The notes: a model not told the origin generated them from the sequence alone. A stretch of DNA of 64,000 nt from an uncultured Methanosarcinales archaeon (GCA_964535955.1 CAZHVK010000005.1:62001-126000); one strand, 5' to 3'. Numbered from the stretch's first letter, positions 1-64,000 are shown. Made by a program: numbers and translations.

Positions 1-2
1 GT

Positions 3-1984
3 GATGCAAAAACATATAATAGTCAATTAATAATAAATTCATCTGGTGATTGGTGGGGTAGTGCTGATACTTCAACATATGTTGTGACAAAACAAAATTT
101 TACAGATGATTTTATTTATGAAGTTTATGTTATGTATAATGGTGTTCCTAGTGGAGCTTCAAATACTTGGCCAAGATTCTTAGGTTTAAGATCAAGTAAT
201 AAAACAAATTCAAGAACATTTTTTATGCTTGGTGATTCTGATAATTCACATTGGAATGGTGGTTGGAGACTAACTGATGGAGGAACTTCTGCATCTGACT
301 CTGATAATACTGGTGCTGCTAATCCTGGTAATAATTCAATAGTTAGGTTTGAGAAATTTGGTGATGCTACTGTTAGATATCTTGTTGATGGAAGTTTGTC
401 TGGTACAAAAGAACAAGCTAGCTGGTCATTAACACATGTTGCATTAACACAAACAGAAGGTAATCCTAAAAATTCAATATTTGAATGGGCAAGGGTTAGA
501 AAATACTCAGGTGTTGAGCCAACAGAATCAGTTGGGTCTGAAGAAGGTTATACACAAACAGATTCAGCAGGTGAATATAATTATTCATTTGTTGTGCCAT
601 CTGTAGGAGGAACATATACTGTGATGGTTAATGGCAGTTATAATGGTTATGATGTTTCTGATTCACAGTCATTGACTGTTCAAGCACCTGCAGAACCTGC
701 TGGAAGAGGTGGTTTTGATATTGAAAACTGTACTACATTGAGTACTCCTGGTGAAAATTATTATCTAAATAGATCAATCATTAATACTGCGAGTGCAAAA
801 TGTATGAATATTACTGCTGAAAATGTTACACTTAATTGTCAAGGATTTGTGATTGGTGGAAGAAGTACTGCTAATACTTATGGTGTTTATGGTGTTACAT
901 CTAATGTAAGTATTATAAATTGTTCAATAACAAAGTTCAATCGTGGTATTTATGTTGATAATAGTAGTGATAATTGGTTGTTTAAGGAAAATAATATTTC
1001 ACATAATTATCAAATGGGTATTCATTTTGAAGATACTGGTTGTGATAATCATAATATAACACATAATGTGTTTGTTAATAATACGCACCCAACTAGTGGA
1101 ACTGAATGGGATATTTATTTTGATGGAGATGGATCAAATAACACAATTTCTTATAATAATTTTTCAAGCAAGAATTATGTAAATATTCAGATACAAGGTA
1201 AGTCTGATCATAATGTTATTGATAGCAATAGATTCTATATTGCTGAAACTCATCATTTGTTTTTGGATGATGTGAGTGCAATTTCTACATGGAGTACTAT
1301 TAAAAATAATTTGTTTAATGGAAGTCAAAATTGGGCAGTCTATATAGAAGATGCTGATTATATGTTGGTCGAAAATAATAATTTTACTAATAATGGAAAT
1401 GCTGCAAATGAAGGATCAATATATCTAACAGCAGGAGCAACTTATAATAATGTAACTAATAATACATTTCATGCTAGTTCTAATTATGCTATTTATTTTG
1501 CTAGTGCTGGTGATGATAATAATAATGTGTGGAAAAATAAATTTTATGATAAGGGTATACTTGATGCGTCTGGAGGAGATAATGATTATTGTCCTGCTGA
1601 TTATGGGTATGGTAATTATTATGATCTGAATAATAGTTATTATACTATTTCGAATTTTGCAAGTGCATCAGTTTTAATAAGGCCTGATACTGATTGTGGG
1701 CCAACACCTAATGCTAATACAATTGTTGTTAATACATCTGCTGTTGATTCTTGGTCATTTGGTGGAACAAGTGCTGTGTATAATACTATTAACAAAGGTT
1801 TAGGAAATGTGCAACCTGGTGATAGGGTAAATGTAACAACTAATTCAAGTGAGACACAATCCAATGTACCAGATTCATATGTAGGATTAGCAATATATAC
1901 TCCGAATATTACTTTGGATTGTGGTGGTGCAAACATATCAGGAGCTAATAGTGGAGCAGGATTATATTCATTAAAAGATAATTG
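3..1984 (+). CDS. Partial giant surface protein (N-terminal part outside window): end of a DUF2341/LamG-like module, then right-handed beta-helix (NosD/PbH1-like) repeats
   Basis: Frame is open from base 3, upstream of the GTG at 84, until the N gap. Contains 'EWARVRKYSGVEPTESVGSEE', 'CMNITAENVTLNCQG' and Asn-rich 'I.NN.F..N..GI' beta-helix repeats with many N-x-S/T sequons. Confidence 0.85.
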
Positions 1985-2368
1985 NNNNNNNNNNNNNNNN
2001 NNNNNNNNNNNNNNNNNNNNNNNNNNNNNNNNNNNNNNNNNNNNNNNNNNNNNNNNNNNNNNNNNNNNNNNNNNNNNNNNNNNNACCAACACCTAATGCA
2101 AATACAATTGTTGTTAACACGTCTGCTGTTGATTCATGGTCATTTGGTGGAACAAGTGCTGTGTATGATAGTATTAATGAAGGATTAGGTAATGTGGATA
2201 GTGCGGACAGGGTGAATGTAACTCCTGGCTCAAGTGAGACACAATTTAATACACAAAATACTTATGTGTCTTTAGCAATATATACTCCTAATATTACTTT
2301 GGATTGTGGTGGTGCAAATATATCAGGAATGAATGATGGAGTTGGATTTTATTCATTAAAAGATAATT
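1701..2368 (+). repeat. Direct coding repeat flanking the gap (1701-1983 and 2086-2368)
   Basis: Both copies encode PTPNANTIVVNTSAVDSWSFGGTSAVY..IN.GLGNV...DRVNVT..SSETQ.N....YV.LAIYTPNITLDCGGANISG.N.G.G.YSLKDN, with scattered differences. Confidence 0.92.
1985..2084. other. Assembly scaffold gap (100 N)
   Basis: Exactly 100 N, a typical placeholder, flanked by two copies of the same ~283-bp coding repeat. Confidence 0.97.
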
Positions 2369-5300
2369 TCACAATCAAAGATTGTGGAATAAAGAGGTTT
2401 GATAATGGAATTTATATTGATTCTGGTGCAGATGGATCACATATTGTTGGCAATGTAATAATGGATAATCATGAACGAGGTATTTATTTACCTGATGCTA
2501 ATACTGATCTGCATAATATTTCACATAACCAATTTATTAATAATACACATCCTTCTGGTACTGAATATGATCTATTTTGGGATAATAGTGGTTCAAATAA
2601 TACAATAAGTTATAATAATTTTTCAAGTGAAAATTATGCAAATATTGAAATAGAAGGAACTTCTCATTATAATATCATAGATAATAATAGATTTTATGTA
2701 GCAGAGACTTATCATATCTTCTTTGATGATACTAGTACTGATGCAACTTATAATATAATAAGTAATAATTATCTTAATGGAAGCAAATATCAATCATTGT
2801 ATTTAGAAGCTACTGACTATAATCTGATTGAACATAATAATTTTACATTTAATGGAAATACTGCTAATGAAGGATCAATATATACTGCTGGAACTTCTAC
2901 TTATAATAATATAACAAATAATAGTTTTTGGAAGCTTTCAACTCAATCTACTCTTTCAATTAAGTTTAGTGCAACAGGAGATGATTTTAATTATGTATGG
3001 AATAATAATTTTTATAATAATGGATCTGGTTGGTATATTGATGATGCTGCAAGTGGTAATTTCTATAACTGGTCTGTTTATGGTAATTATTGGGATAATT
3101 TTGATACTGCTGCAGAAGGTTGTAGTAATATTGGAAGAGACGGAGTTTGTGATGCAAGCTTAATAGTTGATGATGGTGGTGTTGCAGTTGATTATCTGCC
3201 TAGAACAACTGCATTTGGATGGGAAGTTGCTCCAAATATTACTGCTATAAATCCACAAAGAAATGCAGTACTTTCATATGATACTAAGTGGGTTTGGGTA
3301 AATATAACTACAGATGTGAGTGCTACATGTCAGTATAATGATACAATAGATTTTACATATGGAACAGATGGAACAAATTATCCAACTTCAAATAATACAT
3401 ATCATGCATTAAATAAGTCAACTCCTTTAGGACAAACATATACAATATACACTAAATGTCAAGATACTAATGGAATTACTAATTATCAATCTTATGAACA
3501 TTCATTTACTGTTAATAATTCAATGAATGTGTCTGTTAATACCGGTCCTTCAACTGTGAATGCAAGTTCAACAGCTTATGCATATGGTTATCTGAATTTT
3601 ACAAATGGAACAGGAATACCAAATAATCCTGTTGATGTTTATGTGGATGGAACAAGAGAGACAAATGATTTAGGTGATGGAAGTGATGGTGCATTAACTG
3701 TTTCAACTTATAATCAAGTAGTAAATAATTATTCACAATTACTTGAAAATATAAGTTCAAGTAGTACAAAATTAGCATTAAATGATTCAAGTGCATTTTC
3801 AGTAGGGGAAGAAGTCTTAATTATACAAATGCAGAATAGATCAGTAGGAAATGTAGGACAATATGAATTTGCAACAATTTCAAGTATATCAGGAAACAAT
3901 CTTACATTATCATCTGGAATTGTTTATGATTATTATTCTGGAATATTCAATTCAACAACAGCATATGCAACTCAAGTTGTAAGGGTTCCTCATTATACTG
4001 ATGTAACTGTTCAAAATGCTGCTTCAACCACTGCAAAAGCTTGGGATGGATATATAGGAGGTATCTTAGTATTCAGAACACAAGATTATGTTAATGTATT
4101 TGGTTCAATAAATGTAACTGGAAAAGGATACAGAAGTGGGGCTGGTGGAAGTTGTACAGGTATTCAACCAACCCAAGGAGAATCAATTAGAGGTTTTGGT
4201 GATGAAAACGAGGACAATAGAAATGATGGTGGTGGTGGCTCAGGTAGTAGCTCAGCACTTGCTAGTAGTGGTGGAGGAGGAGGTCATGGAACTGGTGGAA
4301 ATCCTGGAAATGCAAATAGCAATGGATTTGGTATAAATTATAGTTATTTTAATCTAACAAAAATAATGTTAGGTTCTGGTGGTGGTGGTGGTGGTTGTGA
4401 CACTGACACTCAAACTGCTGGAGGAGATGGTGGAGCAGGTGGCGGTATAGTCATGATATTTGGAAATAATATCTCAACAATAAATAATGGTTCTATTGTT
4501 GCAGGTGGTGAAGGAGGAATAAGTACTATTAGAGCTGCTGGTTCTGGTGGTGCTGGTGGTTCTATACATTTAGGTGCAAAAACAATTAATGTGGGTGTTA
4601 ATAATGTAACTACAATTGGTGGATCAGGTGGTACTGGTGCTGGTGATGCTAGTGGTAGTTCTGGAGGTAAAGGTACAATCAGATTTGACTTTGTAACAAT
4701 ATCAGGAACATCAAATCCAGCACAGGAATTCAATGGAACATTTAATTCATATGCAACAGATTCATCTGGTTTGTATAATTTCACATTCACAACACCAAGT
4801 TCTGAAGGAACATATACTGTGATTGCTAATTCAACTTATGAAGGATATTATGCAATAGCAAGTTCAAGCTTTTCTGTGTCAAGTGCTGATTCAACAGCAC
4901 CTGGAATAACAATTGTTTATCCTTGGAATCAAACAAACCTGACAGCTGGTACAACATGGACATGGGTAAATATTACAACAGATGAAAATGCTACTTGTCA
5001 ATATAATGATACTAATTCAGGATTTACATATGAAACTGATGGAACAAATCTTACTAAGATGAATAATACTTATCATTATTTTAATTATAGTAATTATTCA
5101 AATGGATTAGTAAATGAGACAGTATATACAATCTACTATAAATGTAATGATTCAAATGGAAATGTTAATTCACAATCAGTTGCTCATCAGTTTACTGTAA
5201 ATAAAACACCTGACCTGATTGCACCTGGAATCACATTAATTGGTCCTTCAAATAATTCAGAATTAGCTGTTAATGCAAAATCTACTTGGATAAATATCAC

Positions 5301-8300
5301 TACAAATGAATCTGGATATTGTGAATTCAATGATACAAATGATTTTACATTTGGTGAAGATGGAACAAACCTTAGCACTCTTGATAATAGAGCGCATTTT
5401 TATAATTATACTAATCATTCAAATGGACTTGTGAATAATGGAGCATATGTTCTTTATTATAGATGTAATGATTCATTTGGTAATGAAAATTCTGTTTCAG
5501 AAGTGCATAAGTTTACAGTAGGTGAGTCTGAAGAAATAAGTTCTTGTCAAGCATTGACTACTGTAAATGGTAAATATAAATTAACAACAAGTCTTTATAA
5601 TGATACTAATTGTTTTGAATTCCAAGCAAATGGAATACAATTAGATTGTCAAGGCAATACTATAACTGGAAATGCAACAGGAACAGGTGATACTGAATAT
5701 TATGGTATAAATATTACACATGTTGATTCTGCTCTTGTCAGAAGATGTATTATTACTAATTATACATCTGGAATATATTTACAAAATTCATCATTCAATA
5801 CATTGACTAATCTGACAATTGTAAATAATAGTGGTTATGGGATTTATTTTTCAAGTTCACTAAATAATACAGTAAATTCTTCATCAATGGAATATAATCC
5901 TAGTGGTGGTGTTGGTCTTCAAGATTCACATAATAATACATTTTTTAATAATTCATTCTTAAATCCTAGTTTTGGAGGTGGTGATGTACTTGATATTTCA
6001 TTTGAATCTGGAGGATCAAACAATAATAATAATAATATGTTCTATCTAAATGTGTTTAGTAATTCAACTGGATTTAATAATTGGAACACTAATGCAGGTA
6101 CAATAATATTAAATAATTCTAATTATGGTAATAGATGGACTAGCCAGGATGAACCTAGAGAAACTTGTTATGATGCTGATGCTGATGGTATTTGTGATGA
6201 TTCGTATAGTTTTGGAAGTGGACCACAAGGTGAGGTTAGTGATTATCTTCCTATAAGAAAAGGTGTGATAACTGCTGGAATTAGTCTAGCACTAGGTGGT
6301 GGATCACTTGGTGCTGCTAATTATTTAGATTCTAATTATAATGGTTATATTCCTATCCAGGGTTATGATTATTATCAAATAGATATAATAAATAATCAAC
6401 AAACAAGTGATAACATAACAATCAATTATACTGATTATAATGGAATAAATACAATCTTACTTAATCAAAGCTCTGTTGTAAATTTAGGTGCTTATTCAAT
6501 TGCTTCAATTATATTTAATATGAGTGCTGCAAATAAAGGAGACTTTATAATGCAGTTCAATGCAACAACAAATGATTCTGATTATAATTATTTAATGAAT
6601 ATAACAACAAGAGTGATTGAATCATTAGCATCTTCTCCAGATTGGGAAACAAACTTAACTGGTGTGTCATCACCATCATTAACAACTGGGGATATTGATA
6701 ATGATGGAGATTATGATCTTATTGTTATTGGTACTGTTAGTGCACCAACATCTGCAGCAAATGTGTATATTAATGAAGGTGATACATTTAATGTGAGTTC
6801 TGCATGGAGTGCTAATATCACTGATGCAGGTACAGGAAGTGCTGCAATGGCTGACTTTAATAATGATGGTTGGTTAGATTTGGTTATTGCTGGGGAAGAT
6901 GAAAACGGTGTTGCTGTTACTAATATTTATATTAATAATGGAACTAATTTTGTGCAAAATATAACTTGGGAAAATAATATAACACCTAAACTATCACCAT
7001 CAATTGTTGTTGGTGATATTGATCTTGATGGTAAGATTGATATGATGTTAACAGGTGCAACAAATAATAATCCAGATGGTGTACAAGCATTTGTTTATAT
7101 CAACAATGGAACTTCATTTAATGAAAATTATGATTGGCAAAAGAATCTAACAGGTTTGTATGGTGGAATTGCTCATCTTGCTGATATAAATAATGATACT
7201 TATCTTGATTTATTCATGCTTGGTATTGATGAAAATAGTGTCTCTAATATTTCAATCTATATAAATAACCAAACAACATTAGAATATAATAGTAATTATT
7301 CATTGGGATTCAGAGATTGTTCACTTACATCATCTACATATGGTGATTTTAATAATGATTATCTTATTGATATGGCTATACAATGTTCTGAAGGATCAAA
7401 TTATCTTGACATATACTTTAATAATAAAAGTCATTTTGTAAGAAATGATTCATGGTCGTCTGGATTAACAATTAATCAAGGAAATCTGTTTGCAGGTGAT
7501 TATAATAATAATGGTTATATTGATCTGGTAAGTACACAACTAAATTCTGGTGGACCAGGAGATAGTAATGTACAGTTCTTTAATAATACTGGTAGAAACT
7601 TTACACAAGATACTGATTATGAAAAATTCATATCAAGTGACATATCTTCAATGCAATCATCATCTGCATTATTTGTTGATATGAATAATGATAGTAATCT
7701 TGATTATGTTGTTCTTGGTGATAATGCTGGAAATAATGCTTATGTTTATCTGAATAAAAGAGTGTCTAATAACACAATTCCAAATGCACCTACATCATTT
7801 AACCAAGGCTATGGTTCTGGTTTTGACATTAATTGGACAGGTGCAAGTGATAGTGAAGGAGGAATAATATATTATAATGTTAGGATTGGAACATCATCTG
7901 AGGGTAATGATGTTGTTTCTGGCAAATATGGTATTGGAAGTGATCCTGGTCAAGGAATGTTTGGTAATATGATAACTGGAAATAGTCTTTCTCTGAATAT
8001 ATCTGATACTAATTATTATTGGTCTGTGCAAGCAATTGATTCTTCTCTTGCTGCTAGTGCTTGGTCTGCTGAACAAAATTATATTGTGACAAACAGTATA
8101 AGTAGCTGCCAAGTTATATCAAATGCAAATCAAAATTATGAATTAACACAAGATGCTATGCAAGGTGATTCTTGCTTTACAATAACTGCTAGTAATATTG
8201 AATTAGATTGTCAAGGTAATAGTATAAGAGGTAATGCATCTGATGTTAATACATATTATGGAATCAATATAAGTAAAGGTACTACTAATGTTAATATTAC

Positions 8301-11300
8301 TAATTGTACTGTGCTTAATTATTCAACTGGAGTTTATCTGTATGATGTTAATGTATCTACTTTTGATGCAGTGAATCTAACAAATAATACATATGATGGA
8401 ATGATATTTGAGAAATCTCATAATAATACAGTCAAATTCTCTACAATACAATTCAATAGTAATAGAGGAATTGAGTTTGATGGTTGTCATAATAATGAGA
8501 TATATAATAATACTATTGTTGAATCTGAAGGTGTGAATGCTGATATTAATTTTTATTCTAATTATGGAACTAGTGATAATAATAAGTTTTATGGAAATAT
8601 ATTTGATGCATTTAATGCATTTACTAGTGTAGCAAATGCGAATAACATTGTGTTTAATAATTCTTATTATGGTAATTTGTGGAAAGACTTTGATGAACCT
8701 GTTAATGAATATTGTTATGATACTGATAATAATGGTATTTGTGATGATATTTATAATGTTAGTTCAAAAATAGGTGGTGGAACTAATGGTTATGAAACAG
8801 ATTATCTTCCAATAAGATCAACATCAATAACACCTGGAATTACTTTAGTATTAGATGCTTCTGATGGTCTAGGACAAAACAATGATTCAAATGCAAATGG
8901 ATATGTTGGAATAAATGAAGTAGGAACTTATTATGTATATGTTTATAATAATCAACAAACAAGTGATAATATAACTATTAATTATACTGATTATACTGGT
9001 GCTGCTTATGTTCTTAATCAGAGTTCTATTTTAAATATACCTTCATATGGTAATGCAGCATTTGCATTAAATGTAAGTGATTCAAGTTTAGGACAGATAT
9101 TAGTTGGATTAAATGTTACTACAAATGATTCTGAATATTTTAGTCTGTTAAATCTTACAACAGATGTGGTTGAAGCATTTGTAGAATCAAGTTCTTGGGG
9201 AACTAATCTAATAGGCTTAGGAGGAGCTGCAATGTTGGGTGGAGACATTGATAATGATAATGACAATGATCTGATCATGATGGGTGGAATTAATTTCCCA
9301 ACAATTGCTACAGTTGTGTACATAAATGATGGTTCTACATTTAATGTTAATACTTCATGGAGTTGGGGCATGTCAAACCTAAGTTCTGCTAGTGGTGCTC
9401 TTGCTGACTTTAATAATGATAATAATCTTGATCTTGTTGTGATGGGTACTACTAATGATAGTGAAGCTGCAACTGAATTGTATACAAATAATGGAACTAC
9501 ACTTAAGTATAATAGTACATGGACAACTGATGTAACTCGAAAACAGACTGGATCTATTGCCGTGGGTGATATTGATTTAGATGGAGATGTGGATATGGTA
9601 TTGTGTGGTGCTGATGAAAGTGATGGTTCAGGAACACAGACAAATGTGTATATAAATAGTGGAAGTGCTTTTTCAGAAAGTACTAGTTGGCAAGGTAATC
9701 TTACTCAGATGTATAATGGGGATATTATACTTGGTGATCTAAATAATGATACTTATCTTGACTTGTTTATGATTGGAACAGATGAAGATTCAAATCAAAT
9801 TGCTGAAGTTTACATAAGCAATGGAACTGGATTTAATTATAATGTTACATTTTCAAGTAATTTGAGAACATATCAATCAGGAAGTTATCAACCTTATGCT
9901 ACGTTTGTTGATATGGATAATGATAATGATCTTGACTTGGTTGTTCAAGGAAATGTTGGTGGAACTGGTTTTGATGTTTACTTTAATAATGTGACTCATT
10001 TGGTATATAATGCTAGCTGGACAAGTGGTCTGACAATACAAAACGGTCCTTTGTATCCTGGTGATTATAATAATGATGGAACAGTTGATATTTTATCTGT
10101 TAGTACTGATAGTGCAACTCAGGAAATAATATTATATAATAATACTGGTAATTCACTTGTTGTAGATGTTGTTTATGACAAGTTGTTAACAAATGTAGGT
10201 TCTGGTTCAGGATTCTTTATGGATGTTGATAATGATAATAATCTAGATATGATTACTTCTGGAACAACTACAGGAACTACAAAATCTGCAGCAGTTTATC
10301 TTAATAAAAGATCTTCAAATAATAATGCGCCAATAGCTCCAGACACTGTTACAAGTGATTATACAACAGGATTAGACATTAATTGGACTGCTGGAACAGA
10401 TACAGAAGGTGGAAGTGTTTATTATAATGTCAAAGTTGGTACTTCAAGTGGTAGAAATGATATTGTTTCTGGTAAGTATGGATTTGGTAATAGACCAAGC
10501 CAGGGTATGTTTGGAAATAGGATGTTGAATAAAAAAGTTATATTGAATATAAGTAATCAAACATATTATTGGTCTGTGCAGGCTATTGATTCTAGTTTAA
10601 AAACAAGTAGTTTTTCAACAGAAAGTAATACTTTAGAAACAACACCTCCTATTATTTCAATTGTTTATCCTGTTAATGGTTCATTTATAGATGCTACCAG
10701 TACATGGACATTATTAAATATTTCAACTAATGAAGTTGCTAATTGTCAGTATAATGATACAAGTGATTTTACATTTGGTGAAGATGGAACAGATATGATA
10801 ACATTTGGTACTACTAATAAAACTCATTATGTTAATTTAACAGGTTTAGTACATGGCACTATTTATACAATCTATTATAGGTGTAATGATACTCTTGCAA
10901 ATAAAAATATTGCTTCAACAGTGCATACTGTTAAAACAAAGTCACACATTGGTGGATGTAGTAATCTGACTATTGAAAATGAAGAATATGTATTAAATGG
11001 TTCACTAACTAATTCTGAACATGGAAAATGTATGAATATATTTGGTGACAGTATTATATTAGATTGTCAAGGTAATACAATAGATGGACAAGATACAATT
11101 AATTCATATGGTGTCTTTATCAATACGTCTAGTGCAACTATTAAGAATTGTACTATTACTGATTATTATTATGGAATATATGCAAATAATAGTGCAAGTA
11201 GTAATCAGATAACAAAGAATAATCTAAGTAGTAATCAAATGGCTGGTATTTATTTTGAAGGATCACCTACTCCTTTCCATAATAATATTACTAATAATAA

Positions 11301-14300
11301 TTTTGAATTACAAGAAAATAATAGTGGATATGATATCTATGTATCTGGTGATAATTATACAATATTATCAAATAATTTCAGCAGTACAAGTGTACAATAT
11401 AATATAAATCTAAATCAATTTTCATATGATAATACAATCAGCAGCAATAGGTTTACAAATTCTGGTAATTATAGTATTTGTATTGGTAATAATACAGAAG
11501 GAACAACAATAAATGACAATTTTATATTAAATGCATATGATTATGGAATTTATCTAAATGGTTCTGATGTAACTCTTATTAGAGATAATAACATTACTAA
11601 TGCTGGAACAAGTAATCTTGATTCTGCAATCTTGATGAATAATAGTGCTACATTTAATAATATCACTAATAACTCTTTTGGTTTGAATAATGAGTATGCA
11701 TTAGTTGTTCAGATGGCAAGTGATAATATTATTTGGGAAAATAATTTTATGAATAATCAGACAGCATTCTTTATATTTGATAATGATATTAATTATTATA
11801 ATTTATCTAGTTCTGGTAATTATTGGGAAGCTTTTAGTTCACTATGGTGTAATGATGCTGATAATGATGGGTTCTGTGATTCTCAATATTTTGTAGAAAT
11901 TTCTGGTTCTAGAATAGATTATCATGTATACATGAATGTAAGCGGGTGGATATCATATATACCTATTGTAACAGAGTATAATGCAACATTAGGTACGAAT
12001 TTTACTGCTATTGAAAATCTAACAGCTGTAAGAAATATGAGTTTGGCAACAACACAAGGTAAGATCAAATGGACTTATTCAGAAGTTAATGTAGAAAGCA
12101 TGAATTTTGATACTCATGTTGAGATTGGTGAACAATATATTGTTTTGAATACAACACAGCTTAGTGTTTCAATGAATACAACTGCTGATGTTACTATTGA
12201 AGATGTTGGTTGTTCTGGATTCAAACCTTTGACTGATCTGATATATACAGAAGGTGATGTGTATTCATCAAAAGCAGATGTACAAGCATATGGTAAATCA
12301 TGTCCTCCAAATATTTGTAGTAATATTGTTTGTGAAGCAACACAATTGAATTTTACTGTTGCTCATTTCACAGGATATTCAGCTGGAGGTAATGCTAATT
12401 TAACTGTGTATGATGATTATGAAGGATTATCTGTTCCTATTTCAACTAATGTATCATTCTATGCAAATTATACAAATGCAACTGGAGATAAGATTCCTAC
12501 TGCAAGCTGTAATATTACATTTGAAGATAATTCTAGTTCATCTTATCAAATGACTGAAGATCAGATGAATTATAATTATTCAAAATCATTTTCTACATCT
12601 GAAACTTATCAATTCAATGTAAGTTGTTATGCACCTGGTTATACTACTTTGACTGCAAATGATACTATTTCAGTATCTGGTTCAACACCAATAAGTTCTT
12701 GTCAACAATTAGGTGAAGCAGGAACAACTTATGAATTATCACAAAATGTTAATGCTGATGGAGATTGTTTCAACATATCTACTGACAATATCACTCTTGA
12801 CTGTGCTGGGTATGAGATTATAGGTAATTATACTGATAATGATATGGAATCTTTTGAGGGGATCATATCTAATTTTGTAGAAAATATTACTATAATCAAT
12901 TGTACTATTCATAATTTTACTCGTGGAATTAATATAGAACAAGCAGAAAAAACTACAATAACAAATTCAAACATAACTAATAATTCTCAATATGGTATTT
13001 ATATGTATATTACAAGCAATATTACAATCAAGACATCTGATTTTGCTAAGAATGATGAATATAGTGTTTATATGCAGGAAGTTAATTATACATTTATACA
13101 CAATAATACATTTGATGGTAAGCCTAGTACTACTGATGATGATTTGAGTGCTGATTTATATATTGCAGGACTTGGTGAAGGATATACTAATCTTGCTAGT
13201 TATTATGGATGGATATATGCAAATACATTTAATAATTATTCAAGTGTTCCAGGTGTTTGTATAAATGGACATTATTTTGAATATAATTATTCTGGTGTTG
13301 GTAATAGGTGGCTTGATTATGATGAGCCAATGGATTATGCATGGACTGAGGGATATACTAGTTATAGTAGTAGTGGAACTCCTAGGGATCAATTTATTAA
13401 TGCATTTGGTTGTTTTGATGCTGATGATGATAAGATATGTGATAATGCTTATAGTTTTTTTGCTATGGGTAATTCAGATATAGGTGATTGTTATGATGAT
13501 TTTACTAATGCTGGTAGTACTAATCCTGGTTTTGTTAGTATTGGTGATTATCATCCATTAAGAAAATTGAATATAGTAAATAACTTTACAGTGATTTTAT
13601 CTAGTGAAAGAGGTGCTGCAGAATATAGTGATGGAACAGGTGATGATGCTGGAATTGATGGATATATTCCATCTGGTATTGAATCAATAACTTCAAGTAT
13701 TGGAAATAATTATACTATTTATCTTGTGAATAATAATCAGAGTGCTCAAAATTTTACTACTAATTGTTATGGAACTGCAGGATTTGATACTGATGGTCTT
13801 GGTCAGGGTTGTGAACTGATACCTCATTTTACTGGTTCTGCTGATGATGAAGGAATTGCTGCTTATACTGCAAGAGAGATCACAATGCAAATTGATTCTA
13901 CTATAGCTTTGAATAGGATTACTCATAATTTTAGTATAGAATCAGAAGACAATACAGTTATATTTGATAAAAACATATCGTCAAACATAATACAAGGATT
14001 TGTCAATGATCCTTATTGGACAAAGACTGGTGGTAATTATGGAGGTGCTGGTGAAGAAACTTATTATATTGGTGGAAGTGGAACAGTAATGGCTGCAGGT
14101 GATATTAATAATGATGGTGTAACAGATGCAGTTGTAATATCTGGAGCAGCACCAACTGCTTCAACTAATACAGCTTATCTAATTGGTCATGTTATGATTA
14201 GTGATCCTAGTACTGGTCAATTTACTTACACTGAATGGGCAAGTAATCTTACAAATGTAAGTCATGGTAGTATGATGCTAGCTGATATTAATAATGATAA

Positions 14301-17300
14301 TTGGTTAGACTTAATAGTTGCTGGAAGTACTCATCAGAATGGAAATGCGAATGATACTGTTTATATTTATATTAATGATCAATCAAATACTTTAGAACAA
14401 GATTTAACATGGTCATCAAACATAACAACTGGAAGCCAGCCATCAATTATAACAGGTGATATTGATCTTGATGGTGATCTTGATTTGGTTATGATGGGTT
14501 CAACTGATGCTGGAGATGATACACCTATATCTCAAAATCCTACATTAGTTTATCTAAATACTGGAACAACATTTGAACAAAGTGATGTATGGTCTGCAAA
14601 TCTGCCTCCAAAAGATAATGGTTGTGTGTTCTTAGTAGATATTAATAATGATCATTATATGGATTTAATACAATCAGGAACATTAGGTAGTGGAGATACA
14701 AACTATGATCCTATGTTCTATATTAATAATGCAACCACTTTTATTCAAAATCAAACTTGGGGCTCAGGAATGTTAGATGTAGATGTAGCTACACACAATA
14801 ACATTGCATTTGGTGATCTTAATAATGATAATTGGATGGATGCTGTTGTATTGGGTGGATGGACATATATAAATAATAAATCAACTCTTGTAAGAGATAC
14901 TAGTTGGGATGATAATATGACTGGTGATATCACATTCTTAGGTGATTATAATCATGATGGTTTTATTGATCTACTAACTGATAGACAAGATTCAAGTGGT
15001 AATACTGTGCCTGCAACGTATCAGGGTTCTGGTTCTGGTTTTAGCAGAGATAATCTTTCTAATAAATTCATGACAATGCTAAATACAGAATCAGCTATAT
15101 TTGGTGACTTTAATAATGATAGTAACTTAGATATATTTGCTGCTGAAGAAAAAAATATAGATGATGGAAATGATTATAATGAATTATTATTATTCTTAAA
15201 TCTTCATAATTCAAGTAATCAAGCACCAGGAGTTGTCTCTAATTTTAGTGCTAATTATGCTGGTGGAATAAATGTATCATGGCACGGTGCAAGTGATCCT
15301 GAAGGAGGAATTGTATATTATAATCTAAAAATTGGAACTACATCTGGTGGTAATGAGGTTATGAGTTCTGCATATGGTTATAGTGCTGATCCTACTCAAG
15401 GTATTTATGGTAATATGCAGGCAATTAATTCAACATTGTTTAATGTAGACCAAACTGCTACATTCTACTTAGGTGTACAAGCAGTTGATACTGGTCTGGA
15501 GAGAGGTAATTGGACTGAAGTAAGTATTACATATGTAGCAGGAGTTGGTGTTGTACAAGTGGGTGGATCTGCTACAGCAGTAGGTGCTGCAGCTGCTGCA
15601 GCAGGAATACTTACAAAATCAGAAGTTGAAATCTTGCTTGAGAATATTGATCCTGCAACTCTTGGTTTAGAAACAATCACAGTAGGGGATGTTACAATCG
15701 ATGTTGTTGCAGAAGAAACAGTAACACAAAAAGAAGAAGCTACTGAAGAAGCAATAGAACAAGTATTAGAACAAGCTGTAGAAGAAGAAGCAATTGAAGA
15801 AATAAAGGAAATTCAAGCAGCTGTACAACAAAAGACATATGGAACAGCAAGTGTATCAAAAAGTATGGAAGTATATAATATCACTGCAAACAAAACAAAG
15901 AAATCAATTGAAGTTACATTAATTAAAACAGAAATCCAACCGCCTAAAAAAGTGACTAAATTCAAACTTATTGAAGCAATTCCTAAATCAATAGCAGAAA
16001 CAATAGATAAAGTGAAATTTATAGGAATACTGCCTATCAAAATACTGCAAGCAGATCCAATTGTTAAGTTTTATTTTGAAAAGATTGAAAAAGATGAGAT
16101 AAAAGAGATCAAATATTTAGTTCATAAAAGAGTTGATAAACTGACTGCTACATCAATTGCTGTTTATGAGAATATTGTAGATATAAGTGACATAACTACA
16201 GAAGGATTATTATTTAATTTGGTTAAAGGTGATGCAAGTAAACTTGTCTTAGATGAAAAAGAATATGAATTAATAATTGAAGAAATTAAAGAAAAAGGAA
16301 TTGTTATTAAGATCAATGAAGCAAATATAACAATTAAAATAGGTGAAATACAAGAAATAGATGTAGATAATGATGGAATAATAGATTTTAAAGTTGAGTT
16401 ATTATCAATCAAAGATGGAAAAGCAGAGATAAGATATATAGGATTTAAAGAAGTAGAAGAGGAAGAAGAAGAAGTAGAGATTATAACAGAAAAACCAGTG
16501 CTTCCATTCAATAAAAAGAGTTTGTATCAAATTATTGGTATGATAAGTGTATTGGTACTTGTTTTCTTAATACTAGGAAGAGTAGAAAGAGAAGAAAAAA
16601 TAAAGAAATTTGGCAAAGTAAAGAAGAAAAAAGGAATCAGAAAAAAGAGAAAAATAAGAAAACTGGAAACAAGAAAGGAAAAAGAGACAATAAGAGGTAA
16701 AAGGAAAAAGGATAAAAAGAAGAAAATAAGTGAGAGAATTGGGGCTGCATGGAACAGCTTTATAATAATTAGATTATTAAAGCAAATTATATCAAAGATT
16801 AGACAAAAAAGAAAGATACAGAAACACATGAAAACAGTAAAGAAATTAGAAACAAAACATAAGAAGATCAGTAAAAAGATTGATAAAATAGAACAAATAC
16901 ATAAAATCAAAAAACCAAAAAAACATATCAAAAGATATCTTAAATATAAAAAGATAATAACAAGCATTCTAATGATTATGTTAATAGTATTATTAGTATT
17001 GTCATTAGCTGCTTTAGCTTATTATTTTGTTGATTATTCTCAAGTGTATTCTGAGGCATTGGATCTTGGAATTAGTTTGAAAGATAAAGCTATTGAGCTT
17101 GCAGTAGAAAGTGAAGAGGTGCTGGCATCATCATATTATGGATACCATATAGTAATAGGTTTGATTGGTTTAGTAATATTAATCTTACTAATAACAATAA
17201 TGAAGTTAATATCGCATGCAACTAGTAGAATATTAAACAAGATCAAAAAGAGAAAAGAAAAGAGGAAAAAAGAAAAGATAGTAGAAAAAATTACAAAGAA

Positions 17301-19293
17301 AAAACAAGAAAAGAGAAGAATGTTAAGAACAATATTATTATTAAGAAGAAAAACAAAAGAAGCAAGAGAAAAAGAAAAACAGAAAAGAAAACTAGAGAAA
17401 GAGAAACAAAAAATAAAGAAAAGAAAAGAAAAACTGAGAAACAAACAAGAAAAAAGAAGAAAAAGACAAGAGAAGATTAATGAGAAAAAACAAAGAAAAC
17501 AAGAAGAAAAGAGAAAAAGAAAAGCACAAAGAAGAAAAGACAAAGAAAAGAGGAAAAGAAAGAAAGAAGAAAGAAAACAAAAGAAAAAGAGTGAGAAAGG
17601 AAGAGAAAAAAGAGAAAAACAAAGGAAAAGACAGTTGAAAAAAGAACATAAAGCAAGAATGAAGAAAGAAAGAGAGAGAAGAGAACAAGAGGAAAGACAA
17701 GGAAAAGAAAAAGAAAAGTCATGGGAACAAAGAAGAAAAGAAAGAGAAAAAAGAAGAAAAGAAGAGAAAATCAGAAAGAAAAGAGAAAAAGAATTAAGAA
17801 GGAAACAAAAACAAAAGAGAAAGTTAGAAGAAAGAATAAGGAAGAAAAAAGAAAGAGAAAAGAGGAGAAGAGAAAAAGGATTAAAAAGCATAATATTAGG
17901 AATAAAAGAAAAAATAAAGAGAGTAAAAGAAGAAGAAAAAATAGAAGAATTAGAAACAAAACAAACAAGAATTAGTAAAAAGATAAATAAAATCAAAAAG
18001 ATTGAAAAAGAAGAGAGAAAATTAAAAAGACATAAAAAATATAAAAGATATCAAAAATTGATAACAAGCATCTTAATGATTATATTAATAGTATTATTAG
18101 TATTATCATTAGTTACAGCAGTTTATTACTTTGTTGATTATTCTAAAGTATATTCTGAGGCATATAACCTAGGAGTTGGATTAAAACAAGGTGCTATTCA
18201 GCTCGCAGTACAGAGTGAAGAATTACTGGCATCATCATATTATGCATACCACATAATAATAGGTTTGGTTGGCTTAGGAATATTGATCATGATATTGAAA
18301 ATAATTAAGACAATATCACAAGTAATGAGCAGAAAATTAAAGAAAATCAAAAAAAGAAAAGAAAAGAAAAAGAAAGAAAAGAAAAAAGAAAAAAGAAGAG
18401 GGAAAATAAGAGAAAAAAGAGGTATGTTTAAGAAATTAGCAATACTAAGAAAAGAAGTAAAAAAGAGGAAGGATAGACAAAGAAAAATCAGAAATGAAGA
18501 GAAAAAGATCAAGGAAAGAAAAAGAAAAAAGAAGTTAAGAAAAAGGAGAAAAGTCTTAAACATATTTGTAGGAATTAAACAAGGAATTAGCAGAACAATA
18601 AGAAGAATAAGATTAAGTATAAGAAGGGGACGAGAAGAAAGAAGAAAAAGAAGACAAGCAAGAAAAGAAAGAAGATTAAGAGAAAAAAGGGAAAAAATAA
18701 GGCAAAGAGAGGAGGAGCAGAGATTAAGACAAGGAAGAAGGAAAAGAAAAGAATATGAGAAGAGAAGAGCAAAAGAGAAAAAGCAAAGGCTCAGACAAGG
18801 AAGAAAGAAGAGAAAAGAATATGAGAAGAGAAGAGCAAAAGAGAAAAAGCAAAGGCTCAGACAAGGAAGAAAGAAGAGAAAAGAATATGAGAAGAGAAGG
18901 AAAAAGAGAGAAAAACAAAAACAAAAAGATAAGATAATAAGAAAAGAACAATCTGTACAAAGAAGACAAGAAAGAGAAGAAAAAAGAGAAATAAGGCAAA
19001 AGATAATTTCAAAGAAAAGAGCAAAAACAATAAGAACTAATAAAAGAAAAGAGTTTTATAAGAAGTATGGAGGCTTGTTCAAAGGTATGCTTATTTTATT
19101 ATTAATAACAGGAATAGTGGTTGTTAGTTATGTTATTGATTATCAAGGATTATGGCAATTTGTTGAAAAAGCATTATATTCAACCAATTATGTGAATCAT
19201 GCAATAATAGGTGTTGGAGGATTAATAATACTAATAATAATATTAAGATTAATCAAAATTGTGATTAATTTAATTATGAGAATGTTTAAATAG
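2086..19293 (+). CDS. Giant multidomain cell-surface/adhesin protein: beta-helix repeats, Ig-like repeats, Gly-rich domain, 3 FG-GAP/VCBS beta-propeller + FN3-like modules, C-terminal multi-TM Lys/Arg-rich tail
   Basis: 5,710-aa ORF whose frame extends back to 2086. Repeated 'GD(I/F/Y)(D/N)NDG..DL' FG-GAP motifs in three blocks (~6640-8080, ~9190-10630, ~14070-15540), each ending 'YYWSVQAID'-like. Also 'NITTDE.ATCQYNDT' repeats, GGGGG runs at ~4140-4680, and hydrophobic helices from ~16525. Confidence 0.92.
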   Translation, partial: PTPNANTIVVNTSAVDSWSFGGTSAVYDSINEGLGNVDSADRVNVTPGSSETQFNTQNTYVSLAIYTPNITLDCGGANISGMNDGVGFYSLKDNFTIKDCGIKRFDNGIYIDSGADGSHIVGNVIMDNHERGIYLPDANTDLHNISHNQFINNTHPSGTEYDLFWDNSGSNNTISYNNFSSENYANIEIEGTSHYNIIDNNRFYVAETYHIFFDDTSTDATYNIISNNYLNGSKYQSLYLEATDYNLIEHNNFTFNGNTANEGSIYTAGTSTYNNITNNSFWKLSTQSTLSIKFSATGDDFNYVWNNNFYNNGSGWYIDDAASGNFYNWSVYGNYWDNFDTAAEGCSNIGRDGVCDASLIVDDGGVAVDYLPRTTAFGWEVAPNITAINPQRNAVLSYDTKWVWVNITTDVSATCQYNDTIDFTYGTDGTNYPTSNNTYHALNKSTPLGQTYTIYTKCQDTNGITNYQSYEHSFTVNNSMNVSVNTGPSTVNASSTAYAYGYLNFTNGTGIPNNPVDVYVDGTRETNDLGDGSDGALTVSTYNQVVNNYSQLLENISSSSTKLALNDSSAFSVGEEVLIIQMQNRSVGNVGQYEFATISSISGNNLTLSSGIVYDYYSGIFNSTTAYATQVVRVPHYTDVTVQNAASTTAKAWDGYIGGILVFRTQDYVNVFGSINVTGKGYRSGAGGSCTGIQPTQGESIRGFGDENEDNRNDGGGGSGSSSALASSGGGGGHGTGGNPGNANSNGFGINYSYFNLTKIMLGSGGGGGGCDTDTQTAGGDGGAGGGIVMIFGNNISTINNGSIVAGGEGGISTIRAAGSGGAGGSIHLGAKTINVGVNNVTTIGGSGGTGAGDASGSSGGKGTIRFDFVTISGTSNPAQEFNGTFNSYATDSSGLYNFTFTTPSSEGTYTVIANSTYEGYYAIASSSFSVSSADSTAPGITIVYPWNQTNLTAGTTWTWVNITTDENATCQYNDTNSGFTYETDGTNLTKMNNTYHYFNYSNYSNGLVNETVYTIYYKCNDSNGNVNSQSVAHQFTVNKTPDLIAPGITLIGPSNNSELAVNAKSTWINITTNESGYCEFNDTNDFTFGEDGTNLSTLDNRAHFYNYTNHSNGLVNNGAYVLYYRCNDSFGNENSVSEVHKFTVGESEEISSCQALTTVNGKYKLTTSLYNDTNCFEFQANGIQLDCQGNTITGNATGTGDTEYYGINITHVDSALVRRCIITNYTSGIYLQNSSFNTLTNLTIVNNSGYGIYFSSSLNNTVNSSSMEYNPSGGVGLQDSHNNTFFNNSFLNPSFGGGDVLDISFESGGSNNNNNNMFYLNVFSNSTGFNNWNTNAGTIILNNSNYGNRWTSQDEPRETCYDADADGICDDSYSFGSGPQGEVSDYLPIRKGVITAGISLALGGGSLGAANYLDSNYNGYIPIQGYDYYQIDIINNQQTSDNITINYTDYNGINTILLNQSSVVNLGAYSIASIIFNMSAANKGDFIMQFNATTNDSDYNYLMNITTRVIESLASSPDWETNLTGVSSPSLTTGDIDNDGDYDLIVIGTVSAPTSAANVYINEGDTFNVSSAWSANITDAGTGSAAMADFNNDGWLDLVIAGEDENGVAVTNIYINNGTNFVQNITWENNITPKLSPSIVVGDIDLDGKIDMMLTGATNNNPDGVQAFVYINNGTSFNENYDWQKNLTGLYGGIAHLADINNDTYLDLFMLGIDENSVSNISIYINNQTTLEYNSNYSLGFRDCSLTSSTYGDFNNDYLIDMAIQCSEGSNYLDIYFNNKSHFVRNDSWSSGLTINQGNLFAGDYNNNGYIDLVSTQLNSGGPGDSNVQFFNNTGRNFTQDTDYEKFISSDISSMQSSSALFVDMNNDSNLDYVVLGDNAGNNAYVYLNKRVSNNTIPNAPTSFNQGYGSGFDINWTGASDSEGGIIYYNVRIGTSSEGNDVVSGKYGIGSDPGQGMFGNMITGNSLSLNISDTNYYWSVQAIDSSLAASAWSAEQNYIVTNSISSCQVISNANQNYELTQDAMQGDSCFTITASNIELDCQGNSIRGNASDVNTYYGINISKGTTNVNITNCTVLNYSTGVYLYDVNVSTFDAVNLTNNTYDGMIFEKSHNNTVKFSTIQFNSNRGIEFDGCHNNEIYNNTIVESEGVNADINFYSNYGTSDNNKFYGNIFDAFNAFTSVANANNIVFNNSYYGNLWKDFDEPVNEYCYDTDNNGICDDIYNVSSKIGGGTNGYETDYLPIRSTSITPGITLVLDASDGLGQNNDSNANGYVGINEVGTYYVYVYNNQQTSDNITINYTDYTGAAYVLNQSSILNIPSYGNAAFALNVSDSSLGQILVGLNVTTNDSEYFSLLNLTTDVVEAFVESSSWGTNLIGLGGAAMLGGDIDNDNDNDLIMMGGINFPTIATVVYINDGSTFNVNTSWSWGMSNLSSASGALADFNNDNNLDLVVMGTTNDSEAATELYTNNGTTLKYNSTWTTDVTRKQTGSIAVGDIDLDGDVDMVLCGADESDGSGTQTNVYINSGSAFSESTSWQGNLTQMYNGDIILGDLNNDTYLDLFMIGTDEDSNQIAEVYISNGTGFNYNVTFSSNLRTYQSGSYQPYATFVDMDNDNDLDLVVQGNVGGTGFDVYFNNVTHLVYNASWTSGLTIQNGPLYPGDYNNDGTVDILSVSTDSATQEIILYNNTGNSLVVDVVYDKLLTNVGSGSGFFMDVDNDNNLDMITSGTTTGTTKSAAVYLNKRSSNNNAPIAPDTVTSDYTTGLDINWTAGTDTEGGSVYYNVKVGTSSGRNDIVSGKYGFGNRPSQGMFGNRMLNKKVILNISNQTYYWSVQAIDSSLKTSSFSTESNTLETTPPIISIVYPVNGSFIDATSTWTLLNISTNEVANCQYNDTSDFTFGEDGTDMITFGTTNKTHYVNLTGLVHGTIYTIYYRCNDTLANKNIASTVHTVKTKSHIGGCSNLTIENEEYVLNGSLTNSEHGKCMNIFGDSIILDCQGNTIDGQDTINSYGVFINTSSATIKNCTITDYYYGIYANNSASSNQITKNNLSSNQMAGIYFEGSPTPFHNNITNNNFELQENNSGYDIYVSGDNYTILSNNFSSTSVQYNINLNQFSYDNTISSNRFTNSGNYSICIGNNTEGTTINDNFILNAYDYGIYLNGSDVTLIRDNNITNAGTSNLDSAILMNNSATFNNITNNSFGLNNEYALVVQMASDNIIWENNFMNNQTAFFIFDNDINYYNLSSSGNYWEAFSSLWCNDADNDGFCDSQYFVEISGSRIDYHVYMNVSGWISYIPIVTEYNATLGTNFTAIENLTAVRNMSLATTQGKIKWTYSEVNVESMNFDTHVEIGEQYIVLNTTQLSVSMNTTADVTIEDVGCSGFKPLTDLIYTEGDVYSSKADVQAYGKSCPPNICSNIVCEATQLNFTVAHFTGYSAGGNANLTVYDDYEGLSVPISTNVSFYANYTNATGDKIPTASCNITFEDNSSSSYQMTEDQMNYNYSKSFSTSETYQFNVSCYAPGYTTLTANDTISVSGSTPISSCQQLGEAGTTYELSQNVNADGDCFNISTDNITLDCAGYEIIGNYTDNDMESFEGIISNFVENITIINCTIHNFTRGINIEQAEKTTITNSNITNNSQYGIYMYITSNITIKTSDFAKNDEYSVYMQEVNYTFIHNNTFDGKPSTTDDDLSADLYIAGLGEGYTNLASYYGWIYANTFNNYSSVPGVCINGHYFEYNYSGVGNRWLDYDEPMDYAWTEGYTSYSSSGTPRDQFINAFGCFDADDDKICDNAYSFFAMGNSDIGDCYDDFTNAGSTNPGFVSIGDYHPLRKLNIVNNFTVILSSERGAAEYSDGTGDDAGIDGYIPSGIESITSSIGNNYTIYLVNNNQSAQNFTTNCYGTAGFDTDGLGQGCELIPHFTGSADDEGIAAYTAREITMQIDSTIALNRITHNFSIESEDNTVIFDKNISSNIIQGFVNDPYWTKTGGNYGGAGEETYYIGGSGTVMAAGDINNDGVTDAVVISGAAPTASTNTAYLIGHVMISDPSTGQFTYTEWASNLTNVSHGSMMLADINNDNWLDLIVAGSTHQNGNANDTVYIYINDQSNTLEQDLTWSSNITTGSQPSIITGDIDLDGDLDLVMMGSTDAGDDTPISQNPTLVYLNTGTTFEQSDVWSANLPPKDNGCVFLVDINNDHYMDLIQSGTLGSGDTNYDPMFYINNATTFIQNQTWGSGMLDVDVATHNNIAFGDLNNDNWMDAVVLGGWTYINNKSTLVRDTSWDDNMTGDITFLGDYNHDGFIDLLTDRQDSSGNTVPATYQGSGSGFSRDNLSNKFMTMLNTESAIFGDFNNDSNLDIFAAEEKNIDDGNDYNELLLFLNLHNSSNQAPGVVSNFSANYAGGINVSWHGASDPEGGIVYYNLKIGTTSGGNEVMSSAYGYSADPTQGIYGNMQAINSTLFNVDQTATFYLGVQAVDTGLERGNWTEVSITYVAGVGVVQVGGSATAVGAAAAAAGILTKSEVEILLENIDPATLGLETITVGDVTIDVVAEETVTQKEEATEEAIEQVLEQAVEEEAIEEIKEIQAAVQQKTYGTASVSKSMEVYNITANKTKKSIEVTLIKTEIQPPKKVTKFKLIEAIPKSIAETIDKVKFIGILPIKILQADPIVKFYFEKIEKDEIKEIKYLVHKRVDKLTATSIAVYENIVDISDITTEGLLFNLVKGDASKLVLDEKEYELIIEEIKEKGIVIKINEANITIKIGEIQEIDVDNDGIIDFKVELLSIKDGKAEIRYIGFKEVEEEEEEVEIITEKPVLPFNKKSLYQIIGMISVLVLVFLILGRVEREEKIKKFGKVKKKKGIRKKRKIRKLETRKEKETIRGKRKKDKKKKISERIGAAWNSFIIIRLLKQIISKIRQKRKIQKHMKTVKKLETKHKKISKKIDKIEQIHKIKKPKKHIKRYLKYKKIITSILMIMLIVLLVLSLAALAYYFVDYSQVYSEALDLGISLKDKAIELAVESEEVLASSYYGYHIVIGLIGLVILILLITIMKLISHATSRILNKIKKRKEKRKKEKIVEKITKKKQEKRRMLRTILLLRRKTKEAREKEKQKRKLEKEKQKIKKRKEKLRNKQEKRRKRQEKINEKKQRKQEEKRKRKAQRRKDKEKRKRKKEERKQKKKSEKGREKREKQRKRQLKKEHKARMKKERERREQEERQGKEKEKSWEQRRKEREKRRKEEKIRKKREKELRRKQKQKRKLEERIRKKKEREKRRREKGLKSIILGIKEKIKRVKEEEKIEELETKQTRISKKINKIKKIEKEERKLKRHKKYKRYQKLITSILMIILIVLLVLSLVTAVYYFVDYSKVYSEAYNLGVGLKQGAIQLAVQSEELLASSYYAYHIIIGLVGLGILIMILKIIKTISQVMSRKLKKIKKRKEKKKKEKKKEKRRGKIREKRGMFKKLAILRKEVKKRKDRQRKIRNEEKKIKERKRKKKLRKRRKVLNIFVGIKQGISRTIRRIRLSIRRGREERRKRRQARKERRLREKREKIRQREEEQRLRQGRRKRKEYEKRRAKEKKQRLRQGRKKRKEYEKRRAKEKKQRLRQGRKKRKEYEKRRKKREKQKQKDKIIRKEQSVQRRQEREEKREIRQKIISKKRAKTIRTNKRKEFYKKYGGLFKGMLILLLITGIVVVSYVIDYQGLWQFVEKALYSTNYVNHAIIGVGGLIILIIILRLIKIVINLIMRMFK
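16951..18321 (+). repeat. Duplicated transmembrane-hairpin module in the giant protein tail (~16951-17220 and ~18052-18321; degenerate third copy ~19070-19290)
   Basis: ITSILMI.LIVLLVLSL....YYFVDYS.VYSEA..LG..LK..AI.LAV.SEE.LASSYY.YHI.IGL.GL.IL occurs twice. Confidence 0.9.
18721..18900 (+). repeat. 66-bp (22-aa) in-frame tandem repeat, about 2.7 copies
   Basis: AGACAAGGAAG at 18727, 18793 and 18859; encodes RLRQGR(R/K)KRKEYEKRRAKEKKQ. Confidence 0.92.
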
Positions 19294-19404
19294 GTGAAAG
19301 AAATATAATAAGTAAAAGCAAGGAAAAAAAAGCAAAGAAAAAAAAGAAAAATCAAAAAGAGAAAATAAAAATAAAAATAAAAAACAATAAAAAAGAGGTG
19401 GATT

Positions 19405-21819
19405 ATGACATTCCAATGGCTTAAATGGTCAAAAATTAAAAAATTTTGGAATATTTTGTGGAAGATAGTATTGTTAGGAATAGGCTTTGTTAGTTTCTTT
19501 GATCTAATGCCTCAAGCTTATGGTATCTATGATGATATCCTAACAGCTTATGTTTTTATGATCTTTTGGCTAGAGTTTGGAATGAATAAGATCATGTTTG
19601 GATCACCTAATAAAAAATTAGATAAGATCACGATTGCAACATTCTATGTATTAATATTAAACACATTTGTAAGATGGTTTCAGATATTAGATATAACAGA
19701 CCCAGTAATAATAAAAACATATGAATTTATTGCTAATTATACGCCTTATTGGTTGTCTAATGCTACTAAAACAACAGTGTTATTTGTTCATAATGAAGCT
19801 AATACTCAATTATTCAGTATGATATCAGCTTATTTTGGATTTACAATTCTTGCTTTAATTATCTTATACATAACATTCAAAGTTAAATTTAATGAAAAGT
19901 CATTAGTATATTGTTTAAGTAGTTTTTTTATGAAAAGAGAAACATGGGATAAATATTTTTTTCTTAAAAATGTAAATAAAATAAAGTATTATGGTATTAG
20001 GTTTTTATTAGTGCTTTTAACTATATTAGGTATTTATCAGTATTTATTCTTATTGATAACACAATGGTTCTTAATAACAATGGGAAAAACATTGTTAATA
20101 TTTGCAATATTATATGCTATTAAAGATATAAATAAATCCAGCATAAAAGCATTTAACACAATGGGGCAGTTTGATGATGTTTTCTTAGGATGGTTTACTG
20201 ATTTTTTGACAGATAAAAGAAAAGTCTATCTTAGTATTGCTTTATTATTAATACTTCATTATTTAAGTGATATATCAACATTTTTCATACCTTTCTTTAT
20301 GGGTGTGGAAGTAAATGAATTCTTTGTTAGTCTGATGGGTATAGAATCTTACAAACCTTTAATGCATTTGATAAGTATTGATTCTGTTTATGGAATTGTA
20401 GAAGCTTGGTGGGTATATATTTTAAGTACAATTGGAATCTTAATTTTGATAATATTGCCAATGGTTATTTTATTCTTAACAATTATGAAAGTTAATCTGA
20501 AAAAAATGCTGGAAAACAGGCCTATGCAGGTTATTTATGATGTTTTATTAGTAGGAATCATTGTATATTTGTTTGCCCCATGGGTTAAACAATTAGTTAT
20601 AAAAAATACAGGTATCCAAGGTGTTAATTTTGTAACACAATTAATATCTACTAATTCTATGTTTACAATACAATACTTGTTTTTCTGGTCATTTATTGTA
20701 ATGGCTTTGTTAACATTATTATTAATATTATTAAGAAAAACAGTATTTGCCAAATATTTATTTATAATAAGTTATTTGATTAGTTTAGCCTATTTAGGAG
20801 AATATATATGGAATTATTTTCAGTCTTCTTTTGTTTATCATTCAAATATAATTATGAATTCAGGGCAGATATTCTTATCAATCATATTCTCAATGTTATT
20901 AATAGTTGAATTCTTATTTTATATAGGAGGATTTGTATTATTAAGTTATAAATTCTCAAGATACATTGTGAGTCATATAATAAATGAACTAATCACAGGT
21001 GTAAATATTGTTATTTGGACATTTATATTTTTATTAACCCCTGTGATTCTTATGTATAATCTAAATATATATACATTGACTTTAGCATTTATTGCAATCC
21101 TTGTGTTGTTTATATTTTCCTATGCTTTATCAAAGGAATTAAAAGGTGAAGAATATCGTGATGATTATTTATTAGGAGTTAGTATTATAATAATGACATA
21201 TCAAATTACATTGATGATAATATCAATACTAACTAAGATGTATAATCTTGATGAAGGTTTAATTAATTTTATTCAACCTGTAATTGTATTCTTCTTATCA
21301 GTCCTTGTTCTTTTATTCTTTAAAACTAGGGTAGACTTAAAAGAAACAAATCCTAAGAAAATAACCCTTGCATTAATTGTGGGAATCTTTTTTGGAATTA
21401 TATTTTATTTTGTAAATGAACCTATATCAACACTACCAAATCAGGCATTTACAGTAATATTAGTTTTTACATTGTTTGTTTCATTATCTGAAGAAATATT
21501 GTTCAGAGGAGTCTTATTAAGATTGGCGCAAAAAGCGTTTTCATATACTAAGGCTATATTTTTGCAGGCATTTGTTTTTGCAGGAGTACATTTTATGAGT
21601 TTCAAATACATTCTGCAACATTATTCAGAAAATAAATCTATATTCCTTAGTTCTGTTCCATTATTAATGAATCTTTATTTTGTTTTATTAGTTGTATTTG
21701 GAATAGTGGCTGGTTATTTAGCAGAAGGAACACAAGAAAGAAAAAGCAGAATTATTTATCCAATTGTAATGCATTGGGTAGCAAACTTAATTGTGTTTTT
21801 TGTTTTATTTTATACATAA
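19405..21819 (+). CDS. Large polytopic membrane protein with C-terminal CPBP (CAAX/Abi) intramembrane glutamic protease domain
   Basis: Motifs 'SEEILFRG', 'FAGVH' and 'MHWVAN' in the last ~120 aa; many TM helices N-terminal to it; GAGGTG RBS just upstream. Confidence 0.85.
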   Translation: MTFQWLKWSKIKKFWNILWKIVLLGIGFVSFFDLMPQAYGIYDDILTAYVFMIFWLEFGMNKIMFGSPNKKLDKITIATFYVLILNTFVRWFQILDITDPVIIKTYEFIANYTPYWLSNATKTTVLFVHNEANTQLFSMISAYFGFTILALIILYITFKVKFNEKSLVYCLSSFFMKRETWDKYFFLKNVNKIKYYGIRFLLVLLTILGIYQYLFLLITQWFLITMGKTLLIFAILYAIKDINKSSIKAFNTMGQFDDVFLGWFTDFLTDKRKVYLSIALLLILHYLSDISTFFIPFFMGVEVNEFFVSLMGIESYKPLMHLISIDSVYGIVEAWWVYILSTIGILILIILPMVILFLTIMKVNLKKMLENRPMQVIYDVLLVGIIVYLFAPWVKQLVIKNTGIQGVNFVTQLISTNSMFTIQYLFFWSFIVMALLTLLLILLRKTVFAKYLFIISYLISLAYLGEYIWNYFQSSFVYHSNIIMNSGQIFLSIIFSMLLIVEFLFYIGGFVLLSYKFSRYIVSHIINELITGVNIVIWTFIFLLTPVILMYNLNIYTLTLAFIAILVLFIFSYALSKELKGEEYRDDYLLGVSIIIMTYQITLMIISILTKMYNLDEGLINFIQPVIVFFLSVLVLLFFKTRVDLKETNPKKITLALIVGIFFGIIFYFVNEPISTLPNQAFTVILVFTLFVSLSEEILFRGVLLRLAQKAFSYTKAIFLQAFVFAGVHFMSFKYILQHYSENKSIFLSSVPLLMNLYFVLLVVFGIVAGYLAEGTQERKSRIIYPIVMHWVANLIVFFVLFYT

Positions 21820-21836
21820 AATTATGGATCCAACAC

Positions 21837-23072
21837 TTATACACCCAGAATTTTTTCAATCTCTTGTTTAATCCTATTCTCAAAATCAATAACACGTTCA
21901 CCTTCTTGTTTTTCTGTTGACAAGGTTTTTATTAATCCTTTTGTTAATTCTTCTTCTTTATCAGGAAGCATGCCTTCAATTTTTATCTGGCCAATATGTT
22001 GTCTTATTAAACTTGATTCAAGAATATCTGTATCTTGTTTTTTATCTATTTTTATTTCTTCAAATTCTTTTGTTCTTAACAGAGATGAGGATTTCATAAC
22101 AAAATAAGCTGATTTTTGATAGATTTTATGGAAAATGTGTTTCCAATCAATATCATTTAGTTTACCATCTAATATACCTTTTACTCTAATTGTAACAATT
22201 GTATTAATAAATTCTTTATCTTTTATTTGCTCTAAGATTCTTTGTTTAATTTGTTCTGAGGTATGATGATTTGATTCAACTAGAATTGAATGATGATTGT
22301 AAATCCTTATTGGTTCATACCTTAGATTAATTATATTTGGATTGAATACATCTATATCAATAATATAAAAACCTCCACAGCCAAACCTTTCAAGTTCTGA
22401 GAAATTGTTTGGAAATAATGCTCCAGGATAAACAATCTTACCATAGCCATCTATGTCAAATTCTTTGATATAATGTACATGACCTGCTGCATAATAATTA
22501 AAGCCTTTTGGTAATAATGAGAGTGGTTGTGTTCTTATTTTTTCTAATTCTTTTGGTTTTAATTCGTCTATTGCAGAATGAAACATGAAAATCTTGTAAC
22601 CAGGTTCACTTTCTAGGTTTTCTGTTATGAGATTTTCATAGTATTTTTTTTCAAGCATACCTCTTTTACCAAGCATACCTGTAATCTTTGCACCTGTTTT
22701 AGGATCTATTGTAAAATTAAGTTTTAATCTTCTTCCATCTAACACATCACCATTTACAACATTGATGAGCAGGCCTGCTTTTTCAAGAACGTCTAACATT
22801 GTTTTCCCACTTGGTGAAAAATCATGGCTTCCAGGTATTATATAGACTGGAATGTTTTTGTCTTTTAATTGTCTTAATTTAATTGTAACTGTTTTTAATC
22901 TGTCAATTGCTGGAAGAGATGTATTGAATAAATCGCCTGCGATCAAGATAAAATCTACTTGCTCACTTATGCATTTGTCAATTGCTCTTGAAAAAGCTTT
23001 TAAACTAATATCCCTCAATTTTTGATCTTTCCATGATCCTATATGGCAGTCTGCCATGTGTGCGAATTTCAT
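21837..23072 (-). CDS. mre11: DNA double-strand break repair nuclease Mre11
   Basis: Metallophosphoesterase motifs 'AHMADCHIG', 'IAGDLF', 'IPGSHD', 'YYAAGHVH', 'VYPG'; co-oriented with herA. Confidence 0.9.
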   Translation of the reverse strand: MKFAHMADCHIGSWKDQKLRDISLKAFSRAIDKCISEQVDFILIAGDLFNTSLPAIDRLKTVTIKLRQLKDKNIPVYIIPGSHDFSPSGKTMLDVLEKAGLLINVVNGDVLDGRRLKLNFTIDPKTGAKITGMLGKRGMLEKKYYENLITENLESEPGYKIFMFHSAIDELKPKELEKIRTQPLSLLPKGFNYYAAGHVHYIKEFDIDGYGKIVYPGALFPNNFSELERFGCGGFYIIDIDVFNPNIINLRYEPIRIYNHHSILVESNHHTSEQIKQRILEQIKDKEFINTIVTIRVKGILDGKLNDIDWKHIFHKIYQKSAYFVMKSSSLLRTKEFEEIKIDKKQDTDILESSLIRQHIGQIKIEGMLPDKEEELTKGLIKTLSTEKQEGERVIDFENRIKQEIEKILGV

Positions 23073-23107
23073 TATTTGTTTTAAAAATACTTAATATTTA
23101 TAAAGAT

Positions 23108-23734
23108 TTAGCTACTAGAAAAATAGAATTCTAAACCATTGTTTTTTAATTCTTTACAAAAAGAAACATCTGAATGATATGTATAGCCCAAATCAGAAAT
23201 AGGTCTACTGAATGTAAATAAACCATTACTGTAAACTGTGACTTTTGAAAGCGATGAAAAATAATCCATATTTCTTATACTAACATGAGGATAAAAATCC
23301 TTTGGTTCAATTGATTCAAATTGTTCTGAAATATTCATAATTTTATTCCAAATTCTTATTATTTGACCAAGATCTGTTAATAATAAATCTTTATTTCTGT
23401 ATTTTGCTACTTTTTGTTTGCTTAAATCTGTTTGAATTGTTTGACTTAATTTATCCTTTTCTTTATTATAAATAGTATACACAATCTCACCTAAATCCTC
23501 TCCTTTAAAATGAAGTTTGTTAGGATTTTTTGGATCATGAAACTCAGATAAATAAAATTTATCAATTATTTTTCCAGAATCATCTTGAACAGAATCATAT
23601 TTTAGTATTAATTTAAGTGGTGCTAAGAGTTTAGAATCTACCTTAGCTTGGTCTAAAATAGATTCAAGATCACTAAATAAAGTACGTGTTTCAGATAGAC
23701 TATAATCAAATATTTCTTTGTCTGAATTATTCAT
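23108..23734 (-). CDS. Hypothetical protein (208 aa)
   Basis: Open frame with GGGGA RBS and its own strong BRE-TATA upstream; no recognisable motif. Confidence 0.65.
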   Translation of the reverse strand: MNNSDKEIFDYSLSETRTLFSDLESILDQAKVDSKLLAPLKLILKYDSVQDDSGKIIDKFYLSEFHDPKNPNKLHFKGEDLGEIVYTIYNKEKDKLSQTIQTDLSKQKVAKYRNKDLLLTDLGQIIRIWNKIMNISEQFESIEPKDFYPHVSIRNMDYFSSLSKVTVYSNGLFTFSRPISDLGYTYHSDVSFCKELKNNGLEFYFSSS

Positions 23735-23784
23735 TAAAATCCCCCAAATATAATGTAATTTTATTATTATTATTACTAATACTT

Positions 23785-23827
23785 TTACTACAGGCGGGTA
23801 GTTAAAGGGATATATAAAGGTTTCGGT
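23785..23827 (-). promoter_or_regulatory. Archaeal BRE-TATA promoter (ACCGAAACCTTTATATA) followed by an ACTAC-N6-GTAGT inverted repeat
   Basis: Reverse complement of 23811-23827 matches the BRE+TATA consensus; palindrome at 23787-23802 lies near the expected start site. Confidence 0.7.
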
Positions 23828-23832
23828 GATTT

Positions 23833-23879
23833 ATATAGGAAATATAGTAAATATAGAAAAAAATAGGAAAATATAGGAA
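23833..23879. repeat. Five imperfect ATATAGGAA direct repeats, 9-10 bp period
   Basis: Copies at 23833, 23842, 23851, 23861 and 23871. Confidence 0.7.
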
Positions 23880-23885
23880 AAAAAA

Positions 23886-24428
23886 TTATGAACTCAGCTG
23901 TTTTACAACATTTTTTATGGTTTCATCTTGGTAAAGAGCTAAAATAGAATCATAATCTTTTAAAATACTTCTTGTTTCTTTATCTAATAAATCTATCATT
24001 CCTGCTGCACTAGTTTGTTTGTATGTTTTTAGTTTTACTTTATCTAAAACCTTGATTAAACCATTTAGCTTGTGTTTTAAATTTATCTTTCTAAATCTTT
24101 GATATTTATCACATAAAAGCAGAAATCTCTTAAAATGAGTAATAAAATAATCAAACATTGTTTCTATATCAACTAATTGTTTTCTTGTTTGTTTTAATGT
24201 GGATTCAAATATAGGCTGGTATTTTTTTATTACTTCAACTAATTTGATAAAGAATTCTGTTACTTTTTCCCTATATTGACTTATTAATTGTTTTTGTAAA
24301 GAAACATTTGTTTCAACTAAATCTGATCTTTTAATGTACTTTATGATATTCTTTTCTTTATTAAAAATATCATCTATTAATTTGTTTACAACAGCTTGAT
24401 TTTTTTGAAGTTCTTGAAGTGAGATCAT
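23886..24428 (-). CDS. Hypothetical helical protein (180 aa)
   Basis: AGGTGA RBS before ATG; helical composition; no motif recognised. Confidence 0.65.
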   Translation of the reverse strand: MISLQELQKNQAVVNKLIDDIFNKEKNIIKYIKRSDLVETNVSLQKQLISQYREKVTEFFIKLVEVIKKYQPIFESTLKQTRKQLVDIETMFDYFITHFKRFLLLCDKYQRFRKINLKHKLNGLIKVLDKVKLKTYKQTSAAGMIDLLDKETRSILKDYDSILALYQDETIKNVVKQLSS

Positions 24429-24547
24429 TTTTTATCACCTTTTTTTTATTTTTATTTTTTTTTATGTTTATTTTTATTTTGTTTGATAAATATAAAATAG
24501 ACTTATTCTTACTTTAGAACTCACAGTTATATAAACATTTCTATGAA

Positions 24548-26110
24548 TTAAGAGTGAATTCCAGCAAAATCTGTTACTGTGTCTGATTCTTGCTTTGATG
24601 ATGTTTTTTGTTGCTTTTGTTTTTGGTTTTTAACAAAATCATCAAAAAAGGGTATCTTGATTGGGATTGCGAATTTGGAAAAGTTTGATGTAATGATTGC
24701 TTCTCCTTTGTCCAGCGAAGCAATGTTTCTGTTATCTGTGGATAAGTCTTGTGCAGCACTCTCAATAATTGCCTGGCGTTCTGGCTGCATTTCAATGCCA
24801 AGAATAATCTTTGTGTTCATATTTGCAAGGATTTGTCTTGGAATAAGGCTTGGTAATTGTGTTATTGCTGTTAAACCTACTTTAAATTTTCTACCTTCTC
24901 TTGCAATGGTTGCAAAGATATTATTTCCTTTATCTAATACATCTTTGCCAAGAACTCTTGGTGCTTCTTCAAGTACAATTGAAATAACTGGTTTTTCTTT
25001 GAGCTGGTCTGTTGTTTTGTAATATTTGTATTTTTTGAAAATTTCATTTGTAATCATACTACCAATTAAGATTTCTACTGAACCAGAAAAAGAAGAAGTG
25101 TCAATTATTACTGTTTTTCCTTGTTCGAGTTCATTGCAGATGTCTAAAATTGTTGTTTCACCTGAATAATCATATTTAAAAATACTATTTGCTACTAATA
25201 TGTTATTAGTAAATGAAAGATTTAGTAATGACATTATGATACGACGTATTACTGCAATTGTTCCGGGATGATACTCCAATGTCAATGATTTGTCAAGAAC
25301 AATTGCTTCTATCCATTTTTCACCAAATTGCCGATAATAAGAATTTAGTGCCTGTTGTTGAGGGTCTGATAAATTGATTATACCTTGAAAATGGTTTGGT
25401 CTTAGTAATTTTAAATTTATCACTAATGATTTTTGACCAGGTGGAGGTCCTTGGGTATAATATACAATTTTTTCTTTATTAGGATGATCTTTAAGTCCAA
25501 TGGTATTTCTACCAAAATATTCATCATGAGGGTCTAAAACCAAGATGCCACAATAATCTTTATCAGTACAAGTCCAAAGCAGGTTTTTTAATAAAACACT
25601 TTTACCCCTGCCTGTGGTGCCTGGAATAAGAATGTGATGAGAAAAAATCTTTCTACCGTCTAAATTAATATCCACATCAAGGCTTTTTGAACCAGACCTA
25701 AGATTTCCAAATAATAATGAATTCTTTGGTATTGTTAAAAAAGATAAATCTTTATTTGTTATCTCTCTTACTTCTGAAAAGAATTTTGGAAGTGTTTTAC
25801 AAAGGACTGCTTTATTTTTGTTCATTTCCTCACTAATAAAAATCATTGGCTTAAGCATTGCAAGATTATAATTTCTAAGCTCAGGCTCTAAAAATTTAAG
25901 ATCAGTCGACTGTTCAAGGTTTAAGCCAGAGATCAATTCTAAGTTTTGTTGAGAAATCTGAGAACCAAATAATAAATCATAGACCTGCATTAATACTTTA
26001 CCATTAGGAATATCTGCAATCAACAATTCTCCTAATTCAATCTTTTGGTCAGACTTTTGCCTAATAATAATCTTGCCAAAGTCTCCTGAGATCACCTGAC
26101 CTTTTATCAT
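24548..26110 (-). CDS. herA: HerA helicase/ATPase (HAS-barrel + FtsK/HerA P-loop)
   Basis: N-terminal 'KGQVISG' HAS barrel, Walker A 'GTTGRGKS', 'LDPHDEY', Walker B 'IVLEEA', 'AREGRKF..GL..ITQ.PS'. Confidence 0.9.
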
Positions 26111-26203
26111 AATAACATTGTCAAAGACAAGTCCAGTATTTAAAGACTTATATATTGGAAAATAGAAAACTATAAAAATGAGGCAGATTATATTTCAAGT
26201 ACT

Positions 26204-26587
26204 ATGGCAAAAAAAGGATTTACAGTCCATATTGATGAACAGGTGATAGATAATTTCAGAACATATTGTAATCTTAATGCTCTCAAAGTTAGTGCTAAAA
26301 TTGAAATCCTATTAAAAAAAGAACTTAAAAATGCAAAAATTAATCCTACACTAGTTGAAATGTTTGAAAAAATATTAGATGGACAAAAAATTCTTAGAGC
26401 TCATAAATCAAATGAACAGACAAAAGTGGCAGGTTGTGTCATAGAGAATAATACAAACAAGACAGAAAGTACAGAAGACACAGAAGAAAGAAAAAGTACA
26501 GAGGAAAAGGGAAAAATAGATGAAAAATCACAATTTCAAAAAAGAGTTCCAACAATCAATGATTTAAAGAGAAGAAAAGAGATATAA
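26204..26587 (+). CDS. Ribbon-helix-helix-like DNA-binding protein with charged disordered tail
   Basis: 'KKGFTVHIDEQVIDNFRTYC......VSAKIEILL' has the strand-helix-helix pattern of RHH/CopG proteins. Confidence 0.6.
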   Translation: MAKKGFTVHIDEQVIDNFRTYCNLNALKVSAKIEILLKKELKNAKINPTLVEMFEKILDGQKILRAHKSNEQTKVAGCVIENNTNKTESTEDTEERKSTEEKGKIDEKSQFQKRVPTINDLKRRKEI

Positions 26588-26638
26588 ATCAGAAGTAAAT
26601 AATTCAGAAAACATTCAGAGAAAAAATATCCTAAATCA

Positions 26639-27349
26639 CTAATACTTTCTAGATCCTCTTTTAGATTCTATTTCTTTAATTTCTTTAATCTCTTTCATTG
26701 TGATTGAACAACCATGGAGTTTAAGACCCCAGATTACTGCATCTAGAAGTGTTCTATTAGGTCTTTTTATAGAAGTGGTTAAATACTGATCCAAGAGTCC
26801 TTGTTCGTAAGCATAGACTGCTAATTCAATTGACCTAATCATTTTTATTCCTTTTGTCATGGATTGAAGAGTTTTTAGATTATCAAAATTTATTGTAATT
26901 TTTGAATGTAATCTTTTGGAAAAGATCTTTGCCATTAATTTAGGGTTTTCAAGGATTAATCTGGTTGTTCTTTCATCAATAACAATAGCATCTGCATTGA
27001 TCTCAAGCGCAGCTGCAATTGCTTCTACTTCTGCAGAATGAACTACTTGTAAATAATTTCCTTTTATCTTGTAAATAGAATTAAATAAATCAAAGAGTTT
27101 TTGCTGTGTTTCAAAAGATTTCTTTGGAAAGACCTGGAAAATCTTTTTGTTAAAATACCTTAAAATCTGTAATGCTTCGAATTTAAATCTTTGTGATTTT
27201 AAGGGATTTTCAATTAATTCCTCATGAACTTTTCTTGTAACATAAAAATTACCATTATATCTTTTTTTTAATTTTGAAAATAACCAAAGAATGTTATTTA
27301 ATGCAAAGTTGATTACTGGTCCTGAGTCAAAGATCAATGCTTTTGTCAT
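26639..27349 (-). CDS. PIN-domain protein (DUF3368-like)
   Basis: 'LIFDSGPVI', 'VHEEL', 'HSAEVEAIA' and 'IVIDER' give the acidic PIN active-site pattern. Confidence 0.75.
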   Translation of the reverse strand: MTKALIFDSGPVINFALNNILWLFSKLKKRYNGNFYVTRKVHEELIENPLKSQRFKFEALQILRYFNKKIFQVFPKKSFETQQKLFDLFNSIYKIKGNYLQVVHSAEVEAIAAALEINADAIVIDERTTRLILENPKLMAKIFSKRLHSKITINFDNLKTLQSMTKGIKMIRSIELAVYAYEQGLLDQYLTTSIKRPNRTLLDAVIWGLKLHGCSITMKEIKEIKEIESKRGSRKY

Positions 27350-27370
27350 ATTTACACCTATTATTTACAC

Positions 27371-27928
27371 CTATTTAAACAGACTCCTTGTAAAAGCCAA
27401 CCTCTTTTTAACATTGGTTGAGATATTTTCTTTATCAAAAACCTTTGTGTGGCCCACATAATTCATTAATTCCCATCTTGTAATACCCATTAATTTGGAT
27501 GCTTTTGCAATTGACATGCCATGTTGAAACAATCCAAAACCTTTTTTTAGTTTTGCTTGGTTTATTGTTTCCTGAATATAAATTTTTAATTTTTTATCAA
27601 GAGAAGACAAAAATTTGAATAATTTGGTTATTTCTTTTCTATAAGCGCCAAAATTATCTTTTCTTAAGAAGTCTCTTGCATTAATGATGTAATCTTTTAT
27701 TTGAACTGCAAGTTTTTCATCTGCATGATACCTTTCAATCATCTTTGATAATGCATAAATCAAAACACCAATAGAAATTGCATCTGCATCTTGAAAAACA
27801 AAAGAATCATTAACAATATAAGTGCTTAATTTTTTTAGTCGTAAAGTATCTTTATCTTCTTTAACCTTTAAAATGTCAATAACTTCTTCTAATATTTCTA
27901 ACACATCTTTTTTTACTTGAGTTCTCAT
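27371..27928 (-). CDS. Protein with C-terminal UPF0175-like HTH, putative partner of the PIN protein
   Basis: 'GMSIAKASKLMGITRWELM' resembles the UPF0175 HTH. Start moved to ATG 27928 (MRTQVKK), ~25 bp below a TATA box. Confidence 0.65.
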   Translation of the reverse strand: MRTQVKKDVLEILEEVIDILKVKEDKDTLRLKKLSTYIVNDSFVFQDADAISIGVLIYALSKMIERYHADEKLAVQIKDYIINARDFLRKDNFGAYRKEITKLFKFLSSLDKKLKIYIQETINQAKLKKGFGLFQHGMSIAKASKLMGITRWELMNYVGHTKVFDKENISTNVKKRLAFTRSLFK

Positions 27929-27966
27929 AAAAAGATTTATATAGATTGACATATATAAATGTTTGC
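27929..27966. promoter_or_regulatory. 38-bp bidirectional leaderless promoter
   Basis: AAAGATTTATATA on + and AAACATTTATATA on -, each ~25 bp from a divergent ATG (27967 and 27928). Confidence 0.7.
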
Positions 27967-28938
27967 ATGGAAGAACAAAGATACCCAATAGCTGCAGCAA
28001 GGTTTTATGAATTTGATAAAGAACAATTGATTAAACAAATAGAACAATGTTTTGTGTCTAAATTTGGACCTGGAAAACTACCACAAAAAAGTAAGAGAAA
28101 GATTGGTGAAAAGAAAAAGAAAAATAAAAAGAAAAAGAAAATTGTTTCTGCAATAGTCCCGCATGCAGGTTATGTTTGCAGTGGTATGTGTGCTGCATTT
28201 GTTTATGATGAATTGTCAAAAATTAATTTTAAACCAGACACAATTATAATCATTGGTACAGACCATACTGGTAATGGTTCTGGACTTAGTTTAAAAGATT
28301 GGAAAACACCTCTTGGAGTTGTTGAAGTTGATAAGGAATTTTGTAAACTTCTTGTAAACAATTCAAAGATATCAATAAATGAAAAAGCACATTCAGATGA
28401 ACACAGTATAGAAGTCCAATTGCCGTTTCTGCAATATATTTATAATTATATTAATGGTTGTGATTTCAAAGTTGTTCCTATAACAATATCATTTGATGTT
28501 GATCATAAAAATATTGCAAAGTCTATTTTTGAGGCAATGAAAAGTGTTCAAAATCAAGATAAAGAACAAAAGAAAAATCAAGATAAAAGTAAAAATGAAA
28601 ATAAAAATTTTGTAGTCATTTCAAGTGGAGATTTTACACATTATGGACTTAACTATGGCTTTGTGCCTTTTGAAGGAAATAAGGAAGATATTAAAGAAAA
28701 TCTGAAAAGATTAGATAAAAAAGCAATTGAGTTTATTTTAAAACTGGATTCGAAAGGATTTATTGAATATCTTAATAAAACAAAAGCAACGATTTGTGGA
28801 AGATTTGGTTTTACTGTTTTGATTGAATTGAATAAATTATTAAAACACAAAGGAAGATTATTAAAATATTATACTTCAGGAGATGTTTTTAATGATTATG
28901 ATAATTGTGTGAGTTATGCAAGCTTATTGTTTTTGTAG
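27967..28938 (+). CDS. MEMO1 family protein (AmmeMemoRadiSam system protein B)
   Basis: 'R.P..A.RFY', 'IVPHAGY..SG', 'GTDH', 'W.TPLG', 'EHSIEVQLPFLQY', 'SGDFTHYG', 'ATICG', 'VSYAS'. Start moved to ATG 27967. Confidence 0.93.
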   Translation: MEEQRYPIAAARFYEFDKEQLIKQIEQCFVSKFGPGKLPQKSKRKIGEKKKKNKKKKKIVSAIVPHAGYVCSGMCAAFVYDELSKINFKPDTIIIIGTDHTGNGSGLSLKDWKTPLGVVEVDKEFCKLLVNNSKISINEKAHSDEHSIEVQLPFLQYIYNYINGCDFKVVPITISFDVDHKNIAKSIFEAMKSVQNQDKEQKKNQDKSKNENKNFVVISSGDFTHYGLNYGFVPFEGNKEDIKENLKRLDKKAIEFILKLDSKGFIEYLNKTKATICGRFGFTVLIELNKLLKHKGRLLKYYTSGDVFNDYDNCVSYASLLFL

Positions 28939-29168
28939 GTTTCTTATTATTTTTTTCATAAAATTTATAGAATTAACTACTTATTTTGGATGAACAGAAT
29001 CCTTGTTTTAGATGCTAAATTCCGCAATATTTATATATAAAAACAGTTTAAAATAACACATTAACACATACATTTAAAAAAAGAGGTCTATTTTGTATTT
29101 TAAGCATTGTTAAAAAGCTAAAAATAATAATCTGAAATAAAAAGAGGAGTAAAGAGGAGGCGATAAAC

Positions 29169-30869
29169 TTGATAATAAAAAATTTTGGTGAACTAGATAA
29201 AATATTAAAAAATACTTTTAAAAAAATAAGAGATGAAATCCAAAAAGGAGATGGTAAATTAGGCAAAGAGATTAGTAATTTTAAGAAAATTATTGAGAAT
29301 TCAAAAAAATCAATCAATTCTATTGAAAAAAATACTAAAGCATCTCTTAATAATATAGAAAAGAAAACTAAAGATTCTATTCACAATATAGAACTGAATA
29401 CTAAAAATTCTATTAAAGAAGGTGACAAAAAATTATCTGATTTTAAAAAAGAAGTAAATGCATTGAAAAGGTCTCAAAATAAAGTATTGAACGATGCTGA
29501 GAAAAAAATAAGTTCTAAAATAGAGTATGTTAACAAAACAATTGATGGGTTTAAAAAGGATTTTATCAAAGTAGTTAAAGTCATAAAAACAAAATCAATA
29601 AGTCAAGAAGTGTTTGAAAAAAGAATGAAAAATACTGATGAAAACACTAAAAAACTTGCAGTACACATAAAAGAAATAATAGAATTAAGAGATAATCTTA
29701 GTGATATCAAACAAAATAAAAGTATGCTTGCTGAATTAAGTGCAAAAGTAGGTAAATTAAGTGGTACTGCAAATGAAAGTGTTAATGAACTTAAATCTGT
29801 TCAAAGTGGAGTAAAAGAAATTAGTAAAAGAGCTGTTGATAAAGAAGAATTTGATAAAGAGATAAAAGATGTCAAAACAAGATTAGACAATGAACTAAAA
29901 GAAGTAGTAACAAATCTAAAAGAAGTCAATAAAATTAAAGATCTACAGCTTGCAGTCGGAGAAATAAGCAAAAAAGGAGCAAGTGAGGACGAACTAAAAA
30001 AATTGAAAAGTGACCAAGTTGTGATATTGAAAGATTTGAAAGAAGAAATAAGATTAATTAAAAAGGAAGTTGCAACAAAAGATTCTTTAAAAAATGAAGT
30101 AGAAAAACTAAGAGCTCAACTAAAAGAATTGAAAGTAGTTATGAGTGACTGGAACAAAAGAATAAACCAAGAGCTGAAGTTGAAATCTGAAAGCGGGAAA
30201 TTTATGAAGCAGGTTTCTTCTATTTTTGATGAAAGAAAAGAAACAAAGATTACTGAAAAAGAAGAGATTGAATTAGATCTTAAAGAGATGGAAGAAGTAG
30301 AACAAAAGCCAGGCGTACTCAAAAAAGCTGTTGATGGAATTGTTGATTTCTTTGTAGAAGATGAAGATGAGATTGTAGAGGAGGAAATAAGAAAAATTGA
30401 AGAAGTTAAAAAAAAAGCAAAACCTAAAGCGATAAAAACTAAAAAAGAAAAAAAAGTTAAAAAGAGACAGCCAAAAATTGAAATAATAGAAGAGATTGCA
30501 CAAATAGAAAAGGTTGAGGAAGAGAAGGAAGAGAAAGAAGATAAAGAAAGAATGACAAGAGATGGCCCAGGAGTATTAACAAAGATGAAAGATGGGATGG
30601 TTAATTTCTTTTTTGAGGAAGTAGACGAAGCAGCTGAAGAAGAATTAGAAAGAAAAAAAGAAAAAGAAGAGGCAAGTAAAAGAAAAATGGGTTTGGAAGT
30701 GTATGAAGCTGGAACTAGACTAGGAAAAGGCGGAAAAAAGAAAACAAATGGTTCTAGTGCTAAAGGGAGAAAAACAGGCAGTAAAAAGTTTAAAAAATTA
30801 GATAAAGATACTTTTGTAGATGATTTTGGAAAAGAAACAACTTATTATCCTGAAGATTATTTTTATTGA
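29169..30869 (+). CDS. Long coiled-coil protein with two amphipathic PGVL..FF repeats and aromatic C-terminus
   Basis: TTG start with GAGGAGG RBS; heptad-rich K/E/I/L sequence; PGVLKKAVDGIVDFF and PGVLTKMKDGMVNFFF; ends YYPEDYFY. Confidence 0.8.
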   Translation: MIIKNFGELDKILKNTFKKIRDEIQKGDGKLGKEISNFKKIIENSKKSINSIEKNTKASLNNIEKKTKDSIHNIELNTKNSIKEGDKKLSDFKKEVNALKRSQNKVLNDAEKKISSKIEYVNKTIDGFKKDFIKVVKVIKTKSISQEVFEKRMKNTDENTKKLAVHIKEIIELRDNLSDIKQNKSMLAELSAKVGKLSGTANESVNELKSVQSGVKEISKRAVDKEEFDKEIKDVKTRLDNELKEVVTNLKEVNKIKDLQLAVGEISKKGASEDELKKLKSDQVVILKDLKEEIRLIKKEVATKDSLKNEVEKLRAQLKELKVVMSDWNKRINQELKLKSESGKFMKQVSSIFDERKETKITEKEEIELDLKEMEEVEQKPGVLKKAVDGIVDFFVEDEDEIVEEEIRKIEEVKKKAKPKAIKTKKEKKVKKRQPKIEIIEEIAQIEKVEEEKEEKEDKERMTRDGPGVLTKMKDGMVNFFFEEVDEAAEEELERKKEKEEASKRKMGLEVYEAGTRLGKGGKKKTNGSSAKGRKTGSKKFKKLDKDTFVDDFGKETTYYPEDYFY

Positions 30870-31027
30870 GTTTATAGAATTAAAAAAATATAAAGAATAA
30901 ATACACAATAAAAAAAGAGGCAAAAACTAATAAGAATAAATTAATTAAAAAAAAGAATAAAAAAAGACAAAACAAATATAAAAATACAAAATAAAATATA
31001 AAAATAAAAAATTGAAAAAATAATTAT

Positions 31028-34000
31028 TTATCTTCTTTTTCTTTTCTTTGGTTTTTTAGATTTTCCAGAGGTTATTATCAATACTAAATAAACAATAATC
31101 AAACCACAGAGGGCTCCAACTAACCAATATAACCACAGATAAGGTGATCTTTCTTTTGGTGGCCCTAGTTCATCTTTTACTGCTTCACCTGTAACTCCTG
31201 GTTCTGTTGGTTCTGATTCTTCAATTTCTTCTGTTTCTTTCTCTGGAACAGTTATTGCAAAATAACTAAATCCAGGTGTTGTTGCCATATAATATAAATA
31301 TTCATCAGATTCATCACCTGCATCTTCTACTGCTGTATCTTGTGCTGTGGTCAATGTTACCCAAGATGTTTTATATCTTCTCAATCTTACATCTTCTGGT
31401 TGTGCACCTTTTTCTTCTAACCAAGACTTTTTAACTTTAAACCTTATTATAATGTTGTCTATATTCTCTTCTTTAAGATTTGTATTGTCGACTGATAAAT
31501 ACTTATAAACTTCTGCAGATGGTACTGAATCTTCTAACTTTGCTGGCTGTTGTTTAAATGATCTTACTGTAACTGTTACTGAACTTAAATCAGTAAGTGC
31601 TTTAAACTCTATTTTAGTTATTGGAATTATTTTTCCTTTAATATGCACCTTCTTAATAGTGTCTTTTCCAATCTTATCAAAACCCACTTGTACTGATTCA
31701 TCTACTTCTTTTTCTTTTGCAAGTCCTCCACTAGTGGATGTGCTAGAAGAACCACCACTAGGGCTGGTTACTACTGCTGCTGCTGGTGTAGTTGTTGTTG
31801 AAGTTGAATAAACTGAAAACCCTAGACCAAATGATATGGGAACTGTCCAAGTTGAAGAATCATCATCATATGCTGTTCTTTCAACACCTGTTTGGTTTGT
31901 TACATCTACACAATTAGTCAGATTATCTTCTTCACAATGCCATAAATTATTTCCTGTTAAAGGAACTGTTAAATGTATTTCTTCTGCACCCATGTTTTGC
32001 ATCATTCTCTTGAATTTATCACTTCCCATTCCTATGAATTCATTTTTGTCACTATCATTAGTTGTATTATACTTAAATTCACCACTCATGTTTCCCATTG
32101 GTTTTGATCTTTCTGTTGAAGTAGTTGTTTGAGAAGTTATTGATTCTATTAGATCTATGTTTTTAAGTTCAATTGCCCATTTTTCTGTTGAATTAAGGTT
32201 TGTGAATCTTATTGTTGAATTCTTACCATCTTTATAACTTACCTTAGTACCATATTCCATTGAATCATTCTCAATATCCCAAATACCATCACTAATATTA
32301 TAATCAACACTAAAATACATATTACCTGTTGCATTACTTGTGTTTAATTCTGTTAATGAATCAAATTTAGGAGCAATAGTGAAATTACATTTTGGACAAT
32401 CATCTTCACTTTCACTTGCTTTTGTTGTAAAATTAATACAACCTGATTTTGCCATGTTTCCACTTGGGTCAAAAGTAGCTATCTTATATGCATAAGTTCT
32501 ATTAGGGACCAATGCAAAACCTAAATTTTCTTTATCTAACATAAATCCGTGATGTGTATGAAATTTAGTGTCATGCATTGATTGGTTAATGCTTGCTTCT
32601 GCACCACAAGCTGCATTTTCTCCATAAAACTCTAAAGTTGCATTTGCAGGTTTGTTTTCTGTTAAACTAACCTTAACAGTATCTGGGAAAATATTCTTTT
32701 TATGCAATACTATTGAAGGTGCTGTCTTATCATCATCTCTGGCAACTAAACCAGTGCCACAGAAAAAGATATCATATTTACAGCTTTCATCAAAACAATC
32801 TGTTTTTCCATCATTATCATTGTCAATACCATCTTTACATCCTGGTCCTTCTTCCATTGGAATAAATCCATATTTTTTAAAGTCTTGACAATCTGGGTCA
32901 TTTTCAGAATCAAATCCATCACCATCAAGGTCTTGGCCAGGTGCAAAACAATCTTCCATTTTAAAATCAAATGCACCAGGTGTATAATATGATGGTCCAA
33001 TAGTATCAACTGGTGTTGATTCATTTGTTCCATTACCTGCTACCACTGCATAGATTCTCATATTTTGTGTATCATTATATAAGTTTTTGAATCTTTTTAA
33101 TGCTTCTTTGTCAGCACTAACCATTCCACCTTTTAACATTGAACACATTTGTTGTTTCCATGATGACAATCCAATTGCAGCTGGACCAAAATTACCACCT
33201 ACACATTGATAAGCTACTCTTGATTCAACAACTTCTGAACCTGCTAATTCTCCAAGATATTTAAATTTGAATTCAAATCCTGTCTGATCACTATCATCTG
33301 AAGTACAACCATTTGTTGTATTACCATCTGTATCTAAGTACCAAAAGAATTTAGTAGCGTTTCCACCACTACCAGTTGTACTAAAATCAGATAAGATCAT
33401 TCCATTACAAATAGCTGCATCATTTATACTTCTTACACCAATACCAAATCCAAATGATGTAGGATTATCTTTTACACCAAAGAACATAATATCTGTGTAA
33501 GGGTCTGCTGGTTCTCCTGATGCAGGATAAATTAGATCTGTACCTAAATCTACTGGAGGACCACCTTCCATTCCTGAAAACATCTGCATCTCAAACATTC
33601 CATTACACCATCCTAATTCTAGTGCATCTTCAGATGAATTATGGAAATTTAGATCAGGTGTCCATGTACAAGCACTGTTATTCATACAACCTGTTGCATT
33701 ACCATCATTGTCAGCACAATTTCCTCCAAATGAACCTGGTTCACAAAATCCTGATTGTGTTTGACATGCACCTGCTCCTTGTCCTGCTTCTGTCCCAATA
33801 CAATCAGCTGAATTTAAACTAAAACAAGATGGTTCACAACGGCCACCACCACCAGGAGCAAATGGATCTTGCATCCAAGTACAATTACTATCTTCTCCAC
33901 ATCCTGCTGGATCATCAAAATAAGCATCATGACATCTAAACATCCTAAAATCACAATGACCAAATCCACCATATGCATCTCTTTGCCATATACAATTTGT

Positions 34001-36019
34001 TGATTGATTACATGCATTACTGTCCATATTAAAACATGATTCACTCAATGTCATGTTAATATCACATGCTCCACCAGGTACATCTTTCCAATTACAATCA
34101 GAAATTGTATCACAACCTGTTTCATTTTCATTAAATTGCCAACATTGTTCACTTGGATGACCACAATGACCTCCTGCACCATATTTAAGATCAAATTCAT
34201 CTTTTATCCATGCACAACCACCTGTTGAACAAGCACTGGCATCTATGTATTGACCACAGTCATTTTGATCAAGGAATTTTCCACCACAAAAATGATCAAA
34301 TCCACAGTCAGGGTCATCACAATCTATCTTATTATCATTATCATTGTCTGAACCATCAAAACAAATTTCTCCATCATATCCTGATGGCATACAAATATAA
34401 TTATTATTATCCCATTCACATGCTCCTGGTGTTCCTTTGCCATAAGCAGTACATTCTGATGAATCATAACATGAAAAACAATCATTTGCACAATATTTTG
34501 CACTTTTATCTTCACACCATCCATAGTCTCCGCTTGGATCAACTAACCACTTACATCCTGCACTACTACTATTACATTTTCCAGAAGCATTTTCTAAGAA
34601 ATCACAAGATGAACATTCAGAGTCACAACTTTTTCCTCCACCAAACATCATATTAAATTTCATATCACACCAGCCCATGCCATTAAATGCATTTGTGTCT
34701 TCATGAAATTGACAAAATCCTAGTGTAGAATTTTCACATGCTGATCTTGCACATGTTGTATCTCCTGCTGTACAATCTGTTCTTGCTTTATCTTCACATG
34801 ACCAACACATTTCATTACATCCTTCAATACCTGTACCAAATCCACCAAAACCCATTTCACACCATGAATCTGTGTCTGTTTTTTGGTTTCCATAAGAATC
34901 TGCATATTTGAATGTTTCTGTTATCCATGAACCACCTGTTGCTTCACATGATTCTTGTGAACCAATATCATCAAAAAATCCAGGACCACCACCACCAAAT
35001 ACACCTTCTTGATTAAATGTACATTTTGCTCCATCCCATTGGCATGGTTTATAATAATTTGTTATAGCTTGTTCACATAAAGATTGGTTTGTACCAATAC
35101 CTTCACAACTAAGATCTAAACTACCCATATCTGATCTTGATTTACTATTGTTCATAATACACCTAGCCCATGCAGGAGCAGATGCATTCCATGAACACAT
35201 TGTATTAAGTTTAGGAACCCTTTCACAAAATCTTGAATCTGTAATATTATTACATAGAATTCCTACATTAGATGTATGACTCCAATTAGTGACATCAGGA
35301 CTACAATCTTCTGTTCCAGAATTCCATTCACATACAGTAATGTTTGCACAATTAGAATTTCCTTCAAATTCAGAACATTCAACCATTCTCATACCACCAC
35401 CACCTGCACTTCCTTGCTGTGTATTTGTATCTTCTTCACATAATGAAGAACCCCAATTCCACATACATGGTTGACCATTTTGTTGTGCTTGTTCACATTG
35501 TGCTTGGGTTGTAAGTGCATAACAACCTGTTGTTGGAGGATCTCTAAAAGTAGTAGAACCACTATTTTGTATTTCATATTCTATAATTACTTCATCTTGT
35601 CCTCCATTTATAGAATTTATAAAAATATTTACATAAGTACCATTTGAAACATATGCTGTTAAGCCATCACCTAATTGACAAATTGGAAAACCTACTGATG
35701 AATAACCTGACCATGAACCTCCTAATGCAGGAATAGTATATGTATTGTTTAAATCAACATTAGGTCCAATGCCTCTTATATATCCATTTGATGGAATTAA
35801 TGCTAAATCATAAGGACCAGAACAACCAGATACGCCTGTACTACTTTCCAAAGTAATATCATATCCTGCTGAAACTGCTGTTTCAGTTGTAAAATTAAAA
35901 CCATTCCCATCTTTTGTCAATGTTACAGAACCCTGTACAAGAGCACCAAATGCAAATTGGCACAAAACAAATAACATAATTAGACTTATATTTAATAGAA
36001 TTAAATTTCTTAACCTCAT
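31028..36019 (-). CDS. Cys-rich secreted membrane-anchored surface protein with PGF-pre-PGF domain (1,663 aa)
   Basis: Signal peptide; many C..(C)xW modules; DGxDNDxDxKxDCxDxxC Ca-binding-like motifs; 'VYKYL', 'FKVKKSW', 'TPGFSYFAIT'; C-terminal TM plus basic tail. Confidence 0.88.
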   Translation of the reverse strand: MRLRNLILLNISLIMLFVLCQFAFGALVQGSVTLTKDGNGFNFTTETAVSAGYDITLESSTGVSGCSGPYDLALIPSNGYIRGIGPNVDLNNTYTIPALGGSWSGYSSVGFPICQLGDGLTAYVSNGTYVNIFINSINGGQDEVIIEYEIQNSGSTTFRDPPTTGCYALTTQAQCEQAQQNGQPCMWNWGSSLCEEDTNTQQGSAGGGGMRMVECSEFEGNSNCANITVCEWNSGTEDCSPDVTNWSHTSNVGILCNNITDSRFCERVPKLNTMCSWNASAPAWARCIMNNSKSRSDMGSLDLSCEGIGTNQSLCEQAITNYYKPCQWDGAKCTFNQEGVFGGGGPGFFDDIGSQESCEATGGSWITETFKYADSYGNQKTDTDSWCEMGFGGFGTGIEGCNEMCWSCEDKARTDCTAGDTTCARSACENSTLGFCQFHEDTNAFNGMGWCDMKFNMMFGGGKSCDSECSSCDFLENASGKCNSSSAGCKWLVDPSGDYGWCEDKSAKYCANDCFSCYDSSECTAYGKGTPGACEWDNNNYICMPSGYDGEICFDGSDNDNDNKIDCDDPDCGFDHFCGGKFLDQNDCGQYIDASACSTGGCAWIKDEFDLKYGAGGHCGHPSEQCWQFNENETGCDTISDCNWKDVPGGACDINMTLSESCFNMDSNACNQSTNCIWQRDAYGGFGHCDFRMFRCHDAYFDDPAGCGEDSNCTWMQDPFAPGGGGRCEPSCFSLNSADCIGTEAGQGAGACQTQSGFCEPGSFGGNCADNDGNATGCMNNSACTWTPDLNFHNSSEDALELGWCNGMFEMQMFSGMEGGPPVDLGTDLIYPASGEPADPYTDIMFFGVKDNPTSFGFGIGVRSINDAAICNGMILSDFSTTGSGGNATKFFWYLDTDGNTTNGCTSDDSDQTGFEFKFKYLGELAGSEVVESRVAYQCVGGNFGPAAIGLSSWKQQMCSMLKGGMVSADKEALKRFKNLYNDTQNMRIYAVVAGNGTNESTPVDTIGPSYYTPGAFDFKMEDCFAPGQDLDGDGFDSENDPDCQDFKKYGFIPMEEGPGCKDGIDNDNDGKTDCFDESCKYDIFFCGTGLVARDDDKTAPSIVLHKKNIFPDTVKVSLTENKPANATLEFYGENAACGAEASINQSMHDTKFHTHHGFMLDKENLGFALVPNRTYAYKIATFDPSGNMAKSGCINFTTKASESEDDCPKCNFTIAPKFDSLTELNTSNATGNMYFSVDYNISDGIWDIENDSMEYGTKVSYKDGKNSTIRFTNLNSTEKWAIELKNIDLIESITSQTTTSTERSKPMGNMSGEFKYNTTNDSDKNEFIGMGSDKFKRMMQNMGAEEIHLTVPLTGNNLWHCEEDNLTNCVDVTNQTGVERTAYDDDSSTWTVPISFGLGFSVYSTSTTTTPAAAVVTSPSGGSSSTSTSGGLAKEKEVDESVQVGFDKIGKDTIKKVHIKGKIIPITKIEFKALTDLSSVTVTVRSFKQQPAKLEDSVPSAEVYKYLSVDNTNLKEENIDNIIIRFKVKKSWLEEKGAQPEDVRLRRYKTSWVTLTTAQDTAVEDAGDESDEYLYYMATTPGFSYFAITVPEKETEEIEESEPTEPGVTGEAVKDELGPPKERSPYLWLYWLVGALCGLIIVYLVLIITSGKSKKPKKRKRR

Positions 36020-36079
36020 TTTTTCAAACCCCTCATTTTTTATTTTAATATTTTAATTAAAATAATGATATATATTTTT

Positions 36080-36136
36080 ATTGATATAAGATATATATAT
36101 ATATCAATGATGGTTTAAGGCAAAGTTATATATAAA
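36080..36136 (-). promoter_or_regulatory. TATA box with ATTGATATA-N11-TATATCAAT inverted repeat near the start site of the 1,663-aa gene
   Basis: Inverted repeat at 36080-36108; TTTATATA on - strand at ~36129-36136. Confidence 0.5.
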
Positions 36137-36282
36137 TTTAACTGAGAATTTGAAAAAAAAGAATGAAAATTAGAAAAAATTAAACAAATAAAGAAAAAAA
36201 TAAGAAAGAAAAGGAAACAAATAAAAAATATAAAATACAAAAATAAAAAACATAAAAGAAAAAAAGATAAGAAAAAAAAGAT

Positions 36283-37374
36283 TTATTCTTCTTCTTCTGG
36301 TTTCTTTTTAACAACAAAGAAATATATAATCAATCCAACTATTATAATGATTCCTGCGATTAACCAACCAACCCATGTTATAATTACCTCTTTACAATCT
36401 TCTGGGCAATTGTCAACTGTTTCACCTTGTTCACAAATGTCATTACCACAAACAGGTTCTTCTGGTTCTGGTGGTTGTTCTGGTGGTTCTATTTTTTTTT
36501 CTGCTAGTTTTGTGTATTTTAGTTCTGCTTTTCCGTATTTGATTGATAATAAGTTTATCTTAAGGTCTGCGTGTCCATCATCATTAAGGTCTACTTCAGA
36601 TGAACTTCCTACTTGTATTGTGATCACTTTGTCACCTACTTTTAATACCACATAATCATCTGCTACTTGGTCAATCTTTATCAAATAGTCAGTGCCATCT
36701 AATGTCATTGAAACACTCTCTCCTTTTTTCTGTGTCAAGATGATTCCTTCATAAAACTGGTCACCAAATTCGTCAAGGTCTTCTGCATCTGATACTGTTA
36801 CAACTGCTCCTGCAGCTCCTGAACTAGTTGTTGAGCCACCTCCTCCAGTACTTGCTGCTGCTGCAGCTGTTACTGGAACACCACAATCTGTTCTACATAC
36901 ATTTTCAGATTCAGTACATGAATCTGCTGAACCTCTTGTTTCTAAACCATTACATGTTCCGTCACCACAATATGTTGCACCTGATGCTATTGTTAAGTCT
37001 AATGTTGTAACTTGTCCTCCTGTCCATGTGCTTGTATTAGAAGATTCTGCACATCCAAGAAAAAAGGTGATTGTGTCTCCTGTCAAGTCTTCATCATTGC
37101 TTCCTTGGACTGGAAGATACATTGGTGGTAATGATGATATATTTCCATAATAACCTGCTTCTGTTATAACAATAGTTGAACCTGTTCTATAAGTCCCACC
37201 AACTCTAGCTGAAATAGATGCACTTACTGCTATATCTGTTGAGCCTGCTTTAGCTGTTCCTGTAAAACTATGTGGAAAGGGTGGAACAGATAATACAAAA
37301 AATGAGAATATAATTAAAAAAATGAGCATGATAGTTGAATTTAGAATCAATTTATTATTTATTTGTTTCTTCAT
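36283..37374 (-). CDS. Secreted membrane-anchored protein with Cys-rich CGxxxCxxxE repeats (363 aa)
   Basis: Signal peptide; 'CGDGTCNGLET' and 'CGNDICEQGETVDNCPEDC'; C-terminal TM followed by KKK; RBS GAGGG. Confidence 0.85.
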   Translation of the reverse strand: MKKQINNKLILNSTIMLIFLIIFSFFVLSVPPFPHSFTGTAKAGSTDIAVSASISARVGGTYRTGSTIVITEAGYYGNISSLPPMYLPVQGSNDEDLTGDTITFFLGCAESSNTSTWTGGQVTTLDLTIASGATYCGDGTCNGLETRGSADSCTESENVCRTDCGVPVTAAAAASTGGGGSTTSSGAAGAVVTVSDAEDLDEFGDQFYEGIILTQKKGESVSMTLDGTDYLIKIDQVADDYVVLKVGDKVITIQVGSSSEVDLNDDGHADLKINLLSIKYGKAELKYTKLAEKKIEPPEQPPEPEEPVCGNDICEQGETVDNCPEDCKEVIITWVGWLIAGIIIIVGLIIYFFVVKKKPEEEE

Positions 37375-37468
37375 ATTGTTTCCCTCGTTAAAATTAAAAA
37401 AATGTTAAATTAAATCAAATCAAAACATAAATAAAAATAAAAAAATTGGAAGATTTGTTTATCTTCCT

Positions 37469-40400
37469 TTATCTTCCTGAACCACTAGGTAGTAAACTTC
37501 TACTTGTTGCGTCTTCTCTAATATGTATCCAATAACCTGTTCCTTTTATTAATTCTTTTGTTTCTGTTGTTGATCCAACTGTTGAAGTATATGCTAATCC
37601 TGTCCAGTCATAAAGATATGACCATGTTGGTGTTGTTGTTGCTGTTGTACTTATTAATGATGCTAATGAATCAATTGCTGCTCCACTAGATATATTGTTA
37701 AGTCCAATCATGTTCCATCCTGTTGATAATGTTCTTGCTGTTGGTGTTGGCATTGTTCTTGATACATCTAATGCACTTGTAATTGGTGCAAAATATGCTT
37801 TTTGTGATGTGTTTACTTTCATTGCATATCCTTTTAATGGTTCCATTGTTGTTGGAATTTCCCATGCATCGCTTGTATCATTGTACCAATATACTGTTTG
37901 GTATGTTACTCCTTGTAATGCACTTGAAACAGCTGTGTTTCCTAATGTCAATGGTACTGAGATCAAGTCCCAACCTTGTCCACTGTTTCCACCTGTAACA
38001 TTTACAACAATGTTTATTACTGCATAATCTGTTATATTATTTGTTGTTGTACCATCTATTTGTGTATCTTCATACCACATTGCAACTGTATCTCCTTGTC
38101 CTGCATTTACTGCATTTATTGAGTGTCCTGTTCCTGGAGTTTCAACAAATGAAATTGTTAAGTTACTAAATATACCTGTGTTTGCTCCTGTCTCTGATGT
38201 TGTAAATGATGTGTGTGTTGTGCTTTCGTCTGAGTTATACATAACTGTTACTGTATCAACAGCGTCATTATCAGTGTTTGCATCATAATCAACTATTGTA
38301 AAATTTCCATTGCTTGTTGCTGTTTCTGTTACATTATAATCATTGCTAGCAAATACTGCTGTTGATGCTGTATAATAACCAACTTGTTGTTCTAATATTG
38401 GTTCTGGATTTGCACCACTAGAACCATTTAATGTTGGATCATAGTAGACATATATATATTGTTCAATATTACTTGAATCTACATATATTGAATCTGCATC
38501 TCCTGCTGATGTACTTACATCATAAGTAACTGTATAGACACCTGTGTTTGCACCTGTTTCATTTCCTGATAATAATGTTAATGTTGAATTTGTTGTTGAA
38601 TTAACTTTAATTTCTATTGTATCTGCTGCTGAAGCATTGGAATTATTACCAGCATCATCTACTGTGATAAGATAAGTTTCTGCACCTGTTGTTGGTATAA
38701 ATCTTGTTGCATTTATTGTTATTGTTTGTGTATCATTACCAACTGTTGCTGTTACTGTTTTCCATGTACTATCTGTTGCATCTAAGTAATGTGCTTTTAT
38801 CCATCCACCTGCTGTTACATTCAAATAATAATAATCATTACCACTCATATTATGATATGATCTATTTGTTTCAGATGAACTTAATGTAATATTAAGAGGA
38901 CCGTCATCTCTTGCAACAGATGTACTAAACACACCAGTTATTGCATTTGTTCTATTCAATGTAATATTAATTCCAGCCTCATACTCACTACTATTTAAGA
39001 TAATTGTAGTCATATTTAGTTGTGTTGCATTATCATTATCTGTTACAGTAATCACAACATTATCATTATTCAAATGATAAATATTTTTATTCAATGTGAT
39101 TGATCCTGTTTCTTGTAGATCAACTGTTTCAAACACTACTGCAGGATCTGAGCCATCAAATCCTTTGTTATCATTGTACATAATTTGTATGGTATCTCCT
39201 TCATCTACATATAATGTGTTTGTATCTCCATCTGAAGCTAATAATGAAAATGTTAAATTTGCAAATGTAGTAGATGAACAACTTACAAGTGCATCTCTAA
39301 ATTCTCCTGAATCTACATTTGTTTCATTTAGACCCATGTTAAATCCTGTTGGATCTGATGTAGAGTTAACTGTTACTGTTACACATTGACTAGTTACATT
39401 ATCAGTGTTTTTACCAGCATCTGTTAAATTAAAAAACATACTGCTTGAAATAGTAAATGTAGTTGAAACAGCTCCTGGTGCATCTGTTATATTCATTCCA
39501 CCATTTTGATCCATCCAAGCTGTTATTGATGAGGTAACTGTTGTTCCTGTTGCATCTGTATAATTAATATAAATCACATCTCCTGCTGATACATTCAGTG
39601 TGAAATTATCATTTGAGAAAAGAGATGAATATACTGATGCATCTCCAAATATTAATCCACCTGTTGCATTAGGTATTGAAAACACTGATGAATCTGCGCT
39701 TGTTGCTGTTCCTGCTTCATTTGATTCATTCAATTGAACAGTGATTCCTTCTTGTCCTAATCCTATACTTGTAGTTGATTCAACTGTTATACTTGCAAAT
39801 TCAATTGCACTTGCATCTGTGTTTAAATCACTATCATTTACTTTAATCAAAATACTATCTCCAGTACCAAATGCTTGTCCAGACCAATTAAATGATAATA
39901 CACCAACATCATGGACATCTAAGCTGATAGGTCCTAACTGAGGTGTTAAATCTGCATCAGGAGTATCTCCTGAAAAGTTTGACTGATCATTGTATGTTAT
40001 ATTTATGAATCCACCATCTCTTGACATTATTTGTAAATTTGTTCCACTCCAATAACTAGTACTTAGAGAAGATGAAGTGTTTGCAAATAATGTAGTTCCA
40101 TTCAAAGCAAAAGTACCTGTGTTTGCAGCTGTTTCATTCATTCCAACTATCATGCTTCCTAATGAGTTCCAATTCACATCATAACTAGTTATGGTCAGGT
40201 ATGCTGCATTATTATCAATTGCAGAATAATCTAAATTAGTTCCATTATCATATACTGTAAATATATCTCCAATTCCTGTTGAATTATCAGGATCTAGTTC
40301 TGTTGTTGCGCCTGCTACTAAGTATCCTAATGAATCTACCCAGATTAAGTCACTTGCTATTACTGAATTTCCATCAAAATCAGTATCAAGATAAGACATG

Positions 40401-41218
40401 TTTATGTTATCACCTGAAACAACTTGTAATTCATTTGTGTTATCATTGATTCCAGTTGTGTTGAGATTAAAAAGATAATTTGTTGCATCTTCACCAGCAC
40501 AAGCAACTTGTGTATAAACTGGACTGTTCACTGTTGATTCATTTAAACAAATACTAATATTAAAAAATGATGAAGTATTAACATTAATAATTACTTGTTG
40601 TGTTGTAAGTGGATCTGTATCAATACCTGAATCATTATAACCAATTCCAAAAACACTTGTTGCAGCTGTATCAGAAATATAAGTAGATCCTGTGTTTAAT
40701 GTTCCTGTTCCACCACTTAACCAATATAAAACACCTGTTTGCTGCATAATGACTGTATCTGAAACAGTGCTATAAGTTGCAGTAATTACTTCTTGTTTGT
40801 GTGGATTATTAGTCACTTTAATTGAATAATTAGTATAATCTGTTCCGTCTGCTGGCATTGATGAAACAACAGTTGAAACATTTATACATTGCATTGCATT
40901 AAATGGAAAAGAACCATTCACTAATATATTAAAAAAGTCAGAAGCAACATCTGTCTCATTCAATGTTACAAGAATTCCTGTTGAATTAGTTGTTGAAGTC
41001 AAAGTAACATTGACCTGTTCAACAACAGTATTACTTTGTCCATCAACTGACAAATTCAATTTTATACAATCATCAGAAGTCAAAGGACTACTCCTTGATT
41101 TATCTGCATAAGACGAGTCTGTTATGTTAATATAAGTTGTAACAGCAGAAACAGAAAAAGCCATAAAAGCCATTAGTATTAATAAACTCACAAGTAATAT
41201 ATTTGTTTTTTTTACCAT
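37469..41218 (-). CDS. S-layer-like secreted glycoprotein with repeated Ig-like modules
   Basis: Signal peptide from ATG 41218 (MVKK, after GAGGTG RBS). Repeated D.d.N.d...d.i.v.v.S.....i.lNETg.NTG.F units, dense N-x-S/T sequons, acidic Thr/Ser-rich. C-terminal GWDLISVPL..GWNMIG..GYWI domain; no C-terminal TM. Confidence 0.75.
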   Translation of the reverse strand: MVKKTNILLVSLLILMAFMAFSVSAVTTYINITDSSYADKSRSSPLTSDDCIKLNLSVDGQSNTVVEQVNVTLTSTTNSTGILVTLNETDVASDFFNILVNGSFPFNAMQCINVSTVVSSMPADGTDYTNYSIKVTNNPHKQEVITATYSTVSDTVIMQQTGVLYWLSGGTGTLNTGSTYISDTAATSVFGIGYNDSGIDTDPLTTQQVIINVNTSSFFNISICLNESTVNSPVYTQVACAGEDATNYLFNLNTTGINDNTNELQVVSGDNINMSYLDTDFDGNSVIASDLIWVDSLGYLVAGATTELDPDNSTGIGDIFTVYDNGTNLDYSAIDNNAAYLTITSYDVNWNSLGSMIVGMNETAANTGTFALNGTTLFANTSSSLSTSYWSGTNLQIMSRDGGFINITYNDQSNFSGDTPDADLTPQLGPISLDVHDVGVLSFNWSGQAFGTGDSILIKVNDSDLNTDASAIEFASITVESTTSIGLGQEGITVQLNESNEAGTATSADSSVFSIPNATGGLIFGDASVYSSLFSNDNFTLNVSAGDVIYINYTDATGTTVTSSITAWMDQNGGMNITDAPGAVSTTFTISSSMFFNLTDAGKNTDNVTSQCVTVTVNSTSDPTGFNMGLNETNVDSGEFRDALVSCSSTTFANLTFSLLASDGDTNTLYVDEGDTIQIMYNDNKGFDGSDPAVVFETVDLQETGSITLNKNIYHLNNDNVVITVTDNDNATQLNMTTIILNSSEYEAGINITLNRTNAITGVFSTSVARDDGPLNITLSSSETNRSYHNMSGNDYYYLNVTAGGWIKAHYLDATDSTWKTVTATVGNDTQTITINATRFIPTTGAETYLITVDDAGNNSNASAADTIEIKVNSTTNSTLTLLSGNETGANTGVYTVTYDVSTSAGDADSIYVDSSNIEQYIYVYYDPTLNGSSGANPEPILEQQVGYYTASTAVFASNDYNVTETATSNGNFTIVDYDANTDNDAVDTVTVMYNSDESTTHTSFTTSETGANTGIFSNLTISFVETPGTGHSINAVNAGQGDTVAMWYEDTQIDGTTTNNITDYAVINIVVNVTGGNSGQGWDLISVPLTLGNTAVSSALQGVTYQTVYWYNDTSDAWEIPTTMEPLKGYAMKVNTSQKAYFAPITSALDVSRTMPTPTARTLSTGWNMIGLNNISSGAAIDSLASLISTTATTTPTWSYLYDWTGLAYTSTVGSTTETKELIKGTGYWIHIREDATSRSLLPSGSGR

Positions 41219-41397
41219 TTTTAAATCCACCTCATTTTTTGTTCCATTTGGAATTTTATAGTTTTTCTAGTAAATAGAGCTATTTTCAACTCTCTTAACT
41301 AATTTTTTTACTTTTTCAAACTTCTTACAAGTTTTCATAAGTTAAATTTTACCCCTCAAACCCTATATCAGTGATTTGAGACTCTTTTTAATTTTTG

Positions 41398-41460
41398 ACC
41401 AATATAATAAGTATATTGGTTTAAATGTATATCAACGCATGTTAGTATTTAAAGCTTTTG
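41398..41460 (-). promoter_or_regulatory. Putative promoter of the S-layer-like gene with ACCAATATA-N5-TATATTGGT inverted repeat
   Basis: CAAAAGCTTTAAATA on - strand (~41446-41460); perfect 9-bp inverted repeat at 41398-41420. Confidence 0.55.
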
Positions 41461-41542
41461 TTTTTGAGCTTGTTTTTTTGATTAAAAACAGGTTTGTTTT
41501 GCTTTTTAAACATGCTTGGTTTTTTGATTTTTTTACTCAAAA

Positions 41543-41671
41543 TAAGACTTATTTTGTCTCATTTGTGTCTCAATAAGTCTCATTTTTGTTTGATTTTGTC
41601 TTAATTTTGTCTCAGTTTGTATATCTTTTTTGTCTCAATGAGTCTTTTATAATCTGATACTAGTTTGAGAC
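41543..41671. repeat. Helically phased GTCTCA array
   Basis: GTCT(C/T)A at 41556, 41567, 41577, 41598, 41609 and 41632, plus GTCTTT at 41642. Inverted copies at 41543, 41666 and 41377. Confidence 0.85.
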
Positions 41672-42258
41672 TTTATCACTATAATCTTTACATCATTGAT
41701 ATCAATTATGTCTATCAGGTTTCTTTTTTTAAGTTCTTCAAAGTAACGATAAAATGATGCTTTTGAACAATAATTATTTTCATCAACAATAATGTCTTTT
41801 ATCTCTGGCAAAGTGTATTGACCTGATGAAATTACATTAAGAATTTTTTGTTTTATAACTGGTTTTTTATTTCTTTTTAGACGACGCATTATTTCTGTCT
41901 GTAATCCTCTGTTTGAATGTTGTATAGGTCGCTGTATTTGCTGCTGCATAGGTTGTTGTATTTGTTTTTGCATTGATTGCTGTATTGGTTGCTGTATTGG
42001 TTGCTGTTGATTTATAGTCGGTGTTTTGGATTGTGATGAAATCTTTTTTAAAGAAGAATTCATGGTTTTTAATAAGGATTTTATCTGTTTTAATTCTTTA
42101 GATAATGTTGAGATTTCAGTGTTTAGTTTATTTATGTTTTTAGAATTGGATTCAAGTTTGTCTGAATTCAGAGTTATGTCTTGTTTAATCTTTGAGAAAG
42201 TTTTCTTTAGAACTGTCTTTAGCAATTCTAATTCTCCCCTATCACCAGTTTTCTGCAT
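41647..42258 (-). CDS. Coiled-coil / Gln-Pro linker / winged-helix DNA-binding protein
   Basis: N-terminal coiled coil, (Q/R)PIQ-type 4-aa repeats, C-terminal 'KQKILNVI....YTLPEIKDII......CSKASFYRYFEELKKRNLIDII' with a wHTH pattern. Confidence 0.75.
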   Translation of the reverse strand: MQKTGDRGELELLKTVLKKTFSKIKQDITLNSDKLESNSKNINKLNTEISTLSKELKQIKSLLKTMNSSLKKISSQSKTPTINQQQPIQQPIQQSMQKQIQQPMQQQIQRPIQHSNRGLQTEIMRRLKRNKKPVIKQKILNVISSGQYTLPEIKDIIVDENNYCSKASFYRYFEELKKRNLIDIIDINDVKIIVIKSQTSIRL

Positions 42259-42332
42259 TATATAATATTTATTCTTTTATATTTATAAATGTTGTGCAAA
42301 TTTTTATATATAATAGAATAAAAAAGACTAAT

Positions 42333-42686
42333 ATGATTATTAATTTAAGTAAAAAAGAAATAAATCGTATAATTGTTCATAAAAAAAGATTATTAACCAA
42401 TGTATTTAGTCAAGGAACTGGCCTATTATTTAGAAGAAAATTAAAAGATAAAGGTTATGTGTTTGTTTTCAGAAAAGAACATATAATTGGCATAACAATG
42501 ATTTTTGTTTTTTTTTCTATTGATGTCTTGTTTTTGGATAAAGAGAAGAGAGTTGTTGAAGTTGTTGAGGGTCTTAAACCTTTTAAAAATTACTGGCCAA
42601 AGAAAAAAGCAAAGTATGTTGTTGAACTGCCTAAAAATACAGTAAAAGAGAAAGAGATTAATGTTGGAGACAGATTGCAATTCTGA
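42333..42686 (+). CDS. DUF192 family protein
   Basis: 'QGTGLLFR', 'ITMIFVFFSIDVLFLD', 'LKPF', 'AKYVVELP', 'VGDRL'. Start moved to ATG 42333. Confidence 0.85.
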   Translation: MIINLSKKEINRIIVHKKRLLTNVFSQGTGLLFRRKLKDKGYVFVFRKEHIIGITMIFVFFSIDVLFLDKEKRVVEVVEGLKPFKNYWPKKKAKYVVELPKNTVKEKEINVGDRLQF

Positions 42687-42727
42687 ATCTCGGTGAGAAT
42701 ATTGTTCTAAAATTTATTCTAAAATAT

Positions 42728-43744
42728 TTATATCAATACATAAACTTCTTTAGTCAATCCTTTATGTATATAGATCTTAAAATTATATCTTATTTTGTAT
42801 TTACTTTGTTTTATAATGGTTCTAAAATTAATAAAATCAGGAACACCAATGACAATTGTTTTTGGTTTGATTTTCTTTCCACAAAGTTCTAGAAATTGTT
42901 TATATAGTTGCTTTAGTTCTTTATTCACTTTTGTATTTCTGCCATAAGGAAGGTCTGTTACAACATATTTGTATTGTTTATTTATTGTTAATGCATCTTT
43001 GTTTATTAGTTTATAATTTAGTTTGTTATTTGTTTGGTTTGTTTTATAATGGTCTAAATTAATTTTGCACTTTTTTAATTCAATATTATTAATATCATAA
43101 CCAATACATTTTCCGCCGAGAAGTCCATACTCTATTAATATTCCACCTACACCGCAGAATGGGTCTATCAGTGTTTCATTTAGGCGAATACCTGACAAAT
43201 TTATCATTGCTCTTGCAAGTCTTGGGTCTAAGCTTGTTGGTGATAACTCAGGTCTTTTGTGCGGCTTTCTCCCACTGAAATTTTCTTTGTTCTGGTGCAG
43301 AAGTTTTGCAATAATTACTTTTGTTTTAGTAAATATAAAATGTATTTCTGTTTTTGAATTGTCTAGTTTAGCTTTTGGTTTTATTTTGTTTTTTTCTAGA
43401 TTATCCCAAATTAAGTCTGCAACATATCTGTCTGTAGGTATTTTGCTGTTCTTTACTCTAACACAGAAATTGGTTTTGTATATTTGTTTCCAATCATATT
43501 TTTTTATATTGTCTGTTAGATTTTTTGGTTTTGACATAAATAATAATTGATATATTGATTTTGTGTATGCAAGGCGATTTATTTTATTTTGTTGTTTTTG
43601 ATACTCTCTTGTTTTATCATTTATGTCTGGATCAAGGATAAGATAATTGTCTAGAAGTTTGTATTCATCAGTATTAAACACAGACAAAACTTCTGCTTTT
43701 GAGAGTTTTAGGTTTTGTTTTGATAAATTGAAGATGAGTTTCAT
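42728..43744 (-). CDS. trm11: THUMP + SAM-dependent tRNA m2G10 methyltransferase (Trm11/TrmG10-like)
   Basis: 'RKPHKRP...PTSLDPRLARAMINL', 'DPFCGVGGILIE', 'GYDI', 'TDLPYGR'. Confidence 0.8.
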   Translation of the reverse strand: MKLIFNLSKQNLKLSKAEVLSVFNTDEYKLLDNYLILDPDINDKTREYQKQQNKINRLAYTKSIYQLLFMSKPKNLTDNIKKYDWKQIYKTNFCVRVKNSKIPTDRYVADLIWDNLEKNKIKPKAKLDNSKTEIHFIFTKTKVIIAKLLHQNKENFSGRKPHKRPELSPTSLDPRLARAMINLSGIRLNETLIDPFCGVGGILIEYGLLGGKCIGYDINNIELKKCKINLDHYKTNQTNNKLNYKLINKDALTINKQYKYVVTDLPYGRNTKVNKELKQLYKQFLELCGKKIKPKTIVIGVPDFINFRTIIKQSKYKIRYNFKIYIHKGLTKEVYVLI

Positions 43745-43799
43745 AATATGATTTACAATTCAATAAACTTTATAAATTATTCTTTTATTCTATATAATT

Positions 43800-45617
43800 A
43801 TGAGTAAAAAAAGAATGATAGATAATGTGTTGGAAGATAAATTATTATTAGTATTTGTTGTATTTTGTATTACATTAATAAGTTCTCTTGTATATGCACA
43901 GGATAATAATGAAAATCATCTAACATTATTAGCTGTTTCTGAGATGGGTGATGGTAATTTGACAGGTGCTACTGCTGATCTGTTTTTAGAAATAAAGCCT
44001 GGTGAAGGAAGAGTCTTTATTGACACATTTCCTTTGACAAAACTAGATACACAGATTTCAACAAGATTTGCAAAAGAGATTGCATGTGATTTTTTAAAAC
44101 GAAACAAAGGTGTTTTAGGATATGTTGATTGTGGTAATTATGATTTTATTTATAAGATCAAAGCAAAATCTCCCATTATAGGAGGGCCTAGTGCAGGTGC
44201 TGCTATATCATTATTAACAATATCAAGTTTAGCTAACCTGGATATTAATGAGAAAGTTGCAATAACAGGTACAATTAATTCAGGAGGGCTTATTGGAGTT
44301 GTTTCTGGAATAAAAGCAAAGATTGATGCTGCATATGAATCAGGAATGAAGAAAGTATTAGTAGCATATGGTACAAATCTAGAATCTGATGATGAAAAAG
44401 ATCTAAGGCAATATGCAAAAGACAAAGATATTGAATTATTAGAAGTTGAAGATCTTAATGATGTTGTTTTTTATTTTACTGGTCAAAAGATTAGAAGAAC
44501 AGAAAAAGAGCTTAAGATCAATGAAAAATATTCAGAAATAATGAAAAAATTATCACAAGAACTGTGTGAAAGAAGTAATACTTTGCTAGGTAAATTAGGT
44601 GTGGTTATTGATGATGATTTAGAACTATTAAAAGATATTGATGAACAATTAAATAAAAGTGAAAAATCTTATGAAAGCGGCAAATATTATTCATCTGCTA
44701 GTTATTGTTTTGGTGCTAATGTTAAATTAAACAGTTTGTTCCTATTGCAGCAAAATATGTCGCATCAGGATGGTTTATTATATGCAGAAGTACTTGAAAA
44801 AAAAGTTCTTTCTCTTGAAAAAGAAATTGATTCTATTGAAATTAATACTATTTCTGATTTACAAACATACATGGTTGTAAAAGAAAGAATAATTGAAACA
44901 AAAGAATTATTAAATGATGTAAAAAATGTTTATAATAAAAAATATATTTATGACTTAGGATTTGCAGAAGAAAGATATTATAGCGCCTTGTCTTGGAAGA
45001 TTTTTTTTGATTCTAATATTGGTGAAAAAAATTTATTTGAAGATAAAAAAATTGTTAAAAGATTGTGTGAAAAAAAATTAGAAGAAGCTCAAGAAAGAAC
45101 ACATTATTTAGCATTAATCATTCCTATTGATCTTGACAATATCCATAATGAGATTGATTATGCTATCAAAGACATGAATAATGAAGATTATGAATTGTGT
45201 TTGTTTAAATCTTTGAAAGCAAAAGCTCAAGCAAATTCTATTCTTAATATAATCAATACAAAAGAAGAATATATTAATAAATCACTTGAAACAAAGCTTA
45301 AGATTGTTAAAAATAATATAATTCTTGAAAATGAAAATAATATATTTCCTTTGATGGGATATAGTTATTATGAATATGCAGATGAACTAAGATATGAAGA
45401 TATTGGTTCTGCTTTATTATATGCTGAGTATGCATTAGAATTAAGTAATTTTCACCTTTATTTAGATAGTGAGATAAAGAGAGTTAAATTTAGCAGTAAT
45501 AAGGAGTATGAAGTCTATATAGTTGTTTTTCTTATAGGAGTAGCAGTTGGGCTTTTATATAATTTTAAGCTTGTTAAAGGCAAAAAAAGACGTAAATCAC
45601 GCAGAAAAACTAAATAA
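43800..45617 (+). CDS. Archaeal Lon-like (S16) serine protease without ATPase, signal-anchored with C-terminal TM
   Basis: 'IGGPSAGAA' (catalytic Ser) and 'AITGTINSGGLIGVVSGIKAKIDAA' (catalytic Lys); N-terminal hydrophobic segment and C-terminal TM. Confidence 0.88.
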   Translation: MSKKRMIDNVLEDKLLLVFVVFCITLISSLVYAQDNNENHLTLLAVSEMGDGNLTGATADLFLEIKPGEGRVFIDTFPLTKLDTQISTRFAKEIACDFLKRNKGVLGYVDCGNYDFIYKIKAKSPIIGGPSAGAAISLLTISSLANLDINEKVAITGTINSGGLIGVVSGIKAKIDAAYESGMKKVLVAYGTNLESDDEKDLRQYAKDKDIELLEVEDLNDVVFYFTGQKIRRTEKELKINEKYSEIMKKLSQELCERSNTLLGKLGVVIDDDLELLKDIDEQLNKSEKSYESGKYYSSASYCFGANVKLNSLFLLQQNMSHQDGLLYAEVLEKKVLSLEKEIDSIEINTISDLQTYMVVKERIIETKELLNDVKNVYNKKYIYDLGFAEERYYSALSWKIFFDSNIGEKNLFEDKKIVKRLCEKKLEEAQERTHYLALIIPIDLDNIHNEIDYAIKDMNNEDYELCLFKSLKAKAQANSILNIINTKEEYINKSLETKLKIVKNNIILENENNIFPLMGYSYYEYADELRYEDIGSALLYAEYALELSNFHLYLDSEIKRVKFSSNKEYEVYIVVFLIGVAVGLLYNFKLVKGKKRRKSRRKTK

Positions 45618-45669
45618 AGCTCATTTTACAATATAAAGGCTGAATAAGTTATTTTAGAAGATATAGATT

Positions 45670-45785
45670 AAAAACCCCTGGGAAGGCCTCCGAAGAAACC
45701 TTCCTTGGGGAAAAAAGAGGTGATAGATCGTAAATTTATGATTAGAAGTGCTAAACACCTCTAATTTACTTTTGTATGTTACTAC
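45670..45785 (-). ncRNA. Candidate small structured non-coding RNA (two hairpins, U-tract end)
   Basis: Minus strand CCCCAAGGAAGGUUUC-UUCG-GAGGCCUUCCCAGGGG then UUUUU; upstream stem AGAGGUG...CACCUCU; BRE-TATA at 45806-45822; no credible ORF. Confidence 0.55.
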
Positions 45786-45822
45786 TATATAGTAGATGGT
45801 TCTAATATATAAACATTTCGGT
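45779..45822 (-). promoter_or_regulatory. BRE-TATA promoter (ACCGAAATGTTTATATA) with perfect 14-bp palindrome CTACTATATAGTAG
   Basis: TATA at 45806-45813; palindrome at 45782-45795. Confidence 0.7.
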
Positions 45823-45930
45823 TGTTGAGTACTTAAAAGTGGTGAAGTGTGGGAAGATTTATAAACTAATAAAAATTATCACAGGTAGTATTCAAAAGTG
45901 GACTAAAATAAAAGATTATTAAATATAAAG

Positions 45931-47769
45931 ATGTTAAAAAAAAACCACAATATAGAAGAAATCGTAGAAAATTTATCTTCAGACAAAGCAAAAATTAATT
46001 TTATTAAAGATTTAGTTGAAAATAATAAGTTTGATTTAATTGAACAGATCTCTAAAAAATATTTAAAAATGTATTTAGAAAAAAAGAAATATTATTCTGA
46101 AAAAAGTGATCTTGTAAAATTAGCAATAATTTCAAAAAAAATAGGGTTAGAAGAGAAAGCGATAGAATTATTTTCTAAGGAAATTAAAAGATTAGTAAAA
46201 GAAGATGAAATAAAAGAGGCGAAAGAATTAGTAAAAAAAGCAAAAGATATTACAAATCAAGAAGCAAAACTAGAAGAGATCGCTAAAAAAATATATGCTG
46301 AAAAAATTGAAGAATTAGAAAAAACAAAAGATTTAGAAAAAGTAGGAAAATTTTTGTTTAAAATTGGGTTGAAAGAAAAGGCCACAAATGTATATAATAA
46401 ACTCATAGATAATTATTTAAAGAAATTGGAGAGTTCTACAAATAAATTATGTGAAACAATAATAATTACCATGAGAGAGATTTGTGATTGTTTTGAAGAG
46501 CTTTTTGATTATCAATCGTTAGATATCTATCTTTTACACAAAATAATGATGAAATTAAGTGATTATTTAGAGATAAATCTAGAAAATAAAAGGGATATTC
46601 TCCATGAATACTTAGTAATTGCAGAAGAACTTAATTTAAATGAGAGAAAAATAAAATTAGTAGAAAAATATGTAGAATATAATCTCAAGTTAAAGAAATT
46701 TTCTCCTTTCTCGGTTTTAGATAAAATGAATTTCGAAAAACAAGAAATAAAAAAGTTGAAGGATAAAAATGTCCTTGTTGCTGCAAAATTTGCAAAATCA
46801 ATGTTCAAAAATAAAGATTTAATAAAAGAAATAAAATTAAAAGCTTATCAAAAATTAAAAAACATAGGAGGACGAATAAATCCTACAGAATTTTTGGAAG
46901 AAATCATTGATTACACTGAAGATCTTCATGAGAAGTTGGAATTATGTGAAGAACTTGCAAATCTTTATGTTGAAAGAGGAGAATTTGAAAAAGCAGAAGA
47001 GTTTACAAAAGAACACAAATTATTTTCTCTCAATTCAGAAATTAAAAAGAAGATTATCAAAAAATGTGAAGGAAATTTGGAATATTATGAAAAAAAAGGA
47101 ACAAGCAAATTAGGAAGTGCAATAAAATTAAGTATTTTAAATATTTTAATCTACATAATGGAATTTGTAGATTTTAATTATGGATACTACATAACAAAAA
47201 ACTTCCATTCTACGGCTTTAAGTTATAAAATACATGATTTAGAAATAGAAATAATAGCGCATTACAGGGTAAAAGCGGGATATTTATCAAAAGCTGCAAA
47301 GAATGCAAAGATAATAAAAGAAGATGAAAAAGCAAATAAATTATATATAGAATCAAGTAAATATTTCATAAAAAGCAAAGATTATGGTGATGCTATTCGC
47401 TCCCTTAAAAAAACAACAGAAACTGATTCTGTTAGAGATTTTTGTTTAGAAACTATGAAAAATATGGCTGAAAGAAAAGAATTTAGTTGTGTCATAACAT
47501 TAGGCGAAATTCATAAACAAGAAAAAGAAGCAGAAAAAATCTGTCTAGATTATATGAATGAATATGAAAAAGAAGAAAGGTATGACAGAACAATAGAAAT
47601 TGCTAAATTACTTGGATTAGAGCATAAAGTCAAGGAAATAGCTAATAAAGGAATGGAATATTATGAGTCAGAAGGGAGGTTTTATATGTCTAAACGTCTT
47701 GCTAAAGAAGCTGGATTTGAGGATAAAGTTAAGTATTATGAAAACTTGGAAAAAATGACAAGCAAATAA
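45931..47769 (+). CDS. Hypothetical all-alpha helical-repeat (TPR/SNAP-like) protein
   Basis: 612-aa ORF with recurring 'A..lgl.eka..' and 'Y.e.G.f..A' helical motifs. Confidence 0.65.
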   Translation: MLKKNHNIEEIVENLSSDKAKINFIKDLVENNKFDLIEQISKKYLKMYLEKKKYYSEKSDLVKLAIISKKIGLEEKAIELFSKEIKRLVKEDEIKEAKELVKKAKDITNQEAKLEEIAKKIYAEKIEELEKTKDLEKVGKFLFKIGLKEKATNVYNKLIDNYLKKLESSTNKLCETIIITMREICDCFEELFDYQSLDIYLLHKIMMKLSDYLEINLENKRDILHEYLVIAEELNLNERKIKLVEKYVEYNLKLKKFSPFSVLDKMNFEKQEIKKLKDKNVLVAAKFAKSMFKNKDLIKEIKLKAYQKLKNIGGRINPTEFLEEIIDYTEDLHEKLELCEELANLYVERGEFEKAEEFTKEHKLFSLNSEIKKKIIKKCEGNLEYYEKKGTSKLGSAIKLSILNILIYIMEFVDFNYGYYITKNFHSTALSYKIHDLEIEIIAHYRVKAGYLSKAAKNAKIIKEDEKANKLYIESSKYFIKSKDYGDAIRSLKKTTETDSVRDFCLETMKNMAERKEFSCVITLGEIHKQEKEAEKICLDYMNEYEKEERYDRTIEIAKLLGLEHKVKEIANKGMEYYESEGRFYMSKRLAKEAGFEDKVKYYENLEKMTSK

Positions 47770-47827
47770 ACTTTTATTCAAAATAAAAAGAGATATTTTT
47801 ATAAACAAACACTTGTTCTAATAACAC

Positions 47828-48343
47828 ATGAAATGCATACACTGCTCGAAGCCAGCTAAGTTAAAGTTTACTGATAAACATCTTTGTGCTAAATGTTTGT
47901 GCAAAATAATAGAAAAAAGGATAAGGAAATATCTTAGGTTGAGTAAAGTTATTACTAAAGGTGATAAAATCTATATTGATTCTGATGTTTGTAAATATTT
48001 TATTGACAAAATCATAAGTTTTCCAATTGAAAGAGTTAAAAGTAAAAATAAAGCAGACAAAGTTGTTGTTCCATGGACTCTAGACCATGAGTGTATAATG
48101 TTTTTGGATAAGTTTGGTGAAAAAAACTTTAAATTGGATATGTTAAAAAATAAAAAGAAAATTGTAAAATTGTTCTTAACAATAGATGAAGCGTCTTTGA
48201 TAGAGTTTTGTAAGATTAATAAAATTAAGTATGAACCAATGAAAAAGAGCAAAATGAAGAAAGAGTTAGATAAATTGGTTGAAAAATATCCTGAGATGAA
48301 GTATTCTTTAGGTAAAAGTATTGGAATTTTGAAAAAATTATAA
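47828..48343 (+). CDS. Degenerate TtuA/Ncs6 (tRNA 2-thiolation) family homolog lacking the PP-loop
   Basis: N-terminal CxxC...LCxxC zinc finger, 'IEKRIRK...I.KGDKI', 'W.LD.E', 'E...FC..NKIKY', 'LD.L.EKYPEMKYS'; no SGGxDS. Confidence 0.6.
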   Translation: MKCIHCSKPAKLKFTDKHLCAKCLCKIIEKRIRKYLRLSKVITKGDKIYIDSDVCKYFIDKIISFPIERVKSKNKADKVVVPWTLDHECIMFLDKFGEKNFKLDMLKNKKKIVKLFLTIDEASLIEFCKINKIKYEPMKKSKMKKELDKLVEKYPEMKYSLGKSIGILKKL

Positions 48344-48883
48344 ATGTTTTAAAATCATATTATAGATTTTGTTAACTCCTTGTTCTATAGTATTGCTATT
48401 GTCAATAGAATAATCAAATAAATCTTTATAATTTGGCAATTCTTTTGTCTGTTTTAAACCAATATTCAACAAATGTTTTCTTTTTAGTTGATCTGTCTCA
48501 GAAATTAATGCCCTTTGTTTCAAAACGTCCTCTTTAGCATAAATAAAAAAGGAAACAACATTTTTAAAATCTTGTTTTATTTTTTTGATAACAGAGTAAT
48601 CCTGAGATAATTGAATAAACTTAACATTTTTAGTATTATCTTTAAAATCCTCTTTCTTATAACCATAAAGAAAGTCATTTTTCTTTGCAATGTATAGGTA
48701 ATTGTTATTTCTAAACTCTTGCTCAGATATATGATTATGGTTAAATGATTTTTCAAGAGGTTTCTTTGATCTTGTTGTGTCAGATATGATTTTACATGAA
48801 TGTGGTATCTTTTTGACTAATTCATTTATTAATACACTTTTCCCGACATAAGATGGTCCTGAAAATATTATTATTAATGACAT
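48338..48883 (-). CDS. Guanylate kinase-like P-loop kinase
   Basis: 'IIIFSGPSYVGKS', 'ISDTTR', 'ISEQEF', 'LYG', 'L.QR', 'FDYSIDN'. Confidence 0.7.
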   Translation of the reverse strand: MSLIIIFSGPSYVGKSVLINELVKKIPHSCKIISDTTRSKKPLEKSFNHNHISEQEFRNNNYLYIAKKNDFLYGYKKEDFKDNTKNVKFIQLSQDYSVIKKIKQDFKNVVSFFIYAKEDVLKQRALISETDQLKRKHLLNIGLKQTKELPNYKDLFDYSIDNSNTIEQGVNKIYNMILKHL

Positions 48884-48971
48884 AATAATAGAAAAAGACT
48901 ACTAGTTTTTTAAGTTTTTGATTAATTTTAAAAAACATTTAAATACTTGTTATGTATTTCTATATATTACA

Positions 48972-49130
48972 ATGGATGATCAACATAAAAAATTCGTAGA
49001 AAAGATGCTTGAAAGCGCTGAAGATAAAAAAGAAACAAAGCCGCAACAAAGATTTGGTAGTGTTAATACAGATGATGTTGAAAAAGCTGTAGATAATATA
49101 AAAAAAGGAAAAAAAGCTGACGAAGAGTAA
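48972..49130 (+). CDS. Small charged hypothetical protein (52 aa)
   Basis: ATG 48972 about 25 bp downstream of AAACATTTAAATA; K/E-rich. Confidence 0.5.
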   Translation: MDDQHKKFVEKMLESAEDKKETKPQQRFGSVNTDDVEKAVDNIKKGKKADEE

Positions 49131-49132
49131 GG

Positions 49133-49756
49133 CTATTTTATTTTTTTAATAAATTCATCAGAATCAATCACTTCACCATACATCTTAGGCCAAATGAATT
49201 CTTTAAAGTGCTTTTGTATTTGTTGCCTGTCTATTCTATCAAAAGCTTCTACTAAGTCTTTTAAAATAATTAAATTATATCCATGTGAAAAACCTTCTTT
49301 AATTGTTGCATCAACACAACCATCACTGACAATTCCTGTGATTATTAGATATTTAATATTGTGTTTTTTTAATACTTTGTCTAGATTAGGGTTTGAGAAT
49401 GCACTGTAAGTGTTTTTTGTTATGATTATATCATCTTTGTCAGGCTTTACTTTGTAGAATTTTGTGCTAAAATCAGTTTTATCTTGTGTGTAAAATGTTT
49501 TTTTAGGATCTTTGTAAAGCTCTCTTAAGTTTTGAGGTAGATGTTCTTTGTCCCATTTTACATTGTTGATGTATATTATTTTTCCACCGAGTTGTTTGTA
49601 GTTTTTTATAAACTTTATTAACTTAGGAATCATCTTACGAATCTTTTTAAATGTTATATTAAATTTCTTTCTTTCACATTTTTCACTACAACAATCATTG
49701 ACAATGTCTATTACAAGCAGTCTTGTGTTTTTGAAGTGTGGTTTCATCATCTTCAT
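49133..49756 (-). CDS. Isochorismatase-family cysteine hydrolase
   Basis: Catalytic triad motifs 'LLVIDIVND', 'ITKNTYSAF', 'TGIVSDGCVDAT'. Confidence 0.9.
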   Translation of the reverse strand: MKMMKPHFKNTRLLVIDIVNDCCSEKCERKKFNITFKKIRKMIPKLIKFIKNYKQLGGKIIYINNVKWDKEHLPQNLRELYKDPKKTFYTQDKTDFSTKFYKVKPDKDDIIITKNTYSAFSNPNLDKVLKKHNIKYLIITGIVSDGCVDATIKEGFSHGYNLIILKDLVEAFDRIDRQQIQKHFKEFIWPKMYGEVIDSDEFIKKIK

Positions 49757-49790
49757 AATTATTATCTTAAATTATATCTTAATGTTTATT

Positions 49791-50063
49791 CTATTTTTTC
49801 TTTTTATCTTGTTTTTTATTATTCTTTGTAAGCTCTGCCCTTATTATTGCTTCTTCCATTTCTTTTACAGATTTTTGCAAAAGTCCTGTTTTAATTTTAG
49901 AATTGTTATCATCTTTGTTTTTTAAGGAATTTAGTTTTCTTTTATAATGTCTTAACTTGTCCTTTGTTGTGTTTGGATCATTCATATGTTTTTTTAGCCT
50001 ATTATCTCTTGCCAAATTAAAAAAATTCATAACTGATTTAATAATAGATTTTATTATACCCAT
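49791..50063 (-). CDS. Small basic hypothetical protein with N-terminal amphipathic helix
   Basis: 90-aa ORF starting MGIIKSIIKSVMNFF; TATA box upstream in the divergent region. Confidence 0.55.
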   Translation of the reverse strand: MGIIKSIIKSVMNFFNLARDNRLKKHMNDPNTTKDKLRHYKRKLNSLKNKDDNNSKIKTGLLQKSVKEMEEAIIRAELTKNNKKQDKKKK

Positions 50064-50119
50064 TTTATTATACTTTAGTTCATATAAATATATAAATGTA
50101 ACTATGTTTTCTTGGTTTT

Positions 50120-51526
50120 ATGAAAAAGATTGTGATATTGATTTTGTTGTTTTTGTTAGTTGGTTGTACACAAGAGATGACTTCAAGAGTTGTTGAAGAT
50201 ATAAATAACAATATTGATAATAATAAAAATACAAATAACAATTATGAAAACATAACATACATCAAAGTATACTTCTGCCCTCGCGACAGGTGTATGGATC
50301 AGTTAATTGAGTTAATAGAAAGTGCAAATGAAAGTGTTCATTGTGGATTGTTTGATCTAGATTTGCGTGATCTTATTAATACATTTGACAAGATGTCTTA
50401 TTTAGTTGATGTTAGATTAGTAATAGATGATGAAAATCATGATAAGTATTTAGCAAAAAAAGAATATGTGCGTTGGGATGATACTAGTCAATTAACTCAT
50501 AATAAGTTTTGTATAATTGATAATAAAATTATTAGCACTGGAAGTTTTAATCCTACTCATAGAGGTAATTTTGTTAATAATAATAATCTAGTTATAATAG
50601 ATTCTGAATTACTTGCAAAGAATTATGAAGATGAGTTCAGAGAGTTGTGGCATTATGAGTTTTCTGGTGGTCGTAAGGTTGTGTATCCAATAATTGATAC
50701 AAACTTTGGAAAAATAGAGAATTACTTCTGTCCTGAAGATCAGTGTAAGAATAATGTTGTCCGTGTTCTTGATTCTGCAAATGAATCAATAAAATTCATG
50801 ACATTTTCACACACACATGATGATACTGGAGATATTTTAGTTAAGAAACATTTTAAAGGTGTTAATGTGCAAGGTGTTTTTGAAAGAACACAGAATAATG
50901 CTTGGTGTGAGTATGATAAATTAGAACAATTTGGTCTGAATATTAAATGGGATGAAAACAAAGCAAACATGCATCATAAAGTTTTTATTGTTGATGAAAA
51001 GATTGTAATCACTGGTTCATTTAATCCTTCTTCTAACGGAGACACAAATAATGATGAAAATGTTTTGATTATCTATAATGAAGAAATTGGAAAAAAATAT
51101 ATTGAGGAGTTTGATTATGTGTGGAATTATGTGCCTAATCAAGATATGCAGATAAGAAATGCAACAGGTTTGGTAATAAAGAAAGTTATGTATGATCCTA
51201 CTGGTGCTGATAAAGGTAATGAATATGTTGTTTTGTATAATGTTGGTGAAAATGAAATTGATCTAAGTGGATTTAAATTACAAGATCATAAAGCAAATTA
51301 TAAATTAAGTGGTTTTATTCCAGCGAATAAAGAGTTTAAGTATTCTAGTAATAGAATGGCATTAAAGAATTCTAAAGGTTCACTCTACCTAAAGAATGAA
51401 TATGAAGAAGTAATTGATTCTGTGGCATGGGAAGGGTTTAATGATTGGAAACTAGTTGATAAGGTTGGACAGGGATTGGTAAGAAGTAAATTTGATAATG
51501 TTAATGATGAGGGAGAATGGGAGTGA
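50120..51526 (+). CDS. Phospholipase D-family lipoprotein (two HKD motifs) with C-terminal lamin-tail-like domain
   Basis: Lipobox 'LLVGC'; 'HNKFCIID...TGSFN' and 'HHKVFIVD...TGSFN'; 'VI..VMYDP.G.D..NEYV.LYN....IDLSG'. Confidence 0.88.
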   Translation: MKKIVILILLFLLVGCTQEMTSRVVEDINNNIDNNKNTNNNYENITYIKVYFCPRDRCMDQLIELIESANESVHCGLFDLDLRDLINTFDKMSYLVDVRLVIDDENHDKYLAKKEYVRWDDTSQLTHNKFCIIDNKIISTGSFNPTHRGNFVNNNNLVIIDSELLAKNYEDEFRELWHYEFSGGRKVVYPIIDTNFGKIENYFCPEDQCKNNVVRVLDSANESIKFMTFSHTHDDTGDILVKKHFKGVNVQGVFERTQNNAWCEYDKLEQFGLNIKWDENKANMHHKVFIVDEKIVITGSFNPSSNGDTNNDENVLIIYNEEIGKKYIEEFDYVWNYVPNQDMQIRNATGLVIKKVMYDPTGADKGNEYVVLYNVGENEIDLSGFKLQDHKANYKLSGFIPANKEFKYSSNRMALKNSKGSLYLKNEYEEVIDSVAWEGFNDWKLVDKVGQGLVRSKFDNVNDEGEWE

Positions 51527-51568
51527 AGTATAGAAATATTTAAATAAGACTTTTCCTAAATAATAAAT

Positions 51569-51943
51569 ATGCCTATTCATGAGCAAGCTGAAAGGATTGA
51601 GAAAAAGGATGTTGGTAGTATTGATATGGTGTTAAAAGCAAACCATAAGCAAAAAACAATAGGAAATTTATCTGTTTTAACTGGAAACATAAAATTAATT
51701 CTAGAACAGGAAGAAAGAGAATATACTAAGGATTCATCTATAGTCTATAATATATTAGCTGAAACTTCTAAAGGGAGAAGGTATTTTTTGAAATTTGCAG
51801 ATACTGATCCTGAACTAATACCATTAGACTATTTTAATCAATTGTCAAAAGAATTAGAAACAGGAAAAAAAGTGATATATATTTCTCCAGATAGTAAGAA
51901 AGGTAGTATTACGTATGCACATTTGATTCCTAATAATAAATAA
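51569..51943 (+). CDS. Hypothetical protein (124 aa)
   Basis: Leaderless ORF ~25 bp after GAAATATTTAAATA; no motif recognised. Confidence 0.55.
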   Translation: MPIHEQAERIEKKDVGSIDMVLKANHKQKTIGNLSVLTGNIKLILEQEEREYTKDSSIVYNILAETSKGRRYFLKFADTDPELIPLDYFNQLSKELETGKKVIYISPDSKKGSITYAHLIPNNK

Positions 51944-51958
51944 AAAAAATAAAAAAAC

Positions 51959-53131
51959 TTATTCAACCAACCCAGCCTCTTTTCTCAAAATCTCAACTTT
52001 ATCTGTTTTTTCCCATGTAAAGTCTGGATCATCACGACCAAAGTGTCCGTATGCTGCTGTTTTTCTGTAGATAGGTCTTTTTAATTGTAATTGGTTCAAG
52101 ATATCTGCTGGTTTTAAAGGAAAAAATCGTCTCACCAAGTCCTGGATCTTGTCTTCTGGTATTTTGTTTGTTCCAAAACAATTTATGTTAACTGAAATAG
52201 GTTCTGCAACACCAATTGCATATGCTAATTGTATTTCGCACTTGTCTGCTAAACCAGCTGCTACAATATTTTTTGCTGCATACCTTGCTGCATATGCTGC
52301 ACTTCTGTCAACTTTGCTTGGATCTTTGCCTGAGAATGCACCACCACCATGTCTTCCTAAGCCGCCGTATGTATCTACAATGATCTTTCTTCCTGTCAAA
52401 CCTGCATCTGCATATGGTCCTCCTCTGATAAATGCACCTGTTGGGTTTACATGAAAAATTGTTTTGTCATCTATGTATTCTTGACAAATTGGTTTTATAA
52501 CTTTGTCAATTATTTCTTTTTTTAATTCATCAAAGTTAATATAACCTTCGTGCTGTGTTGAAACAACTACTGTGTCTACTCTTAATGGTTTGCCTTGTGT
52601 ATCATATTCTACACTTACCTGAGATTTTCCATCTGGTCTTAGCCATGTTAACATTTTTGATTTTCTTACTTCACTTAAACGTTTTACCAATTTATGTGCA
52701 AGTGTAATTGGTAATGGCATTAGTTCTGGTGTTTCATTACATGCATAGCCAAACATCATTCCTTGGTCACCTGCGCCTTGTTCTTTGTGCAAACCTTTGC
52801 CTTCTGATACTCCTTGTGAAATGTCAGGAGATTGTTCTGTTACTTGTGTCCAAACTGAACATGTTTCATATTCTATGCCATATTCTGCTTTTGTGTAACC
52901 AATTTCTTTTATTGTTCTTCTAACTGTTGCAGGAATGTCTATGTAACCTTTTGTTGTCATTTCTCCAAATACCATTACACCTCCGTTCTTCACACCCACC
53001 TCTATTGCTACCCTACTATCTGGATCCTGCTTAAGAGCCTCATCCAAAATAGCGTCGCTGATTTGATCTGAAAGTTTATCAGGGTGACCCTCGGTTACAG
53101 ATTCAGAACTTAATATTATTTTTTCAGTCAT
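51959..53131 (-). CDS. metK: S-adenosylmethionine synthetase, bacterial/eukaryotic type
   Basis: '[10 protein letters not shown]', 'QSPDI', 'GAGDQG', 'RPDGKSQV', '[14 protein letters not shown]', '[16 protein letters not shown]'. Start at ATG 53131 after GAGGTG. Confidence 0.97.
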
Positions 53132-53224
53132 TTTATTCACCTCTGTATGTTTTAATACTGTAATATTAATATCTTAAATTAGGGTTTATAAAGACTTAGA
53201 GTGAGAATTTGGTAAATTAGAAGT

Positions 53225-54739
53225 TTAAACTATTTCTGCTGTCACACTTCTCAACAGATGTTTTGTTATTTTTACTTTATAGAATTTATTCAATGGTAAT
53301 CTTTCTTTAATACCAATTACTAAAGGATATGTGCCTAATTGTCTTGCAAATGTTGTGTTTCCATCATATATTTCTGTTTTAACTTTGCTAAGTATTGTGT
53401 CTTCTGGAACTAAATTCTTTAACATCTGTGCATCAATGTTTTGCCTTATCTCATTTCGCCATTTCCAATAATACTTTTTGTTCTTTCTGATTGCTTTACT
53501 TTGGTTGAATATCTTTGTCTGTGGAAACTGAACTACTTGTCTGATGTTGATTCTTCTGAGTAGGAGTTTGTTGTCTAGGATTTTTGTTAGCCACTTTATG
53601 TTTTCTTTGTGAGTTTGTTTTGTTTCACCTATCAAGCCGAAGAGCAGATTAATACCAGGCAAAAACTTAGGCATACCATTGTCACCTCTCACAGAGCCGT
53701 GTTTGTTTATGATCTTAATTGCTTTGTATGTTGTTTCTGGATCAGAATTAAGATTATTTTGTTTTATGACAATTGGATCAAAACTTTCTTGGCCAAGCGC
53801 AGCGATGTTACCAGGTGTGCAGTACTTTACAACTAATTTTACTTTTTCTTCTGTAACATTTGCTGGGTTTATGTTGTCTATGTGTAATATTTTACTATAT
53901 TTTGCTGCATTGGTAAGGAGTTGTTCAATTTGTTTTTCATCTCTGGAAAAAAAATCACTTTGTTTACCGAGTCTATAGTTTTTTGCTCCATGTTTGTTTA
54001 ATGCTTTTATTTCATCGATGATGTCTTTAGTATTTCTTAGCTCGAATTTATGTTTAATTGGTTCTAAACAGAATGAACAATGGTTTTTTCTTGAACAACC
54101 AACTGCTGTTTCTATTTCTAACATTGTGTTTGGATAACTTGGATGATGTTTTACTAATTCTGCTCCTAGAATTGAAAGTTTTTGTATTTCATTGAAGTTG
54201 AATGTTTGTTGAAAATCTTTGAAATCATTTTTTAATAATTTTGGTAATTTTATTGCTAGGTTTGTGATTTTATAATCAAAACCAGACTCTACTTTTGTTT
54301 TTCCACCTCCATACAAACCAGAGCCATAGACAGCTGGGCCTGTCAAAATTGTCTTTGGAAGATTTTGGAATTCACTTAGTAATGTTTTTACTTCTTTTGT
54401 TGTTCCTGGAAGTGCTGATAAATACTTGCCTGGTGTGTGTTCACCTGCTATTATGATTATGTAATCTGTTTTTTCTAAAATTTGTTTTATGTCTTTGTGG
54501 TTTTTTGTTAAATTGTATGTTTTTATGTCTGTTTTGATTTGTTTGTTTGGTAGGACTAATTTTTTTCTTTGTTTTATGTGCTTAATATAGAATCTTAGAT
54601 CATCTATAGTAATGTAAATGTACTTGTTTTTTGTTTCTTTGACTGCTCCTGCAATATATCTTGGATATGTGCCTAAGTATGGAGGCACACCTAGACCAGA
54701 AGGTTCGTCTGTGTAGCAGTCTAGTATTGTGAATAACAT
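53225..54739 (-). CDS. Radical SAM protein with C-terminal TRAM domain (COG1031-like)
   Basis: 'LDCYTDEPSGLGVPPY', 'GCSRKNHCSFC', 'LHIDN.NP', 'LPGINLLFGL.GE', 'RRINIRQV', 'RQLGTYPL'. Confidence 0.85.
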   Translation of the reverse strand: MLFTILDCYTDEPSGLGVPPYLGTYPRYIAGAVKETKNKYIYITIDDLRFYIKHIKQRKKLVLPNKQIKTDIKTYNLTKNHKDIKQILEKTDYIIIIAGEHTPGKYLSALPGTTKEVKTLLSEFQNLPKTILTGPAVYGSGLYGGGKTKVESGFDYKITNLAIKLPKLLKNDFKDFQQTFNFNEIQKLSILGAELVKHHPSYPNTMLEIETAVGCSRKNHCSFCLEPIKHKFELRNTKDIIDEIKALNKHGAKNYRLGKQSDFFSRDEKQIEQLLTNAAKYSKILHIDNINPANVTEEKVKLVVKYCTPGNIAALGQESFDPIVIKQNNLNSDPETTYKAIKIINKHGSVRGDNGMPKFLPGINLLFGLIGETKQTHKENIKWLTKILDNKLLLRRINIRQVVQFPQTKIFNQSKAIRKNKKYYWKWRNEIRQNIDAQMLKNLVPEDTILSKVKTEIYDGNTTFARQLGTYPLVIGIKERLPLNKFYKVKITKHLLRSVTAEIV

Positions 54740-54770
54740 ATTTTATATTGAAATAGGATAACATATATAA

Positions 54771-55934
54771 ATGATGAGGTTATTAACTAAAGATAATTTG
54801 AAAAAAAGAAAAAAAATAAAACAATCATTGAAAAAAATAAAAAGCAAAGTTAAGGATAAGATAGGTAAAAGAAAACTTAACACTGCCCTTGTATTCACAT
54901 TCATAAGAATTATATTATCACCGATTATTATGGTTGCTTTATTGCTTGGTAAGTTTAAGACTGCTGTTATTCTGTTTATTATTGCAGGATTAACTGATTA
55001 TTTTGATGGTTACTTTGCTAGAAAAGAAAAAAACATAACATTCTTTGGAAAAATCATAGATCCTATTGCTGATAAATTCTTAATTAATCTTACTGCTATA
55101 GGTTTAGTTATTAGACTAGGGTTTCCATTGTGGGCTTTAATTATTTTTCTGATCAAAGATATTGGAATTATTTTTTATGGACTTTATATGTTAACAAAAG
55201 ATCTTAAGAGAGTAATTAAAACAACCATATTTTCAAAAGCAACTACTTTTTTACAGATTGTTGCGATTGTGATCTTTGTCTTAGGTGAATATTTTAGTTT
55301 TTTTGAAAAAATAAGTATTGGTGCTATCTTTATTGCATGTTTCTTTACAATTTACACTGTTATTGATTATATGGTCAGGTATTATAAAGCAAAACCTAGA
55401 AAGATTGAAGAATTTCATTTTAAAATATTATTAAAATTACCTGATTATATTACTATGCTTAATGCTCTTTGTGGTGTGGTTGCAATTTTCCTTGCTTTTT
55501 ACAAGATGTTTGTTTTGTCTTGTGTTTTTATGTTGTTAGCTATTGTATTTGATTATTATGATGGTAAAGTTGCTCGTAAGATTGGTAGAGAAGGTAATTT
55601 TGGTAAAGAACTTGATTCTTTGACAGACATTGTTAGTTTTGGTGTTGCTCCTGCTGTATTTGGTATTTCTTTGTTACAAGATAATGTGAATACTTTGTTT
55701 TTAATGATTGTGATGTTTTTGTTTATTCTTTTTGGTTTGTTAAGGCTGGCTAGGTATAATGTTATTGAGATGAAAGGTATTTATTATGGAATGCCTATCA
55801 CATTTAATGCAGTTGTTATATCTTTGATATATTTTGTCTCTTTGTATTATAGTTTTAGTTTGAGTTATTGGCTTTATGTTTATCTTGTTTTGGGTTTGTT
55901 GATGGTTGGGCCTTTTAAGGTGAAGAAGGGTTAG
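54771..55934 (+). CDS. Fused double CDP-alcohol phosphatidyltransferase (PgsA-like + PssA-like)
   Basis: Two complete signatures: 'DYFDGYFAR...TFFGKIIDPIADK' and 'DYYDGKVAR....NFGKELDSLTDIVSFGVAP...LRLARYN...GMP'. Confidence 0.9.
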   Translation: MMRLLTKDNLKKRKKIKQSLKKIKSKVKDKIGKRKLNTALVFTFIRIILSPIIMVALLLGKFKTAVILFIIAGLTDYFDGYFARKEKNITFFGKIIDPIADKFLINLTAIGLVIRLGFPLWALIIFLIKDIGIIFYGLYMLTKDLKRVIKTTIFSKATTFLQIVAIVIFVLGEYFSFFEKISIGAIFIACFFTIYTVIDYMVRYYKAKPRKIEEFHFKILLKLPDYITMLNALCGVVAIFLAFYKMFVLSCVFMLLAIVFDYYDGKVARKIGREGNFGKELDSLTDIVSFGVAPAVFGISLLQDNVNTLFLMIVMFLFILFGLLRLARYNVIEMKGIYYGMPITFNAVVISLIYFVSLYYSFSLSYWLYVYLVLGLLMVGPFKVKKG

Positions 55935-55949
55935 GTTGATTCTATCATT

Positions 55950-56417
55950 TTACACATCCAGAATACTCCTGCTTCTTGTTAAATATCTTGCAAAAGGATA
56001 ATAATCAATGATTTTTGCATTAATTCCAACTCCTTGTACATCATCAACCTTTTCTTTGAATAGGTCTCTTAACTTATTTAATTTTATTTCTAACAAAGAT
56101 TGTTTTAGTTTCATCTCTTGGATCATGTTTTCTGCTTTTTCTTTAGTAGTTGCTTTTGCATCAGGAAGTATCTGTTCATATTCTTTTATCTCTTCACCTA
56201 AATTGTTATATTTTTTTAACACTTCTTCTAGATCATCATGCTCTTTATACAAGTCACCAGGACATATCATTCTAGGACCATAACCAGGATAACCTCCATA
56301 TATCCATTCATTACTTTTTGTGTGACAGATTTTGCATTGATATATTTCTTCAGATCTCCAAGTTACCCCTCTGCCACCTGGTGGTCTTTCTTTTTTTGTT
56401 GATGAGTATAGTTTCAT
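55950..56417 (-). CDS. Hypothetical protein with CxxC motif and coiled coil
   Basis: GGAGGT RBS; 'YQCKICH...ICP...H'. Confidence 0.65.
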   Translation of the reverse strand: MKLYSSTKKERPPGGRGVTWRSEEIYQCKICHTKSNEWIYGGYPGYGPRMICPGDLYKEHDDLEEVLKKYNNLGEEIKEYEQILPDAKATTKEKAENMIQEMKLKQSLLEIKLNKLRDLFKEKVDDVQGVGINAKIIDYYPFARYLTRSRSILDV

Positions 56418-56431
56418 TTTTGATTACCTCC

Positions 56432-56860
56432 TCATTCATCATGAATACTTTGCCAATATCTATCCCTCTCACCTTTAACAATGAGTCTCCACTTTGATCT
56501 CTTTACAAATTTTATTCCAGATTTTTCTGCTGCATGTTCCCATTTTTTTATTTCATCTTCTAAAGGTAAATTTACATCAGAATCACCACAAAAACGAGGA
56601 TAAATTATTTTTTTACCAAATGCTGTGAAATAAATACCATCTTCAGTACAAAGAAATCTTTCAATCACAAAATCTTTCAAAATATCTGTAATCTCTTCAG
56701 GAGTTTTATATTGTTTTTCTATGTTTTTACCATCTTCTTTACAATACTTACCTATATCTTCTAATTCATATTTTGTTTCACATTTACTGCAAACTGCAAA
56801 TTGTGTTCTAACATCTTTAATAATCCTTCTTACGCAATATAGTGTGTCATATTCTGCCAT
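56432..56860 (-). CDS. Hypothetical zinc-ribbon protein
   Basis: GGAGGT RBS before MAEYD; 'CSKC...KYCKEDG'. Confidence 0.65.
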   Translation of the reverse strand: MAEYDTLYCVRRIIKDVRTQFAVCSKCETKYELEDIGKYCKEDGKNIEKQYKTPEEITDILKDFVIERFLCTEDGIYFTAFGKKIIYPRFCGDSDVNLPLEDEIKKWEHAAEKSGIKFVKRSKWRLIVKGERDRYWQSIHDE

Positions 56861-56979
56861 CTTCATTACCTCCACCATCACCTTAACAAGATTGTAACTA
56901 ATTCTAATAAATAAACTAATTGATTGATATCTTTGTAAAGTAGAAAGATTTATATATTATTTGTTCTTACCCACATAAT

Positions 56980-57927
56980 ATGAGCAGATTAGATAAAATT
57001 GATAAGAAAATATTGAAAGAATTGGACATTGATCCTAAAATATCTACATCTAAGTTAGGTAAAAAACTAAGAATTTCTCAACAAGTTGCTAATTACAGAC
57101 TTAGAAAATTGTTTACTGAAAACCACATAACAAAGTTAGGCACAGTTGTCAATTTGAATAAACTTAGGCAAGAACCTTATAGAGTGTTTTTTACATTTAA
57201 TTCTAAAAAACAATACAAAGAACAAGATATTTTCAATTACTTAAGAAATAAAAAAGGTGTTTATTGGGCTGCAAGAATTGGTGGTAAGTATGATCTGTTA
57301 ATTGGATTGTATGTATTTGATTTTGAAGCATTTGATGAGTTTATTGAAGATTTTTATAAAACATTTCCTGGCTTGATTAAAGATTATAAAGGGTGTTATG
57401 TTTTAGAACATTTTTTATACAAACATAAGTATTTGTGCAAAGATTATTCTACTATCACTTATGGTTATCATGATAAACAACAGGAGATTGATGATTTAGA
57501 TCATTATATCTTAAGCAAAATCAAAGATGATTGCAGATTGTCATCATTAGATATTTCTCAATCAAAAAAAGTTTCATATAAAACAATTATAAACAGGATA
57601 AAGGCAATGGAAAAAAAGAAAATCATATTAGGTTATAGAATGTTTATCAAGTCTGAAGAATATAAACCGTTTGTTGTTGTGTTTTCATTTAAAGATTATT
57701 CAAAATCAGATGAAAAAAGGTTGTTAAGTTATTTAGCAAGAAATGATAATGTGTCACAAGTTATCAGGTTGTTTGGTCTATGGAACATGTTTGTGCATGT
57801 TAGGATAAGTGATAATGAAAAATTACAAAAACTTATCATTGAATTAAGAGATAAGTTCAACATAATCTCTGATTATGAAATAATACCTGTTTTTGAAGAT
57901 ATTTCTATTAATCTGTTTCCTGTCTGA
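56980..57927 (+). CDS. Tandem (double) Lrp/AsnC family transcriptional regulator
   Basis: Two HTH starts ('LDKIDKKILKELD..P' and 'IDDLDHYILSKIKDDCR'), each followed by a RAM-like domain ('G.YDL', 'G.WNM'). Confidence 0.88.
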   Translation: MSRLDKIDKKILKELDIDPKISTSKLGKKLRISQQVANYRLRKLFTENHITKLGTVVNLNKLRQEPYRVFFTFNSKKQYKEQDIFNYLRNKKGVYWAARIGGKYDLLIGLYVFDFEAFDEFIEDFYKTFPGLIKDYKGCYVLEHFLYKHKYLCKDYSTITYGYHDKQQEIDDLDHYILSKIKDDCRLSSLDISQSKKVSYKTIINRIKAMEKKKIILGYRMFIKSEEYKPFVVVFSFKDYSKSDEKRLLSYLARNDNVSQVIRLFGLWNMFVHVRISDNEKLQKLIIELRDKFNIISDYEIIPVFEDISINLFPV

Positions 57928-58018
57928 GTTCTATTTTACAAAAATTCTGATTTGAAATTTTATATGTTTGATCAACTTACTAATATTAAAAGAGTTCTTG
58001 ATAGAAGAGGATAAAAAA

Positions 58019-59725
58019 ATGACAACAAATCAAGAAATAACACTATTAAAAAACTGGTTAATAAAACAAGAACCATGTGATAAAACAATAGAATTAGCTA
58101 GATCAAAGATTAAACAAGCAGATTTTGATATTGATCTAGAAGAACTTCTTGATAAATGGGAAAAAGTATTTGAAGAAAATTCAAAATTTGTCAAGCATCA
58201 TCACACAGCACATACTTCTGAAACAATATGTGGAATGTATTTTGCAAGCAAAAAAGTCACTACATGTATACACACTATAACTGTTGGTGATGATACTGAT
58301 TTGGAATGGACTTGTTATCTTAAAAAAAGAAAAAGTCTAGAACAAGCTGTTAACTACCTAATAAGATATGTTGTATTCTTAGACAAACATGTTGGAAAAG
58401 ATTCTATTGGTCGTGTTTGGAATGATGAAAAGTCAAAAAATGTAAGATTTAAAGGATATCCTAGTTCATTATATAAATTATTAATTGATCTGACTAAGAA
58501 ATCTCTCAGAAGAAAAAAACCAGCTAATATTGAATATTTTTATTTGGACAGGTTTTGCAATAATAAACTAGTATTGGATGGTCTTAATAATAAAGTTTTA
58601 GATTGTACTTATGATAATAATAAGTTTTTTTATAAAAGAAATAAAGCTGATATAAACCTTCTTCTTAAGATAATTGGTAAAAGAGTCAATGAACCAATTT
58701 TAGAAAAGAAATTAAGAAAATTCTATGAAACTATAAGAAAAATGAATACATACAAAGAAGTCTTATTTAGCAAAGAAATCAGGGCATTGTATGAAAAATT
58801 TTCTAAAGATGCTTTTAGAGAAGAAGTGTATACTCTACTTAATAATAATAATTTTAGGTTTTATGATGTTTATGAAAGATGTTTACAAGAAGATAGGATA
58901 GATGTTCTGGCTGAACTAGTACCAAGATATGAGCATTATTGCTTTCCAATAGATTCATTACTCTATTGTTTTAGTCATGTGTATGAGAAAAAAGATCTAA
59001 AAAGAGCTAGAAATTTTTATTCATTAATAATTTATAAAAAAGAGAAAGAATATCAATATAAAAAACAAGCAATTGATGATCTTTTTCAAGGTATTAAAAA
59101 TACAATAAGTAAAAATGACAAAGGATTTGCAATACAATTATATGAAAAGATAATATATGATCTTCCTATAGAAAAGATTGATCAAATAGTTGATTTTTTT
59201 AAACATACAATACCTGATAAGTCTTTGTATAAACCTATATTTGAGATATTATGTACTTCAATAGGGCATGTTCATTGGGAAATAGATGAATATTTATCAT
59301 TATTTGACCAATATATTTGTTGTTTTAATAAAAAACAGATAAAAAATATTAAAGATGTATTTAAAAAAAGGTGTGAAGATTTTAGGAATAATTGGAATTC
59401 GTCTGGTGCAAAGTCTTTTTCATCTGATAAACTGATAAAACATCATGAATTATCAAAAAAATATGAGATAAAGCTTTCTAAAGATTATTATAAAGACTTG
59501 TTTTATTGTTATGACAAAGAGTATGAATTATCAACAATCCATGCTTCTAATCAAAGGAATTTAGAGAAAAGAAAACAAAAACTTGAAGATATAAAAAGAG
59601 TACTGGATGAAATCAAAGACAAATATAGTTCTTTAGTCAAATATTCTAAACCTATTTTTAAAAATGCTGAACAAGACATAGATAAAAGAGAAAATGAAGT
59701 TAGGATAAAAAAGATATTTAGTTGA
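58019..59725 (+). CDS. Hypothetical helical protein (568 aa)
   Basis: Long ORF with GAGGA RBS before MTTNQ; no motif recognised. Confidence 0.65.
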   Translation: MTTNQEITLLKNWLIKQEPCDKTIELARSKIKQADFDIDLEELLDKWEKVFEENSKFVKHHHTAHTSETICGMYFASKKVTTCIHTITVGDDTDLEWTCYLKKRKSLEQAVNYLIRYVVFLDKHVGKDSIGRVWNDEKSKNVRFKGYPSSLYKLLIDLTKKSLRRKKPANIEYFYLDRFCNNKLVLDGLNNKVLDCTYDNNKFFYKRNKADINLLLKIIGKRVNEPILEKKLRKFYETIRKMNTYKEVLFSKEIRALYEKFSKDAFREEVYTLLNNNNFRFYDVYERCLQEDRIDVLAELVPRYEHYCFPIDSLLYCFSHVYEKKDLKRARNFYSLIIYKKEKEYQYKKQAIDDLFQGIKNTISKNDKGFAIQLYEKIIYDLPIEKIDQIVDFFKHTIPDKSLYKPIFEILCTSIGHVHWEIDEYLSLFDQYICCFNKKQIKNIKDVFKKRCEDFRNNWNSSGAKSFSSDKLIKHHELSKKYEIKLSKDYYKDLFYCYDKEYELSTIHASNQRNLEKRKQKLEDIKRVLDEIKDKYSSLVKYSKPIFKNAEQDIDKRENEVRIKKIFS

Positions 59726-59779
59726 ATTATATATTTTATGAGAAACCTTTTTATACTAATAATCTATAAAATAAAGAAT

Positions 59780-60289
59780 ATGGATTATACATTAATAATA
59801 AAAGCATTGTATTTCATGCTTCCTGCTTATTTTGCAAACATGGCACCTGTTCTTACTAAAAATCATTTTAAGAAATTAGCTATTCCTGTTAATGCAAAAC
59901 TATTCGGTAAAAATAAAACATGGAGAGGATTTATATCAGCCATCATATTTGCAATGATAATTGCATTTATACAGCAATGGATTGGTTGGAACAGTATTAT
60001 TGATTATTCTAAAGTCAATATATGGTTATTAGGGTTTTTATTAGGCTTTGGTGCAATGTTTGGTGATAAATTAGAAAGTTTTTTTAAAAGAAGAATCGGT
60101 ATCCCTCCTGGCAAACCATGGTATGTTTTTGATCAATTGGATTTTCCATTAGGTGCAATGATGTTTGCTAGTTTTATTGTTCCATTTACATGGATTGATT
60201 TTACAATTATTATTGTTGGCACTTTTGTATTGACTGTTTTGGTCAATCATATCAGTTATTGGTTAGGTATAAGAAAGGTGTGTTGGTAA
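59780..60289 (+). CDS. carS: CDP-archaeol synthase
   Basis: 'LPAYFANMAPV', 'FG.NKTWRG', 'GD..ESFFKRR.GI.PG', 'DQLDF', 'NHISYWLG.RKV.W'. Start moved to ATG 59780. Confidence 0.9.
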   Translation: MDYTLIIKALYFMLPAYFANMAPVLTKNHFKKLAIPVNAKLFGKNKTWRGFISAIIFAMIIAFIQQWIGWNSIIDYSKVNIWLLGFLLGFGAMFGDKLESFFKRRIGIPPGKPWYVFDQLDFPLGAMMFASFIVPFTWIDFTIIIVGTFVLTVLVNHISYWLGIRKVCW

Positions 60290-60292
60290 AAG

Positions 60293-61264
60293 ATGATAGA
60301 CTTACTTATGTGGATAGGGATATTTCTTGTCAGTATGCTTGTTTTGATAAAAGCATCTGATTATTTTACTGATTCTGCTGAAAAGATAGGTTTATGGTTT
60401 GGTATGCCTGCTTTTATTGTAGGTGTTACAATTGTTTCTATTGGAACTTCATTACCAGAACTGATATCCTCTATTATCTCTGTATTAAATAATTCATCTG
60501 AAATCGTGATTGGTAATGTGCTTGGTTCTAATATTACAAATATATTCCTTGTTTTAGGAATTACTGCAATCATTGCTGGAAAATTAGAAATCTTCTATGA
60601 ATTAATACATGTTGATCTGCCAATGTTAATGGCTTCTGCATTTATTGTTGGTGTTATGCTTTGGGATGGAACTTTTACAAGAGGTGAAGCTGTAATATGT
60701 ATTGCTGGTTATATTCTTTATTTACTTTATACTCTTTCAACTTCTAAAGGTGATAAAGAGATTAAAAAAGAAACAAAGAAAATGATGAAGAAAAAACCAA
60801 AAATAGGCTTTAAAACAATTTTTGTTCTTATCATAAGTGGATTTTTTATTTTCTTAGGTGCAAAATACACTGTTGATTCTGTTATACAAATATCTGAAAT
60901 GCTAAATATTGGAAAAGAAATAATTGCCGCTAGTGCAGTTGCATTAGGTACATCATTACCTGAATTAATGGTAAGTATAACTGCTGCTAGAAAAGGTAAG
61001 CCAGAGATGGCTGTTGGTAATGTGCTTGGATCTAATATATTCAATGCATTTGCTGTAATGGGTATTCCAACATTGTTCGGAACATTGATTATCCCTCAAA
61101 ATATGTTAACATTTACACTTCCATTAATGTTAGTGTCAATGATGATGATATCTTCTTTCTTGTATTATTTTATTACTTTAGACAAAGAAATCACTAAATG
61201 GGAAGGGTGGATATTGATAATATTCTATGTATTCTTTATATGTAAATTATTTAATTTAGTGTAA
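60293..61264 (+). CDS. Calcium/sodium antiporter (CaCA, YrbG-like)
   Basis: Two alpha repeats 'GTSLPEL...GNVLGSNI'. Confidence 0.93.
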   Translation: MIDLLMWIGIFLVSMLVLIKASDYFTDSAEKIGLWFGMPAFIVGVTIVSIGTSLPELISSIISVLNNSSEIVIGNVLGSNITNIFLVLGITAIIAGKLEIFYELIHVDLPMLMASAFIVGVMLWDGTFTRGEAVICIAGYILYLLYTLSTSKGDKEIKKETKKMMKKKPKIGFKTIFVLIISGFFIFLGAKYTVDSVIQISEMLNIGKEIIAASAVALGTSLPELMVSITAARKGKPEMAVGNVLGSNIFNAFAVMGIPTLFGTLIIPQNMLTFTLPLMLVSMMMISSFLYYFITLDKEITKWEGWILIIFYVFFICKLFNLV

Positions 61265-61739
61265 GAAAAGGATAAAATGCATAATAAAGAACAAGTGTAC
61301 TTATGAAGAACCAAATATAATTTAATATTAAAAGTTTAATTATCTGTAGGTTGTTTTTTTTAATGTATTTGTTTCTTAGATTAATTGAGATGAATATTGT
61401 GTATATTAATAATAATGAAGAAATTATTAAAAATTGTGATTGATTTTGTGTGCTTAAGTAAAAAATAACTGATAATAATAAATAACTTAAAATTCCTTTT
61501 AGTTTCATTTCAAGAAAATAAAAGACTAATATTGTTAATGTGATTAATATATGTACTGTGTTTTGTTTGAAAAAAATTAAACTGAAGAATATTATTAAGT
61601 AAAAAGTAATATGTTTTGTTACTTTAAAATAAAATTTACCTGGTTTTAGTTCTTCTGGTGAAATTATTGTTAAAAGTAAACCTATGAATAAACCTAATGT
61701 GATTATTAATGATGTTAGGGTGTATATTATGAATTGCAT
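61251..61739 (-). CDS. Hypothetical membrane protein
   Basis: Several TM helices and 'SPEELKPGK.Y'; ATG immediately after the upstream stop codon (apparent translational coupling). Confidence 0.7.
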   Translation of the reverse strand: MQFIIYTLTSLIITLGLFIGLLLTIISPEELKPGKFYFKVTKHITFYLIIFFSLIFFKQNTVHILITLTILVFYFLEMKLKGILSYLLLSVIFYLSTQNQSQFLIISSLLLIYTIFISINLRNKYIKKNNLQIIKLLILNYIWFFISTLVLYYAFYPFLTLN

Positions 61740-61740
61740 T

Positions 61741-61983
61741 TTATTTCCACCCAGAATGACCAAACTGAATCAATAAATCAATATCTTTTACTTCAGGGAT
61801 ATCACAAGCACCAAAACATGAGCCTAACCAAGTGATTACTTTAGCATTTGTCTTACTTTCTATATCTTTTTGTATTTGTTCTGCTTTTGGTTTTAGACCA
61901 TCTGGTAATTGGATTAAGACTGTTTTAGTGTGTTGTTTATTGATTTCAGTGATTACTTTGTCTAATTCTAGATTATAGTTCAT
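61741..61983 (-). CDS. dph2: Stand-alone N-terminal domain of diphthamide biosynthesis enzyme Dph2
   Basis: 'VLIQLPDGLK', 'SCFGACD', 'DLLIQFGHS'; only 80 aa, with intact start and stop. Confidence 0.85.
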   Translation of the reverse strand: MNYNLELDKVITEINKQHTKTVLIQLPDGLKPKAEQIQKDIESKTNAKVITWLGSCFGACDIPEVKDIDLLIQFGHSGWK

Positions 61984-62037
61984 TATTTTAGAAGATTATT
62001 AAGGATATTTATAAAAGTAACTTAATTTAGAATAGGT

Positions 62038-62184
62038 TTATTCACCTTCATGAAGGTCAATATCATTCATAAGAACATCTAATTCAAATTCATTTAATTT
62101 TTCTTTATTTAATAATGCTTTTAGATCTTTCTTTTTAACACTTTCTTCTTTCTTTTTCTTCTTGATCTGTTCTTTAACAGCCAT
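62038..62184 (-). CDS. Microprotein, 48 aa (not in ORF track)
   Basis: Manual translation MAVKEQIKKKKKEESVKKKDLKALLNKEKLNEFELDVLMNDIDLHEGE; ATG one base after the upstream TGA. Confidence 0.6.
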   Translation of the reverse strand: MAVKEQIKKKKKEESVKKKDLKALLNKEKLNEFELDVLMNDIDLHEGE

Positions 62185-62185
62185 A

Positions 62186-62404
62186 TCACTTACGTCTATC
62201 ATTTTCTAACTCTTGAACTCTTTGTTCTAGTTCTTTAACTTTATCTAATAATATTCTTTGATTATTGATTATTATAGAAAACCATTCAAAAGCATAGTTT
62301 TTAAAACTTTCTATGTCTTTTTTAACTTGTCTAAATGATTTAACAACTTTTCTTTTGAAACCATTTTTACCAAATAAGTATTTATTGATGATTTCCATTG
62401 CCAT
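62186..62404 (-). CDS. Small coiled-coil protein (72 aa) with SFxQVKxDI motif
   Basis: AGGTG RBS; 'VVKSFRQVKKDIESFK...LLDKVKELEQRVQELE'. Confidence 0.7.
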   Translation of the reverse strand: MAMEIINKYLFGKNGFKRKVVKSFRQVKKDIESFKNYAFEWFSIIINNQRILLDKVKELEQRVQELENDRRK

Positions 62405-62486
62405 TTTTTCTGCACCTTTTGCAAAGGTCTTTTTTTACTATTCTTTTTGCACCGCAATCTTTGCATTTTCCGTTTTCTGCTATCAT
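62382..62486 (-). CDS. Zinc-ribbon microprotein, 34 aa (not in ORF track)
   Basis: Manual translation MIAENGKCKDCGAKRIVKKDLCKRCRKNGNGNHQ; two CxxC; GAGGTG RBS at 62494-62499. Confidence 0.7.
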   Translation of the reverse strand: MIAENGKCKDCGAKRIVKKDLCKRCRKNGNGNHQ

Positions 62487-62566
62487 ATTATTACACCTCA
62501 AATTCATTATATAGTGATTAAATCTTATTACTATATGATTTATAACTATTTGGGGACGATATATAC

Positions 62567-62583
62567 TATATAAAGGTTTTGGT
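62567..62583 (-). promoter_or_regulatory. BRE-TATA promoter of the microprotein operon
   Basis: ACCAAAACCTTTATATA on the - strand. Confidence 0.65.
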
Positions 62584-62667
62584 TTTAGAAAGGTTGATTT
62601 AATGGTTTAAGGGCTTGTAATGGTTGAATTTAAGTGTTTTAGAAGTTATAAAAAGGTGTTTTTCAGG

Positions 62668-62991
62668 CTATTTTCTTCTCTTTTTAGCCTTATACATAAA
62701 CCTCATATGCTTTTTACAATTAAGACATGTATAGACAACCCTTCTGCCTTTACCTTTGCCTTGAAACCTTATTCTGCTGTTTTTGCTGTTTAAGTATGTG
62801 TAACAGTGTTTGCAGAATCGTCTTTTTAAGTGTCTAGGAATAGGTGTTCTAGCTTTCATTGCTATTTTTCTTGCTAATTCAACATATCTGTTTGCTAATT
62901 TTTGTTGTTTTGTCTGTTTTGCTTGGTCAAATAGGATGATTATACGTTCTTTAGCTATCTTTTGTTTTGTTGATTTAGATTGTTTCTTCAT
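62668..62991 (-). CDS. rnp4: Ribonuclease P protein component 4 (Rpp21)
   Basis: 'IAKERIIILF..A', 'A.RYVELARKIAMK', 'KRRFCKHC', 'TCLNC...R'. Confidence 0.93.
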   Translation of the reverse strand: MKKQSKSTKQKIAKERIIILFDQAKQTKQQKLANRYVELARKIAMKARTPIPRHLKRRFCKHCYTYLNSKNSRIRFQGKGKGRRVVYTCLNCKKHMRFMYKAKKRRK

Positions 62992-63030
62992 ATAGAAAAT
63001 AAAAAGAAAAAGATGTTTAAAAAGGTTTGT

Positions 63031-63870
63031 TTAAAATGGATATTTTTTGTTTCCATCTCCAGTACCTGAATCACCAAAAGATGGTCCAACAGATTGTGGT
63101 CCTTGGCCGCATGAAGAACCTCCTTTGTCAAATAATGAAAAGTTAAAAATCATCGCACCACCAGGAAGTATATAACCATTTGCAGGCAAAGGATTATAGA
63201 TCTTTTCTTCTGGTAATCTTGGATCAAGTTCTTCTAATTCTTTTAATCTTTTCTCATAAGTTTCTTTAATTCCTTTTGTTTTTTGTTCAATGTATTCTTT
63301 TATGTCAATGTCTTTATCTCTTGTAAGTATTGCACTGTATTCTTTACAATATTTGCTGAATTCTTGTAATTGTTCTTCATAACCAAGATCAACCATTACT
63401 GCTAATTGTTTTGCTTTGTGCAAGTATTGAATGGTTTCTTGTTCTACTTCTTTTGGATCAAATTTCTTAAACTCTTTTTCATGTCTGTCTGCTAAATCTT
63501 TTAATATTTTTTTCTTCTTGTTTTTTATAATATCATCGTCTTCCCTATTTATACAAAAGATCATGTTTAATCCTAAATATTCTGTTGCATTTATAGCTGC
63601 ATTACTAACCAGTCTATAATCATTATTTCTTTTGAATACTTCTTCAAACATTTCTGCTGCATAATTAAACATATCATCAAGAAATTTTTCATATGCTCCT
63701 TGTGCTCCTGGAGTTTTTTCTTCTTTGCGAGATTCAAACCATCTAACAGCTACTTTACCTTCTATTAAAGGATCTTGACTATAATCTCCACTTCCTGAAT
63801 TAATAGCCATAAGAACACCTATATTTTCTAATTCTGCTACTGTTTGTGCTAATGTTTTGTAATTTGTCAT
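63031..63870 (-). CDS. Hypothetical protein
   Basis: GGTGA RBS before MTNYK; helical with a Gly-rich C-terminus. Confidence 0.65.
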   Translation of the reverse strand: MTNYKTLAQTVAELENIGVLMAINSGSGDYSQDPLIEGKVAVRWFESRKEEKTPGAQGAYEKFLDDMFNYAAEMFEEVFKRNNDYRLVSNAAINATEYLGLNMIFCINREDDDIIKNKKKKILKDLADRHEKEFKKFDPKEVEQETIQYLHKAKQLAVMVDLGYEEQLQEFSKYCKEYSAILTRDKDIDIKEYIEQKTKGIKETYEKRLKELEELDPRLPEEKIYNPLPANGYILPGGAMIFNFSLFDKGGSSCGQGPQSVGPSFGDSGTGDGNKKYPF

Positions 63871-63877
63871 TTTATTA

Positions 63878-64000
63878 TCACCCATCTATTCTTACATATC
63901 CTGATGGTCTACCATTAGTAGAGCCATGTGTGAACATATAATTGTGTTTTTCTGTTAAGCATTTGTCAATCCATTGTTTTGGCATGTTTTTTTGTCTTCT
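63878..64000 (-). CDS. C-terminal end of a gene running off the window
   Basis: Open frame RRQKNMPKQW...YVRIDG-stop, whose TGA overlaps the RBS of the next gene. Confidence 0.5.
   Translation of the reverse strand, partial: RRQKNMPKQWIDKCLTEKHNYMFTHGSTNGRPSGYVRIDG

Follow-up and report, generated by a model that had tools for sequence, protein, structure and literature searches.

The locus examined here raises the question of whether three proteins of a tiny marine archaeon that differ greatly in build, and that had been noted to begin with one and the same N-terminal motif, belong to a single family, and what the shared segment (the head) would then do for a DNA-binding protein, a long rod and a mini-protein. 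The window, that is the whole stretch of DNA analysed, is 64,000 nucleotides long. Translation of the coordinates reproduced the three reading frames (A, B and C) and their motifs where the first-pass annotation had placed them, and the motif SF..VK.DI is indeed the same in all three and is retained by the orthologues of each protein. The genes for A, B and C are unlinked and lie in housekeeping contexts. The features are as follows.

29169..30869, plus strand: protein A, 566 aa, with N-terminal head, rod, two FF.EE patches and C-terminal YPEDYFY (ORF and orthologue alignment)
29202..29240, plus strand: head motif of A, ILKNTFKKIRDEI, residues 12-24 (translation)
30312..30359, plus strand: hydrophobic patch 1 of A, GVLKKAVDGIVDFFVE (orthologue alignment and translation)
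30570..30617, plus strand: hydrophobic patch 2 of A, GVLTKMKDGMVNFFFE (orthologue alignment and translation)
30846..30866, plus strand: YPEDYFY, invariant C-terminal peptide of A (orthologue alignment)
41242..41253, unstranded: mini-ORB-like dyad, TTCCATTTGGAA, invariant in three congeners
41556..41647, plus strand: phased GTCTCA array, 5 exact and 3-4 degenerate copies in ~9 slots of ~10.7 bp
41647..42258, minus strand: protein B, 203 aa, with head, short coiled coil, Q-rich linker and C-terminal winged helix
41650..41916, minus strand: predicted winged-helix domain of B, with NYCSKASFYRY recognition region (AlphaFold model)
42175..42213, minus strand: head motif of B, VLKKTFSKIKQDI, residues 16-28 (orthologue alignment and translation)
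62038..62202, minus strand: 54-aa acidic ORF directly downstream of C, motif LLNK.kLD.FELD.LMND, a conserved neighbour
62186..62404, minus strand: protein C, head-only mini-protein, 72 aa
62312..62347, minus strand: head motif of C, VVKSFRQVKKDI, residues 20-31 (translation)

When the genome's 6,079 ORFs were scored with a 20-column profile trained solely on the N-termini of 15 winged-helix proteins, the top match outside the training set was A at 15.7 bits, while the maximum in 30,395 shuffled ORFs was 11.4 bits; C, at 10.5 bits, fell inside the shuffle range. A profile of C-type mini-proteins alone matched winged-helix N-termini, among them the B orthologue of G037 (6.6e-10) and the C10 paralogue of G000, a winged-helix protein (6.5e-5). 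A profile without A-family sequences recovered, from other genomes, 10 of 11 rods with E values between 4e-8 and 2e-3 (L066 at 0.18), among them the A orthologue L059 of G145 at 1.1e-6, and it retrieved the A of the window solely if the first 70 residues were scored (E 0.0056, rank 4 of 1,538). Under HMMER composition correction full-length A was not retrieved when its own family was left out, and B ranked 39 with congeners left out, so that the statistics for the A and B of the window depend on their orthologues and on scoring that is uncorrected or confined to the N-terminus. This failure of composition-corrected profiles once close relatives are omitted, and the fact that the three-way regular expression was fitted to the three sequences themselves, speak for a chance resemblance arising from the Lys/Ile/Asn-rich composition of a 30% GC genome. 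Opposed to it are the conservation of the motif in orthologues, its fixed N-terminal position and the retrieval of rods and winged-helix proteins across genomes by profiles lacking them; because of the shuffle control and the cross-profile retrieval, with the C-type mini-protein and A-family-free profiles, we regard chance as extremely improbable and, on these sequence comparisons, close to refuted.

At E<=0.01 the head profile matched 131 of the order's 151 genomes, each carrying 1-5 copies, and a search of 1.84 billion representatives gave 332 clusters at E<=1e-3. The consensus is (E)L..LK.SF..VK.DI..LK, and sorting the 150 matches listed by ORF length gave 39 at up to 110 aa, 98 at 111-360 aa and 13 above that. 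Twenty long ORFs were fetched, and the match was N-terminal (within ~40 residues) in 17, counting one with its match at residue 128 of an open frame whose start is uncertain; two of the remaining three had an internal match and one had no match at E<=1. Four architectures were found: mini-proteins consisting of the head only; head, coiled coil and winged helix; head, long rod and hydrophobic FF.EE patch; and head, long rod and transmembrane anchor. The 17 long proteins with an N-terminal head comprised five with a transmembrane segment, four with an FF.E patch and no such segment, five with a B-type winged helix (E<=1e-29) and three with none of these. Over 22 head positions the mean BLOSUM62 score was 33.4 between B-type proteins and rods and 34.6 among rods, so that likeness of the head across classes nearly equals that within a class, while the remainder of the proteins cannot be aligned. 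The profile matches and this cross-class similarity agree with the earlier proposal of one module across architectures, and judged from them the motif is a genuine N-terminal module of common descent. For the head, Pfam, NCBIfam, PADLOC and PHROGs gave nothing beyond coiled-coil noise below their curated cut-offs, and the proteins that carry it are named 'hypothetical protein' in the databases. Our main reading, to which we assign a probability of roughly 0.55, is that A, B and C together belong to a single superfamily that has not been described before and is specific to Woesearchaeales-type DPANN archaea, with a common coiled-coil head and modular tails, B being stationed at the array.

C was modelled as a single helix over residues 13-71 (pLDDT 97-99), in keeping with its earlier description as the module only, and PDB sequence searches returned generic coiled coils only. 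Since C is modelled as one long helix, the motif may most simply be read as the start of a coiled coil. By inspection, the heptad register of the head, from the S onwards, would place F and I at a, V and L at d, S and D at g, and both K at e; the D(g) and the K(e) five residues on (+5) would then be separated as salt-bridge partners in parallel coiled coils usually are. With its heptads assigned by inspection and C modelled as a continuous helix, the head may resemble a parallel dimeric coiled coil. The plain heptad pattern, the single helix of C and the generic PDB matches also fit a reading of common ancestry only, where the head would be a coiled-coil initiation or trigger segment and each protein would homodimerise without cross-talk, B acting as a local DNA-binding factor, A as a membrane-skeleton protein and C in an unrelated role with its acidic neighbour. 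That the genes are unlinked and in housekeeping contexts, and that headless B orthologues occur, agrees with such a reading. However, the non-core S, K and D are also kept across classes otherwise diverged beyond alignment and the motif is always at the extreme N-terminus, a constancy across classes that a mere trigger site should not need, and we consider common ancestry alone rather doubtful. Pairing of heads between different family members, or their binding to a single shared partner, is a real if tentative possibility.

For protein B, the C-terminal winged helix read from the sequence was recovered in the AlphaFold model (pLDDT 86, H-H-H-H-E-E topology). Foldseek matched this domain to wHTH proteins of the PadR, Fur and MarR types (TM 0.5-0.63, best E 7.6e-3), and B had no family-level match, the top Pfam entry being FUR, which at E 0.05 scored 14.2 bits and so fell short of its cut-off of 23.1. 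The phased array said to abut B was likewise found, directly 3' of the gene, with ~10.7-bp phasing at 41556-41647 and a phase coherence of 0.91 at period 11. It is the sole cluster of at least four GTCTCA within 120 bp in the 1.49-Mb genome (G000) and is retained in two congeners. The association of B with repeats extends to its relatives, as a composite element of GTCTC repeats with ~11-bp phase adjoins the B orthologue in 13 of 13 genomes; at least six GTCTC sites lie within 150 bp at 11 of these 13 loci, an ORB or mini-ORB lies within 450 bp at all 13, and Orc1/Cdc6-type ORB boxes are flanked by the GTCTC repeats in 10. The 45 control loci (139 kb) contained no ORB, at most three GTCTC sites and no composite element, and the composite cluster is unique in G000 and in one complete relative genome. 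The element accompanied all eight best non-self matches to B (E<=1.5e-16) and none of the next three (E 1e-13 to 1e-11). In G037 four plus four GTCTC sites are spaced at exactly 11 bp in blocks 99 bp apart across the ORB; in G000 a single block of ~9 slots of ~10.7 bp is present. We consider it probable that B binds the array. The head is absent in 3 of 12 assessable B orthologues (G033, G099 and G087, the last judged by eye only), which makes it dispensable for whatever B does there. These data describe a large, new and previously undescribed modular family together with a centromere-like locus.

In 10 of the 13 genomes full ORB boxes (TCCAnnnGAAAnnAnGGGG, at most one mismatch, 1-3 per locus) lie no more than 300 bp from B, such boxes numbering just 2-8 in a genome, and no ORB was found near orc1/cdc6 in G000. 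Both observations favour the element being a replication-origin module, secondary or dormant, with B as a lineage-specific origin accessory factor working with Orc1/Cdc6; B would then be comparable to Sulfolobus UBP, which acts at the ucm motif, and to WhiP at oriC3, and the head would recruit replication or chromatin partners, not membrane rods. That lineage-specific origin factors exist is shown by UBP (PMC12141716). Against an origin, no GC-skew turn was seen at the B locus, either at 868.8 kb in the complete genome G087, where the skew extremes lie at 85 and 595 kb, or on contig C5 of G000. Nor is cdc6 adjacent to the element: in G087 it lies at 587.7 kb, with its ORBs at 580-588 kb, and in G000 it is on contig C3. 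The ORBs are in direct, not inverted, orientation, 5-16 bp apart, with no evident unwinding element between them, AT-richness being uninformative at 30-40% GC. Finally, the genus of G000 retains a mini-ORB-like dyad alone, 300 bp away, with a G-string, GAGGTGG, after it on the minus strand; the dyad resembles the published mini-ORB, which PMC1904270 gives as 13 bp with a TTCC and GAA core. We regard an origin function as improbable.

Protein A has no Pro before residue 381, residues 1-380 forming the rod, and belongs to no Pfam or NCBIfam family. Its head motif is kept in all five A-family sequences, with N5, F6, E8, L9, D10, L13 and F17 invariant, and A is the sole ORF in the genome with the YPEDYFY ending. 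Of the two amphipathic helices that had been ascribed to A, the two FF.EE patches are present, but their hydrophobic moment is merely moderate: 0.47 for patch 1 (mean hydrophobicity 0.39) and 0.28 for patch 2, in which VNF.FEEVD is invariant in 5/5 sequences. Such patches (moment 0.28-0.6, a central Gly, acidic runs after) could be peptide-binding motifs instead of membrane helices. For the long-rod members at large, the suggested membrane link was strengthened by C-terminal transmembrane segments in 5 of the 17 long head proteins and by FF.E patches resembling those of A in four more, and A itself is likely to be located at the membrane. Orthologues of A occurred in 5 of 41 relatives, plus G145, and A is confined to two families. 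The distance between A and B is 5-11 kb in all five genomes where both could be placed (two families), which may be plain inherited synteny in the order Memo - A - surface proteins - element - B - DUF192; the rods of other genomes were not close to B in the loci examined. An acidic ORF stands beside C in 10 of 26 C-family loci (BLAST clustering), and this conserved neighbour suggests a separate role for C.

Under our main reading of one superfamily with modular tails, the head would serve all members as the end for pairing or docking, and the cargo function would sit at the C-terminus: in B a winged helix for DNA, in A and other rods a membrane-directed FF.EE patch or transmembrane segment, and in C nothing. 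B, most likely a parallel dimer or oligomer, would coat the ~11-bp-phased GTCTC array by its own gene, which in most relatives flanks Orc1/Cdc6 ORB boxes, and B and array together would form a unique nucleoprotein site resembling a centromere or an operator. That DNA is linked to the membrane is plausible, and the 'chromosome-organisation system' of the first-pass annotation we treat as a hypothesis. Its fullest form is a tether or segregation device, in which B covers the array and pairs through its head with that of a membrane-bound A or other rod, C competes as a head-only regulator and the locus is held at the membrane without a dedicated NTPase. All three kinds of part exist with the head common to them, B-type and rod heads are as similar as rods among themselves, A and B are linked in 5/5 assessable genomes, and the element shares the two-block, 11-bp layout of R1 parC (PMC2241845). 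Yet 3 of 12 B orthologues are headless, A is limited to two families, and the neighbours of B (Memo, DUF192, a methyltransferase, ABCE1, a Lon-like protease and surface proteins) include neither a motor gene nor one of ParA/ParM type. In-register pairing of A with B would, moreover, leave one winged helix per dimer, and C has its own conserved acidic neighbour, suggestive of a separate role. Such a tether seems unlikely to us, and we hold it equally unlikely that the head and tail system couples the B locus to the membrane for chromosome positioning.

Among known proteins, the PadR/MarR/ArsR/Fur regulators have a fold like that of the C-terminal domain of B (Foldseek TM 0.5-0.63) and lack its N-terminal coiled coil and head. 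RacA-DivIVA, RocS, Noc and MatP-ZapB each combine a site-specific DNA binder, a coiled coil and a membrane-associated partner or helix, the same logic as here. A, B and C had no DivIVA match at E<=1 and no other Pfam relation; RacA has an N-terminal HTH whereas the winged helix of B is C-terminal, and one binding cluster per genome is predicted here, in place of many sites. A shared N-terminal head is not known from these four systems.

In plasmid R1, parC consists of two blocks of ~11-bp direct repeats around a core, with one dimer thought to bind per repeat (PMC2241845). The likeness to that ParR-parC system lies in ~11-bp repeat blocks on either side of a core, the whole adjoining a gene that encodes a small DNA-binding protein. 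The ParR-parC adaptor is, however, a ribbon-helix-helix protein, whereas B is a modelled winged helix with a coiled coil; the R1 core is a promoter and the core here consists of ORB boxes; and the present element is chromosomal. An adjacent actin-like or ParA-type NTPase would also be expected of ParR-parC, and no ParM/ParA gene lies beside B.

The B locus, with ORB-type boxes by the gene of a lineage-specific DNA-binding protein, also invites comparison with archaeal origin factors, namely Orc1/Cdc6 at ORB and Sulfolobus UBP at ucm (PMC1904270 and PMC12141716). WhiP at oriC3 is a further archaeal factor of this kind. UBP, a nucleoid protein of 111 aa, is abundant and has hundreds of sites (PMC12141716). 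Those hundreds of sites contrast with the motif cluster at B, unique in the genome, and Orc1/Cdc6 origins differ from the B element in that the latter has no adjacent orc1/cdc6 and no skew turning point.

A short conserved end segment across paralogues is familiar from leucine-zipper families with head-only inhibitors and from the helix-initiation motifs of intermediate filaments. The resemblance, a conserved coiled-coil end of the rod with differing cargo, is one of analogy only and not of homology; by the zipper analogy, a cargo-less member could titrate the others.

Three ORFs of the window had been singled out in the first-pass annotation for a shared N-terminal motif, and their coordinates, their translations and the conservation of the motif in orthologues all agree with that observation. 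The window is 62001-126000 of contig C5 in the 1.49-Mb genome (G000, 29.7% GC), and in window coordinates the ORFs are located as follows:

29169-30869, plus strand, 566-aa ORF, the rod protein A
41647-42258, minus strand, 203-aa ORF, the winged-helix protein B
62186-62404, minus strand, 72-aa ORF, the head-only mini-protein C

Translation of the motif positions within these ORFs gave the head motifs ILKNTFKKIRDEI (A), VLKKTFSKIKQDI (B) and VVKSFRQVKKDI (C), and orthologues of each of the three proteins keep the motif. Comparison of A, B and C with Pfam, NCBIfam, PADLOC and PHROGs reached no curated cut-off and returned sub-threshold coiled-coil noise (for PADLOC and PHROGs, just weak SMC-arm or tape-measure matches), and the database names of homologues are 'hypothetical protein' only, from Candidatus Woesearchaeota or Nanoarchaeota. 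A search of a 5.8-billion set with B yielded 10 proteins at E<=0.01, B included, whose alignment shows K25 and D27 together with nearly invariant F21 and I24. Matches to B were present in 25 of 41 relatives when paralogues were counted in, and those to C in 20 of the 41 at E<=0.1 (11 of those loci at <1e-3). Orthologues of A were found in 5 of the 41 (G000-G003 and G016) plus G145, with N5, F6, E8, L9, D10, L13 and F17 invariant in 5/5 sequences of the family.

Profile searches gave mixed statistics for the relationship between the three heads. A profile of nine B-orthologue N-termini alone retrieved neither A nor C (ranks 4,440 and 156, respectively, of 4,478 scored ORFs), and the same profile without composition correction placed A 4th with an E value of 0.011. 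With 55-column profiles and the HMMER correction, full-length A was unlisted at E<=1000 when the A family was left out, and B, once its congeners were excluded, came only 39th (E 4.4). Among 6,079 ORFs, the top non-training score of a 20-column profile built on 15 winged-helix proteins was that of A (15.7 bits), against a maximum of 11.4 bits obtained with 30,395 shuffled ORFs; C scored 10.5 bits, within the range of the shuffled set. The C-only profile (32 C-type mini-protein sequences) matched the N-termini of B orthologues in G037 (6.6e-10) and G021 (8e-5) and that of a paralogue on contig C10 of the studied genome (6.5e-5), where this paralogue ranked 3rd and B 4th (E 0.049). With a profile without A-family rows the E values were 1.1e-6 for the G145 orthologue of A, 4e-8 to 2e-3 for nine further rods and 0.18 for one more, L066; the window's A was retrieved only when scored on residues 1-70 (rank 4 of 1,538, E 0.0056). 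We conclude that the heads of A, B and C are homologous, the support for the window's own A and B coming by way of their orthologues.

The C model, built with 107 sequences, is a single helix over residues 13-71 at pLDDT 97-99, and PDB profile searches returned natural and designed coiled coils only. By inspection, the conserved residues can be placed on one continuous heptad with F24 at a, V27 at d, I31 at a, F34 at d, W41 at d, I45 at a, Q48 at d and L52 and L59 at a; the motif's S would then fall at g, its K at e and D at g, with a further K five residues after D, which would be the interval typical of g-e' pairs in parallel coiled coils. Mean BLOSUM62 scores over 22 positions were 33.4 for B-type heads versus rods, 34.6 among rods and 29.1 for B-type versus C-type (four C-type sequences with fewer than 8 residues before the motif were dropped), and across four classes the similarity between classes nearly equals that within them. 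That the same non-core residues are conserved in classes that are otherwise unalignable argues for a common constraint, which would be pairing of the heads with each other or with one partner.

A joint head profile (A3) containing A, B and C matched 131 of the 151 genomes of the order, the unpublished G114, G123 and G134 among them, with 1-5 matches each. Among the 150 matches listed, 39 open frames were of at most 110 aa, 98 of 111-360 aa and 13 longer, and there were 128 further matches outside these 150. In a set of 1.84 billion representatives the head profile matched 332 clusters at E<=1e-3, the best 150 of which are mostly of 54-80 aa. In a phylum-wide sample of 251 genomes the C-only profile had matches in 89 (a tally that includes the unpublished G328), and beyond the order, in genomes of the same class, it matched the N-termini of 130-265-aa frames. 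Of the other searches for relatives of C, a word-index homologue search returned C alone, the C-profile search for longer proteins one generic coiled-coil protein, and the ESM Atlas viral hypotheticals with a best score of 0.89, below the useful range.

The studied genome carries at least five head proteins, namely A, B, C, a 179-aa winged-helix paralogue on contig C2 and a 292-aa one on C10. The last belongs to a gene pair (C10, 26118-27624, minus strand) which recurs at L012, L067, L069 and L077; its first gene encodes the head protein, which has a conserved Trp and ends in a winged helix, and its second a protein of 178 aa (about 180 aa generally) with the N-terminus F..I+.EF.DHL.AINENT.EI and a weak HTH_11 match (E 9e-4). 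A 60-aa ORF on contig C9 (43645-43827, plus strand) resembles the second half of the C module (W.NFL followed by a coiled coil) and matched the C-only profile at 9.8e-5 without containing the SF..VK.DI part. A YF.KF..VE tag in three proteins of contig C7 was considered and found to be unrelated to the head.

The architecture of the family was surveyed in 20 long open frames among the A3 matches listed. In 17 of them the head is N-terminal, lying in roughly the first 40 residues, counting the exceptional L067, where it starts at residue 128 of an open frame whose true start is uncertain; two frames (L064, L076) have an internal match and one (L062) gave none at E<=1. Five of the 17 carry C-terminal TM segments (L060, L066, L070, L072, L073), followed in three of these by short extracytoplasmic, partly Cys-rich tails. 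Another five have a B-type winged helix (E<=1e-29), four more show FF.E patches like those of A (L059, L061, L065, L074), L060 has both TM segment and patch, and three (L063, L068, L071) have none of these features. In A itself residues 1-380 are proline-free, and the patches GVLKKAVDGIVDFFVE and GVLTKMKDGMVNFFFE and the invariant YPEDYFY C-terminus are each unique in the genome. The patches have positive mean hydrophobicity and hydrophobic moments of 0.47 and 0.28 (relatives 0.33-0.60). Because this moment is only moderate we infer, rather than assert, that A may bind the membrane via the patches, a reading strengthened by the true TM anchors that relatives carry at the same place. What is defined here is a widespread, unannotated superfamily that can be recognised by its N-terminal signature and whose modular tails are directed to DNA, to membrane or to neither.

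The last 89 residues of B were modelled as a winged helix (pLDDT 86), which compared with PadR, Fur, MarR and ArsR at TM 0.5-0.63 (best E 7.6e-3), a predicted likeness at fold level only. That B abuts a phased DNA array was confirmed, and the site proved much better defined than the first-pass annotation knew. Directly 3' of B the array contains:

41556, 41567, 41577, 41609 and 41632, copies of GTCTCA
41588, 41598 and 41642, degenerate GTCTCA slots

Phase coherence was 0.91 at period 11 and 0.86 at 10.5, and this is the sole cluster in the genome of at least four GTCTCA within 120 bp. Two congeners conserve the array together with an invariant dyad, TTCCAAATGGAAC, which resembles the 13-bp mini-ORB with its core motifs TTCC and GAA, as described in PMC1904270. 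More blocks invariant in the three congeners lie in the spacer beside B (41330-41440), for example around TTTGAGGGGTAAAATTTAA and AAGCTCAAAAAC.AAAGCTTTAAATAC, without an Rfam match; Rfam, tRNA and terminator scans of 41100-42400 found nothing.

Distant B orthologues have full ORB-type boxes flanked by GTCTC repeats; G037 has 4+4 repeats at exactly 11 bp in blocks 99 bp apart across an ORB box, and G023 has three ORB boxes. Thirteen genomes were counted (G000, G002, G003, G010, G016, G021, G023, G033, G037, G087, G099, G104, G145), with B loci grouped on protein, not DNA. An ORB with at most one mismatch was present at 10 of the 13 loci, the three without being those of G000 and its congeners, and at least six GTCTC/GAGAC sites within 150 bp at 11 of the 13 (G104 has 4 and G099 3). 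Across 45 control loci (139 kb; 8 other winged-helix paralogue loci, 26 C loci and 11 rod loci) there was no ORB and there were at most 3 GTCTC/GAGAC sites. The element was found at all eight best non-self B hits (E<=1.5e-16) and was absent at the next three (1e-13 to 1e-11). ORB matches numbered 2-8 per genome in ten genomes versus 0-3 for a reversed control pattern, and the complete genome G087 has a single cluster of at least six GTCTC sites, located at B. The orientation of the B gene relative to the element varies among genomes, as expected for a cis site and its binder and not for a simple promoter operator. In these comparisons phased GTCTC repeats surrounding ORB boxes form a sharply defined DNA element that occurs once in each genome examined, and the gene beside it encodes a candidate binding protein. 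Searches of the main text of articles returned no account of the head family or the element.

In both G033 and G021 the locus runs Memo, element, B, DUF192; those of G000, G016 and G145 start with Memo or A and have large secreted proteins before the element, B and DUF192. A and B lie 5.1-10.8 kb apart in all five assessable genomes (G000, G002, G003, G016, G145), a linkage seen in two families only, for which inherited synteny is therefore a sufficient explanation. Between them in the window (31028-41230, minus strand) are three large genes of 1,663, 363 and 1,253 aa without a Pfam family, probably encoding surface proteins, since in G016 and G145 the corresponding proteins have signal-peptide-like segments at the start. 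The head was present in 9 of 12 B orthologues with a complete N-terminus and missing in three, as judged by profile for G033 and G099 and by eye for G087. Elsewhere in the window, 2161-19293 (plus strand) is one open frame of 5,710 aa, in which a long stretch of purine-rich (AAG/AGA) repeats covers roughly 17245-18990.

C is located between Rpp21 and a conserved acidic ORF, with these small neighbours, neither of which has a family match:

62038-62202, minus strand, acidic ORF of 45-54 aa ending LLNK.kLD.FELD.LMND, present at 10 of 26 C loci
62382-62507, minus strand, 41-aa zinc-ribbon-like ORF (CxxC...CxxC)

A single frameshifted gene was considered as the source of the three small overlapping ORFs near C and rejected, since C and the acidic ORF remain distinct genes in the orthologues. 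Nearby is an 80-aa ORF (61741-61983, minus strand) whose similarity to PF01866, the diphthamide-synthesis family, is confined to positions 1-55 of that family (E 7e-10). Because 8 of the 26 C-family loci keep it as a short gene of 78-91 aa, the ORF may encode the N-terminal part of Dph2, either as an independent protein or as one piece of a split one.

The genomes of DPANN archaea are tiny, and to our knowledge almost nothing is known of their chromosome organisation, replication or segregation. The tethering or segregation system first proposed, with A as scaffold, B as DNA-binding adaptor and C as regulator, is supported in part: the DNA-to-membrane parts list is real, but the coupling remains putative. 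In its fullest form, to which we give a probability of roughly 15%, this would be an NTPase-free chromosome-anchoring kit in which B polymerises on the centromere-like 11-bp-phased array embracing the Orc1/Cdc6 ORB boxes and docks through the shared zipper head onto membrane-anchored rods (A and its TM-anchored relatives), while head-only mini-proteins such as C compete for the same head. If this is true, no centromere and tether system would have been described in DPANN before it, and the binding sites of the replication initiator would be physically connected to the cell envelope; should B bind the array and the heads pair, a new mode of DNA-membrane joining would follow. Superfamily, element and binder are each directly testable with recombinant protein and synthetic DNA, with no need of cultivation.

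The B locus is probably not the main replication origin. For G087 that idea was rejected by skew and cdc6 position: the cumulative GC skew has its turning points near 85 and 595 kb, cdc6 (587.7 kb) is accompanied by ORB-like boxes between 580 and 587.5 kb, and the B locus at 868.8 kb is on a monotonic skew arm. The cdc6 region of G087 (580-588 kb) sits at the maximum, not the minimum, of cumulative skew, meaning either a C-rich leading strand or the terminus side. In G000 the single Cdc6_C match is on contig C3, a strict ORB regex had no match in the genome and a loose pattern one, on C17, and contig C5 shows no skew turn at B. A paper on Sulfolobus UBP (PMC12141716) asks if lineage-specific origin accessory factors exist in other archaea too, a question that the element would answer if it proves origin-related.

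In layout the element is nearest to R1 parC, in which, according to PMC2241845, a 39-bp core is bracketed by two groups of five 11-bp repeats, each repeat taking one ParR dimer. Unlike that system, the candidate binder B is a predicted winged helix, and the B locus is without an adjacent NTPase gene.
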